From positions 5,568-69,567 of the forward strand of contig CAZDJZ010000011.1 of NCBI GenBank assembly GCA_964505785.1: a DNA stretch of 64,000 nt, given 5' to 3'. The DNA comes from an uncultured Eubacteriales bacterium. GTDB taxonomy: Bacteria > Acidobacteriota > Aminicenantia > Aminicenantales > Aminicenantaceae. How positions within the stretch are numbered: the first letter of the stretch is position 1; each line of letters begins with the position of its first letter. Below the pieces are notes generated by a model. That model saw only the letters and a list, made by a program, of their open reading frames with translations, was not told where the DNA came from and made no database searches. The translations under genes were made by a program, and so were the position numbers. Shown piece by piece: positions 1 to 64,000 of the stretch.

Positions 1-428
1 ACCACTTCTTCATCTATAAATTCTGCCCCGGCATTTTTAATATCCTGAACAATCGATTTCCAGCCGGTGAGTCTGCGGCCTTCCAAGACCCGTGCCGTTA
101 TCAGCAGCTGCGGCCCATGACAAATAGAAAAAACCGGTTTGTTATTCTGCATAAAATTTTTAACAAAATCAAGGGCTGCTTTATGTATACGCAGCTTATC
201 CGGGGAATATCCGCCGGGAATCAATAGAGCGTCAAAATCATCCGGATCGGCATCTCCCAGGGTCTGATCCACTTTGACTTTGGTTCCCTGTTTTTTGCCG
301 GATACTATTTTCCCGGCTTTGACGCCTACGACTGTCACTTTATGACCTTCTTCATGAAATTCATTCACCGGTTTCGTAAACTCGACATCTTCAAACCAAT
401 CATCTAGAATTACGGCTATGTTTGCCAT
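1..428 (-). CDS. DJ-1/PfpI family protein (class-I glutamine-amidotransferase-like protease/deglycase); C-terminus lies beyond window start
   Basis: Absent from the supplied ORF track because there is no stop inside the window. Manual minus-strand translation from the ATG at 426-428 gives MANIAVILDDWFEDVEFTKPVNEFHEEGHKVTVVGVKAGKIV...DFDALLIPGGYSPDKLR...NKPVFSICHGPQLLITA. The ICHGP nucleophile elbow and IPGG motif are PfpI/DJ-1 hallmarks. Confidence 0.85.
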   Translation of the reverse strand, partial: MANIAVILDDWFEDVEFTKPVNEFHEEGHKVTVVGVKAGKIVSGKKQGTKVKVDQTLGDADPDDFDALLIPGGYSPDKLRIHKAALDFVKNFMQNNKPVFSICHGPQLLITARVLEGRRLTGWKSIVQDIKNAGAEFIDEEV

Positions 429-443
429 TTTCCCTCCCCGGAT

Positions 444-902
444 CTATTCGCTCTTTTCCGGAGCCCGGATTGACAAGACCGGGACATTCGATGTCCGAAC
501 CACTTTTTCCGCCACTGAACCGAATACAAGATGTTTTATTCCAGTTAATCCGTGAGTGGCAATGACAATCATGCCGCAATTTTCTTCTTCGGCGGTTTTT
601 GTGATACGTTCGGCCGGGCTCCCATGAATTATTTTACCGCTATAATGGACCTCTTTTGAAACATATTTATCCGCCATATCCTTTATGGCGTTCTCTGCGG
701 ATTTTTTCAGCTCGTCCTGATACATCGCCACATTAAAACCCGAAGGCGGGGTGGTTGAGGACGGAACAGGAACCGGGCTGACAACATGCAAGAGAATCAA
801 CTCCGCTGAAAATTTTTCAGCCAAGTCATTGGCTGCTTTAACAGCTTCCTGTGAAGCTTCGCTGAAATCCGTCGGGCATAATATTTTTTTTATATTTTTC
901 AT
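444..902 (-). CDS. universal stress protein (UspA family)
   Basis: 152-aa ORF. KKILCPTDFSE...LLHVV N-terminus and ATHGLTGIKHLVFGSVAEKVVRTSNVPVLSIR C-terminus match the Usp nucleotide-binding fold. Confidence 0.9.
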   Translation of the reverse strand: MKNIKKILCPTDFSEASQEAVKAANDLAEKFSAELILLHVVSPVPVPSSTTPPSGFNVAMYQDELKKSAENAIKDMADKYVSKEVHYSGKIIHGSPAERITKTAEEENCGMIVIATHGLTGIKHLVFGSVAEKVVRTSNVPVLSIRAPEKSE

Positions 903-928
903 TTTTTCCCTCCCGTCATTTTACCGTA

Positions 929-1219
929 TTATTTTTCAAACCGGGACCGCGCTTTTTTCAGGGCACCCGTCAATTCATTCATGGAATCGTCAAGCCCATC
1001 TTTCAAGTCTTCCCAGGCGTTCCCACTCTTTTCTCGTAATCCGGCTAATTTTTCCTGTACATTATCTCTTTTCTCTTCCAGCTCTTTCTTTTTTTGCTGG
1101 AATTCAATTTTGGATTCAGCTTTTTCGCGGTCAGCTTGGGCCTTCAGCTTATCAATTTCCGCTTTCAATTCTTCCAATTTCGCTTCTGCGGCCTCGATAT
1201 AAGCGTTTTTATCACTCAT
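929..1219 (-). CDS. small coiled-coil protein, function unknown
   Basis: 96-aa ORF, strongly heptad-like and K/E/A-rich (EAAEAKLEELKAEIDKLKAQADREKAESK...). Same strand and tightly spaced with its neighbours. No family recognised. Confidence 0.6.
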   Translation of the reverse strand: MSDKNAYIEAAEAKLEELKAEIDKLKAQADREKAESKIEFQQKKKELEEKRDNVQEKLAGLREKSGNAWEDLKDGLDDSMNELTGALKKARSRFEK

Positions 1220-1237
1220 GTTAAAATCCTCCTTTTT

Positions 1238-1552
1238 TTATTGTTCGTCTATCATAAAGTCATTCAATCTTTTCTCGGCTTTTTGCAATGATCCGCCGAT
1301 ACGCGTTATGTCCTTTTCGATTTCATCCAGCATTTTCACTCTTTCTTTGCCGCCGGCCGCCCCCAGCTTATGCATTTTCTTTCTTTCTTCATCCAAAAAA
1401 ATCCGCATATCCGATATCTGTTTCTTATAATCAATTTTCGATTCCCAGTCAGCATCATCCAATTTTATTTCTATCTCATTCAACTGTTCTTCCCATTCTT
1501 TGATCTGACTTTGTAATTTTCTTAAAAATAATTCTTCCTTGTTTTTATTCAT
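1238..1552 (-). CDS. small coiled-coil protein, function unknown
   Basis: 104-aa ORF, charged and helical (LRKLQSQIKEWEEQLNEIEIKLDD...). 18 nt upstream of the 929-1219 gene. No family recognised. Confidence 0.6.
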   Translation of the reverse strand: MNKNKEELFLRKLQSQIKEWEEQLNEIEIKLDDADWESKIDYKKQISDMRIFLDEERKKMHKLGAAGGKERVKMLDEIEKDITRIGGSLQKAEKRLNDFMIDEQ

Positions 1553-1643
1553 GGAAATTTTCCCCTAACTTCCTCCATTAATCCAGCCGGCCAAATTATC
1601 ATCTGTTTTCATCGTTCTTAAAGCATACATCATATATATTAAA

Positions 1644-1659
1644 TACAAGAAACATGCCA
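1644..1659 (-). promoter_or_regulatory. sigma-54-like promoter candidate (TGGCAT-N5-TTGT)
   Basis: The minus strand reads ttGGCATgtttcTTGTattt with correct -24/-12 spacing, but -12 is GT rather than GC. It lies about 90 nt upstream of the 1552 start. Confidence 0.3.
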
Positions 1660-1808
1660 AGTGAAATGGATTTATTTTTCCCTGAAAGATAGAAAATTTT
1701 TAAAAAACCAGGTGAACTCCGGTTTCATTATGCAGGAAAAATCCGGTTATATGGGAATACTGCGTAAGGAATAAATAACAATCCCCGGCTTCGCAACGGA
1801 TGCAGGGA

Positions 1809-3254
1809 TCATAATTTTTTGACCCGGACCATGTTTGTGCTTCCGGGCCTGCCGACAGGATGACCGGAAGTTATGATTACGATTTGACCTTTTGTGACCA
1901 ATTCTGTGTGGAGGGCGGATTCCGCTGCCTGTTCGATCATATCATCCGCTCCGCCTGGATTGGGCGCCTCAAAGGGATTGACACCCCAAGACAGGCAAAG
2001 CCGGCGTACAGTTTCAGCAGCCGGGGACAAAGCAATAATATTTTGCCGCGGACGGTAACGGGAAATATATCCAGCCGTCTGTCCGGTTTGGGTGCGGGCG
2101 ATAATAGCCGCTGCGTTCAATTGGTCAGCCATATGGCAGGATGCATAGGCGACAGATAATGACACATCCTTTGTGGGCCTTTGATCCAGGAATAAATTAT
2201 GGGGATAATGGCTCTCAGCGCTTCGTATAATCCGCTGCATAAATTCAACTGCTCTCACCGGGTAATTCCCGACAGCAGTCTCTTCAGAAAGCATAACCGC
2301 ATCCGTTCCGTCCAGAACAGCATTGGCCACATCCGTGGCTTCCGCACGGGTCGGCCGCGGAGATTCAGTCATAGAGCGCAGCATTTGTGTTGCCGTTATG
2401 ACCGGTTTTCCCTGAAGATTGGATTTTTTAATAACATCTTTTTGCACAATGGGAACATTTTCCAGCGGAATATCGACACCGAGGTCTCCCCTTGCGACCA
2501 TTATCCCGTCAGCAGCTTCCAGGATATCATCAATGTTGTTGACAGCTTCATGTTTTTCAATTTTAGCGATAACAGGAATTTGGTGATGATGCTTTTCTAT
2601 GATACTTTTTGCTTCCATAATATCTTGCTGATTTCTGACAAAGGAAAGCGCGATAAAATCAACCCCCAACTCCAGTCCAAACTGCATGTCATGCTTATCT
2701 TTTTCTGTCAAAGCGGGAATGTCCAAACTCCGTGTAGGAAGGTTTAATCCCTTATGAGAAGTTAGTATATCCCCGGTGATCACCCGGCAGCGGATTTCCT
2801 CTTTTTTTATATCCTCTACTTCCAGCTCTATCGTCCCATCCGCCAGTAAAATCGGGTCTCCCGGCTCCACAACTTTGGGCAATTCTGCATAGGTAACGGA
2901 GACTTTTTCTTCGCTTCCTATTACCAATGAAGTGGTTAAAACAAAACGGGCACCATTCCTTAAATGAACCCCTGGTGATGGAATGTCCCCCACGCGGACT
3001 TTTGGGCCGGCCAGGTCCTGCAGCACTGCAACAGGTTTTTGCATTTGATTCGAAAGATTTCTAATCAGGTGAAACACCTCGGCATGTTCTTCAGAAGTCC
3101 CATGGGAAAAATTCAAACGGGCCACATCCATACCTTTAATGATCATCTCTCTGAGAATATTTTCAGAATTGCTTGCCGGTCCTATAGTGCATACTGTTTT
3201 AGTTTGATTCATTTGCATTTTCTCTTTCTTATACCTGATTTTATTAAACCCCAT
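1809..3254 (-). CDS. pyk: pyruvate kinase
   Basis: KTVCTIGPAS, ARLNFSHG, MVARGDLGV and C-terminal regulatory-domain similarity. The true start is probably the ATG at 3218 or 3212 (MQMNQTK...) rather than 3254. Confidence 0.95.
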   Translation of the reverse strand: MGFNKIRYKKEKMQMNQTKTVCTIGPASNSENILREMIIKGMDVARLNFSHGTSEEHAEVFHLIRNLSNQMQKPVAVLQDLAGPKVRVGDIPSPGVHLRNGARFVLTTSLVIGSEEKVSVTYAELPKVVEPGDPILLADGTIELEVEDIKKEEIRCRVITGDILTSHKGLNLPTRSLDIPALTEKDKHDMQFGLELGVDFIALSFVRNQQDIMEAKSIIEKHHHQIPVIAKIEKHEAVNNIDDILEAADGIMVARGDLGVDIPLENVPIVQKDVIKKSNLQGKPVITATQMLRSMTESPRPTRAEATDVANAVLDGTDAVMLSEETAVGNYPVRAVEFMQRIIRSAESHYPHNLFLDQRPTKDVSLSVAYASCHMADQLNAAAIIARTQTGQTAGYISRYRPRQNIIALSPAAETVRRLCLSWGVNPFEAPNPGGADDMIEQAAESALHTELVTKGQIVIITSGHPVGRPGSTNMVRVKKL

Positions 3255-3309
3255 TGCTTATCGCAATGGGTTGTTCTGAGTCATTAGTTCGTAAACAACA
3301 GGACAGCTA

Positions 3310-5313
3310 TCATCCTGAACGCAGCGAGCTGACCTTCTCATATGAAATCAGCCGGGCGTTGACGGCAACAATGATGGTGCTGATAGACATCACCAAAGCA
3401 CCGGCCGCTGGCGCCATGACAATACCGTATGGATAGAGAACGCCGGCTGCCAAAGGAATGGCAAGAACATTATATCCGGTCGCCCAAGCCAGATTTTGTT
3501 TCATTTTCCTGCGGGTAATCCGGGAAAAATTCAGTATATGACACACGTCTTTGGGATTATTTTCCACTAGAATCACATCGGCGGTCTCTGCAGCCACATC
3601 CGTACCCGCACCAATGGCAATTCCCAGGTCGGCTTGCGCCAATGCCGGAGCATCGTTGATTCCATCCCCAACCATAGCTACTTTTTTTCCTTCGGCCTGG
3701 AGTTTTTTGACTTTTTCCGATTTTTTATCCGGAAGAACTCCGGCAAACCAGGTTTCAATTCCGAGCTCACCGGCTACATATTCAGCAGTGGCCTTATTAT
3801 CTCCTGTGATAAGGGCTACTTCAATCCCCCGGTTTTTCAAGTCCTCGACTGCTTGCCTTGATTCATCCCGGATCATATCGGTCATTCCGATAACACCTTG
3901 AACCTTTCCGCCGGAAAGCACAAACACGGTTGTCTTTCCCTTTGAAGCCAGCTTTTCCATCTGCTGCTCTGCTTCTGATGTATCAGAAATATCTTCCAGC
4001 ACGGCTTTATTTCCAACGCGGATTGCTTCTCCCTGGATTTCAGCCTGAGCGCCTTTTCCGGGTATCGCTTTAAATTCGGAAGATTCCGGGATATTCAATT
4101 CTTTTTCTTCCGCCAGCTTAACAATCCCCTTGGCTATAGAATGTTCAGATTCCTTTTCAACCGATGCCGCCATTTGCAAAATCTTATCCTCTTCCCAGCC
4201 GGCAAGAGATACCACATCCGTTACACCGAATTCCCCTTTTGTCAAAGTCCCTGTTTTATCAAACATGACCGCTTGGATTTTTCGGGATTCTTCAAAAGCT
4301 GTCCGGTTTCGAATCAATAGACCGTTCTTGGCTGACAACGTCGTGATAACGGCGATGACCAAGGGGACGGCCAAACCGAGGGCATGAGGGCAGGTGATCA
4401 CCATGACCGTCACCATCCGTTCGAGAGAAAAAACAAAGGGTTTTCCGTAAATGATCCAAACGGATAATGTTACAATTCCAACAGATAACGCAATGATGGT
4501 TAACCAAAATGCCGCCCGGTCAGCGAAGCTCTGGGCTTCGGACTTGCTTTGCTGTGATTTTTCAACCAATTCTATCATTTGGTTCAAGTAGGAATCTTTT
4601 CCGGTTTTGGATACCTTGATTGTTAATGACCCGTTTCCATTGACAGCACCTCCGATAACATCGTCTCCCTCTTTCTTGGAAACCGGCTCCGATTCTCCTG
4701 TTATCATGGCCTCATCGACCTCTGACTCCCCTTTCTGAATGAGCCCGTCCACAGGAATCTTTTCTCCGGGTTTCACCAGGACTTTATCATCTTTATCCAA
4801 TTCATGAATTTCCACATCTTCGGTCTGACTACCCATAGTGATCCGGTGGGCTTTGGACGGCATCAATTGAGCCAATTCCTCCAAAGCCCGGGAAGCCCCC
4901 ATGACCGAACGCATTTCCACCCAATGTCCCAGAAGCATGACGTCTATCAGGGTGACCAGTTCCCAGAAAAAAACCTTGCCTGCAACACCGAATACAACCG
5001 CAGCGGAATAAGCATAGGCCACCGTGATTGCCAGCGCTATCAAGGTCATCATACCCGGCTGTTTCTTTCGGACTTCCCGGGCAAAACCTTTAAGAAACGG
5101 CCATCCGCCGTAGATATATATGAAGGATGAAAACCCAAACAGTATCCACATCCTCCCTGAGAAGCTCCAGGAAATCCCGATAAAAGACTGAATCATAGGG
5201 GAAAGAACTAAAACCGGGATAGATACAGTCAGGGATATCCAGAACCTGATTTTAAAGTCCGTCAGCATATGAGCGTGTTGATTGTGACCTTTTTTTTGAT
5301 GACGATAACTCAT
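3310..5313 (-). CDS. copB: copper-translocating P1B-type ATPase, CPH-motif / His-rich N-terminus subtype (CopB-like)
   Basis: TGES, DKTGTLT and GDGINDAP P-type motifs. TM6 carries CPH ([12 protein letters not shown]). His-rich N-terminus [16 protein letters not shown] and no CxxC HMA domain. Confidence 0.9.
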
Positions 5314-5344
5314 TTATGCCTCCATATTTTATATTCTATTATCT

Positions 5345-5352
5345 ATTATACA
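5345..5352 (-). promoter_or_regulatory. candidate extended -10 promoter element (TGTATAAT) for copB
   Basis: The minus strand reads aaaagtTGTATAATagat about 32 nt upstream of the copB ATG (5313). No good -35 is present. Confidence 0.35.
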
Positions 5353-5363
5353 ACTTTTATATT

Positions 5364-5674
5364 AACCTTATTTATTCACGGGCCGAGATTGCGGCAGACG
5401 ACGACAATTTTTCATTCAATTACGTGCTGAGGCCTGAGAAGCAGGCCGCAAGGATCTTATGGTGCTTCGTTCATTGAGTCGGCACCGATTCAATGACGAC
5501 GCAGTACAATATCCTTACGTTGCTTCACTTCGCTCAGGACAACCCTGGCGGGTTGTTTTCGGACTAATAGTTCAGGATAATTTGATTTTGGAACCCGGGA
5601 ATAATATACTAACCTTGATTATTCATAAAAAATTGCGATGTTTTAGCAATCTCAGCCTGTGAATAACCCAGGCT
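5364..5674. mobile_element. candidate MITE-like unit bounded by inverted family-A ends, carrying a family-B hairpin (5424-5540)
   Basis: The left end is aaccttatttattcacgggccgagattgcggcagacg (5364-5400). The right end is tagcaatctcagcctgtgaataacccaggct (5644-5674). An extra A-tract variant copy lies at 5611-5640, head-to-head with the right end. Confidence 0.45.
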
Positions 5675-5681
5675 AAAAATT

Positions 5682-5856
5682 ATGATAGGCATAATCGGTG
5701 TTATCGCTTTTTTAACCGTCCTGGCTCTATCCATGTTGATAACCGGCCTGGCCACCTCAGCCCTAGCCATGACTGGCCTCTCCCGCGAAGCCGCCCGCTT
5801 TCAAGCCCGGTCTGCTTTCACCGGAACCGGATTTACCACAAAAGAAAAAAAAAAAA
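5682..5856 (+). pseudogene. 5' remnant of a membrane pore-loop / TrkA-C-type protein gene, truncated at an A12 run
   Basis: MIGIIGVIAFLTVLALSMLITGLATSALAMTGLSREAARFQARSAFTGTGFTTKE matches, from memory, the N-terminus of TM + RFQARSAxTGxGFTT + TrkA-C proteins. Homology stops at the homopolymer A12 (5845-5856). The rest of the ORF (to 6065) overlaps the convergent 5895-7394 gene and looks like noise. Confidence 0.4.
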
Positions 5857-5894
5857 CGAATTTTGAAGTCCATATACTCTCTAATTTCAACTCT

Positions 5895-7394
5895 TCACTT
5901 TTCACTGTTTACTTTCAACATAAAGTCTTCCGCCAGCCGCAAATATTTCCTACACAACTCTCCCGCTTCCTCTTTCTGTTCCTTCCCTACATCTTCATCC
6001 CGGAGTTGGTAAGCTTGCACCAGGACTTGAACAACAGCCCGGTAGCATTGGTAAAAATCAATTAGCTTAAACAAATCCTGATCTTCCGATAGAGAAACAT
6101 ATTGATCCACCAGAACACCCGCAAGCTCATTACAATTGAAAAAATTTAAATCCATGGCTAAATAGGCTAAATCCGCAGCCACGTCGCAAGATGCGATTTT
6201 TTCTGAAAACTCGATAGCATCAAATAGGTATATTTTGTCGCTGGTGATAAAAATATTTTTTGACCGGACATCCCCATGCCCCCTTCGGACTCTTCCTTCA
6301 CGGTTCCTCTTTTTAAATAAGTCCTGGTGGCGGTTAAAGAAATTTTCCACACTTTGATGAATTCGCGCCAATCTCTCCCCTTCTCCTAACTGATCCTGAA
6401 TAAAATCTTTCAAAGCAAAAGCCGGTTCGAAATTGTCCCGGATGGCCTCTATCCTTCCGTATTCATCCCCTGCTTTATGCGATTGATTATGAAAATCATA
6501 CAAAATTCGGGCGATTTCCTGAATATGATCGTGAGTGACACTATTTTGTTCTAAGCGGTGATCCATCCGGTCTTTCTGGGGAAGCTCTTTCATTTTAACA
6601 CAGTAATCCAAAATCTCTCCTTCCCCTCCGAATTCGACCTTGCCGTCCCTGCGTACGACCGGTTCAACCCCCATATATATTTCCGGTGCAATGAGGGAAT
6701 TCAACATATTTTCGCGATGACAAAATCTTTTTCGTTTCTCCAAAGTTGAATAATCGACAAAACTGTATAAAACCGGTTTTTTTATTTTCCGCGCCCGGCT
6801 TCCGTTCAAAATGACCCAGCTCATATGTGTTTGAAATAAACGGCGGTCTTCCGTGAGTAAAGGATCGATGACGTCCTTATGCCCCTTCATGATCCGGATG
6901 GAATTGGCTGAATCCTGAACTTTTGCTTTCCATTTTCCTTCGTTTCGGGTGTCAATGGCAAAATCCGGGTCTTTAATATCCTCGAATTGCTTCTTCATCA
7001 TTTTGTATACTTTATAATCGGCTTCACTGGCGTCAGTCCCGGCTTGATAGCGGTCTTCTATCCTTCTTTTAACAATGTTCTCCGGGCAAACGACTTCGAC
7101 CAAAAAAAAGGATTCTCCGTGTTTCCGGGCCAGTTTTTCGGCCCGTTGCCGCAGGTCCCGTTTGAAAAAAGTCCCATCCAGAATTACAGATTTTCTCTGT
7201 TCAAGTATTTTCTCAGCCTTCTCCATCAGAACAGCATAAACACTCCGTTTATGCTGTTCTGAATAATCCTGATTTTTATCGATTTTCCTGCGCAGCTCAT
7301 CAGTGGATAATCTTTCCGCTCCCAGGTGACCAGCCAATTCTTTGGCCACAGAGGTCTTGCCGGTCCCCGGCAGACCTGACATGATTATGAGCAT
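5895..7394 (-). CDS. fusion protein: N-terminal P-loop kinase-like ATPase + C-terminal aminoglycoside-phosphotransferase-like (APH/ChoK fold) domain
   Basis: Walker A MSGLPGTGKTS at the N-terminus. C-terminal HGDVRSKNIFI...LFDAIEF resembles the HGDxxxxN...D catalytic and Mg loops of APH-type kinases. Confidence 0.8.
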   Translation of the reverse strand: MLIIMSGLPGTGKTSVAKELAGHLGAERLSTDELRRKIDKNQDYSEQHKRSVYAVLMEKAEKILEQRKSVILDGTFFKRDLRQRAEKLARKHGESFFLVEVVCPENIVKRRIEDRYQAGTDASEADYKVYKMMKKQFEDIKDPDFAIDTRNEGKWKAKVQDSANSIRIMKGHKDVIDPLLTEDRRLFQTHMSWVILNGSRARKIKKPVLYSFVDYSTLEKRKRFCHRENMLNSLIAPEIYMGVEPVVRRDGKVEFGGEGEILDYCVKMKELPQKDRMDHRLEQNSVTHDHIQEIARILYDFHNQSHKAGDEYGRIEAIRDNFEPAFALKDFIQDQLGEGERLARIHQSVENFFNRHQDLFKKRNREGRVRRGHGDVRSKNIFITSDKIYLFDAIEFSEKIASCDVAADLAYLAMDLNFFNCNELAGVLVDQYVSLSEDQDLFKLIDFYQCYRAVVQVLVQAYQLRDEDVGKEQKEEAGELCRKYLRLAEDFMLKVNSEK

Positions 7395-7401
7395 ATCCGT
7401 G

Positions 7402-8544
7402 TCACCTTGAATCCAAATCTACTTTTATATTTAAAAATTCAAGCATATCTTTCAGAGCCACCACGCCAATCAGCTTATCATTGTCTACCACCATCAGCCG
7501 GCTGCGGTTTTTTTGTTTCATAATGGAAAGGGCCTTTACCGCATCTTCATCCGGACTGACCGTGTTGTCCGCAGAGCAGCTTTTCATGATATCCTCAACC
7601 GTCTTCCCGGAACGTTCCTCTTTGGGAATCTCTTTTACATGGTTTAGTTCCACGCATCCGATTAATTTACCATTCTCCACAACCGGATACATCTTATAAT
7701 GGTACTCATAAATATAATCTTCAATCAAATCGTTTAGATTGGTGGATGGCGGAACCGTTACCGGCTCTGATGCCATAAACCGGGAAACCTTTTCTCCTTC
7801 CAGTGCCCGCCTTATCACAATTTGCTGATAAGACATCTGAGAAGCTCCCCGGATAAACATTCCAATCAAAAACATCCAGGCACCGCCGATGAAATTTCCG
7901 GAGATGGCTTCCAATACACCAAGAATGATTAAGACAAATCCGAAACCGGATCCTATTTTAGAGGCAACATTAGTGGCCCACCGGATATCATCCTTCCATC
8001 CCCATAGGATAGAACGGAGCACACGGCCGCCATCCAGAGGAAAGGCTGGAATCAAGTTGAACCCGGCCAAAATCAAATTGATCCAAGCCAGGTAATCAAT
8101 TACCCCTAGAAAAGGTTTATCCCAACCGGCGGTTTCACCTAAGAACACCACTCCGAACAGAAGAAATCCCAACACAATGCTGGATAAAGGTCCGGCAACC
8201 GCCATGAAAAATTCAGCTTTGGGACTGGGCGGTTCTTCCGTCATCTCAGCCACCCCGCCGAATATAAACAAGGTTATTCCTTTCATAGGCAAACCGAAGC
8301 GGCGGGCAATCAATGAGTGCCACAATTCATGAAAGACGATGGAAAACAATAACCCTATGGCGCCTGCCACTCCCATAATCCAATATGTGGATGTCGAAAG
8401 GCCCTCATGAAAATTAGGGAACAACCCTTTAGCCAGGGTCCAAGTGATGAGCAGTCCTAAAATCAGCCAGCTGAGATCCAGCTTGACTTCAAATCCGAAT
8501 AATTTAAATATGGTTATTCGCTTACCAAACATAGATGCCTCCAT
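7402..8544 (-). CDS. site-2 protease family (peptidase M50) with C-terminal tandem CBS domains
   Basis: HELWH zinc motif and LIPAFPLDGGR second motif in a polytopic N-terminal half. CBS-pair-like C-terminal half (...LIGCVELNHV...LIGVVALKDM). Confidence 0.9.
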   Translation of the reverse strand: MEASMFGKRITIFKLFGFEVKLDLSWLILGLLITWTLAKGLFPNFHEGLSTSTYWIMGVAGAIGLLFSIVFHELWHSLIARRFGLPMKGITLFIFGGVAEMTEEPPSPKAEFFMAVAGPLSSIVLGFLLFGVVFLGETAGWDKPFLGVIDYLAWINLILAGFNLIPAFPLDGGRVLRSILWGWKDDIRWATNVASKIGSGFGFVLIILGVLEAISGNFIGGAWMFLIGMFIRGASQMSYQQIVIRRALEGEKVSRFMASEPVTVPPSTNLNDLIEDYIYEYHYKMYPVVENGKLIGCVELNHVKEIPKEERSGKTVEDIMKSCSADNTVSPDEDAVKALSIMKQKNRSRLMVVDNDKLIGVVALKDMLEFLNIKVDLDSR

Positions 8545-8592
8545 TCAGGGTTATTATCTTTGTGTGTTTCAGCCTTGTCAATATAAATGAAA

Positions 8593-8970
8593 TCATTTGG
8601 ATTGGATCAGGATCAATCGGTCAAGGACCGCCCGAATGTTCTGATTCAGCCCGGTTTCATTCTCATACCCGATATAATTCGGCCGGAGCTGATGTGCGGA
8701 TGAAACCGTGTCACTATCGTTATCCGGCAGGATAAGCAGAGTCTTGACTGGAGTGATCAGATTTTTAATTTCCAGCAGCTGATGCAGATTGTCCTTGTCA
8801 TGCAGATACAGGATCAATACAAAAATTTCAGGGAATGATGCCAATCGCTGTTTTAATTCTCCCAGCGAATCATAGGGTTCAATACGTGCCGTGTCCGAAA
8901 AATTCTCAAATAATTCCTTTACCAGTTGATTTGATTGGGTTGAGTTCGAAGTGTAGATGACTATTCTCAT
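8593..8970 (-). CDS. stand-alone degenerate receiver-like (pseudo-receiver) protein
   Basis: The ORF track gives 8593-9045. MRIVIYTSNS... (ATG at 8970) looks like the real start. It has a receiver-like beta-alpha pattern, but the acidic pocket (DD in beta1) is replaced by TSNS and the phospho-Asp position is ambiguous (LILYLHDKD). Confidence 0.5.
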   Translation of the reverse strand: MRIVIYTSNSTQSNQLVKELFENFSDTARIEPYDSLGELKQRLASFPEIFVLILYLHDKDNLHQLLEIKNLITPVKTLLILPDNDSDTVSSAHQLRPNYIGYENETGLNQNIRAVLDRLILIQSK

Positions 8971-9212
8971 TTCTTTATTCCAGCCCTTTTTATATACAAA
9001 AATCATGCCATATCGATTATTTTCGGCTTTACTCTGATTTGACACTTTATTCCCGTGCCAAATGCCCGATACATGTTCACTCCGGCCGGATTTATCGTGT
9101 ATAATGGGACAGATGCGGCTGCAAGAAGCTACTCCGGCTTCTGGAAATAATTCCCCCTAATGCCAGGTCTCAGCAAACGGATATAAATCTAAAGATTTTT
9201 TTATGATCCGGA

Positions 9213-10619
9213 TTAACGCGGCTTTGATACACCGTGTTTTTTCAGCAGGGTATAAAGCCGGGACCGGGACAATCCGGATATTCTGCAGGACTGTTTGATA
9301 TGGCCCTTGGTAAAAGCCATCAGGTCTTGAAGATACCTTTTTTCCACCCTGTCAACAGCCAGGTCTCTCATGTCCTGAATAGGGGGCATATCTTCCAGGT
9401 TTTGATATCCGGAATATTCTTCCTCATCTCCGCCCCCGCTGTTCAGAGCCGATTTAAGCGCGGCAACCCGAATGTGGTCAGGAAGATGTTTGGGATAGAG
9501 CATCGGATCGTATTGAGCTGCGGAAATGGAGCGCTCCAAAGCCTGTATCAGTTCCCTTACATTTCCGGGCCAGGAATAGCTGGTCAGGATCTCCAGGAAT
9601 TCAGGAGAGGTTTTTTTTATTTCAGTTCCGTACTTCCGGCAAAATTTTTTCAGGTAATGGGAATGGATCTCAGGAATATCTGATTGCATCTGCCTCAGGG
9701 TGGGCAGCTCAATCACAATGGTCCTGAGCCGGAATAGCAAATCTTCCCGGAACCGGCCTTCTTCCACCATCCGGTCTAAATTTCTGTTGGTCGCAGAAAC
9801 CAAGCGGAACCGGCTGGTGATTTCTTTTTTACCTCCGACAGGTCGGAATTTTTTTTCCTGAAGCACCCGGAGGAAAGACTTTTGAATGGATAGCGGCAAT
9901 TCCCCTACTTCATCCAGGAACAAAGTCCCGCTGTCAGCTTGCTTAACCAGTCCGTCACGGTATTTATCCGCGCCTGTAAATGCGCCCTTGACATGTCCGA
10001 ACAGCACACTTTCCACCAGGTTTTCCGGCAAAGCCGCACAATCAACCACTACAAAATTATTTGCGGACCGCCCACTGTTATTATGAATAGCCAGTGCAAT
10101 CAGTTCCTTGCCCGTTCCGGTTTGGCCCGTGATCAAAACATTGGCATCGGTTTCAGAGGCCTGTGCGGCTTTATCCAGAGCAGACAACAATTGAGGATGG
10201 TTTCCAATAATGCCGTCACGGCTGATGGTTTCAGAGGATTTTCGGGGACCTTTTTTTTCCCGGTACTGGACTGCCCGGCTGAGAGCCAGCTTGATCTGGC
10301 GCGCGGAAGACGGTTTTTGCAAATAATCCCAGACCCCGCTTTTTATAGCCAATTCCGCCCCGTCCGGATCCCCAAAGCCGGTAATAATAATCACTTCCGG
10401 AGGGTCAGCTTGGGATTGAATCCGGGGCAACATGTCCAGCCCGTTTCCATCCGGAAGCCTTACATCTAAAAAAATCACATCGAATCCTCCGCCCGCAATC
10501 CGCTCCAATCCTTCTTCGCACGTCAACGCCTTTTCGGTCTTATGTCCGTCTTTTTCAGCTACGGCGGAAATAGCACGACTGACTTGGGGGTCGTCGTCCA
10601 CCACTAAAATTTGGGCCAT
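9213..10619 (-). CDS. sigma-54-dependent response regulator (NtrC/Fis family enhancer-binding protein)
   Basis: Receiver ([18 protein letters not shown]), AAA+ domain ([23 protein letters not shown]) and C-terminal HTH. The start abuts the stop of the upstream kinase with a 0-nt gap. Confidence 0.95.
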
Positions 10620-13301
10620 TTATTTTTCACCTTTTTTCTGATTCTTAGTTAAAACCGACCTTATAGACCGGGCTAACTTTGCCGTATCAACCGGCTTGGC
10701 GAGATATTTGGCAATTCCCGCTTTTTTCAATTCCTTCTCATTTATTTTTTCATTAAATCCGCTGATGAGAATCACCGGCATGTCCTTGTCTGCACATTTT
10801 ATCCTATGCGTCAATTCCAATCCTGTCATTTCCGGCATGGTTTGATCGGTTAAAATTAAATCATATTTTTCCGGATGCAATTGAAATTCGTTCAATCCCG
10901 CTGAAGGCGAATCGCTCGTCGTAACGGTGTATCCCAATTTTTCCAGGACCTTCTGCAGGCTTTTCAAAAGAAACGGCTCATCATCAATAACGTAAATATG
11001 CTCATTTCCCCCATGGAAGTCAAATGATTCCTCTTTCGTCTCTTGAACATTTTCATCGAGGGCAGGAAAAAACACGTTGAATGTTGAACCTTCTCCCGCT
11101 TCACTGTAAACATTGACTATCCCTTGATGTTTTCTGACTATACCATCCACAACCGCCAACCCCATTCCGGATCCTTCACTGGATTTTTTGGTTGTGAAAA
11201 AAGGATCAAAAATTTTATCAAATATCTTTTCAGGAATACCGCACCCGGTATCGGTTACACTTAGCTTCACGTAGCTGCCGGAGGTTAAGCTTGGATACAA
11301 TTTTATGATTTTCTGATTCAAGTGTATGGATTCCAAAACAACCTCGATTCTTCCCCTCTCATCTTCCAGTGCTTGGGATGCATTTGAACAAAGGTTCATT
11401 AAAACCTGATGTATTTGGGTGGGATTTCCATAAACAAGGTCGTTATCCGTTTGATAACAGGCATGCAGCTTTATGCCTGCCGGAATGGAAGCCTGCATCA
11501 GCCGCAAAGCTTCCTTAATAAGCGGAATAAGATGGACAGGCTTCATTTCATCCGGCTTCTGGCGGCTGAATGAAACCACCTGGTTCACAAGTTCTTTTCC
11601 CCGTTTGGAAGCGATAAGAACCTGTTTGAGATAATCCTTAACCTGATCATCGTCTTCAAGCTCCCACAAAGCCAGCTCCGTATTCAAAACAATCGGCATC
11701 AATATGTTATTCAAATCATGCGAGATACCGCCGGCCAGGGTTCCCAGCGCCTCCATTTTATGAGTTCTGCGTAAATATTTCTCCATTCTGACTTCGGCTG
11801 TGATATCCCGAAGCACCAGGACCGTAAAGAGAATGTTTTTGGAGCGGCGTGATTCTCTTATAGGAGATAAAAAAACATCAATATCAATTTTTTCGCCGTC
11901 TTTTTTTTGATAGGAGGTCTGCCCGCCAAAAACCGGCCTTTTTTTCTTATTGATATGCCCGGCTTCTTCAATATTTTCAATTAACTTCAAATCATCTATA
12001 GATTTTCCAATCAAATCTCCGGATGAAAAACCCAAGATATTTTCCAGCGCAGGATTAGCAAAAAGGATGTGCCCCCCGGTGTCATAGAGCAGAATGCCCT
12101 CCCGGATGTTAAAGACCGCGGCTGCCAGACGCCTGTTTTGTTCCTCCATATGACTGCGCCGAGATATATCCTGGACCGTGCCCACCATGCGGACAGGCTT
12201 TCCCTGTCTGTCCCGGATAACGGTTCCCCTCTCATGCAGAATTTTCTCCTTTCCCTGTGGTGTTTTTATCCTGTGTTCTACGGAATAAGGCTTCCCTTGG
12301 AAAAATGAATTCCGGATGGCCCGCCTGACTTTACTCTGGTCCTGGGAATAAACCAGGTCAAGAAATGATTTAAACGAAGGCGTGAATTTATCCGGATCAA
12401 CACCCATAATCCGGTAGATCTCCTCCGACCAAATGATCCGGCCGGAATCAATATTCCATTCCCAGTTCCCTAAATGAGCCATCTTCTGAGCCGCGGCCAG
12501 ACGTTTTTCACTTTGTTTGAGTCTTTTCTGGACCCGCTTTAAACCGGTTATATCCACAATAGAAAGAATGTGTTCCCCGGTTTCAGGAATCAAGGAAAAA
12601 GTGCCGATGAGAAATTTCATGGTTCCTCCGGCATCCACCAGGCGAAACTCTTCTTTCCAGGGAAGATATGCTTTTCCTGATTGAACCAGGTCGGATATGG
12701 GTTTAAATTTGGACCGATCCTCTTTGAAGATCAGCTCCAGCCATTTTTGCTTTCCCTCAATATGCGCCGCTTCCAATCCGGTCAGCCTCATGAATTGAGA
12801 GTTGGCTAATTGGATAGTCCCGTCCGAATTGAACAGGCATTTAGCGGTTCCGGTTCTTTCAAAAATTGCCCTGTAACGGGCTTCTGATTCAAGAACCCTG
12901 TGGTAAGCCTTTACTTGATTCCTCTGCAATTGAATATTCTCGGCTTCTCTCTTTATGACCGAGATGAGGCGTTCAGGAATATCTTTTTCAATAATATCCA
13001 AAATGCCAACCTTCATGGCTTGGCGGATTCTTGCTTTATCCGCGTTTTCGGCTATTAGAATGAGCGAAATATTTCCCGTATTATTTTTTATTTGTTCAAT
13101 CGCCTTATCATCACTGAAGGGAGCAGCATCCACATCCAGGATCAATATGTCAAAAGATTTCTTCAGCTTATCCTGCAAATCCCCAAACTCATTGATGGAA
13201 TCCACCACTCCGTGAATCCCGTCTGAATTGAGATGTTCGCGGATTAGCTCTAAGGTTTCCCCATTTACGCCTGCAAATAGAATGTTGATTTCAGTGAACA
13301 T
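10620..13301 (-). CDS. hybrid sensor histidine kinase (N-terminal receiver-like domain, PAS repeats, HisKA-HATPase, C-terminal receiver)
   Basis: 893 aa. H-box GGISHDLNNIL, ATPase boxes (DTGCGI, GSGMGLAVV), several PAS-like segments and a C-terminal receiver (IYVIDDE...ILTDQTMPEMTG...LAKP). Confidence 0.92.
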   Translation of the reverse strand: MFTEINILFAGVNGETLELIREHLNSDGIHGVVDSINEFGDLQDKLKKSFDILILDVDAAPFSDDKAIEQIKNNTGNISLILIAENADKARIRQAMKVGILDIIEKDIPERLISVIKREAENIQLQRNQVKAYHRVLESEARYRAIFERTGTAKCLFNSDGTIQLANSQFMRLTGLEAAHIEGKQKWLELIFKEDRSKFKPISDLVQSGKAYLPWKEEFRLVDAGGTMKFLIGTFSLIPETGEHILSIVDITGLKRVQKRLKQSEKRLAAAQKMAHLGNWEWNIDSGRIIWSEEIYRIMGVDPDKFTPSFKSFLDLVYSQDQSKVRRAIRNSFFQGKPYSVEHRIKTPQGKEKILHERGTVIRDRQGKPVRMVGTVQDISRRSHMEEQNRRLAAAVFNIREGILLYDTGGHILFANPALENILGFSSGDLIGKSIDDLKLIENIEEAGHINKKKRPVFGGQTSYQKKDGEKIDIDVFLSPIRESRRSKNILFTVLVLRDITAEVRMEKYLRRTHKMEALGTLAGGISHDLNNILMPIVLNTELALWELEDDDQVKDYLKQVLIASKRGKELVNQVVSFSRQKPDEMKPVHLIPLIKEALRLMQASIPAGIKLHACYQTDNDLVYGNPTQIHQVLMNLCSNASQALEDERGRIEVVLESIHLNQKIIKLYPSLTSGSYVKLSVTDTGCGIPEKIFDKIFDPFFTTKKSSEGSGMGLAVVDGIVRKHQGIVNVYSEAGEGSTFNVFFPALDENVQETKEESFDFHGGNEHIYVIDDEPFLLKSLQKVLEKLGYTVTTSDSPSAGLNEFQLHPEKYDLILTDQTMPEMTGLELTHRIKCADKDMPVILISGFNEKINEKELKKAGIAKYLAKPVDTAKLARSIRSVLTKNQKKGEK

Positions 13302-13325
13302 CTTTTCAATGAACGGAAAGGCCTG

Positions 13326-14720
13326 TTATCCCTTTCCTGTTATAGCTTCCACCTCTTTTATTGTCTTGGGAATAGGTTTTCGCCCTAAAACCCGTCCGCC
13401 GGATTCCGTGACCAGGACATCATCTTCAATGCGGATGCCGCCGAAATCACGGTATGTATCCACTTTGTCATAATTAATGAAATCACGGAATTTGTCTTCG
13501 CTTTTCCACTTGTCAATGAGCGCAGGAATGAAATAAATTCCCGGCTCTACCGTAAAGACGAATCCCGGTCTGAGATCCCGGGCAAGCCGCAGATAAGCCA
13601 ATCCGAATTGATCACTCCGCTGCACGTTTTTATCATATCCAACGTAATTTTCACCCACATCTTCCATATCATGCACATCCAGCCCCATCATATGTCCTAA
13701 TCCATGAGGCATGAACAGAGCATGCGCACCCTGGGATACAGCCTCGTCCACATCCCCCTTCATAAGATTCAACTGCTTCAATCCTGATACGATCACTTGA
13801 GCCGATTTTAGATGAATTTCTTTATTCTTTTTCCCCGGCCTTATGTCGTCAATCGCAGCCAGCTGGGAATCCAGGACAATCTGATAGATATCTTTTTGCT
13901 TCTCCGTAAATGTCCCTCCGACCGGAATGGTGCGGGTGATGTCGGATGCATAATGCATGGGCGATTCGGCACCGGAATCATTGACTAGCAACCGGCCTTT
14001 TTCCAATTTATTGCTGTGGTCGTGATTATGCAGGATCTGGCCGTTGATGGTTAAAATAATGGGGAATGCCGCATTCCCCCCATGAGATAAAGCAATCCCC
14101 TCGATCACCCCCGCGATCTCATATTCAAAAATCCCTGGAAGGGCCATCTTCATGGCAGTAGTATGCATATCATACGATGCATCCAGTGCGAGCTCAATCT
14201 GTTCGATTTCTTCCGGGATTTTTTCCGACCGCTGTGCGACCACCGCTTTAACCAAAGCTTCGGATGCATAGTCTTGGACACTTTTTTCCTTGATTCCCAG
14301 AAAATCTTCCAGTTTCATGACGGTTTCCGGCCGGTATGGGGGTAGAAAATGAATGGGCTTGCCTTTTGTGCGTGCAGCTTTAAGCATTTCCCCTAATTCA
14401 TCCAGGGGGGAGGTTTCTTGAATGCCGGCGGCTTCCGCTCTTTGCTTCAGGAGGGGTTGGTGTCCCATCCAAATCACATCTTCCATATCCACATCATTTC
14501 CGAAAATAATGTCGCGGTCCTCATCGATATCAATGACTCCAGCCAGGCCCGGAAAATCCAATCCGAAGAAATATAGAAAAGAACTGTCCTGGCGGAAGTG
14601 ATAGGGATTGGCCGGATAATTCATAGGAGTTTCCTCATTTCCGAGGAACAAAACCAACCCATTCTTCACTTGTTTTTTCAATTGATTTCGTCTTTTTGTG
14701 TACACAGAGGCGTCAAACAT
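13326..14720 (-). CDS. pepP: Xaa-Pro aminopeptidase (aminopeptidase P, M24B)
   Basis: HGLGHMMGLDVHD, FTVEPGIY and IRIEDDVLV metal-ligand motifs, plus an N-terminal AMP_N-like domain. Confidence 0.9.
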   Translation of the reverse strand: MFDASVYTKRRNQLKKQVKNGLVLFLGNEETPMNYPANPYHFRQDSSFLYFFGLDFPGLAGVIDIDEDRDIIFGNDVDMEDVIWMGHQPLLKQRAEAAGIQETSPLDELGEMLKAARTKGKPIHFLPPYRPETVMKLEDFLGIKEKSVQDYASEALVKAVVAQRSEKIPEEIEQIELALDASYDMHTTAMKMALPGIFEYEIAGVIEGIALSHGGNAAFPIILTINGQILHNHDHSNKLEKGRLLVNDSGAESPMHYASDITRTIPVGGTFTEKQKDIYQIVLDSQLAAIDDIRPGKKNKEIHLKSAQVIVSGLKQLNLMKGDVDEAVSQGAHALFMPHGLGHMMGLDVHDMEDVGENYVGYDKNVQRSDQFGLAYLRLARDLRPGFVFTVEPGIYFIPALIDKWKSEDKFRDFINYDKVDTYRDFGGIRIEDDVLVTESGGRVLGRKPIPKTIKEVEAITGKG

Positions 14721-14944
14721 GTTTTCTCCTTTTTTTTACTCTTGTATGATTACCGTCTTATTCACTAAACATTTTCCAGCGGAAATTTCCACTGTGTAAT
14801 CAACCGGTTCAGCCAAGCGGCATCGTTTGCTTTTCAACACCAGCTTCAAGGTTACGGTATTAAAATTTTTCCGTCCTTCAGCATGGCATTTATTCATATT
14901 ATCGCTTTTTCTATCGACTATGGCAATGCCGACGTTACGACGAA

Positions 14945-14979
14945 GTCTAAGATTTCCTCCGCATCGCTCCGGGGATGAC
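14945..14979. repeat. family-B half element (GTCTAAGATTTCCTC...GGGGATGAC)
   Basis: Matches the right arm of the long-hairpin family B (compare 57349-57395). It lies in the pepP-sdaA spacer. Confidence 0.5.
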
Positions 14980-15039
14980 AAACGGGGTCGCTTTCATCAT
15001 TCAGGATGTATAATATTTTATAACAATCAAAAAAAATGA

Positions 15040-16593
15040 CTATTCGGCCCTGCGCCCGCCTAGGCGCGGCAGTTTAAGCGCGGATGGCGTCACTGCGATT
15101 CCGCCTTTAGATGTGCACCGCAATTCAGACGGCAGCATGCATCCCACTGAATAAACTGCATCAATGGTTTCATCCAAAGGAATAGGGTTTACATAGCCGC
15201 CGCAGATTAAATCAGCGCATATCATAGCCGATGAGGCTGCGGCTGCATTCCGGGTATGGCAGGGAATTTCACACAAACCCTGGACCAGATCACAAACCGA
15301 TCCCATTGTATTCTGCAAAGAAATCGCCGCGGCACCCGCTGCTTCTCCAGGTTCCCGGCCCGCTGCTTCCACTACAGCCGCCGCACCCATAGCGCCGGCG
15401 GCTCCGATTTCCACCTGGCATCCGGCTACTTCCGCTGCAAACGTCGCCCGCATGGCGATAATCAGTCCGACCGCGCCTGCGGCGAACAAACATAATGCTG
15501 TCTGTTCTTCATTCAGATCGAATTCTTCCTTAAGAGTAACGATTAGTCCGGGTATCACTCCTGCTGCACCGCCGGTGGGCGCTGCGCATACGACCCCCAT
15601 GCTGTTGCTGACATGCAGGGCCGCCAAAGCCCTTGCAGCCGCCCGGGAGTGAAGGCCGCCGACAGGAAGATGTCCCTGCTGACTTTCCGACCAGACCACA
15701 TGAGCCATAGGCTCCAGCAACTGCATATCGATATCCTTATCCCGCAGCCCCTCCTTCACCGAATCCAGCATAATTCTGTAGCGGCGAATCATTTCATCCA
15801 CGGCCTCCTGTTCGCTGAGACCGAGCAGCCGGGACTCATATTGTAAGGCTGCCTGACCTAGTGAAATCCCCTGATCCTCTGCATACGCAATCATTCCGGC
15901 TGCACTCTCAAAAAGGGGGGTTCCTTTTTTCATATAAAAAACCGGACTGGAGGTAAAAATCTTATTGATCCCGGCAAGATCAAGAACTTTTTTGATCAGA
16001 TTGTCCGGAAGCGGCACGGTCCCTTGGTAATGAACGGCAATCCGGCTGTGGTTTTCCAATCGATCTTTCAGGTCAACCGGGACGGCACACAGAATCTGAT
16101 CGAGTTTTGCTTCATATCCGCCTTCACCTTCAATAAGATAATCATAGGACTTTCCATCCATAAGTATATCCCAGCCATCCACTCGCGAAATTTCGATCAG
16201 CCCTCCTCCCACGGAACGCGCTTCCACATCCAGGATGGACCCGTTCTTTCCGGTCATTTGGATAAGAACAGCGTTGGGATGTTTGTCCGTCAAATTGGAA
16301 ATGCGGAAAGTCAGTTTAATTCCGCTCGCTTCCGCATGCGTCAGCGCCGACTTAAAACGATCATCAGTAATATTCCAGTTCATAAGACCGGCGGCTAAAG
16401 CCAGGTCCACGCCCTGCTGGGTGTAAACTTGAGAATAAGACCCGTCCGGATCAAATGTGAAAACAACTTTTTCAGGTTTTTCCCCAAGAAGGGACCGGCT
16501 GATACGGCCGATCCGGTATGAACCGGCCGTATGCGAACTTGAAGGTCCCCGCATAACCGGGCCCAGCACATCATTGAAGATGCTGATAAACAT
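15040..16593 (-). CDS. sdaA: L-serine ammonia-lyase (iron-sulfur dependent, single-chain beta+alpha)
   Basis: N-terminus MFISIFNDVLGPVMRGPSSSHTAG is diagnostic of Fe-S L-serine dehydratases. Ala/Gly-rich alpha domain. Confidence 0.9.
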   Translation of the reverse strand: MFISIFNDVLGPVMRGPSSSHTAGSYRIGRISRSLLGEKPEKVVFTFDPDGSYSQVYTQQGVDLALAAGLMNWNITDDRFKSALTHAEASGIKLTFRISNLTDKHPNAVLIQMTGKNGSILDVEARSVGGGLIEISRVDGWDILMDGKSYDYLIEGEGGYEAKLDQILCAVPVDLKDRLENHSRIAVHYQGTVPLPDNLIKKVLDLAGINKIFTSSPVFYMKKGTPLFESAAGMIAYAEDQGISLGQAALQYESRLLGLSEQEAVDEMIRRYRIMLDSVKEGLRDKDIDMQLLEPMAHVVWSESQQGHLPVGGLHSRAAARALAALHVSNSMGVVCAAPTGGAAGVIPGLIVTLKEEFDLNEEQTALCLFAAGAVGLIIAMRATFAAEVAGCQVEIGAAGAMGAAAVVEAAGREPGEAAGAAAISLQNTMGSVCDLVQGLCEIPCHTRNAAAASSAMICADLICGGYVNPIPLDETIDAVYSVGCMLPSELRCTSKGGIAVTPSALKLPRLGGRRAE

Positions 16594-16604
16594 GGATTTT
16601 CAGA

Positions 16605-19600
16605 TCACTTTTCCGCCATTTTGCGATAAATTTCATATCTTTCCCTGGCCTTTTCAGCGGCTTCTTTAAACAGGGTTTTGGCCCGTTCCGGATACTGCTG
16701 TTCCAATGTGCGGTAACGGATTTCATTTTCCAAAAATTTATAATAGTCCAATTTCGGCTCTTTTGAATCCAACGTGAACGGGTTCTTGTTTTCATCAGCG
16801 CGTGCGGGATTATAGCGGTAAAGGAACCAATACCCGGAATCTACAGCCAATTTCTCTTCCTGCTGAGTTTTGGTCATATCCAAACCATGGTTAATGCACG
16901 GTGAGTATGCGATGATCAGCGAAGGACCGTCATAGGCTTCGGCTTCCAGAAAAGCCTTTAAGCATTGATTCTGGTTGGCGCCCATCGCGACGGATGCCAC
17001 ATAGACATATCCATAAGTCATGGCCATCCGGCCCAAATCTTTTTTGATGGTGGGTTTTCCGGCTGAAGCAAACTTCGCCACGGAACCCATAGGCGTAGCC
17101 TTGGAGGCCTGGCCCCCGGTGTTGGAATACACTTCCGTATCCAGCACCAGAACATTCACATTTTTTCCTACAGCCAGCACATGGTCCAGTCCGCCGTAAC
17201 CGATGTCATAGGCCCAGCCGTCGCCGCCAATGGACCAAACACTTTTTTCTACAAAATAGTCTTGGAGCTCCACAATTTTTTTAATCACCGGGCGCGTTTT
17301 ATCCGGCGCCTTTTCCAGGGCTTCTGATAAAAGTTTTTTAGTGGCCTGCGCTGCGGCATGAGCTTCTGCATCCACGGACTGCCAAAGGTCCTTATTCTTT
17401 TTTAATGCCGCGGTTAATTCATTTGTCGTTCCCATTTTCAGCAATGTGTTTATCTTGTCCAGCAGCTGACTGCGATTGGAATCAACGGCCAGGCGCATCC
17501 CAAAACCGTACTCCGCGTTGTCTTCAAAAAGAGAATTGGCCCAAGTGGGTCCCCGGCCGTCAGTATCTTTGCAGTACGGCACCGTGGGAAAGGTTCCTCC
17601 CCAGATGGACGAACAGCCTGTTGCATTCGCGATGACCATCCGGTCACCGTAAAGCTGAGTAGCCAGCTTAACATAAGGCGTTTCTCCGCATCCGGCACAG
17701 GCCCCATGAAATTCCAGATAAGGCTGCAGGAATTGACTGCCCTTGACCGTTGTGCGTTTGACACCGTCCAGAACATTATAAGGAAGCTTTTCAAAGAACT
17801 CTTCCCGTTCTCTTTCTCCGGATTCCCTGGCGTCCTCAATAGGTATCATTTCCAGCGCTTTTTCCTTGGCGGGACATACCTCGACACAATTTTCGCAGGC
17901 GACACAGTCATCGATATATACTTGAAGCCTGAACTTTAAGTCCCGGTCGTTTTTGGTACGGGATTTGAGTGTGGTGAATCCATCGGGTGCATCGCCTAAT
18001 TCTTTAGGATCAATCTGCTTGGTACGGATCGTGGCATGGGGGCAGACCATCACGCATTGATTGCACTGGATACAGTTATCCGGAATCCATCGCGGCACCT
18101 CGGGAGCGACTCCCCGTTTCTCCAATTTAGCGGTTCCGGTAGGCACCGCTCCGTCCAGCGGCATCTGGGAAACAGGAATGATATCGCCATTAAAATGCAT
18201 GGAGGGATCAATGACGTTCTTAGCAAAATCTGAGGCGTCGTCAGGAATCAATTTTCCTTCAGCGGCTGATTGGGTGATTTTTCCGGGAATCGGAACCTCT
18301 TCCAGAGCGTCAACCGCTCTGTCCACAGCCTCCCAGTTCATCTTGACAATGTTTTCACCTTTCTTCATAAAGGTTTTTTCGATGGCGGATTTGATCAGTT
18401 TAATCGCCTTTTCTTCCGGAAGGACTCCTGAAATCTTGAAAAAAACGGCCTGCATGACCGTACTGATCCGGTTGCCCAGACCAACTTCGTGGGCGATTTT
18501 CAAGGCATCGATGTTATAAACTTTAATTTTCTTTTCCAGAATGGTTTCCTGCATATCCCGGGTCAGGTGATTGAATACATCCTTCGCGTCCCATTTGGAA
18601 TTCAGCAGGAAAATCCCGTTTTCTTTCAGACCTCCTAAAATATCATAGCGTCCGATATAGGAATCTTTATGCAAAGCCACAAAATCAGAAGTGTTCAGGA
18701 GATACTGGGATTGGATCTTCTCTTTACCGAATCTCAAGTGGGAAATGGTGACTCCGCCGGATTTTTTCGAATCATATTGAAAATATCCCTGCGCGTACAT
18801 ATCCGTGTTGTCGCCGATAATCTTGATGGAATTTTTGTTGGCGGAAACCGTGCCGTCAGATCCGTAACCCCAAAATTTGCAGCGGATGGTGCCTTCAGGT
18901 TCTGAATCCAGCGGTTCACCGACAGCAAGCGATTTATGGGTGACATCATCGTTGATCCCCACTGTAAAATCATGAACGCCGTCTCCGTCCAAGCGGTCAT
19001 ACACCGCCTTGACCATGGCGGGTGTAAATTCTTTGGATGACAATCCGTAACGGCCGCCGATAATCTTGATGTTCCGTCCGGACAGGGCAACGGCTACATC
19101 CAGGTAAAGTGGCTCGCCGATAGCTCCCGGTTCCTTGGTCCGGTCTAAAACTGCGATTTTTTTCACAGATTCAGGAATTGCATTTCTAAGAGCTTCAACA
19201 GAAAAAGGCCTGTAAAGCCTGACCTTAACCGCTCCGACTTTTTCACCTTTGCCGGTTAGATAATTGACTGTCTCTTCAATAGTTTCCACTGCGGAACCCA
19301 TCGCTACAATAACTTTTTCCGCTTTGGGGTCTCCGATATAATCAAAAAGATGGTAGCGCCTTCCGATCTTTTCTCCAACTTTATCCATATATTCCTGGAC
19401 GATTTCCGGAGCGGCCTGATAGTACTTATTCACTGTCTCCCGTCCCTGAAAATAGACATCCGGGTTTTGAGCCCCAACCTTTAGAAACGGCCGTTCCGGA
19501 TTCATTGACCGGGACCGGAACTCTTCCACATATTGCATCTCCACCATTTCCTCGAGGGTTTCATATGGAATCATTTCCACCTTTTGGATTTCATTGGAAG

Positions 19601-20156
19601 TGCGGAACCCGTCAAAAAAGTGCACAAACGGAATCTTGGATTTCAGTGTGGCCAAATGGGCCACAACAGCTAAATCCATCGCCTCCTGAACCGAACCGGA
19701 CGCCAGCAGGGCAAACCCTGTGTTCCGGGCGGCCATGACATCGGAATGATCTCCGAAAATAGACAAGGACTGACAGGCCAGAGACCGGGCCGACACATGA
19801 AACACAGTCGGAAGCATTTCACCGGCTATCTTATGCATATTCGGCAGCATCAGCATCAAGCCCTGTGAGGCCGTAAACGTGGTGGTCATAGCACCCGCGG
19901 ATAAGCTCCCATGCACAGCACCGGAGGCTCCGCCTTCGGACTGCATTTCCACCACATTCAATTTTTGGCCGAAAATATTTTTTCTACCCTGGGAGGCCCA
20001 GGCATCGGCTAATTCTCCCATAAGCGAAGAGGGAGTGATGGGATAGATCGCCGCCACCTCACTGAAAGCATAAGCCACGTGAGTCGCCGCGGTATTCCCC
20101 TCAATGGGTTCATACTCTTTTTCGTTTTGTAATCTTTTTTTCATTTTTTCAGACAT
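16605..20156 (-). CDS. nifJ: pyruvate:ferredoxin (flavodoxin) oxidoreductase, single-chain NifJ/Por type
   Basis: 1183 aa. Two ferredoxin-type motifs (CIQCNQCVMVCP, CVACENCVEVCP) and a TPP-binding region (GGDGWAYDIGYGGLDH). Confidence 0.97.
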   Translation of the reverse strand: MSEKMKKRLQNEKEYEPIEGNTAATHVAYAFSEVAAIYPITPSSLMGELADAWASQGRKNIFGQKLNVVEMQSEGGASGAVHGSLSAGAMTTTFTASQGLMLMLPNMHKIAGEMLPTVFHVSARSLACQSLSIFGDHSDVMAARNTGFALLASGSVQEAMDLAVVAHLATLKSKIPFVHFFDGFRTSNEIQKVEMIPYETLEEMVEMQYVEEFRSRSMNPERPFLKVGAQNPDVYFQGRETVNKYYQAAPEIVQEYMDKVGEKIGRRYHLFDYIGDPKAEKVIVAMGSAVETIEETVNYLTGKGEKVGAVKVRLYRPFSVEALRNAIPESVKKIAVLDRTKEPGAIGEPLYLDVAVALSGRNIKIIGGRYGLSSKEFTPAMVKAVYDRLDGDGVHDFTVGINDDVTHKSLAVGEPLDSEPEGTIRCKFWGYGSDGTVSANKNSIKIIGDNTDMYAQGYFQYDSKKSGGVTISHLRFGKEKIQSQYLLNTSDFVALHKDSYIGRYDILGGLKENGIFLLNSKWDAKDVFNHLTRDMQETILEKKIKVYNIDALKIAHEVGLGNRISTVMQAVFFKISGVLPEEKAIKLIKSAIEKTFMKKGENIVKMNWEAVDRAVDALEEVPIPGKITQSAAEGKLIPDDASDFAKNVIDPSMHFNGDIIPVSQMPLDGAVPTGTAKLEKRGVAPEVPRWIPDNCIQCNQCVMVCPHATIRTKQIDPKELGDAPDGFTTLKSRTKNDRDLKFRLQVYIDDCVACENCVEVCPAKEKALEMIPIEDARESGEREREEFFEKLPYNVLDGVKRTTVKGSQFLQPYLEFHGACAGCGETPYVKLATQLYGDRMVIANATGCSSIWGGTFPTVPYCKDTDGRGPTWANSLFEDNAEYGFGMRLAVDSNRSQLLDKINTLLKMGTTNELTAALKKNKDLWQSVDAEAHAAAQATKKLLSEALEKAPDKTRPVIKKIVELQDYFVEKSVWSIGGDGWAYDIGYGGLDHVLAVGKNVNVLVLDTEVYSNTGGQASKATPMGSVAKFASAGKPTIKKDLGRMAMTYGYVYVASVAMGANQNQCLKAFLEAEAYDGPSLIIAYSPCINHGLDMTKTQQEEKLAVDSGYWFLYRYNPARADENKNPFTLDSKEPKLDYYKFLENEIRYRTLEQQYPERAKTLFKEAAEKARERYEIYRKMAEK

Positions 20157-20225
20157 TTATTAGCTCCTATGATTGCAATTAATTGGGATACGCCTGTGAA
20201 TATTACAGAGCGCAATTTCAACCCG

Positions 20226-20828
20226 TTAATCTTTTATTTCCGTTCGTCCTTCCAAAGATTTTTTTATTGTCACTTGATCGGCGTAGTCAAGATCAGAACC
20301 GACAGGCAAGCCCATAGCCAGGCGGGTCATCTTAATATGATAATCCTTTAACAGCCTGGTCAAATAAGCGGCTGTGGCTTCTCCATCCGAAGTCGGATTA
20401 GTCGCAATAATGATCTCTTCAAAAACGCCGTCTTGAATTCTTTTCAATAATTTTTCAGACTTCATTTCATCGGGGCCGCGCCCTTTCAAGGGAGACATCG
20501 CCCCAAGCAGCACATGGTAACGGCCTCTGAAAATGCCGGTTTTTTCAATCGCCTCGATATTAAAAGGTTCTTCGACGATACAAAGGACATCGTTCCTTCG
20601 GTTCTCATCACGGCAATACAGGCAGGGATCAACATGCGTCAGGCTGTTGCATACAGAACAGGTAAAAACCCGGTTTTTAGCCTCCCGGATTGAGTCAGCC
20701 AAAGAATCCGCTTCCGCCGGAGATAAGCCGATAATATAAAATGCCATCCTCTGCGCTGTCTTCGCTCCCACCCCCGGAATTTTTTTTATCTCTTCAATGA
20801 GGCGGGATAGAGGATGATCTTGGTCCAT
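20226..20828 (-). CDS. recR: recombination protein RecR
   Basis: HhH N-terminus, Cys4 finger CSVCNSLTHVDPCLYC, and a Toprim domain. Confidence 0.95.
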   Translation of the reverse strand: MDQDHPLSRLIEEIKKIPGVGAKTAQRMAFYIIGLSPAEADSLADSIREAKNRVFTCSVCNSLTHVDPCLYCRDENRRNDVLCIVEEPFNIEAIEKTGIFRGRYHVLLGAMSPLKGRGPDEMKSEKLLKRIQDGVFEEIIIATNPTSDGEATAAYLTRLLKDYHIKMTRLAMGLPVGSDLDYADQVTIKKSLEGRTEIKD

Positions 20829-20829
20829 T

Positions 20830-21141
20830 TTAAAATAAACCCGGTATTTTCATACCGGCGCCGACTGCGCCGATCTTTTCTTTGATTTGTTCATCCACCT
20901 TGGTGGATGCATCATTGAATGCCGCACTGATCAAGTCCTGCAGCATATCTACATCCTCTTTATCCACCACTTCAGGATCGATTCGGATGGATTCAAGATT
21001 TTTATGTCCATCCATGGTCACCGCCACCATTCCACCGCCGCTGGAGCCTTCCACTTTCAACTCTTCTAATTCCCGCTGCATTTTTTCCTGCATCTGCTGG
21101 GCCTGTTTCATCATTTTTTGAAGATTGCCTACGCCTTTCAT
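20830..21141 (-). CDS. ybaB: YbaB/EbfC family nucleoid-associated protein
   Basis: 103 aa. MMKQAQQMQEKMQ...GGGMV.VTMDG pattern. Canonical position between dnaX and recR. Confidence 0.93.
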   Translation of the reverse strand: MKGVGNLQKMMKQAQQMQEKMQRELEELKVEGSSGGGMVAVTMDGHKNLESIRIDPEVVDKEDVDMLQDLISAAFNDASTKVDEQIKEKIGAVGAGMKIPGLF

Positions 21142-21157
21142 TATATTCTCCTGAAAA

Positions 21158-22534
21158 TCATGATTTATCTTTTTTATCCACGGAGAGAATTTGGGCCTTG
21201 AATTCAGAAAGAAAACCCTGAACCATGGGATCCTTCACTTCGGGTTCTCTTTCCTTATCTTCACGGACTCCGGCATCTGCATTTCCGGCTTGTTTTTCCG
21301 GAGAAGCCGGATAATCCTCTCTTTGTTTATTTCGGTTCAAGCTTTCCTTGAATGGGCCGGTTGAAACTGTTTCCCGCTGACTTCCTTTTATGCCGCTCTT
21401 TTTCAACCCGCGGATTTCCTTTATGACATCCTGAATCGGAATCAGGTGACGCAGTCCGCAAAGCTTGACTAAAAGGGCTTCAAAATAAAAACGGGGATGG
21501 GAAGAATACCGCAGTCCTGCTTCACCTTCCTGAAGGGCATGCAGATAACGGAGAATCTGGTCCGGAGTGGTCTTGCCGGCTTCTTCCTTGATTCTTTTCG
21601 CTTCCCGGGCCTGCAGCGTCAATACATCAGTAATATTTTCCATGGTTGCGGCAATCAACAAATTGCGGAAATGTTTGATCAATTCTTCATAAAAAAACCT
21701 CAGATCATATCCCCGGTTCATCACCTTCTCAACCAGTATAAAAATCTTATCCGGCTGATTATCCAAAATTGCGGCTGAAAACTCGAAAAGCAATTCCTGG
21801 CTGACCGTTCCTAACAGCTCACGCAAGTCATCCTCGGGAATGGTTTCGCCGGAAAAAGCCACGGCCTGATCCAAGAGGCTCTGGGCGTCTCTCAAACTTC
21901 CTTCCGAGGCCTCGGCGATCAAACGCAGTCCCGGCTCTGAAATAGAAATTCCTTCTTTTTCCGTAATAAAAACAAGATGAGAAACAATATCCTTGAGCGG
22001 GATTTTTCGGAATTCGAAATGCTGGCAGCGGGACACAATTGTGGCCGGTATTTTATGAAAATCCGTTGTGGCAAGAATAAAAATAGTCTGCTCGGGCGGC
22101 TCTTCCAGTGTTTTCAATAGAGCATTGAAGGCCGGTTCCGTCAGCATATGTACCTCATCAATGATGATAATTTTATAACGGCCCTGCAAAGGTTTGTATC
22201 TGACCCCTTCCCGAAGCTGCCTCACTTCTTCGATTCCCCGGTTGGAAGCGCCATCTATTTCAAGGACGTCCACCGACCGGCCTTCCTGGATTTCCCGGCA
22301 GACATCGCAGTTGTTGCAGGGCTCCGGAGTTGGCCCATCTTTGCAGTTCAGGGCTTTAGCCAGGATCCGGGCGGCAGTGGTTTTCCCCACTCCGCGCATA
22401 CCGGAAAAAATATACCCATTAGCAATGCGGTCCATTTTTATCGCGTTTTTTAACGTACGCACTACGGGCTTCTGCCCGATGATCTCATCAAATGTGGCAG
22501 GCCGGTATTTTCTGGCGTATACAATATAGCTCAT
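21158..22534 (-). CDS. dnaX: DNA polymerase III subunit gamma/tau
   Basis: RKYRPATFDEIIGQ, Walker A GMRGVGKTT and the zinc module CNNCDVC. The ORF track extends to 22567, but MSYIVYARKYRP (ATG at 22534) is the conventional start. Confidence 0.95.
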   Translation of the reverse strand: MSYIVYARKYRPATFDEIIGQKPVVRTLKNAIKMDRIANGYIFSGMRGVGKTTAARILAKALNCKDGPTPEPCNNCDVCREIQEGRSVDVLEIDGASNRGIEEVRQLREGVRYKPLQGRYKIIIIDEVHMLTEPAFNALLKTLEEPPEQTIFILATTDFHKIPATIVSRCQHFEFRKIPLKDIVSHLVFITEKEGISISEPGLRLIAEASEGSLRDAQSLLDQAVAFSGETIPEDDLRELLGTVSQELLFEFSAAILDNQPDKIFILVEKVMNRGYDLRFFYEELIKHFRNLLIAATMENITDVLTLQAREAKRIKEEAGKTTPDQILRYLHALQEGEAGLRYSSHPRFYFEALLVKLCGLRHLIPIQDVIKEIRGLKKSGIKGSQRETVSTGPFKESLNRNKQREDYPASPEKQAGNADAGVREDKEREPEVKDPMVQGFLSEFKAQILSVDKKDKS

Positions 22535-22552
22535 TGTTTGACCGCGTTTCGC

Positions 22553-22585
22553 ATCTGCGGTAATCACGGCTTAAGCATAATACAG
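22553..22585 (-). repeat. family-A repeat, diverged copy
   Basis: atctgcggtaatcacggcttaagcataatacag aligns with the reverse complement of the family-A consensus at about 24 of 33 positions. It lies 19 nt upstream of the dnaX start. Confidence 0.4.
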
Positions 22586-22684
22586 TATTTTGTAAGTCCG
22601 TCGGATCCGGAGATGCAGGTTTGTATATAATTAAACCGTATTTTAGCATAAATGACGTGCAAATCAAAAAAGTATTTTACCTGG

Positions 22685-22716
22685 CCTGGATTATTAACGG
22701 GCCGAGACGGCCGAAC
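22685..22716 (+). repeat. family-A repeat
   Basis: cctggattattaacgggccgagacggccgaac. Confidence 0.75.
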
Positions 22717-22740
22717 AATTATTTCCAGGAATTCAGCATG

Positions 22741-23928
22741 TCACTTTTTCTTCTTCTTTTTTATGGATGTGGTTTTTTCCTTTTTTTCCTCTTCTTTCTT
22801 TTCCGTGCTTTCAGATTTTTTCACTTTTTCCGTCTCTTCGCTCTGCCGTTTTTTCAATTTGGATTTTTCCACTTGGTGTTCCTGTTCCAGTTTTTGTATC
22901 TCTTTCCGGGATTCCGGTTCCTTCTGTTTGCTTTCTTCAGCTTTTGTCTGCTCCCTCTTTTCCAGTTTTTCTTTCAGCTCCCGGACTTCTCTTTCCTGGG
23001 TTTCTTCGAGCAATTCCCTTTCTCTTTCCTGTCTTTGTTTTAATTCATCGCTTTGGCTGGATTTCCGGATCCGGTCTTCGGTTATCACCTCACGGGCTTC
23101 CTCTTTTTCCATGATTCTCGATGGACGGGCCAGAGAGTTCCTCTCAATTTCAGGGCGGTATATCCTGATTTTATTTCCTTCCAGGCGGGAAGGATTCAAA
23201 ACACCGGCGTCTTCCAGCTGATATTTGTTGATCGAATCACGGGAAATTCTCCGCATCTCGTCAACATCCACTCCCCGGTTGATAATGCGGTTATCCCTCT
23301 GAACAATCTCCGTCTTGGAAACCGTAGTCCGTATAAGACTCCTGTTCCGTTCGGGAGGGAGAATATACCGGTTCATCCTATCGGAATAAAAATGAGATCC
23401 CTCGACAAATACCCAATAGTGAAAAGGAATGTCATATGAAATCCGCCGAATGCCGTACCCCGGCATAAACCGGACATCGGGAGGAAGCGGCGCCCAGCCG
23501 ACGTAACGGCTTCCTTTGCGCCAGGTCACCCATGCCGGCCCCCATGTATAACCGACAGTCCAATACCAACCGAGTTGATTGTCCCAGCCCCAGCGGCCGT
23601 AATGGAAGGGAATCCATCCCCAATTATAACGGGACATCCAGGTCCATCCGTAGTCGGTCCAGGCCCAGCGGCCATGCGTATACGGTCTCCATCCATATCC
23701 GACATCCCGGGGAAGCCAGACATATTCATGGGAAGTGAGACTGACCCAAACTCCATAGCGGCCTAAATAATCATAAAAATTCACTTCACTCATCTTCGCA
23801 GCCGGAGCCCGGCGGGTATATTCCTCTTCACGCGGGGAAGGATAATAATCGCCTTCCGACTGCGGGATATAAATAATACAAGCGGATAAACCGATAGCAA
23901 TCAAGGCTGTGATCAGGATTTTTTTCAT
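22741..23928 (-). CDS. lipoprotein with Trp/Tyr/Gly-rich YXWGXW-type repeats and a ~130-aa K/E-rich C-terminal tail
   Basis: Lipobox MKKILITALIAIGLSAC (ATG at 23928 with a GGAGAG RBS; the track start is 23958). Central YGWRPYTHGRWAWTDYGWTWMSRYNWGWIPFHYGRWGWDNQLGWYWTVGYTWGPAWVTW. The tail is KEKLEKREQTKAEESKQKEPE...KKKKKK. Confidence 0.8.
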   Translation of the reverse strand: MKKILITALIAIGLSACIIYIPQSEGDYYPSPREEEYTRRAPAAKMSEVNFYDYLGRYGVWVSLTSHEYVWLPRDVGYGWRPYTHGRWAWTDYGWTWMSRYNWGWIPFHYGRWGWDNQLGWYWTVGYTWGPAWVTWRKGSRYVGWAPLPPDVRFMPGYGIRRISYDIPFHYWVFVEGSHFYSDRMNRYILPPERNRSLIRTTVSKTEIVQRDNRIINRGVDVDEMRRISRDSINKYQLEDAGVLNPSRLEGNKIRIYRPEIERNSLARPSRIMEKEEAREVITEDRIRKSSQSDELKQRQERERELLEETQEREVRELKEKLEKREQTKAEESKQKEPESRKEIQKLEQEHQVEKSKLKKRQSEETEKVKKSESTEKKEEEKKEKTTSIKKKKKK

Positions 23929-23950
23929 AGGAATCTCTCCATAATACAGG

Positions 23951-25156
23951 TTATTCAAAATCTTTAAAGACTTTTTTTATTCGCTTAAACGCCCAATCCA
24001 GATCTTTCTTTTTTATAACCAGCGGGGGAGCAAACCGTATGACATGCTCATGTGTTTCTTTGCAAAGCAACCGTTCTTTTTCTAAGGCTTCACAGAATTT
24101 CCGAGCGCCTCCGGCTTCCGGTTTCAGCTCGATGCCGATTAAGAGGCCTTTCCCCCGGATTTCTTTTATATGTCGACTTTTTAAGCTCTTAAGTTTATCC
24201 AGAAAATAAGCACCCATTTCTGCAGAATTCTCCAGCATTTTTTCTTCTTCAAGCACTCGAAGAGCTTCCCTGGCCACAGCAGAAGCTAATGGATTTGCGC
24301 CGAATGTTGAGCCATGACTTCCGGGAGTGAACACACCCAAAACTTCCCGGTCAGAAAGAACCGCTGAGATCGCATAGCACCCCCCGCCTAATGACTTGCC
24401 GACGACAGTAACATCGGGACGGACTCCTTCATGTTCACAAGCAAACATTTTACCTGTGCGTCCCAGCCCGGTCTGTATCTCATCCGCAATAAAAAGAACG
24501 TTATTTTTTTTGCAAACCTCTTTCGCTTTTTTTAAATAACCCGGTGGAGGAATCAGTATTCCGGCTTCAGCTTGGATGGGTTCCACTAAAAACGCTGCTG
24601 TTTTGGGAGTTATGGCTTTCTCAAGGGCATCCGTGTCTCCGTAAGGTATCTGAACGAACCCGGGAGTAAAAGGGCCAAAATCTTTTCGGTATAATTCTTC
24701 AGTAGAAAAACTAATAATGGCAATGGTCCTTCCATGGAAATTATTGCAGCAAGTAATGATCTCTGCTTGGTTTTCCGGGATTCCCTTTTTCCGGTAACCC
24801 CACATCCTTGCTGCTTTAACCGCAGTTTCCACAGCCTCCGCTCCGGAATTCATCGCTAAAACCATGTCATATTCGGTGATTTCACAAATCTCCTTAGTTA
24901 ACATCGGCCATTGATCATTGCGGAATGCCCGGGAAGTCAAAGTCAAAGTCTTGCCTTGCTCAGCCAGTACTTTTGTTATTCTGGGATGACAATGACCATG
25001 GTTTACTGCCGAATAAGCACTTAAGAAATCCAGGTATTTATTTCCCTCAACATCCCATACCCAGACACCCTGTCCCTTGGTCAAAACCACATCTAAAGGA
25101 TGATAATTATGAGCTCCATATAAATTTTCCAAATCGACAAAAAATTTCGTATCCAT
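23951..25156 (-). CDS. rocD: ornithine--oxo-acid aminotransferase (class III)
   Basis: N-terminus YGAHNYHPLDVVLTKGQGVWVWDVEGNKYLDFLSAYSAVNHGHCHPRI and DEIQTGLGRTG are typical of RocD/OAT. Confidence 0.9.
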   Translation of the reverse strand: MDTKFFVDLENLYGAHNYHPLDVVLTKGQGVWVWDVEGNKYLDFLSAYSAVNHGHCHPRITKVLAEQGKTLTLTSRAFRNDQWPMLTKEICEITEYDMVLAMNSGAEAVETAVKAARMWGYRKKGIPENQAEIITCCNNFHGRTIAIISFSTEELYRKDFGPFTPGFVQIPYGDTDALEKAITPKTAAFLVEPIQAEAGILIPPPGYLKKAKEVCKKNNVLFIADEIQTGLGRTGKMFACEHEGVRPDVTVVGKSLGGGCYAISAVLSDREVLGVFTPGSHGSTFGANPLASAVAREALRVLEEEKMLENSAEMGAYFLDKLKSLKSRHIKEIRGKGLLIGIELKPEAGGARKFCEALEKERLLCKETHEHVIRFAPPLVIKKKDLDWAFKRIKKVFKDFE

Positions 25157-25393
25157 TTAAGGCTCTCCTTTAAGCAAATGACGTGTTATAAAATATGGCC
25201 CAAATTAAGAACGATAAGCATGCCCCATTTTATAAATAATAAAATACTTTATATGAACTGTTTTTATAAATAAGCATCGAATGCACTATATTAATTTGTT
25301 GTTAAAAAATATTCAAGTGGATGTTTTTATCTTAACCTTGTTTTGAATTTGTTTTTATGCTTATATTAAAATTGTATATATGAGGAGAATAAA

Positions 25394-26521
25394 ATGACAA
25401 AATTTCAGCCTTTTACCATGGAACGGATGATGTCCAAGTATGAAAAGGATGTTGACTATAATATTTCAGAAAGCGGTGTGCACCCTATCACATTAGGGGA
25501 TTTGATTGAGAACAATCCTGACTTGACTGAAAAGCTGATGGCCACGGAAATAAACTACGCTCATGCCAATGGTATCCCTGAACTGAGAGAATATATAGCG
25601 GCCTTGTACCGGGGTGCTTCCGCCGGTAATGTCCTGGTGACGATCGGTGCGATTGAAGCCAATTACAACACTCTGAATACTCTGCTCTCTCCCGGAGATG
25701 AAATCGTTATAATGCTGCCGAATTACATGCAGATCTGGGGAATCGCCAAAAACCAGAACCTGAATGTCAAAGCTTTTCATTTACGCGAAAAAAACGGCTG
25801 GGCTCCCGACCTCGATGAATTAGAGGACACGGTCACAAATGAAACTAAATTGATCGCTGTATGCAATCCGGATAATCCCACCGGCTATATTTTCACCGAA
25901 CAGGAAATGGAACGTATTATCAAAATCGCCGAAAGGGCCGGCGCCTGGATTCTGGCTGATGAGGTTTATACAGGCGCCGAACGCACGACAGATAAGCAGA
26001 CTCCCTCTTTTTACGGACGCTATGATAAAGTTGTGGCGACGGGAAGCCTTAGTAAAGCATACGGTCTGCCGGGCCTCAGAATCGGCTGGGCTATCGCTCA
26101 GAATGAGGTTATAGATGATATATGGAAAAGGCATGAATATACCACCTTGAGCGCGACTATGCTGTCCAACCATCTCGCCGCCATCGCCCTTTCACCCGAA
26201 GTAAGACCGCGTTTGATTAAACGTACCCGTGAATACATCCGGAAAGGGTTTCCAGTTTTGGAACAATGGATGAACAGCCATGAAAACACATTCAGTTTTA
26301 CTCCTCCACAGGCTGCGGCTATCGCTTTCGTCCGCTATCACTTGGATATTAATTCTACTGAATTCGCAGAACGTTTAATCAAAGAAAAGAGTGTGCTTTT
26401 GGTCCCGGGCGACCATTTCGGCATGGATAAATTTCTCCGTATCAGTTTCGGTCTGCCTCATGATTATCTAACCGCTGCACTCGAGCGCATTCACGAATGG
26501 ATTACGGAAATTCAGGCATAA
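25394..26521 (+). CDS. class I/II PLP-dependent aminotransferase (substrate unknown)
   Basis: 375 aa. SLSKAYGLPGLRIGW carries the PLP-lysine motif. Paralogous to 55725-56825. Confidence 0.85.
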   Translation: MTKFQPFTMERMMSKYEKDVDYNISESGVHPITLGDLIENNPDLTEKLMATEINYAHANGIPELREYIAALYRGASAGNVLVTIGAIEANYNTLNTLLSPGDEIVIMLPNYMQIWGIAKNQNLNVKAFHLREKNGWAPDLDELEDTVTNETKLIAVCNPDNPTGYIFTEQEMERIIKIAERAGAWILADEVYTGAERTTDKQTPSFYGRYDKVVATGSLSKAYGLPGLRIGWAIAQNEVIDDIWKRHEYTTLSATMLSNHLAAIALSPEVRPRLIKRTREYIRKGFPVLEQWMNSHENTFSFTPPQAAAIAFVRYHLDINSTEFAERLIKEKSVLLVPGDHFGMDKFLRISFGLPHDYLTAALERIHEWITEIQA

Positions 26522-26560
26522 TACGCATCATCAAGGCTTTCATGCATAATGCGCAATGGA

Positions 26561-27022
26561 TTATTTTCTTTTGATTTCGAGCTCATCTTTGCCATAGTTT
26601 CTTTCACAATAATGACACTTAAATTCCACAGGCTCTTTTCTTGCAAGTTTGAAAAATGTTTCCACTTCCTCTATATTTGTGATACAGGCAGGGTTGGAAC
26701 ATCCAATGATTCCAACTAATTTTTGGGGAAGTTTGACCTTGATTTTTTCTTTTATTTTATAATTCCTTATAATACTGACAGTGGCATTAGGAGCGAGAAT
26801 AGCGATTCGATTCACTTCGCTCTTTGTTATAAAACGATTATCAAATTTGATCACCCCTTTTTTGCCCATTACTTTGCTGTCTAAATTTAATGTTACACTG
26901 ATCGGCTGCTGAAATTCCTGCGGATCCAAAATCCGGATGATCCTGAATGTTTCACGGCTGGGTATATGGTCAATAACCGTGCCGTCTTTGATAGCAGGAA
27001 CTTTTCTTTCTTTTTCTTCCAT
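26561..27022 (-). CDS. pyrI: aspartate carbamoyltransferase regulatory subunit
   Basis: IKDGTVIDHIP N-terminal domain and Cys4 zinc site CSNPACIT...CHYCE. Confidence 0.95.
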   Translation of the reverse strand: MEEKERKVPAIKDGTVIDHIPSRETFRIIRILDPQEFQQPISVTLNLDSKVMGKKGVIKFDNRFITKSEVNRIAILAPNATVSIIRNYKIKEKIKVKLPQKLVGIIGCSNPACITNIEEVETFFKLARKEPVEFKCHYCERNYGKDELEIKRK

Positions 27023-27061
27023 ATCATATCACCTTTTTCTCAAATTGATTCCATCATATAC

Positions 27062-27188
27062 AACCTGACTTATTATTCGAAAATCGATTTTTCATGGCAA
27101 TGGATAAGGGTCATCCGACTGCGAAATGCTTTTCAGATTTGAGATGTTATACCGCATCTGCGGCAATCCCGGTCCATGAATAATCCAG
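27062..27188. mobile_element. candidate MITE-like unit bounded by inverted family-A ends, inserted between pyrB and pyrI
   Basis: The left end aacctgacttattattcgaaaatcgattt (27062-27090) and the right end tctgcggcaatcccggtccatgaataatccag (27157-27188) are inverted family-A copies. Internally it carries a cagatttgagat (family D) word. No target-site duplication is evident. Confidence 0.4.
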
Positions 27189-27198
27189 AATAAAAAGA

Positions 27199-28128
<930 letters not shown>

Positions 28129-28351
28129 TTATCATAATTTATCATTATTCAAACCCATTTAAAGTCGAAATGTCAACTTTGGTTTTATCCGACCCGATGG
28201 AATTACAATGATTACAGAATTTTACATACTTCCGTCACAAAGCTGCAACATGAAGGAAAAAAAACTCCGTACAATCCCTTGTTGTCCCGAAGTTTTATTT
28301 ATGCTATAAGCTAAAAGAAAATGCGATACCACATTCCAAAGGAGTGCGAAT

Positions 28352-29746
28352 ATGCAAGAATTTTATGTTAATCTCAGCCAATGGATAGACAGCACGGCAC
28401 AATTCATTTGGTCGTATATGATTTATATCCTGTTTGCAGTTGGCGCCTGGTTGACTGTTCGAACCGGGCTTATTCAATTCAGGCATCTCGGCAAAGGCAT
28501 GAAACTGATTTTCAGCGGTTTCATGGGAAGACCTGCAGGTAAGAAGCGGGACGGAGATGTTTCCCCGTTCGCGGCGTTATCTACGGCTTTGGCCGCCACG
28601 GTCGGCAACGGCAATATCGCTGGAGTTGCCACCGCTTTATTCACCGGAGGTCCGGGAGCAATCTTTTGGATGTGGGTCTGCGGTTTTGTCGGCATGGCTA
28701 CCAAATATTCCGAGGCTTTGCTTGGAGTTCATTACCGGGAAAAATTTCCCGACGGCACCATTGCCGGCGGACCGATGTATTACATAAAGAACGGCTTTAA
28801 AGGCAAAAAATGGGCCAAGATCCTGGCGGCTTCTTTTGCCGTATTCGGTGCCTTCGCCGCTCTTTTCGGTACCGGAAATATGATGCAGGCCAATCAAATG
28901 GCACTGGCTTTTAACAGTGAGTTTGGAATTCCGAATGTGGTCACCGGAATCACCATTACTTTGCTGGTCAGCCTTGTGATCATCGGCGGAATCAAACGTA
29001 TCGGCAAAGTGGCGGAAAAACTTGTTCCTACAATGGTCCTTATTTATTTTGCCTTCGGGTTCGCTGTTATTTTTTCTAACATCGGCGATGTTCCCAGAGT
29101 GTTCCTTCTGATTTTTCAAGAAGCTTTTTCTCCATCTGCGGCAGTGGGAGGATTCATGGGGGCAACGGTTAAAAGCGCCATCCAGATGGGATTCAGACGC
29201 GGCTTGCTCACCAATGAAGCCGGTCTGGGAAGCGCTCCCATCGCGCATGCAGCCGCTCAGACCCCGTCACCAATCCATCAGGGACTCATCGGCGTAGGCG
29301 AAGTTTTTATCGATACGATTGTCGTGTGCACCATAACCGCATTGATCAATCTTTCCTCCGGCATGTGGCAAAGCGGACTGGACGGGGCGGCCATGACCGC
29401 AGCCTCTTTCTCAGACACGGTGCCGATTGTGGGAGGCCTGGTTGTGGCGATTTCATCCTTTCTGTTTGGATACTCAACACTCCTGGGCTGGTATTATTAC
29501 GGTGAACAGTGTATGAAATATCTCTTCGGCGTCAAGATCACCTATCCTTACCGGTTGATCTATGTGGTCCTGGTTTTTGTCGGATCGCTGATTTCCATTG
29601 AACTGGTTTTCTACATCGGAGATATTGCTAATGCCTTTATGGCGTTTCCCAACTTGATCGCCTTGGCCCTGTTAAGCGGGACAGTCGCAACAATGACCCG
29701 GCAGTTCTTTAAAAAATACAAGCGGCTGGAAGACTTTGACGCTTGA
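28352..29746 (+). CDS. alanine/glycine:cation symporter (AGCS family)
   Basis: 464 aa, polytopic. SPFAALSTALAATVGNGNIAGVATA and GLLTNEAGLGSAPIAHAAA segments are typical of the AGCS family. Confidence 0.9.
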   Translation: MQEFYVNLSQWIDSTAQFIWSYMIYILFAVGAWLTVRTGLIQFRHLGKGMKLIFSGFMGRPAGKKRDGDVSPFAALSTALAATVGNGNIAGVATALFTGGPGAIFWMWVCGFVGMATKYSEALLGVHYREKFPDGTIAGGPMYYIKNGFKGKKWAKILAASFAVFGAFAALFGTGNMMQANQMALAFNSEFGIPNVVTGITITLLVSLVIIGGIKRIGKVAEKLVPTMVLIYFAFGFAVIFSNIGDVPRVFLLIFQEAFSPSAAVGGFMGATVKSAIQMGFRRGLLTNEAGLGSAPIAHAAAQTPSPIHQGLIGVGEVFIDTIVVCTITALINLSSGMWQSGLDGAAMTAASFSDTVPIVGGLVVAISSFLFGYSTLLGWYYYGEQCMKYLFGVKITYPYRLIYVVLVFVGSLISIELVFYIGDIANAFMAFPNLIALALLSGTVATMTRQFFKKYKRLEDFDA

Positions 29747-29791
29747 GTCATCGTAAAATTTGCAAACCCTGCTCCCTGAAAAGCGGATTTT

Positions 29792-30787
29792 ATGCAAAAA
29801 ATAAATTTAATTCTTATCGGGTTCGGTCAAGTCGTCGGAGCCTTTTTCGATCTGCTGAAGAAGAAGCACGCTTTTTGCCGGAGCCGCTACGGTCTTGATT
29901 TTCAAATCCGCGCTGTAATCCGGTCAAGAAAAACTGCGATTCTAACCGGCTTTCCCGTTTCGCTGAATGAAATTGTATGGAAAAACAATCTTGGCCTCGA
30001 GAGGTTTCTCAAAAGAAAAAAACCGGGCGCTGTGATTATGTGCCTTCCTTCCCGTGAAAAGGACGGTCAGCCGGGTGCGGCCATGAATCTGGAGGCGCTC
30101 GAGACAGGCTGGGATGTGGTCACAGCGGACAAAGCTCCACTGGTGATTGAAGGCCCGGGGCTTTTGGAAGCCGCCTCCCGGAATGCGAAACGAATAAAAA
30201 TCAGCGGGGCCGCGGGAGCCGCCCTTCCCGGCTTGGATACCGCACTGCACTCCCTCGCCGGCACCGAAATCTCGCTTATGGAAGGGATTTTAAACGGGAC
30301 AAGCAACTACATCTTAGCACGCATGCAGGCGGGTTTGGATTACTCTTCGGCCCTGAAGGAAGCCCAAAATAAAGGTATTGCTGAGCCGGATCCGTCTTTG
30401 GATGTTGAGGGCTGGGACACAGCAAAAAAAATGCTGCTGCTGACTAATGTGATCTTCCAAAAACATCTCCGGATGGAAGACATTCCGGTTCAGGGTATAA
30501 GCGATATGAATGAAAGCTGGATACAGAAAGCCCGCTCCGGCGGAAAAGTGATCAAACTTTTGGGCCGCCTTCGGCGGGATGCATTGAAATTTCAATTGGA
30601 TGTGGGCCCCCGGCTTCTTTCACCGGATCACCCTTTGGCTGGTGTGCATGGAGCGGATAAGGGAATCAGTTTCGATACAGACACAATGGGCCGCGTCACG
30701 GTTACGGGCGGCCGGTCAAATCCACAGGGCGCAGCTGCATCGCTGCTCAAGGATCTTATCGGCCTTTACTCCCAATCCATTTTTTGA
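29792..30787 (+). CDS. homoserine dehydrogenase family protein (no ACT domain)
   Basis: N-terminal Rossmann LILIGFGQVVG. GILNGTSNYIL and IAEPDPSLDVEGWDTAKK match the catalytic-domain motifs. Confidence 0.7.
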   Translation: MQKINLILIGFGQVVGAFFDLLKKKHAFCRSRYGLDFQIRAVIRSRKTAILTGFPVSLNEIVWKNNLGLERFLKRKKPGAVIMCLPSREKDGQPGAAMNLEALETGWDVVTADKAPLVIEGPGLLEAASRNAKRIKISGAAGAALPGLDTALHSLAGTEISLMEGILNGTSNYILARMQAGLDYSSALKEAQNKGIAEPDPSLDVEGWDTAKKMLLLTNVIFQKHLRMEDIPVQGISDMNESWIQKARSGGKVIKLLGRLRRDALKFQLDVGPRLLSPDHPLAGVHGADKGISFDTDTMGRVTVTGGRSNPQGAAASLLKDLIGLYSQSIF

Positions 30788-30808
30788 TAAATTAGGGACC
30801 CAGCATGC

Positions 30809-30899
30809 GGAGAGGTGTCCGAGTGGCTTAAGGAGCACGCTTGGAAAGCGTGTGTACGGTTTTCCCGTACCATGGGTTCGAATCCCATCCTCTCCGCCA
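30809..30899 (+). tRNA. tRNA-Ser (anticodon GGA), CCA encoded
   Basis: Folded by hand. 7-bp acceptor GGAGAGG/CCTCTCC, anticodon stem CACGC/GCGTG with loop TTGGAAA, long variable arm GTACGG/CCGTAC, and T-arm ATGGG-TTCGAAT-CCCAT. Confidence 0.95.
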
Positions 30900-31038
30900 C
30901 TTTTTTCTTAGTTCGAAAACGACCAGAAGGATCTCCACGCTGCATCGTTTTTAAACGCTTTTGACGCGAGCGCAGCGAGTTGCGCTTCTCGGAATGATAT
31001 ATGTATTCATTTTCGTGTGTTATGCAGCGGATAAAATA

Positions 31039-31707
31039 ATGTTCCCCCTGGAAATTAAAAATCTTACTGTCGAATATCAGGGCAAAACTGTCCTTTCAAA
31101 TTTTTCGCTGGAGGTCCGTAACGGTGAAAAAGTATCTCTGTCCGGACCTTCAGGCTCCGGTAAATCAACTCTGATGAATTGCATTATGGGATTCCTCCAG
31201 CCCAAAAAAGGAAGCATCCGGATCCACGGTGAGCTCCTGAACCAAACAAGCGTCTGGAGACTGCGTCGTCACCTTGGTTTTGTTCCGCAGGAACCACAGT
31301 TGGGAACCGGTTTTGTAGCTGAGCTGCTTGACAGGCCGTTTGCGTATCATTCCAACCGGGAACTAAAAGTCGATGAACAGCTGAAAAAAAAACTGTTTGA
31401 TATTTTCCAGATGGAACCGGCTATTCTCAAAAAAAGAATCCGTGCGCTGTCCGGGGGAGAAAAGCAGCGGGCAGCGCTTATTTCTTCTTTGCTTTTAAAA
31501 CGCTCCATTTATCTGCTGGATGAAATTACCTCCGCCCTGGATGATATAAACAGCAGCCGGGTCATCGATTATTTGGACAACAAGGAAGATTTGACAGTCC
31601 TCTTCTCATCCCATGATAAAAGAATTCTGCAATCTTCATCGCGGACAGTTGTCTTGAATTCGATCCCCCAAAAGGAAAAGCCCCCAAATGGAATCAACCG
31701 CAGTTGA
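31039..31707 (+). CDS. fetA: ABC transporter ATP-binding protein, FetA-like
   Basis: Walker A GPSGSGKST, signature LSGGEKQR and Walker B IYLLDEITSALD. The track start at 30961 (TTG) runs through repeat DNA, so the ATG at 31039 (MFPLEIKNL) is preferred. It overlaps the permease gene by 20 nt. Confidence 0.8.
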   Translation: MFPLEIKNLTVEYQGKTVLSNFSLEVRNGEKVSLSGPSGSGKSTLMNCIMGFLQPKKGSIRIHGELLNQTSVWRLRRHLGFVPQEPQLGTGFVAELLDRPFAYHSNRELKVDEQLKKKLFDIFQMEPAILKKRIRALSGGEKQRAALISSLLLKRSIYLLDEITSALDDINSSRVIDYLDNKEDLTVLFSSHDKRILQSSSRTVVLNSIPQKEKPPNGINRS

Positions 31708-32479
31708 TATCGGTTCAACCCAACTGCTCCTGGGATATATTCTGCTTATTATTCCCATTGCCGTCTTTCTTTTTTACCGTATCCGGGTATTAAAAGAATT
31801 TGCTGTTTCAACCCTGCGCATGACGATCCAGCTGCTGCTGGTGGGTTTTTACCTTCAGTTTGTCTTTGACCTCAATCTATGGTGGCTGAACATGCTGTGG
31901 CTGATCATCATGCTGGCGGTAGCGGATTTATCCCTTCTCTCTGCGAGCGGCGTCCATCTCCGCCGGTTTCTTCTGCCCGTTTTTGTTTCGCTTTCAGCCG
32001 GTACCAGCGTGCCCTTGATCTATTTTCTTGGAATAATCCTGCAGATACCAAATGTCCTTGATGCCCAGTATTTCATACCTGTCGCCGGAATGATTATGGG
32101 AAACAGCATGCGCGCCAATATTGTCGGAATGCGGTCATTTTACACATCTCTCCATACAGAAGAACCGGCATACCTGTATGCGCTTTCTCAAGGCGCCTCC
32201 TTAAAAGAAGCAATACTCCCTTATTTCAGAAACGCTTTCCAGGCCGCGGTCTCCCCCACCCTCGCAACCATGGCCACAGTCGGAATTGTTTCCCTTCCCG
32301 GAATGATGACAGGTATTATTTTAGGTGGAACAAACCCCATGGTCGCCATTAAATATCAAATCGCGATTATGATCGCTATTTTCACGGGAACGGCCATATC
32401 CGTTTTCCTGGGAATCCGGCTGACCATGAATCGAAGTTTCAATGCATTCGGTATCCTGGATAAATCAATTTTGCGTTGA
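31688..32479 (+). CDS. fetB: ABC transporter permease, FetB/YbbM (UPF0014) family
   Basis: VGIVSLPGMMTGIILGGTNPMVAIKYQIAIM closely matches my recollection of E. coli FetB (VGLVSLPGMMSGLIFAGIDPVKAIKYQIMV). Confidence 0.85.
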   Translation: MESTAVDIGSTQLLLGYILLIIPIAVFLFYRIRVLKEFAVSTLRMTIQLLLVGFYLQFVFDLNLWWLNMLWLIIMLAVADLSLLSASGVHLRRFLLPVFVSLSAGTSVPLIYFLGIILQIPNVLDAQYFIPVAGMIMGNSMRANIVGMRSFYTSLHTEEPAYLYALSQGASLKEAILPYFRNAFQAAVSPTLATMATVGIVSLPGMMTGIILGGTNPMVAIKYQIAIMIAIFTGTAISVFLGIRLTMNRSFNAFGILDKSILR

Positions 32480-32512
32480 TTTTTTCATTTCAAATACTTA
32501 CACTGTCGCTCT

Positions 32513-33850
32513 ATGTCAAAAACAAAAAGTGAACTGAGCTTAAAAAAAATATTCATTTTCTGGGCGCCGCTGGCCGCGACATGGATGATGATGGCCACGG
32601 AAGGACCGTTTTTAGCCGCTGTCATAGCCCGGCTGGCAGACCCGAAATTCAATCTGGCTGCCTACGGGGTGGCTTTTTCTCTTGCGGTTTTGATTGAATC
32701 TCCCGTCATTATGATCATGAGCGCGTCCACGGCTCTTGTTAAAAACCGGGATTCATATTTTAAACTCAGAAATTTTACTTTCATCCTAAACGGCGCCGTC
32801 ACCCTTGTCATGCTCTTCATCCTCATCCCCCCTGTCTTTGATGGAATCACTTTATCCGTCATGAAATTAAACCCGGAGGTGGCGGAATTAACCCAACGCG
32901 CCTGTATCCTTTTCATTCCCTGGCCCGCGGCCATTGGATACCGGCGTTTCTACCAGGGAATACTGGTCCGAAGCAATATGACCAGACGGGTGGCTTACGG
33001 CACGGTGATACGTCTCGGCACTATGGCGGTTTCCGCCCTTATATGCTATCTTTTCACTTCTATTCCCGGTGCTATGGTCGGGACTCTGGCCTTATCCGCC
33101 GGCGTGACCGCAGAAGCAGCAGCCAGCCGAATCATGGCGCATTCGGCTACCAAAAGAGTTCTCCTCTCCACCTCCAGCTCCGGCAGGGAATTGAATTACA
33201 GGTACATCGCCCGTTTTTATTATCCTTTGGCCCTGACTTCCATCTTAAGTTTGGGAATCCACCCGATGGTCACTTTTTTCATGGGGCAAAGCCGGATGCC
33301 TTTGGAATCCTTAGCGGTTCTTCCGGTCGTTAACTCATTGATTTTTGTTTTCCGCAGCCTTGGCCTTTCCTTTCAGGAGGTGAGCATTGCACTTCTTGGG
33401 GAAAACAAGGAGGGATACCCTTGCCTCAAAAAATTCGCCACCATCCTCGGAATCACAGCCAGCGGCGGCCTGGTACTTATCGGTTTTTCCCCCCTGGCCC
33501 TGGTTTGGTTTCATAACATCTCCGGACTAACCATGGAGCTGACCAAATTCTCCCTGGCCCCCGCCCGAATACTCAGCCTTCTTCCCGGTTTATCCGTCCT
33601 GCTCTCTTTTCAAAGATCGATCATGGTCAACCATGAAACCACGAAACATATAACTATCGCCACGGCGATCGAAATAATCTCTATATTTTCATTGCTGATG
33701 ATCTTTATCAGCGGATTTTACTTAATTGGGGCTATTGCGGCAGCTATTGCTCTTTCCTCCGGACGGCTTCTCGCCAATATATATTTGCTTTTCCCATGCG
33801 CCCGGGCACTGAAAAACCGCCCGTCTCCAGGTCTGACGGAGTCTATCTAA
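32513..33850 (+). CDS. 12-TM membrane protein, MATE/MOP-superfamily-like (uncharacterised)
   Basis: 445 aa, polytopic. The N-terminal pattern ...AAVIARLADPKFNLAAYGVAFSLAVLIESP is reminiscent of MOP transporters. The last ~7 codons (PGLTESI*) are encoded by the family-E repeat array. Confidence 0.5.
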   Translation: MSKTKSELSLKKIFIFWAPLAATWMMMATEGPFLAAVIARLADPKFNLAAYGVAFSLAVLIESPVIMIMSASTALVKNRDSYFKLRNFTFILNGAVTLVMLFILIPPVFDGITLSVMKLNPEVAELTQRACILFIPWPAAIGYRRFYQGILVRSNMTRRVAYGTVIRLGTMAVSALICYLFTSIPGAMVGTLALSAGVTAEAAASRIMAHSATKRVLLSTSSSGRELNYRYIARFYYPLALTSILSLGIHPMVTFFMGQSRMPLESLAVLPVVNSLIFVFRSLGLSFQEVSIALLGENKEGYPCLKKFATILGITASGGLVLIGFSPLALVWFHNISGLTMELTKFSLAPARILSLLPGLSVLLSFQRSIMVNHETTKHITIATAIEIISIFSLLMIFISGFYLIGAIAAAIALSSGRLLANIYLLFPCARALKNRPSPGLTESI

Positions 33851-33903
33851 GTCCATCTATGTCTGTCTAGGTCTACCTAAGTCTATTCTGTCTGTTCAGT
33901 CGG
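33831..33903 (+). repeat. family-E phased array: ~7 units of GTCTRYCTAR at 9-10-bp spacing
   Basis: The array reads gtctgacgga gtctatctaa gtccatctat gtctgtctag gtctacctaa gtctattctg tctgttcagt. It contains the stop codon of the 32513-33850 gene. Confidence 0.85.
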
Positions 33904-33918
33904 CTCGCTTCGTTCAGG

Positions 33919-33941
33919 ATGACAGCTTCGCTGTCATTTTT
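33919..33941 (+). terminator. candidate rho-independent terminator
   Basis: ATGACAG-cttcg-CTGTCAT followed by TTTT. It is embedded in a family-B fragment (cgcttcgttcaggatgac), downstream of 32513-33850. Confidence 0.5.
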
Positions 33942-34021
33942 CACTCTTTACTCTTCACCAATTCAATATTTATAAATGTATCTAAGTGCTTTTTTTTCAT
34001 AAGGTTAACAGGCCTCGCTTC

Positions 34022-34063
34022 AGATTTGAGATTTGAGATTTGAGTTTTGAGTTTTGAGATCAG
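34022..34063. repeat. 7-nt tandem tract (AGATTTG x3, AGTTTTG x2, AGATCAG)
   Basis: agatttgagatttgagatttgagttttgagttttgagatcag. Its last unit overlaps the thiF stop codon (34060-34062). Confidence 0.9.
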
Positions 34064-34905
34064 TCCGTAATCTCCGGCAGGCGCTGGACGGCTTTCTGGG
34101 GATCAAGCAGCAGTTCCACGGCCAGATTAGCCTGATGATGGGCAGCTATGCCGACCCTGGGTGCCATGAGTCCCATTCCCGGGCCGGCGGATGTATGCAG
34201 ATCTCCGACAACAAAAAGCCGGCTTCCCATTTGCCGTGTCAATATCCGGTTGGAATCTCCAATCCCGGCCACTCCTGAGGCAGCGATACAGTAGGCATCC
34301 GGCAGAAAATCATTGACCGCTTCCATCAACAGAATCTTAGCTTCAGGGTCATCTAAACACTCCACAATCACCTGGGCGCCTGAAAAAACTTTCTGAATGT
34401 TCCCTCTAACCAACTTTATTTTTTGGCCTTCAAATCGTGTTAAAGGAGTTATCTGTGCTATGATTTCCTTCATAGCATCCGTTTTGGCCCGGCCGATATG
34501 GCTGATGCTGTACTGCTGCCGGTTCAGGTTGGAGGGCTCAACCACATCAAAGTCCGCCCCTATTAATATTCCGATTCCCATACGGGCAAGGGCGATGGCA
34601 ACCGATGAACCCAGACCTCCAAGTCCGGCTATTCCCACAACCGCTTCTTTCATTTTCTTGTGGACACCGGGCGTGTGGCGTGCTGTCATTAAGGCCTCCA
34701 GTTCTCCGGCTTTTGGGGTTTCTCCCCGGCGAATCAGGACAACACAATCCCCTTCAGTCAACTCTTCGTGAGGATAACATGGAAATCCATTTTTTATGCA
34801 AACATCCGCATCCGGCTTAACCTGTTTCAGGATGTCACCTATCCTGGTACCGGAACGGACCTCTGCCGGGATTTCATTCACATGGATTTGAATTTTTTTT
34901 TTCAT
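34060..34905 (-). CDS. thiF: ThiF-type E1-like adenylyltransferase with fused N-terminal ThiS/ubiquitin-like domain
   Basis: An N-terminal ~75 aa beta-grasp-like segment (KIQIHVNEIPAEV...GDCVVLIRRGE), then GIAGLGGLGSSVAIALARMG...DFDVVEPSNLNRQ. Confidence 0.8.
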   Translation of the reverse strand: MKKKIQIHVNEIPAEVRSGTRIGDILKQVKPDADVCIKNGFPCYPHEELTEGDCVVLIRRGETPKAGELEALMTARHTPGVHKKMKEAVVGIAGLGGLGSSVAIALARMGIGILIGADFDVVEPSNLNRQQYSISHIGRAKTDAMKEIIAQITPLTRFEGQKIKLVRGNIQKVFSGAQVIVECLDDPEAKILLMEAVNDFLPDAYCIAASGVAGIGDSNRILTRQMGSRLFVVGDLHTSAGPGMGLMAPRVGIAAHHQANLAVELLLDPQKAVQRLPEITD

Positions 34906-35083
34906 TTACTCCTTCATCCTGCTTAGGAGTAAGAGTGAAGAGAAAAACCAATTTGTTACAGCGTATAATAGAAGCGGCAAACCTCACTCAATCCATTCAC
35001 CACTCACCATTCACCATTAACGTATTTAAGCGGTTTTCGGAGAAATTAAAATAAATAGCCGCAAAGAATACTTTCCAACCAGA

Positions 35084-35701
35084 TTATATAACGCGGACAA
35101 TGATCCATATAAAAAGAACGGCAGCCGCGGTTCCGGCATAAACCCAGCGGGATTTATGAGCCGTCACACTTTCGCCGGCCATGCCGATACGAAATCCTGC
35201 GGGAACCAGAAAGAGGGAAATAAATGCCGCGATGCTGCCGCTGAAAAAGATATGGTTGAGAACTTTAGTGATGCCGCCTTCCACCCAAAATTCATAACGA
35301 ATCACATAGGTAATGAGAATCGCGAACAAGGAATATCCGGCGTATGCTCCGGCTGCGCCGGTTAAAGCCGCGGGAACAATCCGGGAGGTCTTCTTTTTCA
35401 AAAGCAAACTGGCGAATATATCAAAGGCGACGCCAAGAGCGAAAATTCCCAAAAGATGACAAATAAAAGGAGCCGCGTTAATCAGCTTAAACAGGGCAGC
35501 GATGCCTCCGATGACCGTCGATGAACCGGGTTTGTTGACCAGCCCCCGTGCAATTGCCAGGATAAAAAGCGCCCATACGGAAAGAAATATTGATGAATGG
35601 GGAACATCCATGGCATACAGAGAACCACCGCCGGCAACCTCACTGATTCCCCAGAGGGAACCAAAAAACAGTATCCAAGCCCAATTTTTCATATTTTTCA
35701 T
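35084..35701 (-). CDS. integral membrane protein (5-6 TM), function unknown
   Basis: 205-aa hydrophobic ORF (WAWILFFGSLWGISEVAGGG...). No family recognised. Confidence 0.6.
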   Translation of the reverse strand: MKNMKNWAWILFFGSLWGISEVAGGGSLYAMDVPHSSIFLSVWALFILAIARGLVNKPGSSTVIGGIAALFKLINAAPFICHLLGIFALGVAFDIFASLLLKKKTSRIVPAALTGAAGAYAGYSLFAILITYVIRYEFWVEGGITKVLNHIFFSGSIAAFISLFLVPAGFRIGMAGESVTAHKSRWVYAGTAAAVLFIWIIVRVI

Positions 35702-35799
35702 AACGATCTCCTTTTTTTATCCTGAATTACCAGGCCGTTTTTTCACATTTACCCTTCTTTTATACCAAATAATTTTCCAAATTACAAAGTGAACCTTAA

Positions 35800-35891
35800 T
35801 GGCGGAGAGGGTGGGATTCGAACCCACGATTCTGCGCAAGCAGAATAGCGGTTTTCGAGACCGCCGCCTTAAACCACTCGGCCACCTCTCC
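35800..35891 (-). tRNA. tRNA-Ser (anticodon CGA), CCA encoded
   Basis: The reverse complement is GGAGAGGTGGCCGAGTGGTTTAAGGCGGCGGTCTCGAAAACCGC...GTGGGTTCGAATCCCACCCTCTCCGCCA. Anticodon stem GCGGT/ACCGC with loop CTCGAAA, and a long variable arm. Confidence 0.95.
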
Positions 35892-35898
35892 ACTCTGT

Positions 35899-36045
35899 GT
35901 CATCACGAAGCGGCGTAAGGATCTTATGCGGCCTCGCGGAGGAGAGACGGAACCGATTCCTTCGGCGAAGCCATCTAAGATCCCCACGGCCGCTAATGCG
36001 GCCTGGAGAAGACATGTATATGCTGCCGCAGGCCTCAGGATGACA
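35899..36045. repeat. family-B long-hairpin element
   Basis: gtcatcacgaagcggcgtaaggatcttatg ... catctaagatcc ... gcaggcctcaggatgac. It starts 8 nt from the tRNA-Ser 5' end. Confidence 0.7.
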
Positions 36046-36046
36046 G

Positions 36047-36070
36047 CAATCCAGCCCGTGAATAATCAGA
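36047..36070 (-). repeat. family-A repeat (partial)
   Basis: gcaatccagcccgtgaataatcag, directly fused to the family-B element. Confidence 0.6.
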
Positions 36071-36076
36071 TTCAAA

Positions 36077-36520
36077 TCAGCGTTTTTGTAAAAAAAAATC
36101 TTTCAAGAGTATACCGCATTCTGCGGCGAGAATTCCAGACCTAATTTCCGGAATATGATTAGTTTTTTCAAATGGAAAGCGGAAAACCGACTGGATACCG
36201 CCTCCTTTTGGGTCCGAAGCTCCGTAAATCAAACACTTGATTCGGGCATGAACCAGTGCTCCCGCACACATAATGCAAGGCTCAATAGTAACATATAAAT
36301 CACATCCCGTCAGGCGATGATTCCCTGTTTTCCGGCCGGCGGCACGCATGGCTCGTATTTCTGCATGCGCCGACGGATCATTTAAAGTGATATTTGAATT
36401 AAATCCGGCGCCGATTATGACTCCGTCATGCACAACAACCGCACCAATGGGCACTTCTCCCTGCTCCTTTGCCTTTACTGCTTCCGCCAGAGCGGCCCGC
36501 ATAAAATATTTATCGTGCAT
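36077..36520 (-). CDS. tadA: tRNA adenosine(34) deaminase
   Basis: HAEIRAM and PCIMCAGAL zinc-deaminase motifs. 147 aa. Confidence 0.95.
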   Translation of the reverse strand: MHDKYFMRAALAEAVKAKEQGEVPIGAVVVHDGVIIGAGFNSNITLNDPSAHAEIRAMRAAGRKTGNHRLTGCDLYVTIEPCIMCAGALVHARIKCLIYGASDPKGGGIQSVFRFPFEKTNHIPEIRSGILAAECGILLKDFFLQKR

Positions 36521-36640
36521 TGATTTTTATTCTACGCAGAATGCCCCCTTCAGGCAAATGCTTTAAAGTCAGAGTGAAAGAGAAACGAAGCAGTACAAGA
36601 CCTTTACGCCGCTGCGTTCCTCAGAATGACGGTTTTGCTG

Positions 36641-36674
36641 TCACTTTTCACTTTTCACTTTTCACTTTTCACTT
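36641..36674. repeat. 7-nt tandem tract (TCACTTT x ~5)
   Basis: tcacttttcacttttcacttttcacttttcactt, preceded by the family-B right arm cctcagaatgac. Confidence 0.9.
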
Positions 36675-36722
36675 AAAGATGTGTTACCATGAGTAAAGTC
36701 AAAATTCAGGAAGGAGGTTATC

Positions 36723-37700
36723 ATGTCCAATGATTTTCCCAGTATGGACCTGAAATTGCCGAAAATTAAACCGAAATATATCAAAATCGGAATTGCGGTT
36801 GTCATTATCGCGGTATTTCTCTTCGGGTCCATCTATCAAATCGAACCTGAAGAAGCAGGTATTATTCTCAGGCTAGGAAAATTCGTCCGCACGACGGAAC
36901 CGGGTCTTCATTTCAAGCTCCCACTTGGAATTGAGAAATTAATTAAGGTTCCTGTGCAGCGTCAGTTGAAGATGGAGTTCGGCTTCCGCACCACCAGCCC
37001 GGGAATCAGCTCTGAATTTCAAGTTACGCAGGATTCCCGCAGGGAAGCGATAATATTGACCGGGGACCTGAACGTCGCAGTAGCGGAATGGATTGTACAA
37101 TACAGAATCATTGACCCCTATGAGTACCTGTTTAAAGTTCGGGATATCAACAGCACTTTCCGTTATATGAACGAAGCGGTTGTGCGGCAGATTGTGGGTG
37201 ATCACTCCGTGGATGAGGTTATCACAATCGGCCGGGCGAAAATCGCCTTGGAATCCAAAGAACTGCTGCAGGAGCTTTGTAATGAATACGAAACCGGCAT
37301 CCAGGTTAATCAGCTGATCTTCCAGGATGTCAATCCTCCCGATCCGGTAAAGCCCTCTTTTAACGAAGTCAATGAATCCCTGCAGGAAAAAGAACGTAAA
37401 ATCAACGAAGCCTGGTCGGAATACAACCAGGCCGTCCCTAAAGCCCGGGGTGAAGCCGAACAGACTGTTCAAGCCGCAGAAGGATACGCTACCGCCAGAG
37501 TTAACAACGCAGAAGGTGACGCACAGAGATTCAAATCGATTTACCAGGAATACCGGCGGGCTCCGCTTGTAACACGGAAACGGCTTTATCTGGAAGCATT
37601 AAATGAAATTCTCCCTAAAATCCAAAAGAAGATTATTTTTGATGAGAGCCAGAAAAATATCATGCCGCTTCTCAATCTGGGCGAGGAGGTGAAAAAATGA
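36723..37700 (+). CDS. hflK: FtsH protease modulator HflK
   Basis: SPFH/band-7 domain with an N-terminal TM. ATGA overlap with hflC. Confidence 0.92.
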   Translation: MSNDFPSMDLKLPKIKPKYIKIGIAVVIIAVFLFGSIYQIEPEEAGIILRLGKFVRTTEPGLHFKLPLGIEKLIKVPVQRQLKMEFGFRTTSPGISSEFQVTQDSRREAIILTGDLNVAVAEWIVQYRIIDPYEYLFKVRDINSTFRYMNEAVVRQIVGDHSVDEVITIGRAKIALESKELLQELCNEYETGIQVNQLIFQDVNPPDPVKPSFNEVNESLQEKERKINEAWSEYNQAVPKARGEAEQTVQAAEGYATARVNNAEGDAQRFKSIYQEYRRAPLVTRKRLYLEALNEILPKIQKKIIFDESQKNIMPLLNLGEEVKK

Positions 37701-38644
37701 AAAAAGAAACTAAATACGCCATTGCGGGGGTAGCGGTCTTTGCAGTGCTGATAGTTTTGTTGGATGCTCTCTTTATTGTTTCCGAAACCAACCAGGTGAT
37801 TATTACTCAGTTCGGCGAACCAATAGGAGGAACCATATCCGAGCCCGGGCTTCACATTAAGGCGCCCTTTATCCATAAATCCAATTATTTTGAAAAAAGA
37901 TGGCTGGAATGGGACGGAGCGTCTAACCAGATCCCGACAAAGGATAAAAAATACATCTGGGTGGATATCTATGCCCGCTGGAGGATTGAAGACCCCTTGG
38001 TTTACTTTCAAAGAGTCCACGACGAGAGGGGAGCGCAATCGCGCTTGGATGATATCATCGACGGCGAGACCCGCAATATTGTAGCCAATTACAACTTAAT
38101 CGAGCTTGTCAGATCGTCCAACCGCGAATTTGAATTATCCGAGGAACTAGTGGCCTTTCTGGAAAGCCGTGAGGAAATTCAGGAAATTTCAACCGGCCGG
38201 GTAGAAATCTCCCGGATCATTTTGGAAAATTCTTCTAAAATCACCAAAGAATACGGAGTTGAACTGAAAGATGTCAAATTCAAGCGGATCAATTACGTGG
38301 ATGAAGTTCAGCAAAAAGTCTTTGACCGGATGATCTCCGAACGTCAAAGAATTGCCGCCCAATACCGTTCTGAAGGCGACGGTAAAAGCGCAGAAATACG
38401 GGGGCAGAAAGAACGGGAACTGGAAAATATAACCTCGGACGCATACCGCCGGGCCCAGGAGATTAAAGGCGAAGCCGATGCAGCCGCCACTAAAATCTAC
38501 GCGGAAGCCTACAACCTTGATCCTGAATTCTTCCAATTTATGAGAACACTTGAAACATACCAGACAACCCTCGCAGAACAAACCTGGCTGCTGCTGAGCA
38601 CCGATTCGGAATTTCTTAAGTTTCTCAAGCAGACTAACCGGTAA
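37697..38644 (+). CDS. hflC: FtsH protease modulator HflC
   Basis: SPFH/band-7 domain with an N-terminal TM. Paired with hflK. Confidence 0.92.
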   Translation: MKKETKYAIAGVAVFAVLIVLLDALFIVSETNQVIITQFGEPIGGTISEPGLHIKAPFIHKSNYFEKRWLEWDGASNQIPTKDKKYIWVDIYARWRIEDPLVYFQRVHDERGAQSRLDDIIDGETRNIVANYNLIELVRSSNREFELSEELVAFLESREEIQEISTGRVEISRIILENSSKITKEYGVELKDVKFKRINYVDEVQQKVFDRMISERQRIAAQYRSEGDGKSAEIRGQKERELENITSDAYRRAQEIKGEADAAATKIYAEAYNLDPEFFQFMRTLETYQTTLAEQTWLLLSTDSEFLKFLKQTNR

Positions 38645-38667
38645 ACCTTTACTGACTTATTACTTAG

Positions 38668-38697
38668 CCTGGATTATTCACAGGCCGGGCTGCCGCT
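38668..38697 (+). repeat. family-A repeat (variant 3' half)
   Basis: cctggattattcacaggccgggctgccgct. Confidence 0.7.
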
Positions 38698-38726
38698 TAC
38701 ATCCTGAGAAGTGAAGCGGTCAGCCC
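38687..38726. terminator. 12-bp hairpin between convergent hflC and the PLP-enzyme gene (possible bidirectional terminator; no U-tract)
   Basis: GGGCTGCCGCTT-acatcctgagaagtg-AAGCGGtCAGCCC. Confidence 0.4.
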
Positions 38727-38738
38727 GTTCTGCAGACC

Positions 38739-39812
38739 TTAGGAAGACAGACAGGAGAGGTACTTCATCAGGCCTTGTTTATTTGGAAACAGGGCCGGAG
38801 TCCCTCCAGTGTGCCAAAAAACAATCTTATCCTTGTCTTCAAAATATTCCTTATCAGCTAAATCCAGCAGCCCGGCCATGGCTTTCCCAGTGTAAGCCGG
38901 ATCAAGAAAAATACCTTCGCTTTCTGCTGTCAACCGTATGGCGTCCGTCACCGGCTGATCTAAAATACCGTAGCCTTCTCCAATATAATCATCATTGATA
39001 TGAAGATCTTCCCGGGAAATATCGATCTCAAGCTCAAGCGCTGCAAGTGTTGATTGGATTATCCGCCAAATTTCATCTTCATAATCCTCAGGCTTCTCAG
39101 AAACGCTGATTCCAATGACTTTAGCTTCGGGATACAAAGCTTTTGCGGACAAGGTTAAGCCGGCTTGGGTTCCGCCTGATCCGGCGGCATGGACAATATA
39201 GTCCGGAGTGATGGCATGATTTCTCATCTGTTCCGACAATTCCAGGAAAGCATCAACATAGCCAAGAACTCCCAGCGGCTTTTCCATGGACCAACCGGGT
39301 GATGATCCTCCGATGGGAACCACGTATGGCTGATAGCCCCAATCCGTGATTTCCCGGACAAGCTCATCCATGATTCCCCGGATTTCTTCTTCCTGGATGA
39401 TTTTTCCAGGTTCGGCATCCATAATCCGGACTTGAGCTCCTAAAATATAATCAAGCAGTAAATTACCATCCGGCCCATCAGGATGATCACAGGTTTGAAA
39501 CAGCAGAAGGACCGGCTTTATTCCGAACTTCCGGGCCGCGGCCGCTGTCTGCAGGCACCAATTGGACTGCACACTCGCCCAAGTGACGACGGTATCCGCT
39601 TTTTTTGCAAGCATGTCCGGCAGGATATATTCCAGTTTGCGTGATTTATTTCCGCCGAAGGCCAGCCCTGTGAGATCGTCCCGTTTGATAAATATTCCCG
39701 GGCCTTTCAGCAGCCGAGATAAATTATTCAAGCGGGCAAAAGGGGTCGGCCGGGATATCAAACGTTCAATAGGAAAGAGCCGGAGCCGTGTCCGAAGAAC
39801 GGCTGCGTCCAT
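38739..39812 (-). CDS. D-cysteine desulfhydrase / ACC deaminase family PLP enzyme
   Basis: The FGGNKSRKLEY motif carries the PLP lysine, with a fold-type II pattern. The ATG at 39812 lies 2 nt after the upstream stop. The track start at 39839 overlaps the upstream gene. Confidence 0.85.
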   Translation of the reverse strand: MDAAVLRTRLRLFPIERLISRPTPFARLNNLSRLLKGPGIFIKRDDLTGLAFGGNKSRKLEYILPDMLAKKADTVVTWASVQSNWCLQTAAAARKFGIKPVLLLFQTCDHPDGPDGNLLLDYILGAQVRIMDAEPGKIIQEEEIRGIMDELVREITDWGYQPYVVPIGGSSPGWSMEKPLGVLGYVDAFLELSEQMRNHAITPDYIVHAAGSGGTQAGLTLSAKALYPEAKVIGISVSEKPEDYEDEIWRIIQSTLAALELEIDISREDLHINDDYIGEGYGILDQPVTDAIRLTAESEGIFLDPAYTGKAMAGLLDLADKEYFEDKDKIVFWHTGGTPALFPNKQGLMKYLSCLSS

Positions 39813-39814
39813 GG

Positions 39815-41344
39815 TTAACGCTCCAGATCGACTCTCCAAATCCTTATGGCACCATCATCCCCTCCCATAGCGACCAGTTGTCCGTCAGGGCTGAAAGCCA
39901 CAGCCCGGACAGATGAACCGGAAAGATGGTCGAGCGGCATGATCCTGTTTCCGTTTCCAGCTTTCCAGATAAAGGACCGTCCGTCATTTCCGGATACGAC
40001 AAAAAAGCCGTCGGAAGAAATGGCGGCGGAATTGACCGGCATGCCCTGAATGGTCTGAAGCAAATTTCCGTTACCTGCGTTCCAAATCCGGACGGTATTG
40101 TCTGCGCTCGCACTCACAAGGCGGCTTCCGTTTTGGCTGAAGCTGACTTTTTGGATGGCGCGCTTATGTCCGGTCAGGCGATGAACCCGGTTTCCATTGG
40201 AAACATTCCAAACGCCCAGCTCGCCGTTGTTTGCCCCGACCGCAATCAATCTGCCATTTGGATGGAAATCGACGGCATAAACTCCGGCCTGGCCGTGCTG
40301 AATAAGCTGCACTTCATTCCCATTGCCGGCATTCCAGATCCGTACGGTTCCGTCATCGCTGACCGAAGCCACCCGGTTCCCGTCCGGGGAAAAAGCGACA
40401 CCTAATACTTCATCCGTATGACCGGAAAATGCAGTTACCTCCGCTCCGGAATTGACCTGCCAAATTCGGGCCGTCCGGTCCCCGCTTCCGGTCACAATCC
40501 GGTTGCCGTCCCCTCGGAAATCCACACTGAATACATGGGCGGTGTGCCCTTGAATGACTTTGTGCAGATTGCCGCTGGGGATATTCCAGATTCTAACCGT
40601 TTTATCACCGCTGGCTGAAGCCAGCTGCTTTCCATTCGGACTGAAGGCCAGGTCGTATATACGGCTGGTATGTCCGCTTAGATTTTTCAGCAATTCCTTG
40701 TGTTTCTCCTCTTTTTGGGGAACCGCCTGAACTTTCCTGGATACAATTTTCGCCTCTGTCCAGACCGCCCAGTCATTATCCGGAGAAGACCCAGCCGTAA
40801 CCTGTAAAATGATTCCTACAGTCTTGCCTGCATATTCGGCCAGGCTGCACTCCTTGCGGTCAATTTTTTCATCATAAACAGCATGGAATCCGCAATCCGT
40901 CCTTTCTGCGGGACTTAAGTCCGAAAGCTGGACCCTGGCCCTTTTATCTATGGGAAGGCCTGACTTCTGTTCTAAAATAATCGCACTGAATCCAGCTCCG
41001 TCAGTTCCTTGTGCCCCCTGTTTGAATCCTCCGGCAATAACCAGTACTGGATCTTTCTCGGGAATAGTCACGCTTGAAAACAATCCCTGAATATAACCAT
41101 TGGGTTTCCACTGGGGATGAGTAAACAACACTTGCGGATATGTCTTTCCGTCTTCTAAAATCACATTGGATTCATAGGTGGCCGTACCCGACGCCATTCC
41201 TTCTCTTCCAAAGACCAGAGAGGCGTTATCGGTATTCCTCCACCTGGCCTGGGCGGCCAGCTCGATTAAATCAACTTCCTGAGCATAAGCCATGCCCATT
41301 GACAATAAAACAATGGCACCAAAAAGCACACATGTTTTTTTCAT
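39815..41344 (-). CDS. secreted WD40 beta-propeller protein with unknown ~220-aa N-terminal domain
   Basis: Signal peptide MKKTCVLFGAIVLLSMGMAYAQ (ATG at 41344, RBS GAGGAGGG). Seven GH...D.T.RIWN-type WD repeats in the C-terminal 290 aa. Confidence 0.85.
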   Translation of the reverse strand: MKKTCVLFGAIVLLSMGMAYAQEVDLIELAAQARWRNTDNASLVFGREGMASGTATYESNVILEDGKTYPQVLFTHPQWKPNGYIQGLFSSVTIPEKDPVLVIAGGFKQGAQGTDGAGFSAIILEQKSGLPIDKRARVQLSDLSPAERTDCGFHAVYDEKIDRKECSLAEYAGKTVGIILQVTAGSSPDNDWAVWTEAKIVSRKVQAVPQKEEKHKELLKNLSGHTSRIYDLAFSPNGKQLASASGDKTVRIWNIPSGNLHKVIQGHTAHVFSVDFRGDGNRIVTGSGDRTARIWQVNSGAEVTAFSGHTDEVLGVAFSPDGNRVASVSDDGTVRIWNAGNGNEVQLIQHGQAGVYAVDFHPNGRLIAVGANNGELGVWNVSNGNRVHRLTGHKRAIQKVSFSQNGSRLVSASADNTVRIWNAGNGNLLQTIQGMPVNSAAISSDGFFVVSGNDGRSFIWKAGNGNRIMPLDHLSGSSVRAVAFSPDGQLVAMGGDDGAIRIWRVDLER

Positions 41345-41502
41345 TATAGGATCCCTCCTCATTAGAATTTTCTTTGCAAGGCTGTGTTTTTATTATAAAT
41401 CTTAACAGGGAGGCTGTCAATTGATTCTGACTCCGGCTATAAGTCAAAAGTGATATAATAACAAGCAAATGCAGGTAAATAATTCGGAGAAGGAGAAAAG
41501 CA

Positions 41503-41688
41503 ATGCCCCTGATTCAAATCCATATGCTTGAAGGCAGGACCAAACAGCAAAAAAGAACTCTTCTGGAATCCGTAACCCGTGCAGTACAGGATTCCCTGGA
41601 CGTCCCCCTCTCGTCCATCCGTGTTTGGATACAGGACATTCCGCCGGATGAATTCATGGCGGCAGGGAAACTTAAAAGCAAAAAATAA
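41503..41688 (+). CDS. 4-oxalocrotonate tautomerase family enzyme
   Basis: 61 aa with catalytic Pro-1 (MPLIQIHMLEGRT..QK..L). Strong RBS gagaaggagaa. Confidence 0.88.
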   Translation: MPLIQIHMLEGRTKQQKRTLLESVTRAVQDSLDVPLSSIRVWIQDIPPDEFMAAGKLKSKK

Positions 41689-41719
41689 AAAAAGGGGATT
41701 AATACTGTATTAATCCCCT
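41681..41719 (-). terminator. rho-independent terminator (T-run on minus strand) for the apt-permease transcript
   Basis: AGGGGATTAATA-ctg-TATTAATCCCCT, a perfect 12-bp stem. The minus strand continues TTTTTTTATTTTT. Confidence 0.7.
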
Positions 41720-41872
41720 AAAATCTTCGTCTAATAAAACTTTTGCCGAACCAGGTTTATTTCAAACCCCCGATTCGAATCCATACCCAGTCAAAAGTAT
41801 TATTGACTAAAGAGCCGACTGCAAAAACATACATTTTCTGAGATTGTCAAATTGGTTAAAAAAACTTTCCGT

Positions 41873-43204
41873 TTAGGTTTGCGTCAAAATATAGCGCAGG
41901 ACAAACAAAACAGAAAAAACATATATGATCCAATGAACTTTGCGTCCTTTTCCCGCCACAACCTTGAGCAGGGAAAAGGTGATAAATCCAACCGCGATTC
42001 CCTCCGTAATGCTTACTGTCAAAGGCATAATAATTATTGTCAAAAACGCCGGCAAAGACTCGGTCACGTCATCCCATTGGATCCGGGTCACACACCGCAT
42101 CATAAAATAGCCCACAATGATCAGAGCAGGCGCAATGACGGGATGAAGGGTTACGCCGTTATGGATCACCTCGCCTCCGACCATTTCCGCCAGAGGTGAG
42201 AAAAACAGAGCAATGAGAAAGAGACATGCTGTAAATATGTTAGCCAATCCGGTTTTGGCTCCCTGGGCGATTCCAGTGGAGCTCTCGATATAGCTGGTGA
42301 CCGTAGACGTTCCCAGCAGGGCGCCGGCTGCTGTACCCACCGCATCCGAGAACATCGCTTTATCCGTACGCGGAAGGTGCCCTTTTTTTAAAAAACCAGC
42401 CTGACTGCTGACTCCTATCAGGGTCCCCATAGTATCGAATAAATCCAGAAAAAAGAAGACAAATATGACCGTCAGCAAACCAGTGCTGAGTGCACCGGCT
42501 ATATCCAGTTTAAACAGCGTGGGAGCCAGGCTCGGCGGGGCAGAAACAAATCCATGATATTTGACCACTCCCAAAGGAATGCCTGCTAATGCAGTCCCCA
42601 GAATTCCCCATAAAATCGCGCCCCTCACTTTCAGGGCCATCAGCGCAGCAGTCAAAAAAACTCCGGCAATGACTAAAATCACCGGCCGGCTGGTCAAATC
42701 GCCCAAACCGACTAAAACGCCCGGCGCATCGACCACCAATCCGCCATATTCAAGCCCCACAAGTGATATCAGCAGTCCAATACCAACCGCAATGGCATGT
42801 TTGAGCGAGTCCGGCACAGCCGCGACTAACGGCCCCCAAACACCGAAAACAGAGAGAATGATAAAAATAATTCCCGAGATAAACACCGCACCCAGAGCCG
42901 TCGGCCAGGAATACCCCATTGTTCCGCAAACAATGACGGCAAAGAATATATTGTGTCCCATAGCCGGAGCCTGGGCAATAGGATAGTTGGCTAAAATACC
43001 CATCAAAAAAGTGGCCAGGGCGGATGCGATGCAGGTCGCGGTCATAACCGCTCCCTTATCCATTCCGGCCGCAGACAGGATGGCGGGCTGGACAAAAATG
43101 ATATAGGACATGGTCATGAATGTTGTCAGACCGCCAATGGCCTCTGTTCTGACAGTTGTCCGGTTGTCTTTCAGGTGAAATAAACGTTCCAGCAGAGCGA
43201 TCAT
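41873..43204 (-). CDS. NCS2 family purine permease (AzgA-type adenine/guanine/hypoxanthine)
   Basis: 443 aa, ~13 TM. N-terminal LERLFHLKDNRTTVRTEAIGGLTTFMTMSYIIFVQP is typical of the AzgA subfamily. Confidence 0.9.
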   Translation of the reverse strand: MIALLERLFHLKDNRTTVRTEAIGGLTTFMTMSYIIFVQPAILSAAGMDKGAVMTATCIASALATFLMGILANYPIAQAPAMGHNIFFAVIVCGTMGYSWPTALGAVFISGIIFIILSVFGVWGPLVAAVPDSLKHAIAVGIGLLISLVGLEYGGLVVDAPGVLVGLGDLTSRPVILVIAGVFLTAALMALKVRGAILWGILGTALAGIPLGVVKYHGFVSAPPSLAPTLFKLDIAGALSTGLLTVIFVFFFLDLFDTMGTLIGVSSQAGFLKKGHLPRTDKAMFSDAVGTAAGALLGTSTVTSYIESSTGIAQGAKTGLANIFTACLFLIALFFSPLAEMVGGEVIHNGVTLHPVIAPALIIVGYFMMRCVTRIQWDDVTESLPAFLTIIIMPLTVSITEGIAVGFITFSLLKVVAGKGRKVHWIIYVFSVLFVLRYILTQT

Positions 43205-43210
43205 AGCGGA

Positions 43211-43750
43211 CTACTCTTCAAATTGAATCAAAGACAATACATCCACATCAGGATGGGCCGCTTCGATCGCCTCCTTGCCTTTTAAAAAAGAAAGTTCGAC
43301 AAGAGCCGCATACCCGACCACATCACCTTCCAGCTTTTTGACCAGATTGATAGCGGCGATGGATGACGAGCCGGTTGCGATCAAGTCATCGATGATCAGA
43401 ACCCTTTGTCCGGGTTTGATAGAATCCTTATGGATCTCAAAATGTTCCACCGCATATTCATTCGGTGCCCGAACGATCACGGTTTCCCGGGGAAGTTTTC
43501 CCTTTTTACGGACAATCGTCATGCCGGTTCTCAATTCATACGCCACAGGTGCGCCGAAGATGAATCCCCGGGACTCTATTCCCACTACCCGTTCGGTTTT
43601 TTTCCGGCGGGCCCAATCGGTCAGCCGGCTGACAACATGGTGAAAGCATTCTCCATCTTCAACCAAAGGAGTAATGTCTTTGAATCCAATTCCCGGCTTG
43701 GGAAAATCTTTGACTTCACATATAATTTCTTTAACTTTTTTTAGCATCAA
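43211..43750 (-). CDS. apt: adenine phosphoribosyltransferase
   Basis: FPKPGIGFKDITPL and the PRPP loop VLIIDDLIATGSS. Confidence 0.95.
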   Translation of the reverse strand: MMLKKVKEIICEVKDFPKPGIGFKDITPLVEDGECFHHVVSRLTDWARRKKTERVVGIESRGFIFGAPVAYELRTGMTIVRKKGKLPRETVIVRAPNEYAVEHFEIHKDSIKPGQRVLIIDDLIATGSSSIAAINLVKKLEGDVVGYAALVELSFLKGKEAIEAAHPDVDVLSLIQFEE

Positions 43751-43787
43751 TTCCTCCAGAACACAAACTAGTTATATTTTTATGGGA

Positions 43788-44837
43788 TTAATCTTTTCCA
43801 TTCAAGGATTTGGTATAAATGGTGCGGGTAGGGAACGCAATGGAAATACCGGCGCGGTTAAGGGCCTTGTAGATTTCATCCGTCAACACGAGATGAGTGG
43901 AATAGGCATCCAAGTAATTATCAACCCAGGCCCGCGCAGTAAAATCCAAAGAAAAATCCGCCATTTTTAAGAAATGCACGACCGGTTCGGGATCATCCAG
44001 AACTTTATCCGCGGATTTCAACGCTTCCAGAACCACCTCCCGGACTTTATCCGTATCCGATCCGTAAACGACGCCGAACTCGATATTGACTCTTAATTTC
44101 AAATCCGGGACAGTATAATTTTTAACTTTTGCATTTGCCAGAAACCCATTTGGAATATAAATGACCTCATTGTCATATGTCTTTAATTTGGTGCTGCGGA
44201 GGCCGACATCCAGAATAACCCCCAATTCGCCTGATTCCAATTTGACTTTATCTCCCACCTTAAAGGTTTTATCCAGAACCAGCTGCAGCCCGCCCATGAT
44301 ATTAGCCAAAGAATCCTTGACTGCAAAACTGATTGCGATACCGGCAATGCCCGCGGTAGCTAGAAGCGGGCTGATATCGATGCGCCAGGAATCAAAAATA
44401 AAAATGACCGCCAATATGCCGGCCACCACTTTAAGAATTTTTTCAATAAGGGGAATCAATCGGTCATCTGCGGAAGAAGCCGTTTGGACGGCCCACTCAT
44501 TTTTCCAGTTGTCGGCAAAGTCATTGATCAATCGAATGATCAAAATCGCTATGATAATAACCAGTACGGTTTCTATGATGCTGTGTATGAAATTGGATTC
44601 GAGCTTCACGTTGCTTAATCCGATTTTAAAACCAACCGCAATTACGACATAGAAAACCATGGAAGATAAATTTTTAACAATCAAATCGTCTATTTTGGTC
44701 TTTGTTCTGCGGGTCAAGGGCTTTAAAATGAACCGCAGGATCAGCTTGACCACAAAAGCCGCAGCCAAAGCTGCAGCCGCAATTATAATTAAACGCAGGT
44801 ATAAATTGCTCAGAATATAATCTATGACACCTTGCAT
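43788..44837 (-). CDS. mechanosensitive ion channel (MscS family)
   Basis: N-terminal TM helices plus the conserved pore/beta domain (AGIAISFAVKDSLANIMGG...VGD.V). Confidence 0.9.
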   Translation of the reverse strand: MQGVIDYILSNLYLRLIIIAAAALAAAFVVKLILRFILKPLTRRTKTKIDDLIVKNLSSMVFYVVIAVGFKIGLSNVKLESNFIHSIIETVLVIIIAILIIRLINDFADNWKNEWAVQTASSADDRLIPLIEKILKVVAGILAVIFIFDSWRIDISPLLATAGIAGIAISFAVKDSLANIMGGLQLVLDKTFKVGDKVKLESGELGVILDVGLRSTKLKTYDNEVIYIPNGFLANAKVKNYTVPDLKLRVNIEFGVVYGSDTDKVREVVLEALKSADKVLDDPEPVVHFLKMADFSLDFTARAWVDNYLDAYSTHLVLTDEIYKALNRAGISIAFPTRTIYTKSLNGKD

Positions 44838-44956
44838 AGCGAAACTCCTTAGGGCTTATTAAAAAAGCATCAGCCTGAGGACTCCAGCGGCCCCTGGGCT
44901 CTTTAGATTTATACTGAATATGAAAGGCAATTGCAATGATTCTGCGGCAACTTTTA

Positions 44957-45586
44957 CTATGCCGGAGGAAGAATTTTGGCCAGCCTGCGCGCAGCGGATT
45001 TGATATCGGCCTCTCCCAAAACCGCTGAAACCACAGCTATCCCATCAGCCCCGGCATCAAAGATCTGGGGAACATTACCGGAATGGATGCCGCCGATGGC
45101 TAAAACCGGAATATTCGCTTCATTGCACAGCCGTTTCAGGCCGGCCGCACCAAGAACCGGAAGGGATGTGTGTTTGGTTCCGGTCGGGAAAACCGGTCCG
45201 GCCCCTAGGTAATCCGCCCCGTTCCCAGCCGCCTCACGGACTTCTTCAGCGGTATTGACGGAAACTCCGATCAAGGCAGATTCCCCCAAAATCCGCCGGG
45301 CGGCGGAAACCGGAAGATCATTTTGTCCAAGATGAACGCCTTGACATCTACAGGCTGCCGCCACATCCACCCGGTCGTTGATAATCAGGGGAATGTTTTT
45401 TGGATTAAGGAAACCGGCCAGTTTATCGGCCATGCAAAAAAACGGGCCTCCATCCAGATGCTTAGCCCGCAGCTGAACACAAGTCACTCCGCCTTCCACT
45501 GCCTCTAAAACCAGTGAAACCAAATCCCTGTCCATGGCGGCATCCACATCCGCTACGAAGCACAATCGCCAATCTATTTTATTCAT
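44957..45586 (-). CDS. thiE: thiamine-phosphate synthase
   Basis: VQLRAK, INDRVDVA and GADYLGAGPVFPT motifs. Confidence 0.93.
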   Translation of the reverse strand: MNKIDWRLCFVADVDAAMDRDLVSLVLEAVEGGVTCVQLRAKHLDGGPFFCMADKLAGFLNPKNIPLIINDRVDVAAACRCQGVHLGQNDLPVSAARRILGESALIGVSVNTAEEVREAAGNGADYLGAGPVFPTGTKHTSLPVLGAAGLKRLCNEANIPVLAIGGIHSGNVPQIFDAGADGIAVVSAVLGEADIKSAARRLAKILPPA

Positions 45587-45627
45587 GAAACCTCTTTAGA
45601 GTAAAAAGTGAAAAGTTATCTTATTAA

Positions 45628-45651
45628 ATCAAAAATCAAAAATCAAAAAAA
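45628..45651. repeat. 8-nt tandem tract (ATCAAAAA x3)
   Basis: aatcaaaaatcaaaaatcaaaaaa. The reverse-complement version occurs at 52775-52801. Confidence 0.85.
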
Positions 45652-45668
45652 CAACCAAAGTCGTTTTT

Positions 45669-45693
45669 GGACCGAACAGACCGAATAGACTTA
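45669..45693 (-). repeat. family-E array, short (CGAACAGAC CGAATAGAC)
   Basis: ggaccgaacagaccgaatagactta, followed at 45717-45732 by cgcgagcgaagcgagc. The same word follows the family-E array at 60461-60530. Confidence 0.7.
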
Positions 45694-45749
45694 AATAACG
45701 CAAAGAATGCAATAAACGCGAGCGAAGCGAGCTGCAAACCCTATAGTTT

Positions 45750-46181
45750 CTATGAATGCGGGTTGACGTTCTCAATAATGATCCTGCGGCTTTCATCTTC
45801 ACAAACTTTGATTACAATACGAATATGTTTATTCTGGACAGGGTACTTTTCCGCCCATTCAATAAGCATAATCCCTTCTCCGATAAAATCTTCCCATCCC
45901 AAGTCCTCAATTTCCTCCCGGGTGTTCAACCGGTAAAAATCCAGATGGTAAACCGGGACCCTCGCCTGATACACATTCATGAGAGTAAAAGAGGGGCTGC
46001 AAACCTGGTTGACGTTCTTAAGACCCAATCCTGCGGCCACTCCTTTTGCAAAAACGGTTTTCCCGGCCCCCAATTCTCCGGATAAACAAATTATTTCATC
46101 CCCTTCCAGGAAAGCCCCAAATCTTCTGGCGATTTCAAATGTATTCTTTTCGGAATGAGACAGATACTCTTTTTTGCTCAT
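45750..46181 (-). CDS. tsaE: tRNA t6A37 biosynthesis ATPase TsaE
   Basis: Walker A GELGAGKT, SPSFTL and HLDFYRL motifs. Confidence 0.93.
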   Translation of the reverse strand: MSKKEYLSHSEKNTFEIARRFGAFLEGDEIICLSGELGAGKTVFAKGVAAGLGLKNVNQVCSPSFTLMNVYQARVPVYHLDFYRLNTREEIEDLGWEDFIGEGIMLIEWAEKYPVQNKHIRIVIKVCEDESRRIIIENVNPHS

Positions 46182-46188
46182 AGCCCGC

Positions 46189-47754
46189 TCAGGTTCGTAT
46201 CTGCTTGCGGGTGAGCTTTCTCACCGCCTCGGGTAAACAGCTTATGATATCTCCGGCAAGGAGAGACTTCTCCCCAAACCGTTCGGCGGCAATGTCTCCG
46301 CTTAAGCCGTGCACATAAACGCCCGCTATCACCGCGTCGCATAAATGGTCTTCCTGCACGATCATGGCACCCAGCATTCCGCTGAGGACATCACCAGACC
46401 CTCCTGTCGCCATTCCGGGATTTCCTGTCGGATTAATAAACAGGTGTCCCTCCGGATCTGATATCAATGTCCTGTATCCTTTTAAGACGACATATACACC
46501 ATGATTCCGGGCAAATTCAGGAACCAGCTTTATCTTATTTTCCACAATTTCCTTAGTATCACAATGAATCAAGCGGGCAAATTCTCCGGGATGGGGGGTT
46601 AAAACAGCCGGCGCCTTCAGTTTATTTAAAATATCAATTTCCTCAGCAATAATATTAAGGGAATCCGCATCCAAAATCATGGGTATTTCCAACCTGGGAA
46701 GAAGCTTCCGGATCAATCGGGAAGTCGATTCCTGAGTAGAAAGTCCCGGTCCAATCATAACCGCATCCATCCCCTGCAGGAGGGTAAGTATTTTATCCAG
46801 TCCTCTTTCAGCCAAGGTCCATTCGGGGGTTTCCGGAAGCGGTTCCGTCATCAATTCATCCATGGAACGCGCAACAATCGGCACGCAGCTTTTCGGTGTT
46901 CCCACTGTGACCAGACCGGCGCCCATTTTCAATGCCGCTTTTCCGGACATGGCGGCGGCCCCGGTTTTTCCAAGAGATCCGGATAAAATAAAAAGATGGC
47001 CGTAAGTTCCTTTGTGCGCGCTTTTATTCCTCTTGGAAAAATACGGCAGCAGCATATCTTCTTCCACCATCGTCAGGCGCAGGCTGGCATCATCAAATAA
47101 AAAAGGAGGCGTGCTGATGTCCGCTATGACCAGCTCCCCCGCATAATCTTCCGAAGGAGGAAAAACATGTGCGATTTTCGCGGCCGCCATAGTGACGGTC
47201 AAATCCGCTTTGACCGCAGGGCCGATTATTTGGAACCGGTCCGCAGCCAAACCTGATGGAATATCAACCGCCACTTTAAAGGCGTGAAGGGTATTGATGT
47301 CTTCAATAATTCCGGCATATCTCCCTCCGGCCGGTTTTGTCAAGCCGGTTCCGAAAATGGCATCCACCACAATATCGGCATTTTCGATCATGTCCCGCTG
47401 CGCCTGCCATTGTGCAGGCGTTGTCACTTCCATGATCTCTATCCCCATTTTACCGGCAATGCCGCAATTCAAACCGGCATCTCCTTCTAAATCCTGTTTT
47501 TCCGCCAGTAAAATGATCCGGACCCGCGCACCGCAGTTAAACAAGTGCCGCGCAACCACAAATCCGTCACCGCCGTTATTGCCTTTGCCGGCGATTATCA
47601 TTACGTTTTTTTCTTCTATCCGCGGGAATCGTGTTTTAATCGCTTCAGCGATCTCCCGGCCCGCGTTTTCCATCAGAATAGGACCAATGATGCCGATTTC
47701 CTCTATGGCTTGCCGGTCAATATTCTGCATTTGCTTGGCTGTTAGAACTTTCAT
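46189..47754 (-). CDS. nnr: bifunctional NAD(P)H-hydrate epimerase / ADP-dependent dehydratase
   Basis: YjeF-N (GKGNNGGDG) plus a YjeF-C carbohydrate-kinase domain (GGSGDVLSG). Confidence 0.93.
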   Translation of the reverse strand: MKVLTAKQMQNIDRQAIEEIGIIGPILMENAGREIAEAIKTRFPRIEEKNVMIIAGKGNNGGDGFVVARHLFNCGARVRIILLAEKQDLEGDAGLNCGIAGKMGIEIMEVTTPAQWQAQRDMIENADIVVDAIFGTGLTKPAGGRYAGIIEDINTLHAFKVAVDIPSGLAADRFQIIGPAVKADLTVTMAAAKIAHVFPPSEDYAGELVIADISTPPFLFDDASLRLTMVEEDMLLPYFSKRNKSAHKGTYGHLFILSGSLGKTGAAAMSGKAALKMGAGLVTVGTPKSCVPIVARSMDELMTEPLPETPEWTLAERGLDKILTLLQGMDAVMIGPGLSTQESTSRLIRKLLPRLEIPMILDADSLNIIAEEIDILNKLKAPAVLTPHPGEFARLIHCDTKEIVENKIKLVPEFARNHGVYVVLKGYRTLISDPEGHLFINPTGNPGMATGGSGDVLSGMLGAMIVQEDHLCDAVIAGVYVHGLSGDIAAERFGEKSLLAGDIISCLPEAVRKLTRKQIRT

Positions 47755-47790
47755 CGAAACTCCTTATTAGTTCGAAAACGGCACGTAAGG

Positions 47791-47909
47791 GTCGTCCTGA
47801 GGACGCGTTAGCGCCCAAAGGATCTTAAACTGCTTCGCATGATGGATAGGCCTACCGTCTCACCTGCCGATGCACTCTAAGATTCCCGTCGCTTCGCTTC
47901 GGGAATGAC
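47791..47909. repeat. family-B long-hairpin element (degenerate), preceded by TTAGTTCGAAAACG word
   Basis: gtcgtcctgagg...aaaggatcttaaac...ctctaagattccc...gggaatgac. The 14-mer ttagttcgaaaacg at 47767-47780 recurs at 30908-30921. Confidence 0.55.
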
Positions 47910-48070
47910 ATTTAGATCTCTGAACTGACACATCCGTGTTTTTCTGATGCATTAAAATGAAATTTTAACATAAATTACCGGACGGTTCATCTTTCATCTC
48001 CAGTAAGCTGGGGGTTTTTCTTGCTTGAAAGGCGTATTTATGTTAATTAAAAAGTATACATTCCCAGTAA

Positions 48071-49078
<1,008 letters not shown>

Positions 49079-49082
49079 TCAA

Positions 49083-50264
49083 ATGCTGTTTTTTACAGAC
49101 ATAGATTTGAAGGAAAAACTGATATTTATGCGGGTGGACTTCAATGTACCCCTGAATGACGCGGGAGATATTACGGATGACACCCGGGTCGAAGCGGCGC
49201 TGCCTACCATAAAACATCTGCTGGAACAAAAGGCCATGGTTGTTGCCGCTTCGCATTTGGGCAGGCCGAAGGGCAAGAAGGTTCCGGAACTCAGCCTCAA
49301 GCCGGTTGCAAAAAGATTATCACAGCTGCTTTCCCAAAACGTTGATATAGCGCCTGACTGCACCGGAGAAGACGTGGAAAACATGAAATCATCTCTTAAG
49401 CCCGGGCATGTTTTGCTGCTGGAAAATCTTCGCTTTGATAAAGGTGAAAAAGCCAATGATGACGATTTTGCCCGCAGCCTGGCTTCCGGCATTGATATTT
49501 TCATTAATGATGCATTTGCCGCATGCCACCGGGCCCATGCCTCCATTGTAGGCGTCCCCAAACATGTTAAAAAAGCGGCAGCCGGATTTCTGCTCAGGCA
49601 GGAAATCGATTATTTTGACCGCATTCTTCATGTCCCTCAGGAACCTTACCTGGCCATTCTGGGAGGAGCCAAAGTTTCCGATAAAATCCCGGTTATGGAA
49701 AATCTTTTGGATAGAGCGGATGACATTCTTATCGGAGGAGCTATGGCTTATACTTTTTTCGCTGCTCAAGGAAAAAAGACCGGTAAATCCTTAGTAGAAC
49801 ACGATAAGATCGATACTGCGTCAAAAATTCTGAAAACCGCCCAGCAAAAAAAAGTCACCATCCATTTACCCAAGGACCACATTATTGCTTCTTCTCCCGG
49901 TGAAAACGCTGAAGCGGAGACAGTTTCCTCTTTCCCCATTCCAGAGAATAAAATGGGAGTTGATATCGGCCCGGAAACCATCAAAGCATTTACCAGGATT
50001 ATTTCCCAGGCTAAAACTATTTTTTGGAATGGCCCCATGGGTGTTTTTGAAGTCAATGCGTTTTCAAAGGGAACGGCGGAAATCGCCAAAGCTGTCGCGA
50101 AATCTGGAGCCCTGTCCATAGTAGGCGGTGGAGACTCCGTTTCCGCTTTGAAGAAATCGGGAATGGCGGATCAAATTTCACATGTATCCACCGGCGGCGG
50201 AGCATCGCTGGAACTGATCGCCAATGAGACCCTCCCGGGCATAGAAGCACTTTCGGAGAAATGA
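49083..50264 (+). CDS. pgk: phosphoglycerate kinase
   Basis: RVDFNVP, HLGRPKG and STGGGASLE motifs. Confidence 0.97.
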
Positions 50265-51058
50265 ACATGACATTAACCAATAAAAAACCTTTTATCGCCG
50301 GGAACTGGAAACTGCATAAAACCAATACGGACGCCCTGGTTTTAGTCCGCGGCATCATGGAGGAAGTCAAAGATATATCAGCCGGTGATGCGGAAATCGT
50401 AGTGATGCCGCCTTTCACAGCTTTATCTCCTGTCGCCGGAGTTCTCAAGAGCAGCGGCATACAACTGGGTGCTCAAAATCTTTATTGGGAGGACGACGGC
50501 GCATTTACAGGGGAAATCTCAGGGCCAATGCTTAAAGACGCCGGGTGCCGTTTCGTAGTTGTCGGGCATTCCGAACGACGCCAATACTTCGGTGAAACCA
50601 ACCAAACCGTCAATAAAAAAGTTCAGGCAGCCATTTCTCACCAGCTCATCCCGGTCATGTGCATCGGAGAAACACTGGAGGAAAAAGAAGATAAGCAAAC
50701 TTTCCAAAAAGTTGAAACCCAAATCACCGAAGGGTTGGATCAAATCACGGCCGAACAAATCAGGAACATCATCATCGCGTATGAACCGATTTGGGCAATC
50801 GGGACCGGACGCACCGCTACACCTGAGCAGGCCGGAGAAGTCCATAGTTTTATCCGGGAAAAATTGAACGAAAAGTATGGAAAAGATTCAGGGGACTATG
50901 TTATAATCCTGTACGGCGGTTCGGTGAAGCCGAAAAACGCCTATTCGCTCATAAAAGAGAAGAACATTAACGGCGCTTTGATCGGTGGTGCTTCTTTAAA
51001 AGCCGGTTCATTCGCTGAAATCACTAAAGAAGCGATAAAAGCTTATAGAGAAAAGTAA
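50261..51058 (+). CDS. tpiA: triose-phosphate isomerase
   Basis: AGNWK, GHSERR and AYEPIWAIGTG motifs. The start is 50261 (ATGA overlap with pgk) or 50267. Confidence 0.96.
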   Translation: MNMTLTNKKPFIAGNWKLHKTNTDALVLVRGIMEEVKDISAGDAEIVVMPPFTALSPVAGVLKSSGIQLGAQNLYWEDDGAFTGEISGPMLKDAGCRFVVVGHSERRQYFGETNQTVNKKVQAAISHQLIPVMCIGETLEEKEDKQTFQKVETQITEGLDQITAEQIRNIIIAYEPIWAIGTGRTATPEQAGEVHSFIREKLNEKYGKDSGDYVIILYGGSVKPKNAYSLIKEKNINGALIGGASLKAGSFAEITKEAIKAYREK

Positions 51059-51063
51059 AAAAA

Positions 51064-51456
51064 ATGGTTACATTTATTACAATTATTCATGTTATTGTGA
51101 GTCTGGTTTTGATTGCAGCCGTGCTGCTCCAGTCCGGAAAAGCAGCCGACCTGGCCGGCGCCTTTGGCGGCGGAGGAAGTCAATCCACTTTCGGTCCCCG
51201 CGGAGGTCAAACTATTTTATCCAAAATGACCACCATCTGCGCAGTTCTTTTCATGTTGACTTCACTGGGTTTGTATATCATGTCCGCCCGCGGCACCCAA
51301 AGCCTTTTAAAAGACGAAGTTCCCCCGGTGGATAAAAAACCCGCTGCAGCAGAAACTACGGAAAAGAAAACTCAGCCGGGAGAAGAAAAGCAGGAGGAAA
51401 CCGAAGAAAAACAGCCGGAAACGAAAAAGCAAGAGGCTCAAACCGAAAAATCCTAA
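51064..51456 (+). CDS. secG: preprotein translocase subunit SecG (with extended charged C-terminus)
   Basis: N-terminal LLQSGKAADLAGAFGGGGSQSTFG motif. Canonical position after tpiA. Confidence 0.9.
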   Translation: MVTFITIIHVIVSLVLIAAVLLQSGKAADLAGAFGGGGSQSTFGPRGGQTILSKMTTICAVLFMLTSLGLYIMSARGTQSLLKDEVPPVDKKPAAAETTEKKTQPGEEKQEETEEKQPETKKQEAQTEKS

Positions 51457-51485
51457 CGATTTATTGACATTACTCTCCCCTGGAT

Positions 51486-51570
51486 GCCGAAGTGGTGGAA
51501 TTGGCAGACACGCATGGTTGAGGGCCATGTGGGCGTTAAGCCTGTGGGGGTTCGAATCCCCCCTTCGGCA
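51486..51570 (+). tRNA. tRNA-Leu (anticodon GAG), CCA not encoded
   Basis: Folded by hand. Acceptor GCCGAAG/CTTCGGC, anticodon stem CATGG/CCATG with loop TTGAGGG, a long variable arm, and T-arm GGGGG-TTCGAAT-CCCCC. Confidence 0.95.
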
Positions 51571-51719
51571 TTTTTAATCCTTCAATCACACTCCACCAGA
51601 CGTGCTAAAGTGCGCAGCAGCGAAGGATTTTATGCTGCCTCGCATCTGCGTCAATATCGACCGATGGAGAGTGCTTAATTTGCAATAAAGCAATAATTAT
51701 TCTTTATAAATATTCTTTA

Positions 51720-51748
51720 TTGACAAGCAGCTGAATTTATTATAAACT
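51720..51748 (+). promoter_or_regulatory. candidate sigma-70 promoter (TTGACA-N15-TATAAA / N17-TAAACT)
   Basis: ttgacaagcagctgaatttattataaact, about 200 nt upstream of the peroxiredoxin ATG and preceded by the direct repeat attctttat x2. Confidence 0.4.
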
Positions 51749-51768
51749 TTTTATCATTGTGATGAATT

Positions 51769-51917
51769 AACCTGGATTGTTCATGGGCCGAGATTGCCGC
51801 AGATACGGTTAGATCCGGCCCTCCTGAAAATGATTTATGTGTATACTACACCCGGAACAATGAAAATGAATCCATCTTCCGTCCTGGCGGGTCATTTTCC
51901 AAGTAATAACCCAGGTT
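51769..51917. mobile_element. candidate MITE-like unit bounded by inverted family-A ends, in the peroxiredoxin 5' leader
   Basis: The left end is aacctggattgttcatgggccgagattgccgcaga (51769-51803). The right end gtcctggcgggtcattttccaagtaataacccaggtt (51881-51917) reverse-complements to aacctgggttattacttgg.... Confidence 0.45.
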
Positions 51918-51948
51918 GATAGCAAATATTACTTAAGGAGGTTTTAAC

Positions 51949-52587
51949 ATGGAAAATCGAATTCCATTAATCGGAGAAAAATTCCCTGAGCTAAAAGTCA
52001 TGACAACCCATGGCGTAATGAATCTGCCGCAGGCTTATTCAGGAAAATGGTTCATTTTATTTTCCCACCCTGCGGATTTTACTCCTGTATGCACAACTGA
52101 ATTTGTTGCTTTTCAGAAACGGTACGATGAATTTCAAAAATTGAACACCGAGCTCATCGGCCTTAGCATCGACCAGGTTTTCTCCCACATCAAATGGGTC
52201 CAGTGGATTAAAGAAAATCTCAAAGAAGAAATCAAATTTCCCATCATCGCAGACCATGGAAACGCATCTAGAACACTGGGTTTAGTTCACGAAGCCAAGG
52301 GGACCAATACGGTCCGGGCGGTTTTTATTGTGGATCCTAAAGGCATTATCCGGGCCATGCTTTATTATCCTCAGGAACTGGGACGCAATATGGATGAAAT
52401 TGTGCGCATGATCAAAGGATTCCAGGTTGCAGAAAAAAACGGTGTCGCAATTCCCGCCAATTGGCCTAATAATGAATTGATCAAGGACAACGTTATCATT
52501 CCGCCTCCTACGGATGAAAAAACCGCTAAAGAACGCATGAAGCAAAAAGATTGTTTTGACTGGTGGTTCTGTCACAAAAAACTGTAG
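51949..52587 (+). CDS. peroxiredoxin (Prx6/1-Cys-like, AhpC/TSA family)
   Basis: [18 protein letters not shown] peroxidatic-Cys motif. 212 aa. RBS taaggagg. Confidence 0.93.
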
Positions 52588-52617
52588 TTCATTTTCCCGT
52601 TTAAATTAGTATTCTAA

Positions 52618-52657
52618 GGGGGCGGCTGGTTATCCCTGGTTCAGCCGTCCCCTTTAT
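52618..52657 (+). terminator. candidate rho-independent terminator after the peroxiredoxin gene
   Basis: GGGGCGGCTG-gttatccctggtt-CAGCCGtCCCC followed by TTTATTAT. Confidence 0.6.
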
Positions 52658-52707
52658 TATACCCGCCTCACACAACCCCCATATTATTCCCTAAGCGGAA
52701 ACCCTAT

Positions 52708-52760
52708 GTCATCCTGAGGCACAAAACGACGAAAGGGTCTCACAGGTTAGAAAGCCTCCG
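52708..52760. repeat. family-B left-arm fragment
   Basis: gtcatcctgaggcacaaaacgacgaaagggtctcacagg. Confidence 0.5.
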
Positions 52761-52774
52761 GATGGCTCATAAGG

Positions 52775-52801
52775 GATTTTTTGATTTTTGATTTTTGATT
52801 T
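52775..52801. repeat. 8-nt tandem tract (TTTTTGAT x3)
   Basis: gattttttgatttttgatttttgattt, the reverse complement of the tract at 45628-45651. Confidence 0.85.
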
Positions 52802-52865
52802 AATAAAATAACATCTTGCTTTATACTTTTCACTTTTACTCCACGAAGAAAAGGAGGTATGTATT

Positions 52866-53822
52866 ATGAAACTGGATGAATTATACAAATCAGCCGTATC
52901 CATCGGTATTAATAACGACCTGAGAGGAGAAAATGAAATCAAACGGATTCTTAAAGAAGAAAAAGAAACCTTCAAGAATCTAAAAAAAGAAGACAAAGAA
53001 TATTATGATAATGACCGTCTGTTCAATCCTTTTTCCGATTCCCGCATTCTGAATGGAGACCCTGAAACAGATATCAAAAAAATTCTCATCGGTATTGACA
53101 TGGAAACCGCGGAAATCCTGCTGGCGCAGCAATTGAATCAGATATCCAGCGCAAAAATTGACTTGATCATCGCTCACCATCCTGAAGGCTATGCCCTGGC
53201 CCAACTTTATGACGTAATGAAGCTGCAGTCAGACCTTCTGGTCCAATTCGGTGTCACCGTCAGTGTGGCGGAACAGCTGCTGGAAAAGCGCATCAGTGAA
53301 GTCGAATGCCGCCTTCTTCCCGCCAACCATAACCGGGCTGTAGATGCAGCCAAAGCTTTGGGATTCCCCATGATGTGCCTGCATACACCGGCTGATAATT
53401 GCGTAACCCGTTATCTGAAGGATCTTTTCGAAAAGGAAAAGCCTCAAAAAATAAAAGATATCATAAAGATTTTAAATGACATTCCGGAATATCAAAAAGC
53501 CCGGCATCTGCAGATTGCTCCAAAAATTGTCAGCGGCTCAGAAAATAATTCTTGCGGAAAAATATTCGTAGACATGACCGGAGGAACCGGAGGATCTGAA
53601 GACATTTACGACAAGTTCGCTGCCTCCGGCGTCAGCACATTAGTGGGAATGCATATCGGTGAAAAACATCTTGAGAATGCAAAAAAAGCTCATTTAAATG
53701 TCGTGATCGCAGGTCATATCGCCAGTGACACTCTCGGACTGAATTTGCTGTTCGACCAAATTGAAAAAAAAGAAAAGCTCGATTTCGTCGGGGTTTCTGG
53801 GTTTGAAAGAATCCGAAGATAA
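52866..53822 (+). CDS. NIF3 (NGG1p-interacting factor 3) family dinuclear-metal protein
   Basis: LIIAHHPEG, CLHTPADN and VIAGHIASD match the His/Asp metal-ligand pattern of the NIF3/YbgI family. 318 aa. Confidence 0.65.
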   Translation: MKLDELYKSAVSIGINNDLRGENEIKRILKEEKETFKNLKKEDKEYYDNDRLFNPFSDSRILNGDPETDIKKILIGIDMETAEILLAQQLNQISSAKIDLIIAHHPEGYALAQLYDVMKLQSDLLVQFGVTVSVAEQLLEKRISEVECRLLPANHNRAVDAAKALGFPMMCLHTPADNCVTRYLKDLFEKEKPQKIKDIIKILNDIPEYQKARHLQIAPKIVSGSENNSCGKIFVDMTGGTGGSEDIYDKFAASGVSTLVGMHIGEKHLENAKKAHLNVVIAGHIASDTLGLNLLFDQIEKKEKLDFVGVSGFERIRR

Positions 53823-53828
53823 GGAAAG

Positions 53829-53909
53829 GTGCTGGCTGTTGGGTATGGGGAAAATAAGCAAAAAGGGGATAATGAAGGAGGGTTATTAAAAATCTTACCC
53901 AGCCAGCAC
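53829..53909. other. long-range hairpin (9+5 bp stem, ~50-nt loop) 7 nt after the NIF3 stop
   Basis: GTGCTGGCTgttGGGTA ... TACCCAGCCAGCAC. Confidence 0.5.
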
Positions 53910-54035
53910 AATAAGATTTGATACTATTATAGCAAACATTTTCCCAAAATCAACCCCTCTGATTCAAATTATTTCATTTTTTTTAACTTTTTTTGAATGA
54001 CATCCTATGTCACCGTGAATGTGCAATAACATGAA

Positions 54036-54065
54036 ATCGCAATTTTTTTAGGAATAATTCAGGCT
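54036..54065 (-). repeat. family-A repeat, A-tract variant
   Basis: atcgcaatttttttaggaataattcaggct. Confidence 0.65.
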
Positions 54066-54094
54066 GATAATCAAGGCTAATCAATGGGCCCGAT

Positions 54095-55615
54095 TTAATG
54101 ACGGTGGATGTCCCGGTGCAGAATTTCACGGATTTCTTCCGGCTTTTTCAAGGAAGAAAAATCCACATGTTCCTGGTTTAGATTATTTATCATATATTCA
54201 ATCACACCCGGCGGAAAGATATTGTCCCGTTCATACAGCTGCCGCTTCTTTTCCAAAACGACAGCGGATTCAGCACAGCTTGCAGGTAAAGATTTGAATT
54301 TTTTTCTTTTATCATCCGACCAGGTTGTCCCTTTAACATAAAGCTTTTCAGCCATGGCCGCTGCTTCATCATGCTGAAATCCCCAATCCGCCGCCATGGT
54401 GATTCCCGCCAGCAGCAAATGGACCATCGCGCTGCCATCCGGGCTGCGGAGTTCTACGGTTTTGCTGTCTTCCCATTCTTCCAGCCGGGTGGATTCTTGC
54501 GGATTGACTTTGCGTGCCAAGTCTTGCTTATCCGACCAGGCCAGCGGTATACGGATTAAGGCATCCCGGTTCAGCCCGCTCCAAAAAATCCGGGTGGGGG
54601 CTTCCTGATCCGGCACCAGGCGGAAATAGGACGAGGCGACAGTATTACCAAATGCGGTCAGGGAATCCGCATACTCGCATAAACCGCCGACCAGCCTTTC
54701 AGCTTCTTTAGAAAGGCGGCCGTCCGCCCGCCGCATAATATTTTTTCCATTCTTATTCAATTGCAGATGAAAATGATATCCGTTGCCGGCAATCCCGGTT
54801 TCCAGCTTCGGCGCAAAAGTAACAGAGCATCCATTCCGGTACGCGATATTCCGGATCAACCATCGTGCCACCACCAAAGCATCGGCCATTTCTTCAGCCG
54901 GGCGGGGAAGAAACTCAACCTCTAATTGCTCGGCTTGCTTTCCGTTTATTTCATCCATGTCTGATTCCAGTTTCTCAATATGGCCGACTTCACTATGCGC
55001 ATACTTGACCGCACTGGTGATCTGGGTGATATGCCTTAGGATCTCCTTTAAAATCCGTCCGCTTTTTATAAACGGAGAAGATTCATGATAACCTCGTTGG
55101 CTTTCCAGAGAAAACAGGGTTTTTTCCTTATCAAAAATAAGATAAAACTCCAACTCACCTAAAGCAAAAAGCTCCAGCCCCGTGTTTTGTTTGAACAGAA
55201 TGCAGGCATTATGCAGAATAGTGTCGGGAGCAAAGCGTGCCCGCTCCCCGTCTTTGGTAAAATAGCGGCAGATGAAATTCAAGCTTTTTTCATCAAAGGG
55301 ATTCAAAAAAGCGGATTTATAGTCGGGCACAACATAAAGATCGGAAAGCGATGATTCCACCATTCCCTTAAATAAGCTGGACCCGTCCACTCTCTCTCCC
55401 TGGGTCAAAATGACCTCAGCCCGGCGTCTGTCCGGGACAGGGAGGTTCAATTCCTTTAACCGCCCATCCAGAGCAATGTAGTGGAAGGTGATGCGTTCGA
55501 TTTGTTTTTCTTCGATGATTTCCAATAAATCCGACCGCTGAAACTCATTTGGATATTTATTCAAAAGTTGAGACAGCGGATTTGTTAATGCGTATGAAAA
55601 TTGAGACGTAGTCAT
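54095..55615 (-). CDS. glutamine synthetase family protein (glutamate--amine ligase-like, substrate unknown)
   Basis: 506 aa. N-terminal beta-grasp-like domain and a catalytic core with SVTFAPKLETGIAGNGYHFHLQL (compare GS ...GSGMHxHxSL). Confidence 0.75.
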   Translation of the reverse strand: MTTSQFSYALTNPLSQLLNKYPNEFQRSDLLEIIEEKQIERITFHYIALDGRLKELNLPVPDRRRAEVILTQGERVDGSSLFKGMVESSLSDLYVVPDYKSAFLNPFDEKSLNFICRYFTKDGERARFAPDTILHNACILFKQNTGLELFALGELEFYLIFDKEKTLFSLESQRGYHESSPFIKSGRILKEILRHITQITSAVKYAHSEVGHIEKLESDMDEINGKQAEQLEVEFLPRPAEEMADALVVARWLIRNIAYRNGCSVTFAPKLETGIAGNGYHFHLQLNKNGKNIMRRADGRLSKEAERLVGGLCEYADSLTAFGNTVASSYFRLVPDQEAPTRIFWSGLNRDALIRIPLAWSDKQDLARKVNPQESTRLEEWEDSKTVELRSPDGSAMVHLLLAGITMAADWGFQHDEAAAMAEKLYVKGTTWSDDKRKKFKSLPASCAESAVVLEKKRQLYERDNIFPPGVIEYMINNLNQEHVDFSSLKKPEEIREILHRDIHRH

Positions 55616-55724
55616 TATTCAACTCCCAGACTTTTTTATTAATATGAATGAGCGTCTATTTTACATTCCTATATTCCATTTGTCGAGGATTGACAAAACT
55701 AATCTATCCCTTAACCTGAATGAA

Positions 55725-56825
55725 TCAGGAAAGATCCGATAAGGCCTTCTCCAGCCGCTTCAATCCCTCACCCAGCTCATCCGCATCCGCGCCGAATCCA
55801 ATCCGGAAATAACGGGGATTCATTTCAAAACACCGGCCCGGAACGATAAAAGTCCTGTGCTTTTCTGCCGCCATGCGGAAAAACTCTTCCGGATCAATGC
55901 CAATTTCCTGTTTAAGCCGGGGAAAACAGACTACCCCAGCTTCAGGTGGAATCCACTCTAGAGCGGATTGCCGCTCCATCCACTCTTTTAGTACAGCCAG
56001 GTTGGTTTGAATGCGCTGCCGTGCTCTCTCCAGATAGAATTCCTTGTCCTCCAGCACCCTGGCTGTAATCACTTCGCTTAGAGCATTATTGGAAATACTG
56101 ACCTGCTCCCTGACAGCAACACAGTGATCAATCCAGCTGCGGTTCCGGGATGCCATCCATCCTGTGCGGATTCCGGGAAGGCCGTAACATTTCGACATGC
56201 TGGTGATACTGACGGCATTTTCACTTAATACGGCTGCCGGCGGAAGCATGGCCTCGCTCGGGGCCAGGAATTGGTAGGTTTCATCGCTTAATAATGGGAT
56301 TCCATGATTTTCAGCCATGGCGATGATATTATCCAGGTCATCGCGGCTTATCATCGACCCCGTCGGATTATTGGGATGCGTGATGCTGATCAACTTTGTA
56401 TCCGGACGGATCATCTTTTCCAGCTCATCCAAATCAGGCCGGAATTTGTTTTCATAACGCAGCGTGAACAGGGAAACATCACAGCCCAAAGACCGGGGCA
56501 CCTCATACAAAGACGGATAATTCGGATGTTCAATGATTACATGTTCACCAGGATTCACCAGAGCCGACACCACAGCAAAATTCGCTTCACTTGCACCAGT
56601 GGTCACCAGAATATTATCCGCGTTCAACCCTTCATACTGTCCGGCTATAATGTTTCTCAGCTCCGGCTTTCCCCGGTGATAACCATAGCGGAGCCGGACA
56701 TCATTTAAAGCGACCGGGACCGCGCCCAGGGGAAGAGTTTTGACTGCGCTCTCCCCTTCATCATAATCAATTTCATACTGATATGTATCGAACCAGATTT
56801 CCAATTCCATTCGTTTATACCACAT
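55725..56825 (-). CDS. class I/II PLP-dependent aminotransferase (paralogue of 25394-26521)
   Basis: SMSKCYGLPGIRTGW PLP-lysine motif. The start is moved to the ATG at 56825 (RBS AAGGAGA 6 nt upstream), because the track N-terminus MRSFASLRMT... is translated family-B repeat. Confidence 0.85.
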   Translation of the reverse strand: MWYKRMELEIWFDTYQYEIDYDEGESAVKTLPLGAVPVALNDVRLRYGYHRGKPELRNIIAGQYEGLNADNILVTTGASEANFAVVSALVNPGEHVIIEHPNYPSLYEVPRSLGCDVSLFTLRYENKFRPDLDELEKMIRPDTKLISITHPNNPTGSMISRDDLDNIIAMAENHGIPLLSDETYQFLAPSEAMLPPAAVLSENAVSITSMSKCYGLPGIRTGWMASRNRSWIDHCVAVREQVSISNNALSEVITARVLEDKEFYLERARQRIQTNLAVLKEWMERQSALEWIPPEAGVVCFPRLKQEIGIDPEEFFRMAAEKHRTFIVPGRCFEMNPRYFRIGFGADADELGEGLKRLEKALSDLS

Positions 56826-56853
56826 TCCGTTTCTCCTTATTGAAACACATAAT

Positions 56854-56890
56854 GTCATCCTGAGCGAAGCGAAGGATCTCAAACTGCCTC
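56854..56890. repeat. family-B left-arm fragment
   Basis: gtcatcctgagcgaagcgaaggatctcaaactgcctcg. Confidence 0.6.
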
Positions 56891-56902
56891 GTTATAAAAA
56901 TT

Positions 56903-56962
56903 GTAAAGAGTGAAGAGTAAAGAGAAAAAATCAGAGAAAAGTGAGAAGTAAAAAGTGAAAAG
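56903..56962. repeat. purine-rich degenerate tract (GTAAAGAG / GTGAAGAG / AAAGTGA units)
   Basis: gtaaagagtgaagagtaaagagaaaaaatcagagaaaagtgagaagtaaaaagtgaaaag. Related words occur at 33937-33960, 34921-34945, 45598-45617 and 5891-5915. Confidence 0.8.
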
Positions 56963-56992
56963 TTATCCTATTAAATTAAAATGACTTAATGC

Positions 56993-57609
56993 ACCTGAAT
57001 TATTCACAAGCCGAGATTGCGGCAAATGCGAGGCGCAGAGATTTCAAAAAATAATCCTCGAAATAAAACAGATTGAACAATGAGGAAATGAGGAGTATGA
57101 ATAGAAATAGATGGACATATACAGCCCTGGTCTGGTTTTTTTTGAAGTCACAGGGGATTGATTATATGATACTTTATAGACGGTGAAAATGAATCCACAT
57201 GCTAAATACTACCTAACCTGGATTATTCACGGGCCGAGATTGCCGCAGACGACGGCAATACGTTAATTTATTGTCGTTCTGAGGAGCATAGCGACAAAGG
57301 ATCTTAGACGGCGCTTGCACGAGAAGACGATGACGCTTCATTCAGCGAAAAAGTCTAAGATCCTCACGGCCTGCCGGCGCAGGCCTCAGGACGACATTGA
57401 TTCAATCAAGGTCGTCACTTCACTGCGACGAGCTGCAAACCGGAAGATGCGGTGAGATTCGGCTCGCCCGAAGGGGTGAAAAATTGCGGTTATAATTTAA
57501 GGAGGCAAATGAAAAACTTTCAATTTGAACTTTTAATTAAAATCATGTTAATCGCTGATAAAAAAGTTTTTGCAAAAACATCGCAATTTTTTTATGAATA
57601 ATTCAGGCT
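56993..57609. mobile_element. composite repeat region bounded by inverted family-A copies (56993 + / 57579 -), with a nested family-A copy (57215 +) and a full family-B hairpin (57273-57395)
   Basis: The left end is acctgaattattcacaagccgagattgcggcaaa. The inner copy is aacctggattattcacgggccgagattgccgcagac. The right end is catcgcaatttttttatgaataattcaggct. No ORF of 60 aa or more is present. Confidence 0.4.
57273..57395. repeat. family-B long-hairpin element (best copy)
   Basis: Outer stem GTCGTTCTGAGG / CCTCAGGACGAC (11 of 12 bp plus one G-U). Inner stem AGGATCTTAGAC / GTCTAAGATCCT (12 of 12 bp). Confidence 0.8.
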
Positions 57610-57624
57610 AAAAAGGAGTGACGG

Positions 57625-58584
57625 ATGACTGATATTTATAATTTAAATCAAATCAAGGAAGCCCTCAAGGATTTCGATCCTCTGCCGGAGATTGAAGCCG
57701 GATTCCAAGCCTATTCCCGCGGCGAAGCTGTGATTCCGCCGGTCGGTGAGATGCTGTTTGACAATCCCCCCGGAGAAATGCATATCAAGTACGGATATAT
57801 TAAGAACCAAGACTTCGCGGTTATTAAAATCGCCGGGGGCTTTTATGAAAATATAAAAGCAGGCCTTCCCTCAACAGACGGATTGATGCTTCTGTTCAGC
57901 CAGCGGAACGGTAAACTGGAGGCCGTCCTTTTGGATAAGGGCCACCTCACAAACATCCGGACGGCTGCAGCGGGGGCTGTGGCTGCAAAATATCTGGCCC
58001 CAAAAAACATAAAAGCAATCGGCGTCCTGGGAGCCGGTGTCCAAGGCCGGATGCAAGCTGAAGCTCTTAAATCCCTCACCGCCTGCCGGGATATATGGAT
58101 TTGGGGAGTGGATAAAGGAGAGACCGCCCTCTATAAGAGGGACATGGAAGCGGCGAGCTTTAATGTGCACACCACTCTTGATCCTGAAAAAGTCGCGGCT
58201 CATTCCAATTTGATTATAACTGCAACCCCGTCAAAAAAACCGCTGCTTGAATCCGAATGGATCAAACCGGGAACCCATATTACCGCCATGGGTTCGGATA
58301 CCCCGGAAAAACGAGAGCTTGATTCCGGAATTCTGACCTCGGCCGATATTGTGGCAGCCGACAGCATCAGTCAAAGCCGTTTCCGCGGTGAAATCTTTCA
58401 TGCGGTAAAGGCCGGTGCCCTTCAGGAAAATAAGGTTCGCGAATTGGGTCATGTCATAAGCGATCCTGCGCTGCAGCGTCAAAACGATGATCAAATTTCC
58501 ATCGCCGATCTCACAGGAGTGGCGGTCCAGGATATCAAAATCGCAGCAGCTGTTTACAGAAAGCTGAAGGCTTTATTATTTTGA
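57625..58584 (+). CDS. ornithine cyclodeaminase / mu-crystallin family protein
   Basis: 319 aa. Rossmann IGVLGAGVQG and family-typical IRTAAAGAVAAKYLA. RBS aaaggag. Confidence 0.88.
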   Translation: MTDIYNLNQIKEALKDFDPLPEIEAGFQAYSRGEAVIPPVGEMLFDNPPGEMHIKYGYIKNQDFAVIKIAGGFYENIKAGLPSTDGLMLLFSQRNGKLEAVLLDKGHLTNIRTAAAGAVAAKYLAPKNIKAIGVLGAGVQGRMQAEALKSLTACRDIWIWGVDKGETALYKRDMEAASFNVHTTLDPEKVAAHSNLIITATPSKKPLLESEWIKPGTHITAMGSDTPEKRELDSGILTSADIVAADSISQSRFRGEIFHAVKAGALQENKVRELGHVISDPALQRQNDDQISIADLTGVAVQDIKIAAAVYRKLKALLF

Positions 58585-58707
58585 CTGATTCGGTCTTTTG
58601 TATTATTATCGGCGGGTAACTGAAATGACAGGCGCATGGCTGCAGGTCATGACTCTTTTCCAATGCCATGTGGAAATATTTTTTAATAATTAAAAAATTG
58701 AAAAAAA

Positions 58708-60246
58708 ATGCCGGATAAAATAAAACTGACTCTCGTATCATGTTACGAAGAAGTGGCTGCCACAGGGCTGAGGTTTCTTTCCGCTTACTTAAAATCAAAA
58801 GGTCATCATATCAATCTGATTCTCATGCCTGACCAAGACAGTCCTGGGTGGGCGAAAGGCCAGTCGCACAGAAATCCCTACACAGAGAAAACGATCCGCA
58901 ATCTGGCCGAACATTGTCAGGATTCTGATTTGATCGGCTTTTCCTTAATGACCAAAACATTTTTAAAGTCGAAAAATTTAACTAGGCGTTTGAGAAAATA
59001 TCTGGATATCCCCATCATCTACGGCGGAATTCATGCGACAGTCCGTCCGGAAGAATGCATCAAATATGCAGACATCGTCTGTTTGGGAGAAGGAGAAGAA
59101 GCCCTGCTGGAATTGGCTGATAACTACAAATCCGGGGATTACGCGTCCATTCGCAATCTCTGGGTTAAGACCAGTGAGGGAATTCAAAAAAATCCGGTGC
59201 GCCCGCTGGAGAAAAATCTGGATAAATACCCGTATCAGGATTTTGATATCCGCACACATTATGTGCAGATGCAAGATGAAATCCTGCCGCTGAATGACGA
59301 CCTTCTTGAAAAAATCATGCCTGAAAATTCCGACCTGGGAGAGCCCAGGAGTATGTATCTTCTCAGTACGGCCCGCAATTGTCCTCATAACTGCACATAT
59401 TGCAACAATAATGCGGTCCGCGAAGTTTACCGGAACTCAGAAGGGCCGTTTGTCCGCAAACGAAGCGTGGACAACGTGATTGAAGAAATGGAAACAGTTT
59501 TTAACCGCTACCCCTTTTTCCAGATGGTCAATATTTTTGATGATACGTTTTTTATCCGCAGCCGGGAGGAAATTCAAAGATTCAGCCGCATGTACAAGGA
59601 AAAAATCGGACTGCCCATGCGCTGCAGTGTCTCACCCCATACATTGGACGAAGATAAGCTCAAATCTCTGGTGGACGCCGGATTATACCGGACCAGTGTC
59701 GGGATTCAAACCATGGATCCGGACACGCTGATCAATATATATAACCGGCCCACGCCCAAAAAAGTGATGGATAGAACCATTGCCATATTGAAAAAATATC
59801 AAAAGCAGATTCCCCGGCCTGTATACCACTTCATTATCGACAATTACAGGGAAAGCAGCAAATCACTCCAGACCAGCCTGGAGTTTATCCTCTCGCTCCC
59901 AGCCCGTTCACAGATTTTTCTTTATCCCATTAAATATTTTCCCGGCACTTATATGTACAAGCAGGCCAAAAAAGACGGCCAAATTACGGATGAAATCAAG
60001 CAGGTTTATTTAAAAACTTTTGAAATTGAGGATGTTCAGAATCTCAATTTTCTCACAACGCTGTTTTATTTTGCCGTATGGTCCAAATTCCATCCATTGG
60101 CCATGAAATTCACCACCCCGGTCATCCGGCTCTTAATGCAGGACCACTGGGTATCCATGCTGGATCGAAAAGTTCCGGTCCGGATCATGTATTTCCTTTT
60201 TAAGGCTTACAGCTCCTTCATCAAAACCATCGGCAGATTGGCCTGA
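58708..60246 (+). CDS. B12-binding-domain radical SAM protein
   Basis: N-terminal cobalamin-binding-like Rossmann domain, and the CPHNCTYCNN (CxxxCxxC) radical-SAM cluster motif. 512 aa. No Shine-Dalgarno is visible upstream. Confidence 0.85.
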   Translation: MPDKIKLTLVSCYEEVAATGLRFLSAYLKSKGHHINLILMPDQDSPGWAKGQSHRNPYTEKTIRNLAEHCQDSDLIGFSLMTKTFLKSKNLTRRLRKYLDIPIIYGGIHATVRPEECIKYADIVCLGEGEEALLELADNYKSGDYASIRNLWVKTSEGIQKNPVRPLEKNLDKYPYQDFDIRTHYVQMQDEILPLNDDLLEKIMPENSDLGEPRSMYLLSTARNCPHNCTYCNNNAVREVYRNSEGPFVRKRSVDNVIEEMETVFNRYPFFQMVNIFDDTFFIRSREEIQRFSRMYKEKIGLPMRCSVSPHTLDEDKLKSLVDAGLYRTSVGIQTMDPDTLINIYNRPTPKKVMDRTIAILKKYQKQIPRPVYHFIIDNYRESSKSLQTSLEFILSLPARSQIFLYPIKYFPGTYMYKQAKKDGQITDEIKQVYLKTFEIEDVQNLNFLTTLFYFAVWSKFHPLAMKFTTPVIRLLMQDHWVSMLDRKVPVRIMYFLFKAYSSFIKTIGRLA

Positions 60247-60275
60247 GAGCCTCAAACCGGCCTGTCAGGCTCTGT

Positions 60276-60397
60276 GTCATTCTGAGGGCTGCGCAAAAGC
60301 CTGAAGAATCCCAAATTGCTTCGTTTAGAAGAATCGGGTCTGTTTTATTCAGACGATGCAGTTTGGAATCCTTCGTCGCTCTGCTCCTCAGGATGAT
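60276..60397. repeat. family-B long-hairpin element
   Basis: gtcattctgaggg...gaagaatcccaaa ... tttggaatccttc...cctcaggatga. Confidence 0.75.
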
Positions 60398-60460
60398 ATA
60401 GGATTTCCGCTCAGGAAATAACATGGGATTGGAGGACAGAACGATCAAGGCCGAGCCGAT

Positions 60461-60530
60461 TGAATAGACCGAATAGACAGAACAGACTGAATAGACTTAG
60501 ACAAACCCAGACAGATCAAGATGGACCTAA
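60461..60530 (-). repeat. family-E phased array (NGAAYAGAC units, 9-nt spacing)
   Basis: tgaatagac cgaatagac agaacagac tgaatagac ttagac aaacccagac agatcaagatggac. It is followed at 60544-60559 by cgcgagcgaagcgagc. Confidence 0.85.
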
Positions 60531-60564
60531 AGAATACTTGGAACGCGAGCGAAGCGAGCAGAGC

Positions 60565-62730
60565 TTAAGGCCCTTTGATATACCCCAGCGCTTTCAGTTC
60601 TTCTTCCAGTTCAGGCGGAATCTCCGCTTGTTCCGCTTGGATATCCCGGCGCGATTCCATGTTCCGGTAGATCATAAGCTCTTGCAAAAGGGAATAATCA
60701 GCAAACGCATCCAATTTCACTGGATTCTGCTCTTGTTCATCCTCCAGGAGATACATCTCAAGCAAAGGAATATAGGGATGATGCGGCGGCCGCCTGAATT
60801 CCAGGTTATAGATCAGTTTCCGGTCCTGTCCCATGACAGCATTTATGCGGTTGCCGCCCCGGTAATTTTCAAAATAGACATTCCGCTGAGAATCAGACAG
60901 CGACAGCAGTGAATGCCCGTCCAAATCATACGTTACCGGGATGCCCGCGATATCCAGGACAGTAGGAAAAATATCCGAGAGCTGGACTCTATCCCGGTGT
61001 ATCCCTTTTTCCATCCGGGGCGCCTTAATCACAAGCGGAATATGGACCGATTCATTATAAACGTTTTCTCCGTGTTTAACGCCGCCGTGTTCAAAAAACT
61101 GTTCTCCATGGTCAGACGTAAAAATGATCGCCATGTCTTCATAAAACCCCAGTTCCTTAAGCTTATCCAGCAGCTGACTAAAGGCGGCATCGTTTTCATA
61201 GATTTCCTGGTCATACCGGGTTTTGACAAATTCAAGCTGGGAAGGAGAGAGAGAAATCCGGCCGAATCTGACATCTTCCATAAAATCAAACGGATAGGTA
61301 TCAATATATTGATGCTTTTCAACGTCAAATTTATCCTTGTTTTCATTGCGCGGCGTATAGGGGTCATGCGGGTCCATAGTCCAGATCAGCAGAAACAGCG
61401 GCGGATGGTCTTCCCGGCGATGATACTCGTCCAGGAAATCGAAAATACGGCGGTTCATTTCCTGTGCAGTGATATTCAAGGTGCCGGGATAAATTCCGCT
61501 AAGCTCCTCGTATTTATCAAATCCGCGGCTGAACCCGAAAATCCGGTTTAAATTGCCGTTTCCGTTAAACGCGGCGGTCATATATCCTTCTTTTTTTAAA
61601 ATTTCCGGAAAGGTAATAATTTCTTCAGAGAGTTTTCCAAATCTCCCGGTGGTTTTATGGTTTTTAGGATACAAGCCGGTCAGGATGGATGCGCCGCTGG
61701 GCCTGGTCCAAGGGCTGTTGGCATAAGCGGATGAATAGATAGCGTTTTCTTGTGCAAATTGATCCAGCACCGGGGAAGTCCTGTAGGAATATCCATAACA
61801 GCTCAGATGATCCGCCCGCAGCGTATCCACAACATAAACAAGGATATGCGGCCGTTTTTCCGGATGCGGCTTGATATCATCCGGGGGCGGTCTTTCACTA
61901 TTTGCACTTAAAACAATCTTGTTCCAGATCACAAAACTGTCTTCCCTTCCCTGGTTAATAAATTTAATGATAGTATCCCCGCGGTCCGGAAGAGATATTG
62001 TTTTATTCCACTGGGCTTTATCGGCATCCAGGACAAATGATTTGATTCGTTTATTATTCCGCCAAAACTCAATCATGGACTGTGTTCCGCGCATGTTTTG
62101 ATAAGCCGCTGTCATCCTGAATTTTTCCGGCAAATCAGCATAATAGCTGAAATCCGTACCTCCGGCATGAATAAGCCTTCCATCAGAATCAGACTGTAAT
62201 GCATAGCCCAAAGTGATTGCTTTGAAAACAGCGGCATATGCTTTTTCCTGATTGTCGGATTGGCTGAGATAAGCAAACTGGAAGTCAAGCATATTTTTCC
62301 CGGTCCTGAGCCGCTCTTTCGGCAAGGCAATGCGATAATGCTTCTCATGTTCAGATTCCAAAACAAAATTCTTTATGAAACTGCCGTTTAAATGCAAGGA
62401 TACATTTTGAACCTCTCCTTTGCCGGAAGGATTCGCCCGGGCATCAAGTTCCAAGATCACATCATTAGGCCGGGCCAAATAATTAAAGCTTGCCCGGGCC
62501 TTTAGACCGGCAGCCCATAAAAAATCCGGCTGAGTACGGTCCCATCCGGCAAACAGGTCCGGATGCACATATCCTTCCTTTTTTAAATTGATTTCTCCTG
62601 TGTTTTCCTGAATTCGGGCTTTAACTGCGGATAAGACATCCAGATGCTTATCGAAATCCTCTCCGGCCGGAGAACACCCCATAAATCCTGAGATAAATAG
62701 AGCAGGAAGAAAACAAATATACATTCGCAT
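60565..62730 (-). CDS. lipoprotein, sulfatase-like hydrolase/transferase (alkaline-phosphatase superfamily) with ~290-aa N-terminal extension
   Basis: Lipobox MRMYICFLPALFISGFMGC (ATG at 62730; the track start is 62760). VYVVDTLRADH metal site. SPWTRPSGASILTG aligns with the sulfatase CSPSRASLLTG box but has Thr in place of the Cys/Ser. Confidence 0.8.
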   Translation of the reverse strand: MRMYICFLPALFISGFMGCSPAGEDFDKHLDVLSAVKARIQENTGEINLKKEGYVHPDLFAGWDRTQPDFLWAAGLKARASFNYLARPNDVILELDARANPSGKGEVQNVSLHLNGSFIKNFVLESEHEKHYRIALPKERLRTGKNMLDFQFAYLSQSDNQEKAYAAVFKAITLGYALQSDSDGRLIHAGGTDFSYYADLPEKFRMTAAYQNMRGTQSMIEFWRNNKRIKSFVLDADKAQWNKTISLPDRGDTIIKFINQGREDSFVIWNKIVLSANSERPPPDDIKPHPEKRPHILVYVVDTLRADHLSCYGYSYRTSPVLDQFAQENAIYSSAYANSPWTRPSGASILTGLYPKNHKTTGRFGKLSEEIITFPEILKKEGYMTAAFNGNGNLNRIFGFSRGFDKYEELSGIYPGTLNITAQEMNRRIFDFLDEYHRREDHPPLFLLIWTMDPHDPYTPRNENKDKFDVEKHQYIDTYPFDFMEDVRFGRISLSPSQLEFVKTRYDQEIYENDAAFSQLLDKLKELGFYEDMAIIFTSDHGEQFFEHGGVKHGENVYNESVHIPLVIKAPRMEKGIHRDRVQLSDIFPTVLDIAGIPVTYDLDGHSLLSLSDSQRNVYFENYRGGNRINAVMGQDRKLIYNLEFRRPPHHPYIPLLEMYLLEDEQEQNPVKLDAFADYSLLQELMIYRNMESRRDIQAEQAEIPPELEEELKALGYIKGP

Positions 62731-62836
62731 TAAGATACCGGTCTTAGGATTGGTTGCCATTATTGTTCACTTTGCCACGCGGCCTGCGGCCGCTCGCCAA
62801 TGACGCGTGGGTCGCTCCTGAAAATAAACCGGCTTT

Positions 62837-64000
62837 TTAACGGATCAAGGCGTTAAACAACAGTTTAAACGTCCCATGGGTTTGGCTCCGCATCTGTGGA
62901 TGGAATCCGATGATGATAACTTCCCCATTCCCATATTCCGCCGCCAGCATACCGGGCCGATCGGTAATCTGTTCCTCCCCTATCAGCCATCCGCTGCGGA
63001 GAATATCTTTATCCTGATAGCGGACGACCGGAGTATACTTTTCATTGTCCCGGCCGGGAACAACTTCAAAAGTAGGGCTGGCCCAGAAAACCACCAGTCC
63101 CTCGGCCGGCATACCGTATGCCAACGGATGGGTATTATTAAAGTCGGCTTTCAGGGTAGAACCCGGGCAGAAAAACTCTTTTGAATCCATTCCCTCCACA
63201 ATGTTGTGCACATTTAATTCAAACGCATCTATTGCGAATTCGGAGGCATCCGCCAAAGCGACTAACACACCGCCCTTTTTCACAAAATCTCTGAGTGAAT
63301 CGATCCCTTCCTTGCCGAGTCCGCTCTGGTACTTCTCAGGATATGAGCCCAGATATCCCGCATATCTCCCGCTGAGTTCACCGGTTATCATCGCTTTTGA
63401 ATCACTGGGGATAATGATTACATCATATTTTTTATGGAGCTGACCTTGACGGATTTCTTCGTCCATTAAGGATACATAAGGGAAAGCAAAATTTTCAAGC
63501 AGCAAGCGGGTCCAGCCTTCATCCATATTGCCCCCCCAATACCGTTTATACATGCCTATACGCATTTGTTTTGCCTCATGGACGCCGTTGTCTACACCAC
63601 CGGTGTATGCCTTGAAATCAACGCCGGTCTTTTCCGCCACATCCCGGCAGACATCCGCACCGGCTCCGGATATTATAAAATCACCGGGATTTAAGCCCGG
63701 GGCATCATCCGCCCGGTATATGTTCGTACCGGGAGCCTGCTTTAAAAGAAGATTGATCGCTTTGAAACTGTCATTCAGCCGGCCGTCCAGCACAAAACGC
63801 TTCGCACCCGGATCCAGGGTTCCGGCCGGATTGATTTGTCGGGTCAGGACTTGAAAAGAGCTGTCCGGCACGGTTCCCACGGAATCAGCCTGAACCCCCA
63901 TGAATTCATTCATGGTATGCGTTGCAAGGTCATAGGGCCGCAGCGGGGTTCCATCATCACCCCTAGTCCATTCATTATCGGGATAAAAAGTCCGACCCAG
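62837..64000 (-). CDS. C-terminal ~385 aa of a larger protein (N-terminus beyond window end); tentatively the C-terminal region of an M14-peptidase-like protein
   Basis: The reading frame stays open upstream of the track Met (63913) to position 64000 (...LGRTFYPDNEWTRGDDGTPLRPYDLATHTMNEF...). The C-terminus GFHPQMRSQTHGTFKLLFNALIR resembles, from memory, tails of proteins annotated M14 family metallopeptidase. Confidence 0.5.
   Translation of the reverse strand: MGRTFYPDNEWTRGDDGTPLRPYDLATHTMNEFMGVQADSVGTVPDSSFQVLTRQINPAGTLDPGAKRFVLDGRLNDSFKAINLLLKQAPGTNIYRADDAPGLNPGDFIISGAGADVCRDVAEKTGVDFKAYTGGVDNGVHEAKQMRIGMYKRYWGGNMDEGWTRLLLENFAFPYVSLMDEEIRQGQLHKKYDVIIIPSDSKAMITGELSGRYAGYLGSYPEKYQSGLGKEGIDSLRDFVKKGGVLVALADASEFAIDAFELNVHNIVEGMDSKEFFCPGSTLKADFNNTHPLAYGMPAEGLVVFWASPTFEVVPGRDNEKYTPVVRYQDKDILRSGWLIGEEQITDRPGMLAAEYGNGEVIIIGFHPQMRSQTHGTFKLLFNALIR

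Follow-up and report, generated by a model that had tools for sequence, protein, structure and literature searches.

A 35-nt word, here called family A, recurs between the genes of the 64-kb stretch of DNA analysed here (the window), and the question is what this word is and how it came to be dispersed. The original prediction listed 15 copies, did not recognise them as a named repeat, and named mobility among the possible roles. We find that the word is very probably one end of a family of small non-coding, non-autonomous DNA transposons (MITEs), 45-450 bp long, which lie between genes.

Nature of the repeat

The repeat is real and dispersed far above chance: its 13-nt core, CCTGRATTATTCA, has 10 matches in the 64-kb window at ≤1 mismatch, compared to 0.32 ± 0.53 expected from shuffles. 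The full 35-mer, at ≤3 mismatches, matches only at 51769 and 57215. Profiles of the ends trained on related genomes, which provide an independent test of the window copies, confirmed "G-type" left ends at 9 positions and "A-type" right ends at 3. The listed sequences are present, but they are the ends of about ten elements: about nine carry the 35-nt word, the rest are the opposite end, and the unit of the family is an element of 45-450 bp with terminal inverted repeats. The proposed "A5-7 subfamily" does not exist as such, since it is the right end of the element read on the other strand. The sequences at 27062-27090 and 51881-51917 are degenerate right ends, recognisable only because each is paired with the left end of its own element.

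A complete element runs from CCTGRATTATTCA… at the left to …TGAATARKTCAGG at the right, and the 13-nt core is present at both ends. The basic form, A+T-rich and 146 bp long, ends in perfect terminal inverted repeats of 28 bp, CCTGACCTATTCATAAAAAAATGGCGAT. The commonest form, of about 253 bp, carries a G+C-rich nested-hairpin cassette, which interrupts the left inverted repeat immediately behind TTATTCA. The 35-mer thus consists of the terminal inverted repeat and one arm of the cassette; its GGGCCGAGATTGCCGCAGA half is the 5' arm of the inserted hairpin. Internal deletion gives the 45-60 bp minis, and insertion of a second palindromic family, with ends TGTCRTCCTGAGG, gives the forms of 320-450 bp. 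When copies from related genomes are aligned, the two ends are shared, and between them come, from left to right, variable hairpin modules, the closing stem and the A+T-rich module. Sizes range from 45 to 449 bp and peak near 253 bp (46 of 99 complete non-redundant elements measure 249-256 bp). At this size the elements could not encode a transposase. The only recurrent ORF, of 30 codons, is often interrupted, and its variable sites are spread evenly over codon positions 1, 2 and 3 (15, 16 and 15), with no bias.

The copies in the window are the following (E values are those of the end profiles):

5366-5576 (+): E1, 211 bp, flanks TTAA / ATAA; internal hairpin module, then degenerate right end AATAGTTCAGG; upstream of the P-type ATPase gene 3310-5313 (-)
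5361-5400 (+): G-type left end of E1, E = 4e-12 (listed originally as 5364-5400)
5613-5672 (-): E2, minimal 60-bp form; exact target duplication of 4 bp (+ strand: CTAA)
5646-5677 (-): G-type left end of E2, terminus 5672, E = 4e-9 (originally 5644-5674)
5610-5643 (element on -): A-type right end of E2, terminus 5613, E = 3e-7 (originally 5611-5640)
22553-22585 (-): doubtful diverged copy, E = 0.025 with a window-seeded model
22685-22729 (+): E3, 45-bp mini-element, CCTGGATTATTAAC…AATTATTTCCAGG, without clear target duplication
22681-22707 (+): G-type left end of E3, E = 9e-6
27064-27189 (-): E4, 126 bp, flanks TTAT / TTGT; occupies the pyrB-pyrI intergenic space in the direction of the operon
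27155-27193 (-): G-type left end of E4, E = 8e-12, 10 nt past the pyrB stop
27062-27090 (element on -): degenerate right end of E4, as originally listed, about 40 nt ahead of the pyrI start
36044-36070 (-): E5, left-end fragment with a 1-nt deletion (E = 6e-4 at 36044-36067), directly past a deaminase gene stop and joined to a palindromic module of family B (about 35900-36045), which is closely followed by a tRNA gene
38668-38727 (+): E6, left end and short closing hairpin, GGGCTGCCGCTT…AAGCGGTCAGCCC, with no recognisable right end; between convergent genes, TTAG on each side (38664-38667, 38739-38742)
38663-38689 (+): G-type left end of E6, E = 1e-7
51771-51915 (+): E7, 145 bp, target duplication TTAA / TTGA; separates a promoter-like sequence, TTGACA-17-TAAACT (51720-51748), from the ribosome-binding site of a peroxiredoxin gene (start 51949)
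51766-51804 (+): G-type left end of E7, E = 9e-12
51881-51917 (element on +): degenerate right end of E7, paired with its left end
54036-54063 (-): E8, solo A-type right end (E = 4e-7 at 54036-54066) whose motif reads on the - strand, with a second partial end copy at 54068-54083; between convergent genes beside a glnA-like stop
56994-57030 (+): E9, truncated left end and start of a class-2 hairpin module, 111 nt upstream of an aminotransferase gene start (56882, - strand)
56993-57028 (+): G-type left end of E9, E = 4e-11
57217-57607 (+): E10, full-length, 391 bp, exact target duplication CTAA
57212-57250 (+): G-type left end of E10, E = 8e-16
57576-57610 (element on +): A-type right end of E10, E = 7e-12
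57217-57229 (+): left inverted repeat of E10
57230-57476 (+): G+C-rich hairpin cassette of E10, with a nested family-B element at 57272-57396
57477-57594 (+): A+T-rich module of E10
57595-57607 (+): right inverted repeat of E10, 17 nt ahead of an ornithine cyclodeaminase-like gene start (57625)

A 45-bp relative of E3 is found at positions 5153-5197 of a related locus (L066). All the copies had been placed outside confidently called genes. The doubtful one at 22553-22585, which the independent profile trained on related genomes did not find, overlaps the called dnaX ORF at its 5' end; all the others are intergenic.

The Rfam scan of the window returned only three tRNAs above threshold. When the elements themselves were searched against Rfam, no family reached threshold, the best match being the M23 RNA with 20-27 bits for a gathering threshold of 41.2, and the literature searched holds no description of family A. 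That the word was not recognised as a named repeat agrees with this. Family A has the features of MITEs (small size and many copies, terminal inverted repeats, target-site duplication, no transposase coding capacity); it adds a new family to a well-known kind of element, is not a new kind of system, and leaves the present understanding of MITEs unchanged.

Evidence for transposition

The window and related loci gave the 99 complete non-redundant elements used here as the target-duplication sample. Exact 4-bp direct repeats flank 42 of them, compared to a mean of 9.1 and a maximum of 18 in 5000 permutations; 9 further elements have 5-bp repeats, and in 71 of the 99 the flanks agree within one mismatch (36.4 expected). 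Half of the exact 4-bp duplications (21 of 42) are non-palindromic, and are therefore not extensions of the inverted repeat. Most are TTAA (18) or other YTAR sequences (CTAA 6, CTAG 3, TTAG 1), while CTAT, ATAA and TTGG are also seen.

Empty sites are available for three insertions. The locus orthologous to that of E7 in the window (51771-51915) has a single TTAA in L037, and in two further pairs (L015 and L184, L133 and L119) the empty site is 4 bp shorter than both flanks joined. Copies that are 96-97% identical also occur at unrelated loci within one MAG, and contigs break at the ends of elements; both speak for recent spread. The target duplications, the presence or absence at orthologous sites and the near-identical copies at unrelated loci show that family A is mobile, as had been sensibly guessed.

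The candidate mobilising enzyme

No autonomous element or transposase with family A ends was found in the window and about 1.4 Mb of related DNA. A tblastn search with the ISEcp1 transposase gave nothing below E = 1 in this same partial sampling, in which there were also no multi-copy ORFs, and distant pairs of family A ends enclose ordinary genes. The elements would be mobilised in trans, by a DDE transposase which recognises CC-initiated ends and is encoded elsewhere in these genomes.

From the features of the ends and targets, an enzyme of the IS1380 family, related to piggyBac, is the most likely, if tentative, candidate. The ends of family A begin with CC (CCTG…), like those of IS1380 members such as ISEcp1. 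In a single comparison, family A and the ISEcp1 IRL/IRR agree at 9 of 14 terminal positions (p about 0.01-0.002 by chance), and position 5 of family A is G at the left and A at the right, the same difference as in ISEcp1. The IS1380 family duplicates 4-5 bp of target (ISfinder tables), at A+T-rich sites, and family A does likewise (42 elements with 4 bp, 9 with 5 bp). The piggyBac transposon, which inserts at TTAA, has its prokaryotic relatives in the IS1380 transposases (PMC10140906), and TTAA is also the commonest target of family A. Since the elements carry no transposase gene and no IS1380-like ORF was found in the 1.4 Mb of related DNA, this link is a lead and not a demonstrated derivation.

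Duplications of 4 bp at YTAR are also compatible with the IS5 group, and 4 bp with IS701. IS5-group elements target YTAR with a 4-bp duplication and have ends that start with GG or GA. Family A shares this target with them and with their MITEs (CTAA, TTAG, CTAG, TTAA), but its ends read CCTG…, unlike those of an IS5-group derivative; no IS5-type transposase was seen in the sampled DNA. The IS701 family makes a duplication of exactly 4 bp and has the terminal consensus ---YACT-Y--YR (PMC2266710). Family A fits the former, but positions 4-7 of its ends are GGAT/GAAT and not YACT, which does not agree with an IS701 derivative.

RNA structure and gene context

The full element folds with a z-score of -8.2. 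Compensatory changes affect 16 of the 56 consensus pairs, compared to 7.2 ± 1.5 in shuffles (0 of 500 reached this value), and 95% of the cells are paired overall. Wherever wobble pairs are shared, they read G·U on the left-to-right strand. Between species, the elements are 86-87% identical while the neighbouring genes are 68-72% identical. Tabulation of orientation relative to genes, which had been proposed, shows that right ends face a gene start 48 times and a stop 17 times (p = 1.5e-4), at a median distance of about 30 nt, whereas left ends are neutral (33:32), these counts being based on crude gene starts from a longest-ORF caller. Between co-directional genes, 25 elements have the direction of the genes and 10 the opposite one.

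Inserted elements would be co-transcribed with the neighbouring genes as strongly folded RNA. Selection may retain the stems, and may favour the A+T-rich right end, rather than the G+C-rich hairpins, beside the downstream ribosome-binding site. Alternatively to selection on orientation, the right end might act as a weak outward promoter; a consensus promoter scan revealed no outward promoter there. IS1380 members have outward promoters at one end (PMC9330008).

Conservation above that of the neighbouring genes and covariation of stems are unusual for purely selfish DNA, and therefore leave room for a host function. It is conceivable, although we consider it rather unlikely, that the G+C-rich nested-hairpin cassette has a function as RNA, for instance in processing or stability or as a translational insulator, and that the transposon has carried this module into hundreds of 5' leaders and operon junctions throughout the Aminicenantes-like lineage. 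If the cassette RNA were under selection, this would explain the covarying stems, the fixed orientation to start codons and the identity of about 87% where genes have about 70%, and a domesticated MITE would then have given rise to a host-wide layer of regulation.

A rival reading, in which the elements are first of all structured RNAs that act as cis-regulatory leaders or as signals for processing or stability and are kept by the host at operon junctions and in 5' untranslated regions, with mobility incidental or extinct, appears improbable. It is favoured by the compensatory changes in the nested stems, the strand of the G·U wobbles, the bias toward downstream gene starts, the excess conservation across species, and the copies within the pyrB-pyrI operon and within a 5' untranslated region (one each). 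However, the empty sites, the target duplications and the copies of 96-97% identity show that transposition is recent; the elements occupy every gene context, convergent pairs included, next to genes of unrelated functions; deletion derivatives without any hairpin persist, and no Rfam family reaches threshold.

The elements resemble REP/BIME and REPIN sequences in that they are intergenic, hairpin-forming and mosaic, some of them lying between genes of one operon, and a RAYT (IS200-like tyrosine) transposase had been named among the enzymes to look for. REP/REPIN and IS200/IS605 elements have neither terminal inverted repeats nor target duplications. Family A has both (13-28 bp and 4 bp, respectively), so that a mobiliser of this type does not fit. 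REPs depend on RAYT transposases (PMC2817692), and neither a Y1 transposase near any copy nor a RAYT gene flanked by such repeats was seen in the sampled DNA; spread of extragenic palindromes by such an enzyme is very unlikely. It is also very unlikely that the core palindrome TGAATnATTCA serves as operator for a global DNA-binding protein, which would make the repeats regulatory sites instead of transposon ends: the 5-1-5 palindrome in the core of the A-type end and the clustering of right ends just upstream of start codons are in line with this idea, but the sites always occur as inverted pairs around homologous DNA, with flanking target duplications, the neighbouring genes are functionally unrelated and many copies lie downstream of genes.

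Host range and consequences

Family A extends well beyond the window, as anticipated: it is present in at least 15 MAGs, all seemingly Aminicenantes-like, some of which are labelled "Eubacteriales". Its ends are a simple marker of the lineage. Contigs end inside the element (many of those of MAG CAYRTV01, and one Logan contig), which indicates that family A breaks short-read assemblies of these uncultured bacteria, and it can mislead binning and gene calling. The MITE documents active cut-or-copy transposition, probably by an enzyme of the IS1380/piggyBac type with a preference for TTAA, in a candidate phylum without cultured members. Insertions are found in housekeeping regions, between promoters and ribosome-binding sites and also inside operons. 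With its covarying stems and its biased orientation, family A is a reasonable system in which to study how MITEs are tolerated or exploited by bacteria at the level of RNA.

Comparison with other small repeats

Among the closest known systems are the Correia repeat-enclosed elements, the MITEs of Neisseria, which are also small, non-coding, bounded by inverted repeats and present in many copies, often directly upstream of genes, with size variants produced by internal deletion. Correia elements are co-transcribed into a long hairpin, as family A would be, and have promoters and RNase III sites in their ends (PMC10969869). They differ in duplicating TA, whereas family A duplicates 4 bp (TTAA/YTAR), and in belonging to another phylum; the sequences are unrelated, and the 26-bp Correia inverted repeats are unlike family A ends.

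The BOX/RUP/SPRITE clusters of pneumococci and BrickBuilt of Porphyromonas are mosaics of interchangeable modules in which small elements are inserted into one another (PMC10969869, PMC4596501). Their sequences and hosts are unrelated to those of family A, and BOX has neither inverted ends nor target duplications. Family A is nested in a similar manner, with a family-B palindrome inside the element and the hairpin cassette inside the left inverted repeat.

Repeat signal and anatomy of the elements

When the full 35-nt word is searched with up to three mismatches, it matches the window only at 51769 and 57215. The real signal is its first 13 bases: this core, CCTGRATTATTCA, occurs 10 times with at most one mismatch, compared to 0.32 times expected from shuffles, and the dispersed repeat is therefore real. 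A profile seeded from the window gives 8 strong copies. Profiles trained solely on related genomes recover nine G-type ends (the left end, which is the 35-mer; E 8e-16 to 6e-4) and three A-type ends (the right end; E 7e-12 to 4e-7), all of them at positions of the original prediction. The copies at 27062 and 51881 are degenerate, each being the partner of a strong copy, and the copy at 22553 is doubtful.

In copies from related genomes, the 35-mer is followed by one of a few classes of hairpin modules, then by a common closing stem, GATGCGGTGAGATCCGGCCCG, by CCCGAAGGG, by an A+T-rich stretch and by a common right end, …ATCGCAATTTTTTTATGAATARKTCAGG. Read on the opposite strand, this right end is what had been described as an A-tract subfamily. 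Thus, the ends do lie where 15 copies of the word had been listed (22553 aside), but together they are the ends of about 10 elements. The features discussed here are the following.

Features of family A (the MITE-like elements) and of family B (a second palindromic repeat); positions are in the window unless a related locus (L number) is named
57217-57607, full family-A element, 391 bp
5613-5672, minimal family-A element, 60 bp
57272-57396, family B nested in the family-A element 57217-57607
60275-60398, free-standing family B, about 124 bp
36033-36045, 36619-36631, 47790-47802, 52707-52719 and 56853-56865, further family-B positions
57508-57600, 30-codon ORF, homologous in L025, L038, L059, L064 and L087
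57426-57475, L026:4306-4355 and L053:2709-2758, M23-like (RF03006) matches

The family extends beyond the window, as had been proposed: a scan for TTATTCAYRRRCYGRGATTGC, with each species represented by one genome, gives at least 96 loci, about 80 of which, among the matches listed, have the full left end. Scattered matches in other phyla fall within ABC-ATPase genes and are at the chance level expected for the scan pattern. A second scan, of metagenome contigs with the right end, added 120 loci.

The size and target-duplication statistics are based on 99 non-redundant complete elements. Their size peaks at 249–256 bp (46 of the 99), and they range from minis of 45–61 bp to forms of 320–450 bp, in the longest of which family B is nested in the cassette, with ends TGTCRTYCTGAGG; a 146-bp form has perfect 28-bp inverted repeats, CCTGACCTATTCATAAAAAAATGGCGAT. 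Comparison of these forms shows the origin of the G-type end: into the ordinary end, between TTATTCA and TAAAAAAAT, a G+C-rich hairpin cassette has been inserted. The related locus L040:675-831 retains just the outermost bases of the cassette, TGGGCCGAAGGG, and other copies lack the A+T-rich interior.

Evidence for mobility

Exact 4-bp identical flanks are found in 42 of the 99 elements; with randomly re-paired flanks the mean is 9.1, and none of 5000 trials exceeds 18. Another 9 elements have 5-bp duplicated flanks. If one mismatch is allowed, the flanks of 71 of the 99 match, versus 36.4 expected. The duplicated words are TTAA (18), CTAA (6), CTAT, CTAG and others. Half of the exact 4-bp duplications are non-palindromic, hence they are direct repeats and no part of the inverted repeat. 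A TA duplication of the IS630/mariner type, which the yTAr flanks could have suggested, is excluded by the non-palindromic 4-bp duplications CTAA, CTAT, TAAG and TTGG.

Empty sites are also available. The 145-bp element 51771-51915 separates a TTGACA-17-TAAACT site from the ribosome-binding site of a peroxiredoxin gene, while the promoter region of the ortholog L037 (80% identical) continues uninterrupted through a single TTAA. Two other pairs of loci (L015/L184 and L133/L119) align across the junction, and in each pair the two joined flanks exceed the empty site by exactly 4 bp. The comparison of the window with L052 is unusable for this purpose, the downstream genes being different.

The Aminicenantes MAG JAWODN01 has, at unrelated loci, three to four copies that share 96–97% identity over 254 bp. 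Many contigs of the MAG CAYRTV01 stop 15–50 bp inside an element, and the sole Logan contig with the window gene 57625-58584, which is short, likewise breaks inside the element.

Gene context and orientation

The window is ordinary chromosome (pyrB/pyrI, dnaX, pyruvate:ferredoxin oxidoreductase, secG, glnA-like genes, tRNAs), and every good copy of family A in it is intergenic, in agreement with the original prediction. The context analysis covers 65 complete elements of known orientation whose neighbouring genes could be called, the gene starts being taken from a crude longest-ORF caller, a source of bias that would act alike on both ends. What the right end faces is a gene start 48 times and a stop 17 times (p = 1.5e-4); it is mostly 5–60 nt from the start and often immediately before the ribosome-binding site, whereas the left end has no preference (33:32) and is about 110 nt from the start when it faces one. 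In co-directional gene pairs, 25 elements have the orientation of the genes and 10 the opposite one; 23 elements lie between divergent genes and 7 between convergent genes. Tested end by end, 18 of 49 right ends are within 40 nt of a start, versus 4 of 96 left ends (p = 7e-7).

Since TTAA is palindromic, insertion should leave the orientation free, and the bias is likely to result from selection after insertion. G+C-rich hairpins may be harmful beside a ribosome-binding site, or the right end may provide promoter or leader functions. Many right ends contain the motif TTGCAA-17-TATGAA, but it fails the consensus scan (the final T is missing) and its −35 element is variable, so that no outward promoter is claimed for the right end.

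The intergenic space between pyrB and pyrI is filled by a family-A element (27064-27189) in the orientation of the operon; expression of pyrI must therefore run through, or start after, a folded 126-nt insert.

RNA structure

The full element is predicted to fold with −140 kcal/mol (z = −8.2). Covariation was examined in 13 elements, each about 253 bp long and together representing several species; their consensus has seven helices, including a terminal stem, the stem that closes the cassette, inner hairpins and a 13-bp stem that closes the A+T-rich module. In this consensus 95% of the cells are paired, compared to only 40–48% in slid controls, and two-sided changes occur in 16 of 56 pairs, versus 7.2 ± 1.5 after shuffling (0/500). 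In 27 elements, the A/G polymorphism in GGGCCGRG follows the T/C of the partner arm. Because the copies are related, the events counted are not independent, and the evidence for selection on the structure is read as real but not decisive. Where many copies share a wobble pair, it is always G·U when read along the left-to-right strand; among singleton cells, G·U and A·C have about the same frequency. This mildly favours folding of the left-to-right strand.

The family-A elements match no Rfam family at threshold. The closing-stem module repeatedly gives sub-threshold matches to the M23 RNA motif RF03006 (20–27 bits, compared to a gathering score of 41.2), which may be due to chance or may mean that RF03006 was itself derived from a related repeat.

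Relation to known elements and candidate transposases

Family A has the small size, inverted ends, target duplications, lack of coding capacity and many copies of a MITE family. No autonomous partner, no transposase for family A and no multi-copy ORF were found in the sampled DNA, and the distant convergent pairs of ends (0.7–4 kb apart), considered as a possible autonomous element, enclose ordinary genes.

The ends narrow the candidates: they begin with CC, and the duplication, at TTAA/YTAR, comprises 4 bp or sometimes 5 bp. Duplication of YTAR is also known from the IS5 group, whose ends, however, begin with GG/GA. ISEcp1 is the best-known member of the IS1380 family; its ends (left CCTAGATTCTACGT, right CCTAAATTCCACGT) and those of family A (left CCTGGATTATTCAC, right CCTGAATTATTCAT) are identical at 9 of 14 positions, and in both elements the left end has G and the right end A at position 5. 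The transposon piggyBac targets TTAA and duplicates 4 bp. The IS1380 transposases are prokaryotic relatives of piggyBac (PMC10140906), and family members have outward-facing promoters (PMC9330008). IS701 shares the 4-bp duplication, but its terminal consensus does not fit the family-A ends (PMC2266710). Since tblastn with the ISEcp1 transposase found no ISEcp1-like ORF in the 1.4 Mb sampled, the IS1380 assignment is a lead only, and the chances that an IS1380-type enzyme mobilises family A would be roughly even.

The search for REP, RAYT or IS200-like relatives that had been suggested leads elsewhere: family A is neither REP/REPIN-like nor an IS200/IS605 derivative. The Correia elements of Neisseria resemble it in position and likely RNA folding (PMC10969869) but differ in target duplication, sequence and host, and its mosaic, nested build recalls the pneumococcal BOX/RUP/SPRITE clusters and the BrickBuilt elements of Porphyromonas (PMC10969869, PMC4596501). 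A literature search returned no paper with the family-A sequence and none linking Aminicenantes with MITEs. Two features are worth pursuing: the hairpin cassette with its covarying stems, and the strong bias in orientation towards start codons.

Host lineage

The loci with a full left end belong to MAGs labelled Aminicenantes, Aminicenantaceae or Acidobacteriota, and to TPA MAGs labelled "uncultured Eubacteriales". The latter (e.g., CAYRTV01, CAYULB01, CAZRGM01) share synteny, 66–72% nucleotide identity and family A with Aminicenantes MAGs. The window genes are 79–83% identical to CAYRTV01 contigs, which are themselves syntenic with JAWODN01 (68–72% identical). The "Eubacteriales" label of the TPA records thus looks like a labelling problem, judging from these identities, and family A appears to be confined to one Aminicenantes-like lineage, where it occurs in at least 15 species-level MAGs. 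The elements are 86–87% identical between CAYRTV01 and JAWODN01, which is above the gene identity; this conservation could come from interspecies transfer of an active family, or from selection.

Locus L040 (JAWOBA010000200, from a 'Desulfatiglandales' bin) and L044 (JAWODN010000113, from an Aminicenantes bin) are 99.5% identical over 2264 bp. Probably one population was binned into two MAGs, or one of the bins is contaminated.

Open reading frames and neighbouring repeats

A 30-codon ORF (MKNFPFELSIKIMLIADKK…FFYE*; MKN[FV]PF[ED]L…IADKK…AKTSQFFYE*) is frequent in the A+T-rich module and ends in the right inverted repeat. It is open in about half of the copies and interrupted in many, its variable sites are spread evenly over the codon positions (15/16/15), and it lacks a conserved ribosome-binding site. 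The ORF is thus non-coding, which excludes a small protein, and may be a remnant of the parent element.

A 127-codon ORF at 5682-6065 (+) starts 9 nt past the left end of the minimal element 5613-5672. Its N-terminus is hydrophobic, it has no Pfam match, and a kinase-like gene on the opposite strand overlaps it with its 3' end; the ORF may be a gene fragment or spurious.

Family B has ends TGTCRTYCTGAGG…CCTCAGRAYGACA, nine of which are in the window, and it constitutes the "class 1" inner module of related family-A elements. Purine-rich runs of GTAAAGAGTGAAGAGT / GTGAAAAGT-like units (56900-56965, the complement near 5865-5905, and L052:590-640) adjoin gene ends and family-A copies, and may be a third small repeat.

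Follow-up and report, generated by a model that had tools for sequence, protein, structure and literature searches.

We examined a window of 64,000 nt, the whole stretch of DNA that was analysed, and within it the junction between two genes encoding the chains of an aspartate carbamoyltransferase (ATCase).

27199-28113, minus strand: pyrB, ATCase catalytic chain, 304 aa (Pfam OTCace_N and OTCace; NCBIfam TIGR00670)
27023-27198, minus strand: pyrB-pyrI spacer, 176 nt
26561-27022, minus strand: pyrI, ATCase regulatory chain, 153 aa (Pfam PyrI and PyrI_C; NCBIfam TIGR00240)

The catalytic-chain gene is followed on the same strand by the gene for a regulatory chain with its Zn domain, the arrangement of a pyrBI-type pair, and the two genes form a unit with plus-strand genes on both sides. 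PyrB scores 374.8 bits against TIGR00670 (curated cut-off 237) and PyrI 164 bits against TIGR00240 (cut-off 148.6). The pyrI frame is uninterrupted and retains the four Zn-site cysteines (C108, C113, C136 and C139); compared with the sister species its dN is 0.094 and its dS 1.21 (dN/dS about 0.08), and pyrB has the same dN (0.097). Both genes are intact and under purifying selection.

A second locus, outside the window, is a canonical pyrR-pyrB-pyrC operon (genome contig C15, 63250-66822), followed by an RNase III-like gene, rnc (assigned by eye). Its pyrB is 34% identical to that of the window. Among 41 relatives only 8 have pyrI, and the pyrBI pair is missing from one species of the same genus. 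The presence of the C15 operon and the restricted distribution of pyrI identify pyrBI as an accessory second ATCase. An Rfam scan of the window returned three tRNAs only, with no match in the spacer; the assembly contains no 16S rRNA.

The spacer carries a mosaic MITE, composed as follows.

27064-27189, no strand assigned: 126-bp mosaic MITE; termini match the family, bounds taken from cross-junction alignment
27060-27063: target duplication copy on the pyrI side, ACAA on the plus strand, TTGT on the coding strand
27190-27193: target duplication copy on the pyrB side, ATAA on the plus strand, TTAT on the coding strand
27064-27083, plus strand: left terminus of a variant type, CCTGACTTATTATTCGAAAA; the same variant occurs at C1:104876 and C6:105687
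27093-27114, plus strand: module B, CATGGCAATGGATAAGGGTCAT; 20 genome copies with up to 3 mismatches
27121-27145, plus strand: module C, GCGAAATGCTTTTCAGATTTGAGAT, which includes the word cagatttgagat (27134-27145); 11 copies with up to 4 mismatches
27151-27189, plus strand: family-A right end, ACCGCATCTGCGGCAATCCCGGTCCATGAATAATCCAGA, with a small hairpin, CGCATCTGCG (blastn)

An independent assembly, Logan contig L016 of SRR7048220, gives the same 176-nt spacer letter for letter. The family plus orientation of this copy coincides with the plus strand of the window, so that the element is antisense to pyrBI. The inserted block begins with CCTG and ends with CCAG(A); together with the 4-bp duplication it added 130 bp. 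Its right end matches the rest of the genome by blastn with E values down to 3e-8: the segment ACCGCATCTGCGGCAATCCCGGTCCATGAATAATCCAG (27151-27188, plus strand) has dozens of blastn matches in the 3.13-Mb genome, a 36-mer core of the right end has 78 matches genome-wide (up to 6 mismatches), and the right end is 97% identical to a copy in the related genome G001. The left end, which reads CCTGACTTATTATTCGAAAATCGATTTTTCATGGCAATGGATAAGG from 27064, has a 33-nt blastn match of 91% to C1:104901-104933. Each end of the pyrBI copy, CCTGACTTATTATTCG and TGAATAATCCAGA, matches the family ends; they match one another at only about 10 of 16 positions.

The internal modules also recur. Module B is elsewhere enclosed by A-type termini (C6:16527-16690). 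It is also seen within a larger repeat of about 250 nt or more (…CATATAAAAACCGTTTCCACATGGCAATGGATAAGGGCCATATCCCGCCGCC…) with no long ORF, at C2:233387, C1:161455, C3:137168 and about ten further sites, whose reverse strand reads TTGCCA-17-TATGAA. The module-B neighborhood was considered as a repeated gene and rejected, the reading frame being short and broken, which leaves another non-coding repeat. Elsewhere tandem TTGAGAT units usually come after module C (GCGATATGCTTTTCAGATTTGAGAT), and a conserved stretch of about 60 nt comes before it, as at C8:104480, C17:25963, C23, C24:11639 and others, including window positions 34019-34063. Module C is a separate repeat family, of which the pyrBI element has only a fragment.

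The earlier note on this DNA had described a 176-nt spacer holding a 127-bp element (27062-27188) with inverted family-A ends and the internal word now placed in the third module, C. The spacer length holds on measurement, as do the word and the inverted ends; the two ends belong to the genome-wide family. The element with its family ends likewise stands, with bounds corrected to 27064-27189 and length to 126 bp; its pyrI-facing end, said to lie 40 nt before the ATG, is indeed close to the start, at 41 nt.

Best copies of the family were aligned to give a 253-bp non-coding element with consensus termini CCTGRATTATTCA at the start and TGAATAATYCAGG at the end, and terminal inverted repeats of 13-14 bp. 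With up to one mismatch allowed, the 13-nt terminus has 233 matches in the 3.13-Mb genome, against 2 in the reversed genome used as control. Of 12 aligned 253-bp copies, 11 have identical 4-bp flanks (YTAR) at their two ends, and YTAR adjoins 131 of the 233 ends (CTAA 46, TTAG 37, TTAA 35, CTAG 13). The TTAT found at pyrBI is a minor recurrent flank (5/233), as is ATAA (4/233). Paired copies range from 79 to 471 bp with a mode at 253 bp, deletion derivatives and mosaics included. By the measure of a crude gene set (2377 ORFs), termini lie inside genes in only 9 of 228 cases, although genes cover 86% of the genome. The ends that face gene starts number 125 and those that face stops 94, with distance distributions that are alike; enrichment near gene starts was rejected as promoter evidence, the 125:94 ratio being that expected from longer divergent gaps. 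The elements tend to insert right after genes, because YTAR targets often coincide in part with a TAA or TAG stop. Eleven of the 94 stop-facing ends abut the stop codon exactly, for example at window positions 57215-57250 and 51769-51809.

The 33-nt end motif has 92, 91 and 67 copies in the three species of the genus (67 in the sister species) and 137 in one other genus; in several others it is rare, and 16 genomes from other families of the order lack it. The MITE family is confined to this bacterial family. In this assembly and that of the sister species, many contigs start or end in an A-type element (C27:18, C44:23, C19:186, C9:409 and many G002 contigs), so that the family is a main cause of breaks in assembly. 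The G002 pyrB is split between contigs C288 and C198, 113 nt upstream of pyrI.

The pyrBI copy shows the features that define a MITE: it is small and non-coding, with terminal inverted repeats, a target duplication, many copies of its family and an orthologous site free of the element. Its coding strand has no ORF of at least 40 aa. It lacks the long internal hairpin of the 253-bp members, and the mosaic has no full-length twin in this genome or among 61 genomes of the bacterial family; only its 38-42-nt A end recurs. The two copies of its target duplication (TTAT/TTGT) agree at 3 of 4 positions and are not YTAR. Because of this imperfect duplication, the change of the terminal G to A and the lack of a full-length twin, the copy is evidently old.

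The pyrB-pyrI junction was surveyed in 20 related loci. Wherever both genes are seen (17 of 20 junctions), pyrB precedes pyrI, with spacers of -5, -4, -4, 1, 1, 1, 5 (four loci), 7, 16, 24, 53, 58 and 88 nt; one genus has a gap of 1321 nt with an aldo/keto reductase gene inside. This reductase (372 aa, PF00248) occupies L005:191-1309 (G022 C20) and leaves 191 nt before pyrI. The sister species, which groups with this genome with support of 100/99, has the 16-nt junction, TGA-ACAAAGGATGCAATGA-ATG. Removal of the element and one 4-bp flank from the window sequence restores a 46-nt spacer, TCTTTTTATATATGATGGAATCAATTTGAGAAAAAGGTGATATGAT, which aligns end to end with the pyrI-proximal spacers of four relatives (L033, L005, L035 and L030). 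The part of this spacer next to pyrI is given here.

27023-27059, minus strand: pre-existing pyrI-proximal spacer, homologous to the L033, L005, L035 and L030 spacers

The deletion yields TCTTTTTATATATGATGG…, and the match is contiguous across the junction, TTTTTATATATGATGG against TTTTTATATATTATGG in L033, L005 and L035, with an alignment score of 20 compared with 10.1 ± 1.8 for shuffles (maximum 17). The 16 nt of the sister species match only the last part of the reconstructed spacer; its junction is not a clean empty site, about 30 nt of ancestral spacer having also been lost. Apart from the sister species (82-83%), no closer relative with more than 78% PyrI identity was found in metagenome and genome collections.

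That the spacer is no insertion, and represents instead an ancestral, conserved regulatory leader of pyrI or an assembly artefact, is scarcely credible. Upstream of pyrI there are indeed conserved spacers of 53-88 nt in relatives; here, though, conservation is confined to the 46 nt that flank the element, the 126-bp block is in none of the 20 related junctions and has no full-length match in 61 genomes of the family, and the independent Logan assembly is identical. The insertion into a two-gene unit is proven, with base-resolved boundaries. It is lineage-specific, as shown by the colinear 46-nt flanks and by the sister species, which has 67 copies of the end motif yet a 16-nt junction.

These comparisons also bear on what the earlier note had said of the junction. 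Its proposal of an insertion into an operon is borne out by the MITE termini, by flanks that rejoin to 46 nt colinear with relatives and by the 16-nt sister junction. Comparison with relatives, which it had suggested, supplied element-free spacers that gave the exact bounds and the TTAT/TTGT duplication, and the same long spacer, which it had named as the sign of a different origin, did not appear in any of the 20 junctions. Two further ideas go too far as put: that adjacent, coupled genes were uncoupled by the element, since the gap before insertion was already 46 nt with its own AGGTGA; and that tight coupling is the norm, since in relatives the spacer can be 53, 58 or 88 nt and in one the reductase gene lies between. 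The cistrons neither overlap nor abut, as translational coupling would have them do, being separated by 176 nt now and by 46 nt before the insertion.

The event may be pictured as the arrival of a non-autonomous MITE in an already existing 46-nt pyrB-pyrI spacer, at a TTAT that lay in A/T-rich sequence 41 nt upstream of the pyrI start, after the split from the sister species. The element carries no transposase and so must have been moved in trans by a DDE-type enzyme. A 4-bp duplication at YTAR is a signature of the IS5 group, and since the family duplicates such targets (131 of 233 flanks) the transposase was probably IS5-group-like, an assignment drawn solely from the target duplication. The family resembles the IS5 group in its 4-bp YTAR-preferring duplication, its 13-14 bp terminal inverted repeats and its intergenic copies; it differs in that no transposase gene flanked by CCTGRATTATTCA termini was found, and in that the pyrBI copy used TTAT.

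No DDE_Tnp_1 transposase gene with matching inverted repeats on either side turned up in this genome or three relatives, and pairs of termini 600-3000 bp apart enclose ordinary genes and no autonomous element. The only DDE_Tnp_1 gene found in the assembly lies outside the window at a contig end (C11:90622-91434, open frame of 539 aa); it was rejected as the autonomous partner, its flanks having no MITE termini. Seven transposase loci in two related genomes (G001 and G008) likewise have no MITE termini, and the transposase search of G002 gave no match. A missing autonomous partner is weak evidence, because metagenome assemblies often miss multi-copy insertion sequences.

The reading that we favor, with moderate assurance, is that the MITE entered a pre-existing spacer and is now tolerated there as a co-transcribed, near-neutral passenger. 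Both co-transcription and near-neutrality are inferences from the following features, beginning with the ribosome-binding site.

27029-27034, minus strand: pyrI Shine-Dalgarno sequence AGGTGA, 6 nt before the ATG and outside the element

This AGGTGA is unpaired in the minimum-free-energy fold, and (A/G)GGTGA is conserved in relatives; pyrI would be translated from this untouched Shine-Dalgarno of its own. The element would be read through as part of a pyrB-pyrI transcript, because the coding strand lacks a terminator: a search of the minus strand from 26500 to 28400 for a G+C-rich hairpin with a T run found no terminator-like site, and the hairpin CGCAGATGCG, followed by TATAACATC, does not have the form of an intrinsic terminator or attenuator. 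The spacer RNA folds no more stably than shuffles (z = -0.76; 45 of 200 shuffles fold as well). Tolerance of the insertion is supported by the intact pyrI, the kept Shine-Dalgarno, the lack of a terminator, the ordinary fold, the variable junction and the accessory standing of the pair, and the net effect on ATCase would be small.

Placement of the family bears on strict neutrality. Among 40 copies in gaps between co-directional genes, 27 are antisense and 13 sense (binomial p = 0.04), the A-end side facing the stop of the upstream gene 27 times and the start of the downstream gene 13 times. This is a weak hint of strand-specific constraints, and since the pyrBI copy is in the majority orientation it could speak against strict neutrality.

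The transcribed element might instead act as RNA, with an end-joining stem or the small CGCAGAUGCG hairpin after the pyrB stop serving as a nuclease processing site or 3' stabiliser, so that pyrB and pyrI would have unequal half-lives, as with Correia, ERIC and REP elements. We consider this improbable. The minimum-free-energy fold does contain a long-range imperfect helix between the element ends, with a 12-nt arm pair that is 92% complementary, the orientation bias sets the A end beside the upstream stop just as at pyrBI, and there is precedent in the cutting of Correia terminal repeats by RNase III and in RNase E effects of ERIC (PMC10969869). Against these stand a fold that nearly a quarter of shuffles equal, terminal repeats of the pyrBI copy that agree at so few positions, the missing internal hairpin of the 253-bp members and the weakness of the bias at its p value of 0.04.

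One feature of the element does speak against its being a mere passenger, a sigma70-like motif that points at pyrI and is better than chance.

27072-27100, minus strand: predicted sigma70-like motif facing pyrI, TTGCCA-17 nt-AATAAT, 10/12 matches

Module B supplies its -35 hexamer and the left terminus its -10, which is the AATAAT of the pyrI-facing end where the earlier note had suggested a promoter or processing site. Among dinucleotide shuffles of the element, only 1.4% reach at least 10/12 on the coding strand (at least 9/12: 11.8%), and the genome encodes 16 sigma70-family factors, which also supports its bacterial status. The element may form an outward promoter with a start at about 27065, which would make pyrI partly independent of pyrB and shift the subunit ratio; we hold this to be possible, if unlikely. 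A consensus match is not evidence of function; the promoter consensus of the host phylum is uncharacterised; the whole 1.9-kb region has 4 promoter matches compared with 4.5 in shuffles; and the canonical termini of the family lack a suitably spaced -35, so that the motif is a one-off of the mosaic and not a property of the family.

Relatives give this promoter a possible history. In L005, L033 and L035 a promoter-like motif (TTGAAG or GTGAAA, 16-17 nt, TATATT; L033:1440-1467, L005:1440-1467, L035:1439-1467) ends 33 nt before the pyrI ATG, and it persists where the reductase gene parts pyrB from pyrI, which suggests a putative pyrI promoter in the clade with long spacers. The MITE lies directly 5' of the homologous hexamer, here TATATG. 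The promoter of the element may therefore replace an ancestral pyrI-proximal promoter split by the insertion, with the difficulty that in the pre-insertion sequence of this lineage a -35 cannot be recognised and the -10 homologue has G as its last base. The full sequence of events, in which the insertion split the ancestral promoter-like tract and the chimeric module-B/terminus promoter took over, pyrI then being transcribed independently of pyrB, is in our judgment unlikely.

A passenger inside an operon, as favored here, has a close precedent. Chunjie, a MITE from Geobacter uraniireducens Rf4 (Chen et al. 2008), has one copy inside an operon; the title of the 2008 report has the operon structure undisturbed, whereas the review that summarises it has one of two phosphate uptake operons disrupted (PMC10969869). 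Chunjie is the closest precedent for the pyrBI insertion. Both are small and non-coding with terminal inverted repeats and direct repeats, and both families have dozens of full and partial intergenic copies of variable size. They differ in sequence, host phylum and target; co-transcription was shown for Chunjie and at pyrBI is only inferred; and the pyrBI copy is an old mosaic derivative, not a recently active full-length copy.

Other well-studied repeats share some features. The REP/BIME sequences of enterobacteria are, like the present repeats, intergenic and modular, with modules (here A, B and C) in varied orders; they are often inside operons and can stabilise upstream mRNA. REP sequences have no terminal inverted repeats or target duplication, whereas the pyrBI element has both and is absent from the junction of relatives. 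In Correia elements (CREE/NEMIS, Neisseria) the terminal repeats are 26 bp, the duplication is TA and there is an IHF site. Correia elements resemble the present family as abundant MITEs of about 100-160 bp between co-transcribed genes; the family differs in its 4-bp duplication and its terminal repeats of 13-14 bp and is not of the Correia type. The ends of Correia elements can contain promoter parts, and their RNA undergoes processing (PMC10969869). As functional analogues for promoter or RNA-processing effects one may name Correia, ERIC and REP elements, whose defining features are lacking at pyrBI. Among the papers available for search, none linked Aminicenantes with MITEs.

The insertion is of an ordinary kind and is no challenge to what is known of bacterial MITEs. 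It is a clean case, resolved to the base, in which a MITE has become fixed within a pair of genes for one enzyme; the host lineage is uncultured and poorly known, and modular repeats crowd its intergenic DNA. The sites at which the family inserts are A/T-rich and YTAR-like, with stop codons and operon spacers among them. In this clade the pyrB-pyrI junction is flexible in evolution, and the two ATCase subunit genes need not be tightly coupled. If the promoter-like motif is active, the locus would offer a modest natural instance of subunit stoichiometry re-wired by a mobile element; and if the promoter replacement is true, transcription of the regulatory subunit of an accessory ATCase would start from mobile-element DNA.

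What the first reader, a model, noticed from the sequence alone, without database searches (positions are those of the whole stretch)
33831..33903. Family E: 9-10-bp phased GTCTA/TAGAC arrays at three gene ends
33831-33903 contains seven consecutive units beginning GTCT at 10,10,10,10,10,9,9-nt spacing, about one helical turn. 60461-60530 and 45669-45693 carry the reverse-complement units (N-GAAYAGAC) at 9-nt spacing. Both of those are followed 14-25 nt later by the identical 16-mer cgcgagcgaagcgagc (60544-60559 and 45717-45732).

Helical phasing of a 5-nt core resembles iterons or arrays for a DNA-bending or bridging protein rather than ordinary microsatellites. Their recurrence with a conserved flank shows they are part of a dispersed element.
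Basis: seen in the sequence. Interest (0 to 1): 0.6.

Follow-up and report, generated by a model that had tools for sequence, protein, structure and literature searches.

The report
Dispersed 9-nt-periodic intergenic repeat element
The three GTCT/AGAC arrays are real copies of a non-coding repeat that an uncultured Aminicenantes-like bacterium carries just after gene ends; one copy is kept by selection across species and copies change length by whole units, but they are not iterons or bent DNA and their binding partner is unknown.

Summary
All three arrays and the identical 16-mer are at the stated coordinates and never appear in shuffled sequence.

- The arrays are homologous copies of one composite element of about 64-110 nt, with a conserved order of units. 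The invariant core is TAAGTCTATTCNGTCTGTTC.
- The dominant period is 9 nt, not a helical turn. Only copies A and B contain 10-nt stretches.
- The "conserved flank" GCTCGCTTCGCTCGCG is itself two 9-nt units. It acts as punctuation inside longer arrays that keep one 9-nt register, and it also occurs without any GTCT array.

The host is a housekeeping chromosome of an Aminicenantes-like bacterium, so there is no plasmid or replication context. Each window copy starts at or just after a stop codon on the sense strand, beside REP-like hairpin modules, giving a BIME-like mosaic.

The element is multi-copy in metagenomes. Copies B and C are lineage-specific. A sister strain lacks exactly 18 nt (two units) of B. 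Copy A is 91-92% identical in a species whose synonymous sites are only 52% identical.

The arrays are unstructured as RNA, predicted straight as DNA, and match no Rfam family.

My best reading, held with low confidence, is a periodic docking track for an oligomeric protein acting on the 3' flank. Whether it is read as RNA or as DNA is unresolved.

The parts
33831..33907 (+). Copy A. Five 10-nt units (GTCTGACGGA, GTCTATCTAA, GTCCATCTAT, GTCTGTCTAG, GTCTACCTAA), then the 9-nt units GTCTATTCT, GTCTGTTCA and GTCGGCTCG. The first two units encode the last residues and the TAA stop (33848-33850) of the 445-aa membrane-protein gene at 32513-33850.
   Evidence: Read directly. ORF. Shuffle tests. Lag-10 z=4.5. 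The ortholog in L010 is 70/76 identical. Orthologs with different unit counts or a different junction appear in L004 and in runs X5-X7.
33903..33918 (+). 16-mer-like punctuation motif GCTCGCTTCGTTCAGG. It matches the reverse complement of CGCGAGCGAAGCGAGC with 3 mismatches. It lies after the GTCT units in A, and runs into a REP-like right-half motif TTCAGGATGAC.
   Evidence: The same order (GTCT units then GCTCGCTTCGCTCGCG) is seen in L008 and, as GGCTCACTGCGCTCGCACG, in L010. A dispersed relative lies at 3293-3333 (pair I5).
33919..33941 (+). Hairpin ATGACAGC-TTC-GCTGTCAT followed by a T run. It looks like an intrinsic terminator and would place copy A inside the 3' UTR of the upstream gene.
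   Evidence: Read directly. Fold is -13.2 kcal/mol, z=-2.46. The consensus terminator scan did not flag it. It is absent from the L010 ortholog.
60450..60543 (-). Copy B, with the GTCT strand on the minus strand. Read in the sense of the sulfatase-like gene (60565-62760, minus strand) after the 16-mer, it runs: four to five 10-nt units, TAAGTCTATTCAGTCTGTTCTGTCTATTCGGTCTATTCAATC, then GGCTCGGC.
   Evidence: Read directly. Lag-9 z=4.4. As RNA it is less structured than shuffles (z=+2.1). It is absent from orthologous loci L139, L140 and L141. The strain in run X5 lacks exactly 18 nt at 60471. Depth is 40-310 over 60460-60496 against 3-6 in the flanks.
60544..60559 (-). 16-mer. In gene sense it reads GCTCGCTTCGCTCGCG and starts 5 nt after the sulfatase stop codon. 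It consists of two 9-nt units of the GCTCGCTTC type.
   Evidence: CTGCTCGCTTCGCTC is kept at the same place after the stop in L139 and, with one mismatch, in L141, although neither has the GTCT array.
45669..45716 (-). Copy C, with the GTCT strand on the minus strand. In the sense of tsaE (45750-46181) after the 16-mer it runs TTTATTGCA TTCTTTGCG TTATTTAA, then GTCTATTCG GTCTGTTCG GTCC. It lies between tsaE and thiE, upstream of a promoter-like (TTTTTGA)3 module.
   Evidence: Read directly. Register table and lag-9 z=4.8. In related genomes the junction is either an overlap of tsaE and thiE (L142) or a REP-like module (L143), with no array.
45717..45732 (-). 16-mer identical to the one at B. 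It lies 17 nt after the tsaE stop codon.
   Evidence: The stretch GCTCGC(T/G)...GCGTTTATTGC(A/G) is homologous to part of the composite array in L008.
30965..30980 (+). Possible orphan copy of the punctuation motif (CGCGAGCGCAGCGAGT, 2 mismatches). It lies downstream of a tRNA gene, probably in the 5' region of the ABC-ATPase gene rather than in its coding part.
   Evidence: The tRNA is at 30809-30896. The orthologous ABC gene is called at 218 aa in L010 against 248 aa for the longest window ORF. Not followed further.

Best explanation
**Shown**
- The three arrays are copies of one dispersed non-coding element in the chromosome of an uncultured Aminicenantes-like bacterium.
- Each copy is a run of 9-nt units, locally 10-nt, built around the invariant core TAAGTCTATTCNGTCTGTTC.
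- The copies are joined in one register to other 9-nt unit types. One of these is the "16-mer" GCTCGCTTC-GCTCGCG.
- In the window all three copies begin at or within 5-17 nt of a stop codon, with the T-rich, A-poor GTCT strand as the sense strand of the upstream gene.
- They are followed by a hairpin with a T run (A), REP-like hairpin modules (B), or a promoter-like module (C). Together this is a BIME-like intergenic mosaic.
- Copies are gained or lost as blocks between related species and change length by whole units.
- Once fixed, the unit core can be held by purifying selection.

**Inferred**
- The array is a cis-acting periodic docking track, with one unit per subunit of an oligomeric nucleic-acid-binding protein.
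- I think it is most likely read on the transcript, as an unstructured pyrimidine-rich stretch exposed just behind the terminating ribosome. There it would help define or insulate the 3' end of the upstream gene.
- The concrete candidate is a Rho-type hexamer. From memory, it binds YC dinucleotides, and its roughly 57-nt primary footprint works out to about 9.5 nt per protomer.
- A sequence-specific RNA-binding protein fits the strict motif conservation better. The partner is unknown.
For: **Homology and anatomy**
- Unit-by-unit alignment of A, B and C.
- The core 20-mer is shared by all lineage copies. 15 of 15 nine-nt units are invariant at positions 1-4 and 6-8, alternate A then G at position 5, and are free at position 9.
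- The 9-nt register is kept across unit types for about 150 nt in L008 (lag-9 z=7.4 and 9.2).

**Selection**
- The non-coding part of A differs at 5 of 56 positions from its ortholog in L010, with no indel. The flanking genes are 75-77% identical and third codon positions 52% identical, giving P about 5e-10.
- Orthologs (92%) are closer than paralogs (A versus B, 75%), so gene conversion does not explain the conservation.

**Position and strand**
- A, B and C all lie after a stop codon on the sense strand.
- Among independent non-coding loci carrying the 20-mer, 6 lie 5-27 nt after a stop in GTCT sense, 2 are antisense and further away, and 1 is in a divergent region.
- In the L010 species the array plus a 16-mer-like tail fills the whole 70-nt spacer between two convergent genes, and there is no hairpin.
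- In C the array occupies the terminator slot of an inserted terminator-promoter-like cassette. Relatives there have overlapping tsaE and thiE.

**RNA properties**
- No structure beyond shuffles: z=+0.2 to +2.1.
- T is 39-41% and A is 12-19% on the sense strand. C/G is 1.2-1.4 in A and B.
- Lengths of 64-110 nt correspond to 7-11 units.
Against: - No transcript data could be found, so transcription and 3' ends are not shown.
- The sense-strand orientation (3 of 3 in the window, 6 of 8 overall) is not statistically significant.
- In the broad class of similar arrays from metagenomes, arrays after stop codons are equally often in either orientation (11 versus 11). Gene calls there are crude and the set is mixed.
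- C/G is only 1.0-1.4 and G is about 20%, which is weak for a rut site.
- Rut sites are not sequence-conserved, whereas 8 of 9 unit positions here are invariant.
- Some co-registered unit types (CTAGGGTTR) have no YC dinucleotide.
- In the window, A is followed by its own terminator-like hairpin, which would make a second termination device redundant.
- No candidate binding protein was identified.
Confidence: 0.3

Rival explanations
1. Double-stranded DNA array for a nucleoid-associated or global regulatory protein, essentially the first reader's idea. Each TAGAC/GTCTA unit would bind one subunit of a cooperative DNA-binding protein, for example a ribbon-helix-helix or winged-helix type. The filament would organise, bridge or roadblock the DNA between genes.
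For: - Conservation of a 5-8 nt core with a free spacer base fits sequence-specific recognition, and the site is conserved in place.
- From memory, there are precedents for gapless short direct repeats bound on DNA: MetJ metboxes AGACGTCT (8 bp), omega heptads WATCACW (7 bp) and ParR/parC (10-11 bp).
- Geobacter metallireducens has paired 7-9-nt tandem-repeat sites, which its authors proposed as binding sites for a global regulator or for IHF/HU (PMC2700814).
- The broad class shows no transcription-orientation bias after stop codons (11 versus 11).
- Partner arrays occur in one fixed inverted order only (11 versus 0).
- A roadblock could also explain the hairpin-free 70-nt convergent spacer in L010.
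Against: - A 9-nt period puts successive sites about 51 degrees apart around the helix, and 9- and 10-nt units are mixed within one array.
- No predicted curvature.
- The positions are gene 3' ends rather than promoters.
- Different unit sequences share one register, which a single sequence-specific binder does not explain.
- No candidate protein gene lies next to any copy. A ybaB/ebfC gene at 20830-21141 is part of the universal dnaX-ybaB-recR cluster.
Confidence: 0.25
2. Selfish or neutral repeat DNA. The arrays would be by-products of slippage and of the spread of a mosaic REP/MITE-like element that lands in harmless spots just past stop codons. They would have no function for the host.
For: - Multi-copy in several metagenomes.
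- B and C are lineage-specific insertions.
- Length changes by whole units: 18 nt missing in a 98-99% identical strain, and one extra unit of each length in L004.
- The gene-array junction differs in the strains of runs X5-X7.
- The arrays abut coding sequence as if expansion stops only where selection starts.
- They are associated with REP-like palindromic modules.
Against: - A is 91-92% identical, with the same unit order and no indel, across a divergence that has saturated synonymous sites.
- Substitutions concentrate on unit positions 5 and 9/10.
- Orthologs are closer than paralogs, which rules out homogenisation.
- No transposase or RAYT gene, terminal inverted repeats or target duplications were seen in the parts of the window examined.
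Confidence: 0.2
3. RNA-RNA zipper. GUCU arrays in 3' UTRs would pair, in any register, with AGAC arrays in other transcripts or in the same transcript. The result would be long imperfect duplexes that act as terminator stems or RNase III targets.
For: - In other genomes about 9% of arrays have an inverted AGAC-type partner 5-106 nt downstream, always in the order GTCT then AGAC.
- The pair in L002 is followed by a run of nine T.
- AGAC-sense arrays tend to lie just upstream of start codons in the broad class (8 versus 3).
Against: - The three window copies are singletons more than 10 kb apart, all in GUCU sense relative to the upstream gene, with no AGAC-sense partner in 64 kb.
- There are no expression data.
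Confidence: 0.05
4. Plasmid-type iterons or a partition centromere (parC/parS-like).
For: The only support is the general look of short direct repeats.
Against: - The context is chromosomal and housekeeping, conserved in synteny across species.
- Units are 9-10 nt.
- There are at least 3 copies in 64 kb and tens in metagenomes.
- No rep or par genes are adjacent.
- There is no similarity to any plasmid in PLSDB.
Confidence: 0.02
5. Coding tandem repeats: tripeptide repeats, or a C-terminal extension.
For: - A 9-nt period equals three codons.
- The A-poor strand has few stop codons, so long open frames run through the arrays.
- Some hits of the metagenome pattern are genuine coding collagen-like (GGA ACA GAC)n repeats.
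Against: - The 10-nt units in A and B break any reading frame, and TAA/TAG occur in the units.
- Position 9 is free rather than behaving like a codon position.
- The ORFs through B and C overlap real genes on the other strand.
- Only the first two units of A are coding.
Confidence: 0.02

Closest known systems
BIMEs (bacterial interspersed mosaic elements) and REP sequences of enterobacteria
   Same: - Both are extragenic, multi-copy and placed just after stop codons, between convergent or co-directional genes.
- Both are built as mosaics of a few short conserved modules.
- The window arrays sit beside REP-like palindromic modules (GTCAT + stem + GAGCGAAGCGA-type loop).
- Modules turn over between related genomes.
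   Different: - The family E module is a non-palindromic tandem array with a 9/10-nt period and no secondary structure.
- No RAYT transposase was seen.
- The binding of IHF, gyrase or Pol I known for BIMEs (from memory) is untested here.
- The lineage is Aminicenantes-like, not Proteobacteria.
"Putative global regulator binding sites" (classes 1-3) and other multicopy nucleotide sequences of Geobacter metallireducens (Aklujkar et al. 2009, PMC2700814)
   Same: - Dispersed intergenic sites made of 3-5 tandem repeats of 7-9 nt: GTTGCTYN, TCTCCGTS[Y] and MTYCTGA.
- Tens of copies per genome, lineage-specific, function unknown.
- Many arrays in the broad metagenome class also come as inverted pairs at variable distance.
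   Different: - The unit sequences differ.
- The Geobacter sites are mostly paired on opposite strands, whereas the three window copies are single, longer (7-11 units) and composite.
- The Geobacter proposal (IHF/HU binding) was never tested, so it is a parallel rather than an explanation.
Operator or centromere arrays of short direct repeats bound by cooperative proteins: MetJ metboxes, omega heptads, ParR/parC, and OmpR/PhoB-family boxes such as the TorR box CTGTTCATAT
   Same: - Gapless or nearly gapless direct repeats of 7-11 bp with a conserved core.
- TAGA/AGAC-type boxes recall the Arc and MetJ recognition sequences (from memory).
- CTGTTCA occurs in the units.
   Different: - Those arrays lie in promoters or next to partition genes, number 2-10 units and keep a spacing suited to one helical face or a defined superhelix.
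- Here the arrays lie at gene 3' ends, with a 9-nt period mixed with 10, and no cognate gene is known.
- The resemblance is recalled, not tested.
Rho utilisation (rut) sites
   Same: - An unstructured, pyrimidine-rich stretch of 60-110 nt directly behind a stop codon on the sense strand.
- A YC-containing unit every 9-10 nt, close to the roughly 57 nt / 6 protomer primary footprint recalled for E. coli Rho.
   Different: - Rut sites are not sequence-conserved and are usually clearly C>G. Here C/G is 1.0-1.4 and 8 of 9 unit positions are fixed.
- No functional data exist.
Short tandemly repeated repetitive (STRR) heptamers of cyanobacteria, and BOX elements (boxA-boxB(n)-boxC) of Streptococcus pneumoniae
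   Same: - Dispersed intergenic tandem repeats of short units.
- The same window also carries many 7-nt arrays.
- Like BOX elements, the element is modular with a variable number of internal units.
   Different: - STRR units are 7 nt and homogeneous.
- BOX modules are 45-59 nt and fold into stable structures.
- Family E has heterogeneous 9/10-nt units and is unstructured.

Membership tests
Plasmid/phage replication iterons | Located in or next to an origin, adjacent to a rep initiator gene | tested here: not met
   The flanking genes are a membrane protein and thiF, radical-SAM and sulfatase, and tsaE and thiE. The window is housekeeping chromosome with conserved synteny. There is no plasmid similarity.
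Plasmid/phage replication iterons | Units of about 17-22 bp, repeated at helical phase | tested here: not met
   Units are 9 nt, locally 10 nt.
Partition centromere arrays (parC/parS type) | Single locus next to parA/parB or parM/parR genes | tested here: not met
   There are three loci in 64 kb plus tens of copies in metagenomes. No par-like gene was found among the 32 window proteins scanned or in the neighbours of the arrays. About 20 window proteins were not scanned.
Contingency-locus microsatellite (slippage-driven phase variation) | Identical units whose number varies freely between close strains | tested here: inconclusive
   Whole-unit length change exists: 18 nt (2 units) are missing from B in run X5, and L004 has one extra unit of each length. 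But units are heterogeneous, and A keeps unit number and order across species with saturated synonymous sites.
Contingency-locus microsatellite (slippage-driven phase variation) | Located in a promoter spacer or the 5' coding region, so that unit number switches expression | tested here: not met
   All three copies are in 3' flanks after stop codons.
REP/BIME-type mosaic intergenic repeats | Extragenic, multi-copy, at gene 3' ends, combined with other short modules in variable order | tested here: met
REP/BIME-type mosaic intergenic repeats | The repeat unit is an imperfect palindrome (hairpin) with a conserved 5' tetranucleotide | tested here: not met
   The arrays have no self-complementarity (z=+0.2 to +2.1). 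The neighbouring GTCATCCTGAGG... modules do have it.
REP/BIME-type mosaic intergenic repeats | A cognate RAYT (Y1 transposase) in the genome | not testable with these tools
   None was found among the window proteins scanned.
Rho-dependent terminator (rut site) | An unstructured region of about 70-80 nt of nascent RNA downstream of the stop codon | tested here: met
Rho-dependent terminator (rut site) | Clearly C-rich and G-poor | tested here: inconclusive
   C/G is 1.38 (A), 1.22 (B) and 1.00 (C), with G at 20-21%.
Rho-dependent terminator (rut site) | Rho-dependent 3' ends in vivo or in vitro | not testable with these tools
   No RNA runs hold this organism.
Intrinsically curved DNA | Predicted curvature well above the genomic background | tested here: not met
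   Wedge model: A has mean 6.0 degrees (18th percentile) and an end-to-end ratio of 0.991. B is at the 61st percentile. A phased A-tract control gave 52 degrees. The parameters were recalled from memory.
Any curated RNA family (Rfam 15) | Covariance-model match | tested here: not met
   Only three tRNAs and chance-level hits were found, and nothing lies at the arrays.

The most novel reading that the evidence does not exclude
Family E would be the local representative of an unrecognised and very widespread class of bacterial cis-elements. These are composite arrays kept in a strict 9-nt register (GTCTRTYYN and co-registered unit types) that serve as polymerisation tracks for a conserved oligomeric nucleic-acid-binding protein. 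The register, rather than any single motif, would be the selected feature. Such arrays would form a hairpin-free system for marking or insulating gene boundaries in Aminicenantes/Acidobacteriota and other environmental phyla.
Probability: 0.15. Interest if true: 0.75.

Novelty: new variant of a known kind. Interest (0 to 1): 0.5.

Why it matters
Uncultured phyla such as Aminicenantes have no genetics, so their regulatory and chromosome-organising signals are essentially unknown. This element is short and easy to recognise. It is common in environmental metagenomes, and at least one copy is under strong purifying selection.

If it is a docking track for a protein, it offers a handle for finding that protein by pull-down or DAP-seq. 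It would also help in reading gene boundaries in these genomes. If it acts in termination, it would be an example of a sequence-defined, hairpin-free 3'-end signal.

There are practical consequences too:
- The arrays break short-read assemblies at gene ends.
- They create spurious open reading frames.
- They supply stop codons and C-terminal residues to neighbouring genes.

All three matter for annotating metagenome-assembled genomes.

Tried and rejected
**Searches that led nowhere**
- Rfam at gathering and at permissive thresholds: nothing at the arrays.
- RNA-seq or metatranscriptome runs for this organism: none listed, even with PFOR and 10 kb of sequence as bait.
- BLAST of copy B against PLSDB plasmids: no match.
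- Literature searches for nonanucleotide or 9-bp repeats, for the literal sequence of the REP-like loop motif (CTGAGCGAAGCGAAGGA), and for Aminicenantes or Vecturithrix repeats: nothing relevant. Only the Geobacter metallireducens parallel came up.

**Ideas considered and rejected**
- Intrinsic curvature: rejected by the wedge model.
- Primase-site array or another replication-oriented signal. The unit contains CTA/CTG, but A is on the plus strand and B and C on the minus strand within one replichore of uniform GC skew.
- Coding repeats. The 10-nt units and in-unit stop codons rule this out for A and B. The open frames on the GTCT strand follow from its low A content.
- Antisense promoter inside the array. 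One weak sigma-70-like match against 0.5 expected.
- CRISPR, type III antitoxin arrays and integrase arm-type sites. The period is too short, or no associated element is present.

**Tests that were not informative**
- Intrinsic terminators are only mildly enriched in the window: 95 sites against about 75 expected over 60 kb. This neither supports nor excludes reliance on factor-dependent termination.
- Gene-context statistics on the 120 metagenome loci are crude. They rest on ORF heuristics, many contigs are GC-rich, and coding collagen-like repeats are mixed in.
Full report
**1.

- Copy A has units starting at 33831, 33841, 33851, 33861, 33871, 33881, 33890 and 33899, giving spacing 10,10,10,10,10,9,9. 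One unit starts GTCC and the last starts GTCG.
- Copy B has four reverse-complement units NGAAYAGAC at 9-nt spacing (60461-60497), then four 10-nt units up to 60530.
- Copy C has two to three units at 45669-45693.
- CGCGAGCGAAGCGAGC is identical at 60544-60559 and 45717-45732.

Dinucleotide-preserving shuffles give 0.04-0.29 expected matches where 4-5 are observed, and no shuffle reaches the observed count. Tandem Repeats Finder reports the same arrays.

**2. The three arrays are homologous copies of one element**

Reverse-complemented A aligns with B unit by unit (75% over 69 nt; pair I1):
- A: TATCTAAGTC CATCTATGTC TGTCTAGGTC TACCTAAGTC TATTCTGTC TGTTCAGTC GGCTCG
- B: TCTTTAGGTC CATCTTGATC TGTCTGGGTT TGTCTAAGTC TATTCAGTC TGTTCTGTC (two extra units) GGCTCG

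All copies share TAAGTCTATTCNGTCTGTTC. This includes C and the copies found in relatives L004, L008 and L010.

Across 15 nine-nt units from 7 copies, positions 1-4 and 6-8 never vary. Position 5 is A in the first unit and G in the second. Position 9 takes all four bases. So this is a defined element with polarity, not three independent microsatellites.

**3. The period is 9 nt, and the 16-mer is part of the periodic structure**

Lag autocorrelation peaks at 9 for B and C (z=4.4 and 4.8) and for the long composite arrays of L008 (z=9.2 and 7.4). Only A peaks at 10 (z=4.5).

The 16-mer read on the GTCT strand is GCTCGCTTC GCTCGCG, which is two 9-nt units.

In L008 one register runs for about 150 nt through, in order:
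- GTCTRTTCN units,
- the 16-mer,
- four CTAGRGTTR units,
- a second 16-mer,
- five YWTCGCGTT units.

Window copy C is 16-mer, then GCGTT-type units, then GTCT units, all in the same register. The GTCT units can lie before the 16-mer (A, L008, L010) or after it (B, C).

At the B locus of two related species the motif CTGCTCGCTTCGCTC is kept right after the stop codon, although no GTCT array is present. The 16-mer is therefore a separate punctuation module, not a flank that defines the element.

**4. Host and setting**

- The best named relatives of the Nnr protein are "Candidatus Aminicenantes bacterium", at 80% identity.
- The window sequence is held in runs labelled microbial mat, freshwater sediment, soil and unspecified metagenome.
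- The window is core chromosome: pyruvate kinase, PFOR, dnaX-ybaB-recR, pyrBI, glutamine synthetase, thiF, nnr-tsaE-thiE and three tRNAs. Synteny is conserved in relatives.

| Copy | Position | What follows on the sense strand |
|---|---|---|
| A | Overlaps the last codons and the TAA stop of a 445-aa membrane-protein gene; lies between that gene and convergent thiF | A stable hairpin plus a T run (33919-41; z=-2.46) |
| B | The 16-mer starts 5 nt after the stop of a sulfatase-like gene; between convergent genes | Two REP-like hairpin modules |
| C | The 16-mer lies 17 nt after the tsaE stop | A (TTTTTGA)3-TTTAATAAGATAAC promoter-like module, a heptamer leader and the thiE ribosome-binding site |

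In all three the T-rich, A-poor GTCT strand is the sense strand of the upstream gene.

The intergenic regions of this genome are mosaics of a few recurring modules. The closest described architecture is the BIME.

**5. Copy number and turnover**

- In six metagenome runs the flanking genes have depth 3-11 (one contig), while the arrays attract many contigs with depth 40-310. The unmatched continuations of those contigs show the same composite vocabulary: AAGAACGCN, AACYCTAGN, GAAYAGACN and AACGCGAGCGAAGCGAGC.
- B is absent from the orthologous spacer of the L139/L140 species and of L141 (sulfatase protein 64% and 72% identical to the window's). The 16-mer-like motif and the REP-like module are kept there.
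- C is absent from relatives. In L142 tsaE and thiE overlap. In L143 a REP-like module fills the gap.
- A is older. It is present in the window, in the L010-L013 species, in MAG CAYRTV01 (L004) and in the roughly 95% identical strains of runs X5-X7, where the gene-array junction differs. It is missing from the L014-L017 species.
- Length changes by whole units. The 98-99% identical strain in run X5 lacks exactly 18 nt (two units) of B. L004 has one more 10-nt unit and one more 9-nt unit than the window.

**6. Constraint**

Between the window and the L010 species:

| Region compared | Nucleotide identity |
|---|---|
| 445-aa gene | 77% |
| thiF | 75% |
| Third codon positions of the 445-aa gene | 52% |
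| Array A, 76 nt | 92% |
| Array A, non-coding part, 56 nt | 91% (5 differences) |

- The array keeps the same seven units in the same order, with no indel.
- The chance of so few differences at the third-position rate is about 5e-10.
- Five of the six differences fall on unit positions 5 and 9/10.
- Orthologs (92%) are closer than paralogs (75%), so concerted evolution does not explain the conservation.

**7. Physical properties**

- As RNA, neither strand of any copy folds better than shuffles. The GTCT strand of B folds worse (z=+2.1).
- The sense strand is 39-41% T and 12-19% A, with C/G of 1.0-1.4.
- As DNA, a wedge-model trajectory (parameters recalled from memory) predicts that A is straighter than 80% of the window and that B is average. 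A phased A-tract control bends 52 degrees.
- A 9-nt period is not helical phasing.
- No Rfam family matches.

**8. Wider distribution**

- The 20-mer core recurs in another Aminicenantes MAG (L009). It also occurs three times in MAG CAYTTR01, which its record labels "Eubacteriales".
- That set is mixed. Some hits are coding collagen-like (GGA ACA GAC)n repeats. Many are intergenic arrays abutting start or stop codons.
- With crude gene calls, arrays after stop codons are equally often in either orientation (11 versus 11).
- About 9% of arrays have an inverted partner array 5-106 nt away, always in the order GTCT then AGAC (11 versus 0).
- For the strict 20-mer family, 6 independent non-coding loci lie 5-27 nt after a stop codon in GTCT sense, 2 are antisense and further away, and 1 lies in a divergent region. 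This is a trend, not a significant result.

**9. How it most likely works**

Shown:
- It is a dispersed, composite tandem element in a 9-nt register.
- It lies at gene 3' flanks within a BIME-like mosaic.
- It is gained and lost as blocks and changes length by whole units.
- At least one copy has its unit core under purifying selection.

Inferred:
- It is a periodic docking track, with one unit per subunit of an oligomeric binder.
- I lean toward an RNA-level role that marks or insulates the 3' end of the upstream gene (confidence about 0.3). The reasons are:
  - its position directly behind stop codons on the sense strand;
  - the hairpin-free 70-nt convergent spacer of L010, which consists only of the array;
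  - copy C sitting in the terminator slot of an inserted terminator-promoter-like cassette;
  - the lack of RNA structure;
  - a length of 7-11 units.
- A Rho-type hexamer is a concrete candidate from memory: it binds YC dinucleotides, and its primary footprint of about 57 nt works out to about 9.5 nt per protomer. But the modest C/G ratio, and above all the strict motif conservation, fit a sequence-specific binder better.

Rivals:
It has precedents in the MetJ, omega and ParR arrays and in the untested Geobacter metallireducens "global regulator sites".
- A purely selfish or neutral repeat (about 0.2) fits the turnover but not the conservation.
- Iterons, partition sites and coding repeats are effectively excluded.

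**10. Verdict**

The feature is real and non-random. It is a new variant of a known kind, a mosaic intergenic repeat with tandem-repeat modules, in a phylum with no genetics. Its function is unknown but it is evidently under constraint. I found no description of it in the searchable literature. Interest is moderate (0.5).

Noticed in passing
window about 5420-5560, 35895-36060, 47790-47900, 52700-52745, 57295-57470, 60262-60400; also L018, L143, L145, L008: REP-like inverted-pair modules of the form GTCATCCTGAGG-[inner hairpin or GAGCGAAGCGA-type loop]-GAAGGATCTTA ... TAAGATCC-[...]-CCTCAGGATGAC. Stems differ between copies (ATCCT/AGGAT, ATTCC/GGAAT, ATCCC/GGGAT). The copy at 60262-60400 is 81% identical to its ortholog in L139, although the adjacent gene is 74% identical. 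Several copies flank tRNA genes.
   Followed up: partly
window 36641-36674, 45590-45612, 52836-52852, 34925-34950, 56900-56965: Heptamer arrays (CTTTTCA/CTCTTYA)n lie in sense orientation directly upstream of the ribosome-binding site of five different genes. They look like a recurring T-rich leader module. The unit TTTCACT is one mismatch from the omega-repressor heptad WATCACW (recalled from memory).
   Followed up: no
window 45613-45650 (minus strand) and 52777-52812 (plus strand): The module (TTTTTGA)3-TTTAATAA[G/A]ATAAC occurs twice (88% over 51 nt, pair I3). It reads as TTGATT-17 nt-TAAGAT/TAAAAT, a sigma-70-like promoter. The scan flags the second copy. At the C locus it separates tsaE from thiE, which overlap in a relative (L142).
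   Followed up: partly
window 5359-5408, 22678-22713, 27151-27193, 38661-38696, 51764-51813, 56987-57036, 57210-57259, 5655-5676: Another dispersed family of 36-46 nt, TAACCTGGATTATTCACGGGCCGAGATTGCCGCAGA, has at least eight copies on both strands (D1, D2, I4, I6, I25). Its function is unknown.
   Followed up: no
window 34022-34060; L018 6830-7005; L010 6847-6916: The (AGATTTG)5.6 array abuts the thiF stop codon. The ortholog in MAG CAYRTV01 has about 2.5 units at the same place and the L010 species has none. It is also multi-copy in metagenomes, with depth up to 543.
   Followed up: partly
L002, L005, L041-L043, L049, L108, L119, L132, L138: In other genomes GTCT-type arrays are followed 5-106 nt later by an inverted AGAC-type array, never in the opposite order (11 versus 0). 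In L002 the pair is followed by a run of nine T, like a very long imperfect terminator stem.
   Followed up: partly
L019, L034, L057, L059, L123, L136 (contigs of JGI sample Ga0068707 and others): In one metagenome, 9-nt arrays sit between two conserved flanks: GCAACTGGTCACGGGGGGTGGCGG on one side and GATTCCCGAGGGATTTGGCCTCCGGGGGATGCTTGCC on the other. This suggests a different composite element that uses the same array type.
   Followed up: no
L030, L031, L033, L037, L056, L126 and others: The pattern GTCTGTTCC repeated, with position 9 always C, lies inside long ORFs on the opposite strand and encodes (Gly-Thr-Asp)n collagen-like repeats. These coding repeats share the 9-nt motif with the non-coding arrays.
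   Followed up: no
window 33820-33850 compared with runs X5-X7: The C-terminal residues and stop codon of the 445-aa gene are supplied by the array. They differ between roughly 95% identical strains...CCTATGCAGATTCATGTAAGTCTAT in X5-X7 against ...CCGTCTCCAGGTCTGACGGAGTCTATCTAA in the window.
   Followed up: partly

Follow-up and report, generated by a model that had tools for sequence, protein, structure and literature searches.

The spacer that separates a class I/II aminotransferase gene (PF00155, - strand) from a divergent gene of the ornithine cyclodeaminase/mu-crystallin family (PF02423, + strand, start 57625) is very probably an ordinary divergent promoter region that has been stretched by repeated insertions of non-autonomous mobile repeats. 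It lies in a 64,000-nucleotide stretch of DNA (the window, C11:5568-69567) taken from the 3.13-Mb draft genome of an uncultured Aminicenantes-like bacterium, with 50 contigs, 46.8% G+C and 89.8% completeness. The most likely extent of the spacer is 56826-57624 (799 bp), because the ATG at 56825, the likely start of the aminotransferase gene, has AAGGAG 7 nt upstream; the open reading frame can be extended to a TTG at 56882. An earlier note on this DNA had recognized the long gap but set its start at 56883 and its length at 742 bp, and these bounds probably do not hold. The features of the spacer are listed below, with positions counted from the first letter of the window.

56826-56852, - strand: aminotransferase 5' leader with Shine-Dalgarno AAGGAG (start ATG 56825)
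56853-56892, + strand: solo family-B arm, TGTCATCCTGAGCGAAGCGAAGGATCTCAAACTGCCTCGT (82-87 BLAST matches)
56893-56992, + strand: dispersed purine-rich module, (AGTRAAR)n followed by AGTTATCYTATTAAATYAAAA (113 BLAST matches)
56994-57040, + strand: 47-bp truncated left end of a second IS1380-type MITE, scored as L-type
57041-57212, no strand assigned: single-copy core with candidate promoter hexamers on both strands and a 29-codon ORF (57097-57186)
57213-57216, no strand assigned: CTAA target-site duplication, left copy
57217-57607, + strand: complete IS1380-type MITE of 391 bp, left to right, of a composite subfamily with a nested family-B element (recognized by its end pair and by copies 89-93% identical)
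57273-57395, no strand assigned: nested family-B palindromic element of 123 bp, GTCGTTCTGAGG...CCTCAGGACGAC, inside the MITE
57509-57601, + strand: 30-codon mini-ORF in the AT-rich right module of the MITE (AAGGAGG at 57498-57504)
57608-57611, no strand assigned: CTAA target-site duplication, right copy
57612-57624, + strand: cyclodeaminase Shine-Dalgarno AAAGGAG and spacing (gene start 57625)

A BLAST search of the host genome with 56821-57640 returned 544 matches, and the 20-nt bins of this interval occur in about 26-141 copies, only 57041-57200 being single. Repeat pile-ups of this kind are typical for the host genome, because a family-A or family-B motif is present in 128 of its 237 spacers of at least 400 bp (54%), with gene positions taken from crude ORF calls. 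The repeat modules that the earlier note had described are thus present far beyond chance and at the places it gave: the family-B left arm and the full family-B hairpin are real, the purine-rich tract is the dispersed module, a 35-36-nt block is held in common with the region at 45600 (94% identity), and the plus-strand family-A copy near 56993 is the truncated MITE left end that begins at 56994. The unique stretch was likewise found to be single-copy at 57041-57212. The plus-strand family-A copy placed at 57215 and the minus-strand copy at 57579 are both real (ends at 57217 and 57595), but they are the two ends of one 391-bp element rather than separate modules, and the cgagctgcaaacc word, which is present, belongs to the interior of that element and is not a module of its own. 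That note considered a small RNA, a leader peptide or only repeat debris, and of these three the last is the best fit, but the repeats are organized, comprising an intact MITE with its duplication, a nested element and remnants.

The central component is the element at 57217-57607, a member of the family designated A. Its 13-bp terminal inverted repeats, CCTGGATTATTCA (57217-57229) and TGAATAATTCAGG (57595-57607), pair with each other, and across 46 copies the terminal stem comprises 527 Watson-Crick and 46 G-T pairs among 598. A terminal-motif scan of the host genome scored 147 ends as left-type, with GGGCCGAGATTGCCGCAG after CCTGRATTATTCAC, and 107 as right-type (...ATTGCAAAAACATCGCAATTTTTTTATGAATAATTCAGG); they sit on most contigs. 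Pairing of these ends defined a canonical form of 253 bp, represented by approximately 30 complete copies of 250-255 bp, with size variants of 193, ~336 and 391 bp beside it; at least five copies are of the 391-392-bp form, namely 57217-57607 and four others that are 89-93% identical to it. The consensus of family A alone accounts for 26.5 kb, or ~0.85% of the host genome.

The flanks of these copies show a 4-bp target duplication. In 24 of the 48 complete copies the YTAR tetranucleotides on the two sides are identical, the first flank base agrees in 38 of 48 where 20.8 would be expected, and flanks match as direct repeats only in 18 copies against 2 that match as reverse complements only. The copy at 57217-57607 is flanked by a perfect CTAA/CTAA duplication. 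Elements of this family are thus shorter than 600 bp, have terminal inverted repeats and a target duplication, lack a transposase gene and occupy many dispersed sites, which are the characteristics of a MITE; inside the 253-391-bp elements there is no ORF other than a 30-codon frame, which does not look like coding sequence. Family A also extends beyond the host genome, with many copies in genomes of the same genus and taxonomic family. Both other genomes of the same genus carry many copies, with 20-21 scored matches each at 83-89% identity, drawn from 167 and 363 first-look candidates, and a subfamily of 254-255 bp that is ~71% identical is found in another genus (genome G008).

Further traces of family A are present elsewhere in the window. 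A right-type end at 54036-54070 is 91% identical to 57580-57614, has no matching left end nearby, and adjoins, on the downstream side, the stop codon of a glutamine synthetase-like gene (54095-55615, - strand). A cluster of family-A ends at 5356-5680 consists of a left-type end at 5366 (+), a right-type end at 5613 (+) and a left-type end at 5660 (-). One right/left pair in it spans a minimal 60 bp (C11:11180-11239) and is suggestive of an extreme internal deletion derivative of the MITE.

Comparison with related genomes associates these ends with a known class of insertion sequence. In a genome of the same order (G033), locus L153 carries a 1620-bp element with an intact 456-aa frame that matches PF13701, the IS1380-family transposase domain; CCTGGATTATTCATAAA is found at both of its ends and TTAA on either flank. 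The MITE right end, CCTGAATTATTCATAAAAAAATTGC, matches the left end of this element at 21 of the first 23 positions. An element of ~1.63 kb at locus L140, from a genome of the same family (G007), has two transposase ORF pieces that match NF033539 (IS1380 family) and PF13701 and is flanked by CTAG and CTAA. Ends similar to those of the MITE were found on L140 and also on L152 and L161. In their ends and in their duplication the L153 and L140 elements match the MITE, which by this sequence comparison is a derivative of an IS1380-family insertion sequence. The L140 transposase (L140:1066-2400, G007:C26) has one in-frame TAG between its 204-aa and 232-aa pieces; either the gene is a pseudogene or the TAG is read through.

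Within the host genome itself PF13701 had no match, and this is a weak negative for a genome that is 89.8% complete and in 50 contigs, because insertion sequences are often missing from draft bins. Pairs of family-A ends lying 0.8-4.5 kb apart in the host genome enclose ordinary genes and no transposase. Given both of these results, the autonomous partner of the MITE is absent from, or unassembled in, the host draft. The 4-bp YTAR duplication had at first suggested IS5 as the source, and this candidate was rejected when the ends failed to turn up on any IS5-type element examined: the only DDE_Tnp_1 (PF01609) gene of the host genome, C11:90433-92049, is without matching ends, as are the IS5-like loci in relatives that gave the strongest PF01609 matches (L123-L129). 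One of these, L124, has a single small palindromic A-type motif that does not bracket the transposase gene. The host PF01609 gene is situated ~21 kb past the end of the window, and its open frame of 539 aa runs into the end of the contig.

The second repeat family, B, contributes both to the interior of the MITE and to the left part of the spacer. Relative to the 253-bp consensus, the 391-bp form has ~30 internal nt replaced by ~170 nt, which is not a clean insertion, and the replacement stretch includes the family-B element at 57273-57395. The composite of MITE and family B spread after this nesting event, because it occupies five unrelated sites, three of them with perfect duplications. Family B (TGTCATCCTGAG...CTCAGGATGACA) is represented by 337 arm motifs in the host genome, 60 of which form 30 simple pairs of 95-160 bp. 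A target duplication for family B was considered and rejected; a 3-nt identity was seen in 7 of the 30 pairs, and these are apparently mostly copies of one composite. As a driver of family B, a RAYT was also considered and set aside, since the host genome has two Y1_Tnp genes and neither has a family-A or family-B motif within ~1.5 kb. These two genes, C9:37658-38371 and C1:94098-94820, are IS200/RAYT-like paralogues of 237-240 aa.

To the left of the core the repeats are less complete. The purine-rich module is elsewhere often joined to a family-B arm, as in the 84% identity of 56852-56981 to C34:8130-8257. The 47-bp MITE remnant is 89-93% identical (over 56993-57038) to the left ends of other copies, and has neither a YTAR flank nor a right end. 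The window has more copies of the (ACTTTTC)n / AGTGAAAAGT tract with the AAATCAAAAATCAAAAA tail, at 36643-36678, 45600-45650, 52777-52827 and 5890-5925.

From these observations we propose that an original promoter region of ~230 bp, made up of the unique core and two short leaders, would have been expanded to ~800 bp by insertions. An IS1380-type DDE transposase acting in trans would recognize the ends of the MITE (CCTGRATTATTCAY), and insertion would take place at a YTAR tetranucleotide that is duplicated in the process (CTAA here). In this spacer the insertion would have occurred directly upstream of the cyclodeaminase Shine-Dalgarno sequence, 13 nt before the start codon, and would have involved the 391-bp subfamily, whose composite form presumably spread once the family-B palindrome had been acquired. 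To the left of the core, the solo family-B arm, the purine-rich module and the 47-bp left-end remnant probably reflect older or partial insertions. Transcription of the cyclodeaminase gene would start from the core promoter, or from within the element, and proceed through the MITE; in that case the sense-strand fold of the element would give the mRNA a structured leader of ~400 nt. Copies whose right end faces a gene start would be better tolerated than those in the opposite orientation.

In the core at 57041-57212 a promoter scan identified promoter-like hexamers on the plus strand (57142-57170, TTGAAG-17-TATGAT) and on the minus strand (57189-57161, TTTTCA-17-TATAAT); that their number does not exceed that in shuffled sequence (5 against 2.3 +/- 1.6 expected) speaks against the account. 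Deletion of the MITE in silico, together with one CTAA, yields the empty-site sequence ...ACTACCTAAAAAGGAG... and brings the plus-strand hexamers to ~45 nt upstream of the cyclodeaminase Shine-Dalgarno sequence, a spacing that we infer to be an ordinary promoter arrangement. The core probably holds the original divergent promoters. Genome and metagenome collections contain no strain-level relative, the best cyclodeaminase matches being 72% identical in the genomes and 63% in the metagenomes, and yielded neither a filled nor an empty site from a near strain; the same-genus genomes, with cyclodeaminase proteins 60-72% identical, are too diverged to provide a homologous spacer. One of the two has only 154 nt of contig left upstream of the cyclodeaminase gene, and in the other the gene order differs.

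The alternatives to this account assign a function to one or another part of the spacer. The earlier note had raised the possibility of a small RNA, and the core, the only non-repeat sequence of the spacer, could encode it, or a cis-regulatory leader (riboswitch or attenuator) of a flanking amino acid metabolism gene; a weak stem in the core is followed by a T-run (57125-57148), and its 29-codon ORF is preceded by GAGGAG. We consider such a function extremely unlikely. The core gave no Rfam match at the gathering cut-off or at E <= 10 (for the spacer as a whole the best hit was M23 RNA, at E 0.64 with 19.7 bits against a cut-off of 41.2), its fold is not significant (z-scores of +1.0, +0.6 and +1.4), and it has no DNA similarity in 25 related genomes, which is part of the outcome that the earlier note had named as speaking against a function. 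In the same-genus genome G001 synteny is not kept and the cyclodeaminase gene comes after co-directional ORFs. The 29-codon ORF at 57097 is present as had been described and is an unconserved ORF in the unique core; its longer reading of 37 aa (57073-57186) matches no Pfam family. The leader peptide, the other genic option, would be the 30-codon ORF (MKNFQFELLIKIMLIADKKVFAKTSQFFYE) acting as a real small protein or as an upstream ORF that modulates the cyclodeaminase gene 24 nt downstream. The ORF, its AAGGAGG and the nearby TATAAT are all as the earlier note had reported, and only in the copy at 57509-57601 is the ATG preceded, at a distance of 5 nt, by a perfect AAGGAGG. The search of other copies that had been suggested there gave a divided answer, as the frame is kept in ~29 of 48 complete copies and frameshifted in ~19 of 48 (~40%); among the diverged copies some, such as C1:64789, C15:497 and C38:7097, retain the length. 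The mini-ORF is part of the MITE consensus, where it reads MKNFPFELSIKIMLIADKKEIAKTSQFFYE, and the mismatch rates at its three codon positions are flat at 0.117, 0.138 and 0.115 (83 copies), with no third-position excess. In the G008 sister subfamily the surrounding structure is kept while the ATG is absent and the frame shifted, and the Shine-Dalgarno sequence is present in only 1 of 60 copies, the one at 57217-57607, the consensus having TATAATATAAATGTGCAAATG at this place. No Pfam family matched the mini-ORF. Because of the flat codon positions, the frameshifts, the loss in G008 and the single Shine-Dalgarno sequence, the 30-codon ORF is by its pattern of variation not a conserved gene and appears to be an accidental open frame in the MITE; it is possible that this one copy is translated as an upstream ORF, and a genuine small protein or modulating upstream ORF is very unlikely.

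Two further readings give the MITE itself a role in expression of its neighbor, and both draw on its predicted structure and its placement. The predicted fold is three-way: beside the terminal stem there is a GC-rich hairpin on the left and, on the right, a module that is closed by AAAAAAATTGCGAT / ATCGCAATTTTTTT; its energy is -91.6 kcal/mol for the consensus (z -7.6) and -139 kcal/mol for the copy at 57217-57607 (z -7.2). The strand read from left to right has a fold 15.7 kcal/mol more stable than that of its complement, and is favored in 44 of 46 copies from two genera. Compensatory changes distinguish the subfamilies, for example at pair 131/231 (TA in 29 copies, GC in 13) and, as further two-sided changes between GC and AT, at pairs 16/110 and 42/82; these counts ignore phylogeny and can be inflated by founder effects. 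The right end lies 17 nt before the cyclodeaminase ATG, and throughout the host genome the start of an ORF of 80 aa or more is found no further than 60 nt from 36 of the 107 right ends and from 15 of the 147 left ends (Fisher p = 6e-6, from crude ORF calls), a frequency three to four times higher for right ends. It is possible, but doubtful, that the MITE has been co-opted for regulation, as a mobile cassette whose right module serves as a promoter or structured 5' leader and sets the expression of the gene at its right end, here the cyclodeaminase gene. The strand that folds, read left to right and towards the gene, would be the sense strand, a -10-like box is present in both subfamilies (TATAAT in the host genome, TAAAAT in G008), and strong outward promoters are carried by ISEcp1 and ISPme1 of the IS1380 family (PMC9330008). 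However, the internal TATAAT is without an acceptable -35 box, the terminal TTGCAA-17-TATGAA scores 8/12 with the final T missing, the promoter scan reported neither of them, and TTGCAA is missing in the G008 subfamily. Selection against a GC-rich left hairpin at a ribosome-binding site would account for the orientation bias just as well, and stop codons adjoin both ends equally often (25 against 26). Tolerance is the simplest reading of this bias, a GC-rich hairpin beside a ribosome-binding site being selected against; the bias is compatible with, but not specific for, a promoter-bearing MITE, and such a role is possible and putative. The compensatory sense-strand fold across genera, together with the preference of right ends for gene starts, could also indicate that these MITEs are mobile structured 5'-leader RNAs that set the stability or translation of the downstream mRNA; in the present spacer the new Shine-Dalgarno sequence would make the accidental frame an upstream ORF of the cyclodeaminase gene. 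This interpretation we regard as unlikely. An ordinary divergent promoter region stretched by mobile repeats remains the preferred explanation.

Several known systems provide a context for this explanation. IS1380-family elements (ISEcp1, ISPme1 and IS1247; NF033539, PF13701) and the MITE have like ends beginning with CC and a like 4-bp AT-rich duplication (YTAR / TTAA), whereas the MITE has no transposase, is 253-391 bp in length and has an unrelated interior. The Correia elements of Neisseria (CREE/NEMIS), 100-400 bp in length, are MITEs that abound between genes, have inverted repeats at their ends and produce a short duplication that contains TA. They are often located just upstream of genes, are transcribed together with them and form long hairpins; for these elements promoter activity, binding of IHF and processing by RNase III have been demonstrated. 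The MITE described here resembles the Correia elements in abundance, intergenic location and inverted-repeat ends, but is unrelated in sequence and likely depends on a different transposase family. For family B the closest parallel is the REP/BIME/REPIN class, with which it has in common short GC-rich palindromic units, inverted pairs of ~110-126 bp, mosaics, many solo arms and the absence of a detectable target duplication. It differs in that the RAYT-like Y1 genes of the host are not flanked by it and in that TGTCATCCTGAG... is unrelated to enterobacterial or Pseudomonas REPs. In load, family A is similar to the MaeMITEs of Microcystis aeruginosa NIES-843 (~0.85% of the genome against ~1-2%), from which it differs in lineage and sequence; the MaeMITEs comprise several families of 150-435 bp with hundreds of copies, and no partner insertion sequences are assigned to them in the table of that paper (PMC2779907).

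The family is a further IS1380-type MITE, in an uncultured lineage. A literature search found no paper on MITEs in Aminicenantes, and for literature with both IS1380 and MITE neither term appeared in any title among the matches listed. The result connects IS1380-type transposases that use a YTAR/TTAA target with a repeat family abundant in an uncultured phylum, and documents one repeat family that became nested in another and then spread as a composite. For annotation, it means that long ORF-poor spacers with Shine-Dalgarno-preceded mini-ORFs, here and in relatives, should be masked as MITEs and not called as small genes or RNAs. The strand-specific predicted fold and the gene-facing orientation may further be taken as a hint that such elements shape 5' leaders.

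A separate observation concerns the cyclodeaminase gene downstream of the spacer. Its protein is 57-60% identical to those encoded by genes in Heimdall-/Promethearchaeota (Asgard) bins (L012, L013, L016-L019, L034 and L036), and these matches are as close as those in most Aminicenantes bins. At the level of protein similarity, this likeness points to horizontal transfer or to bin contamination.
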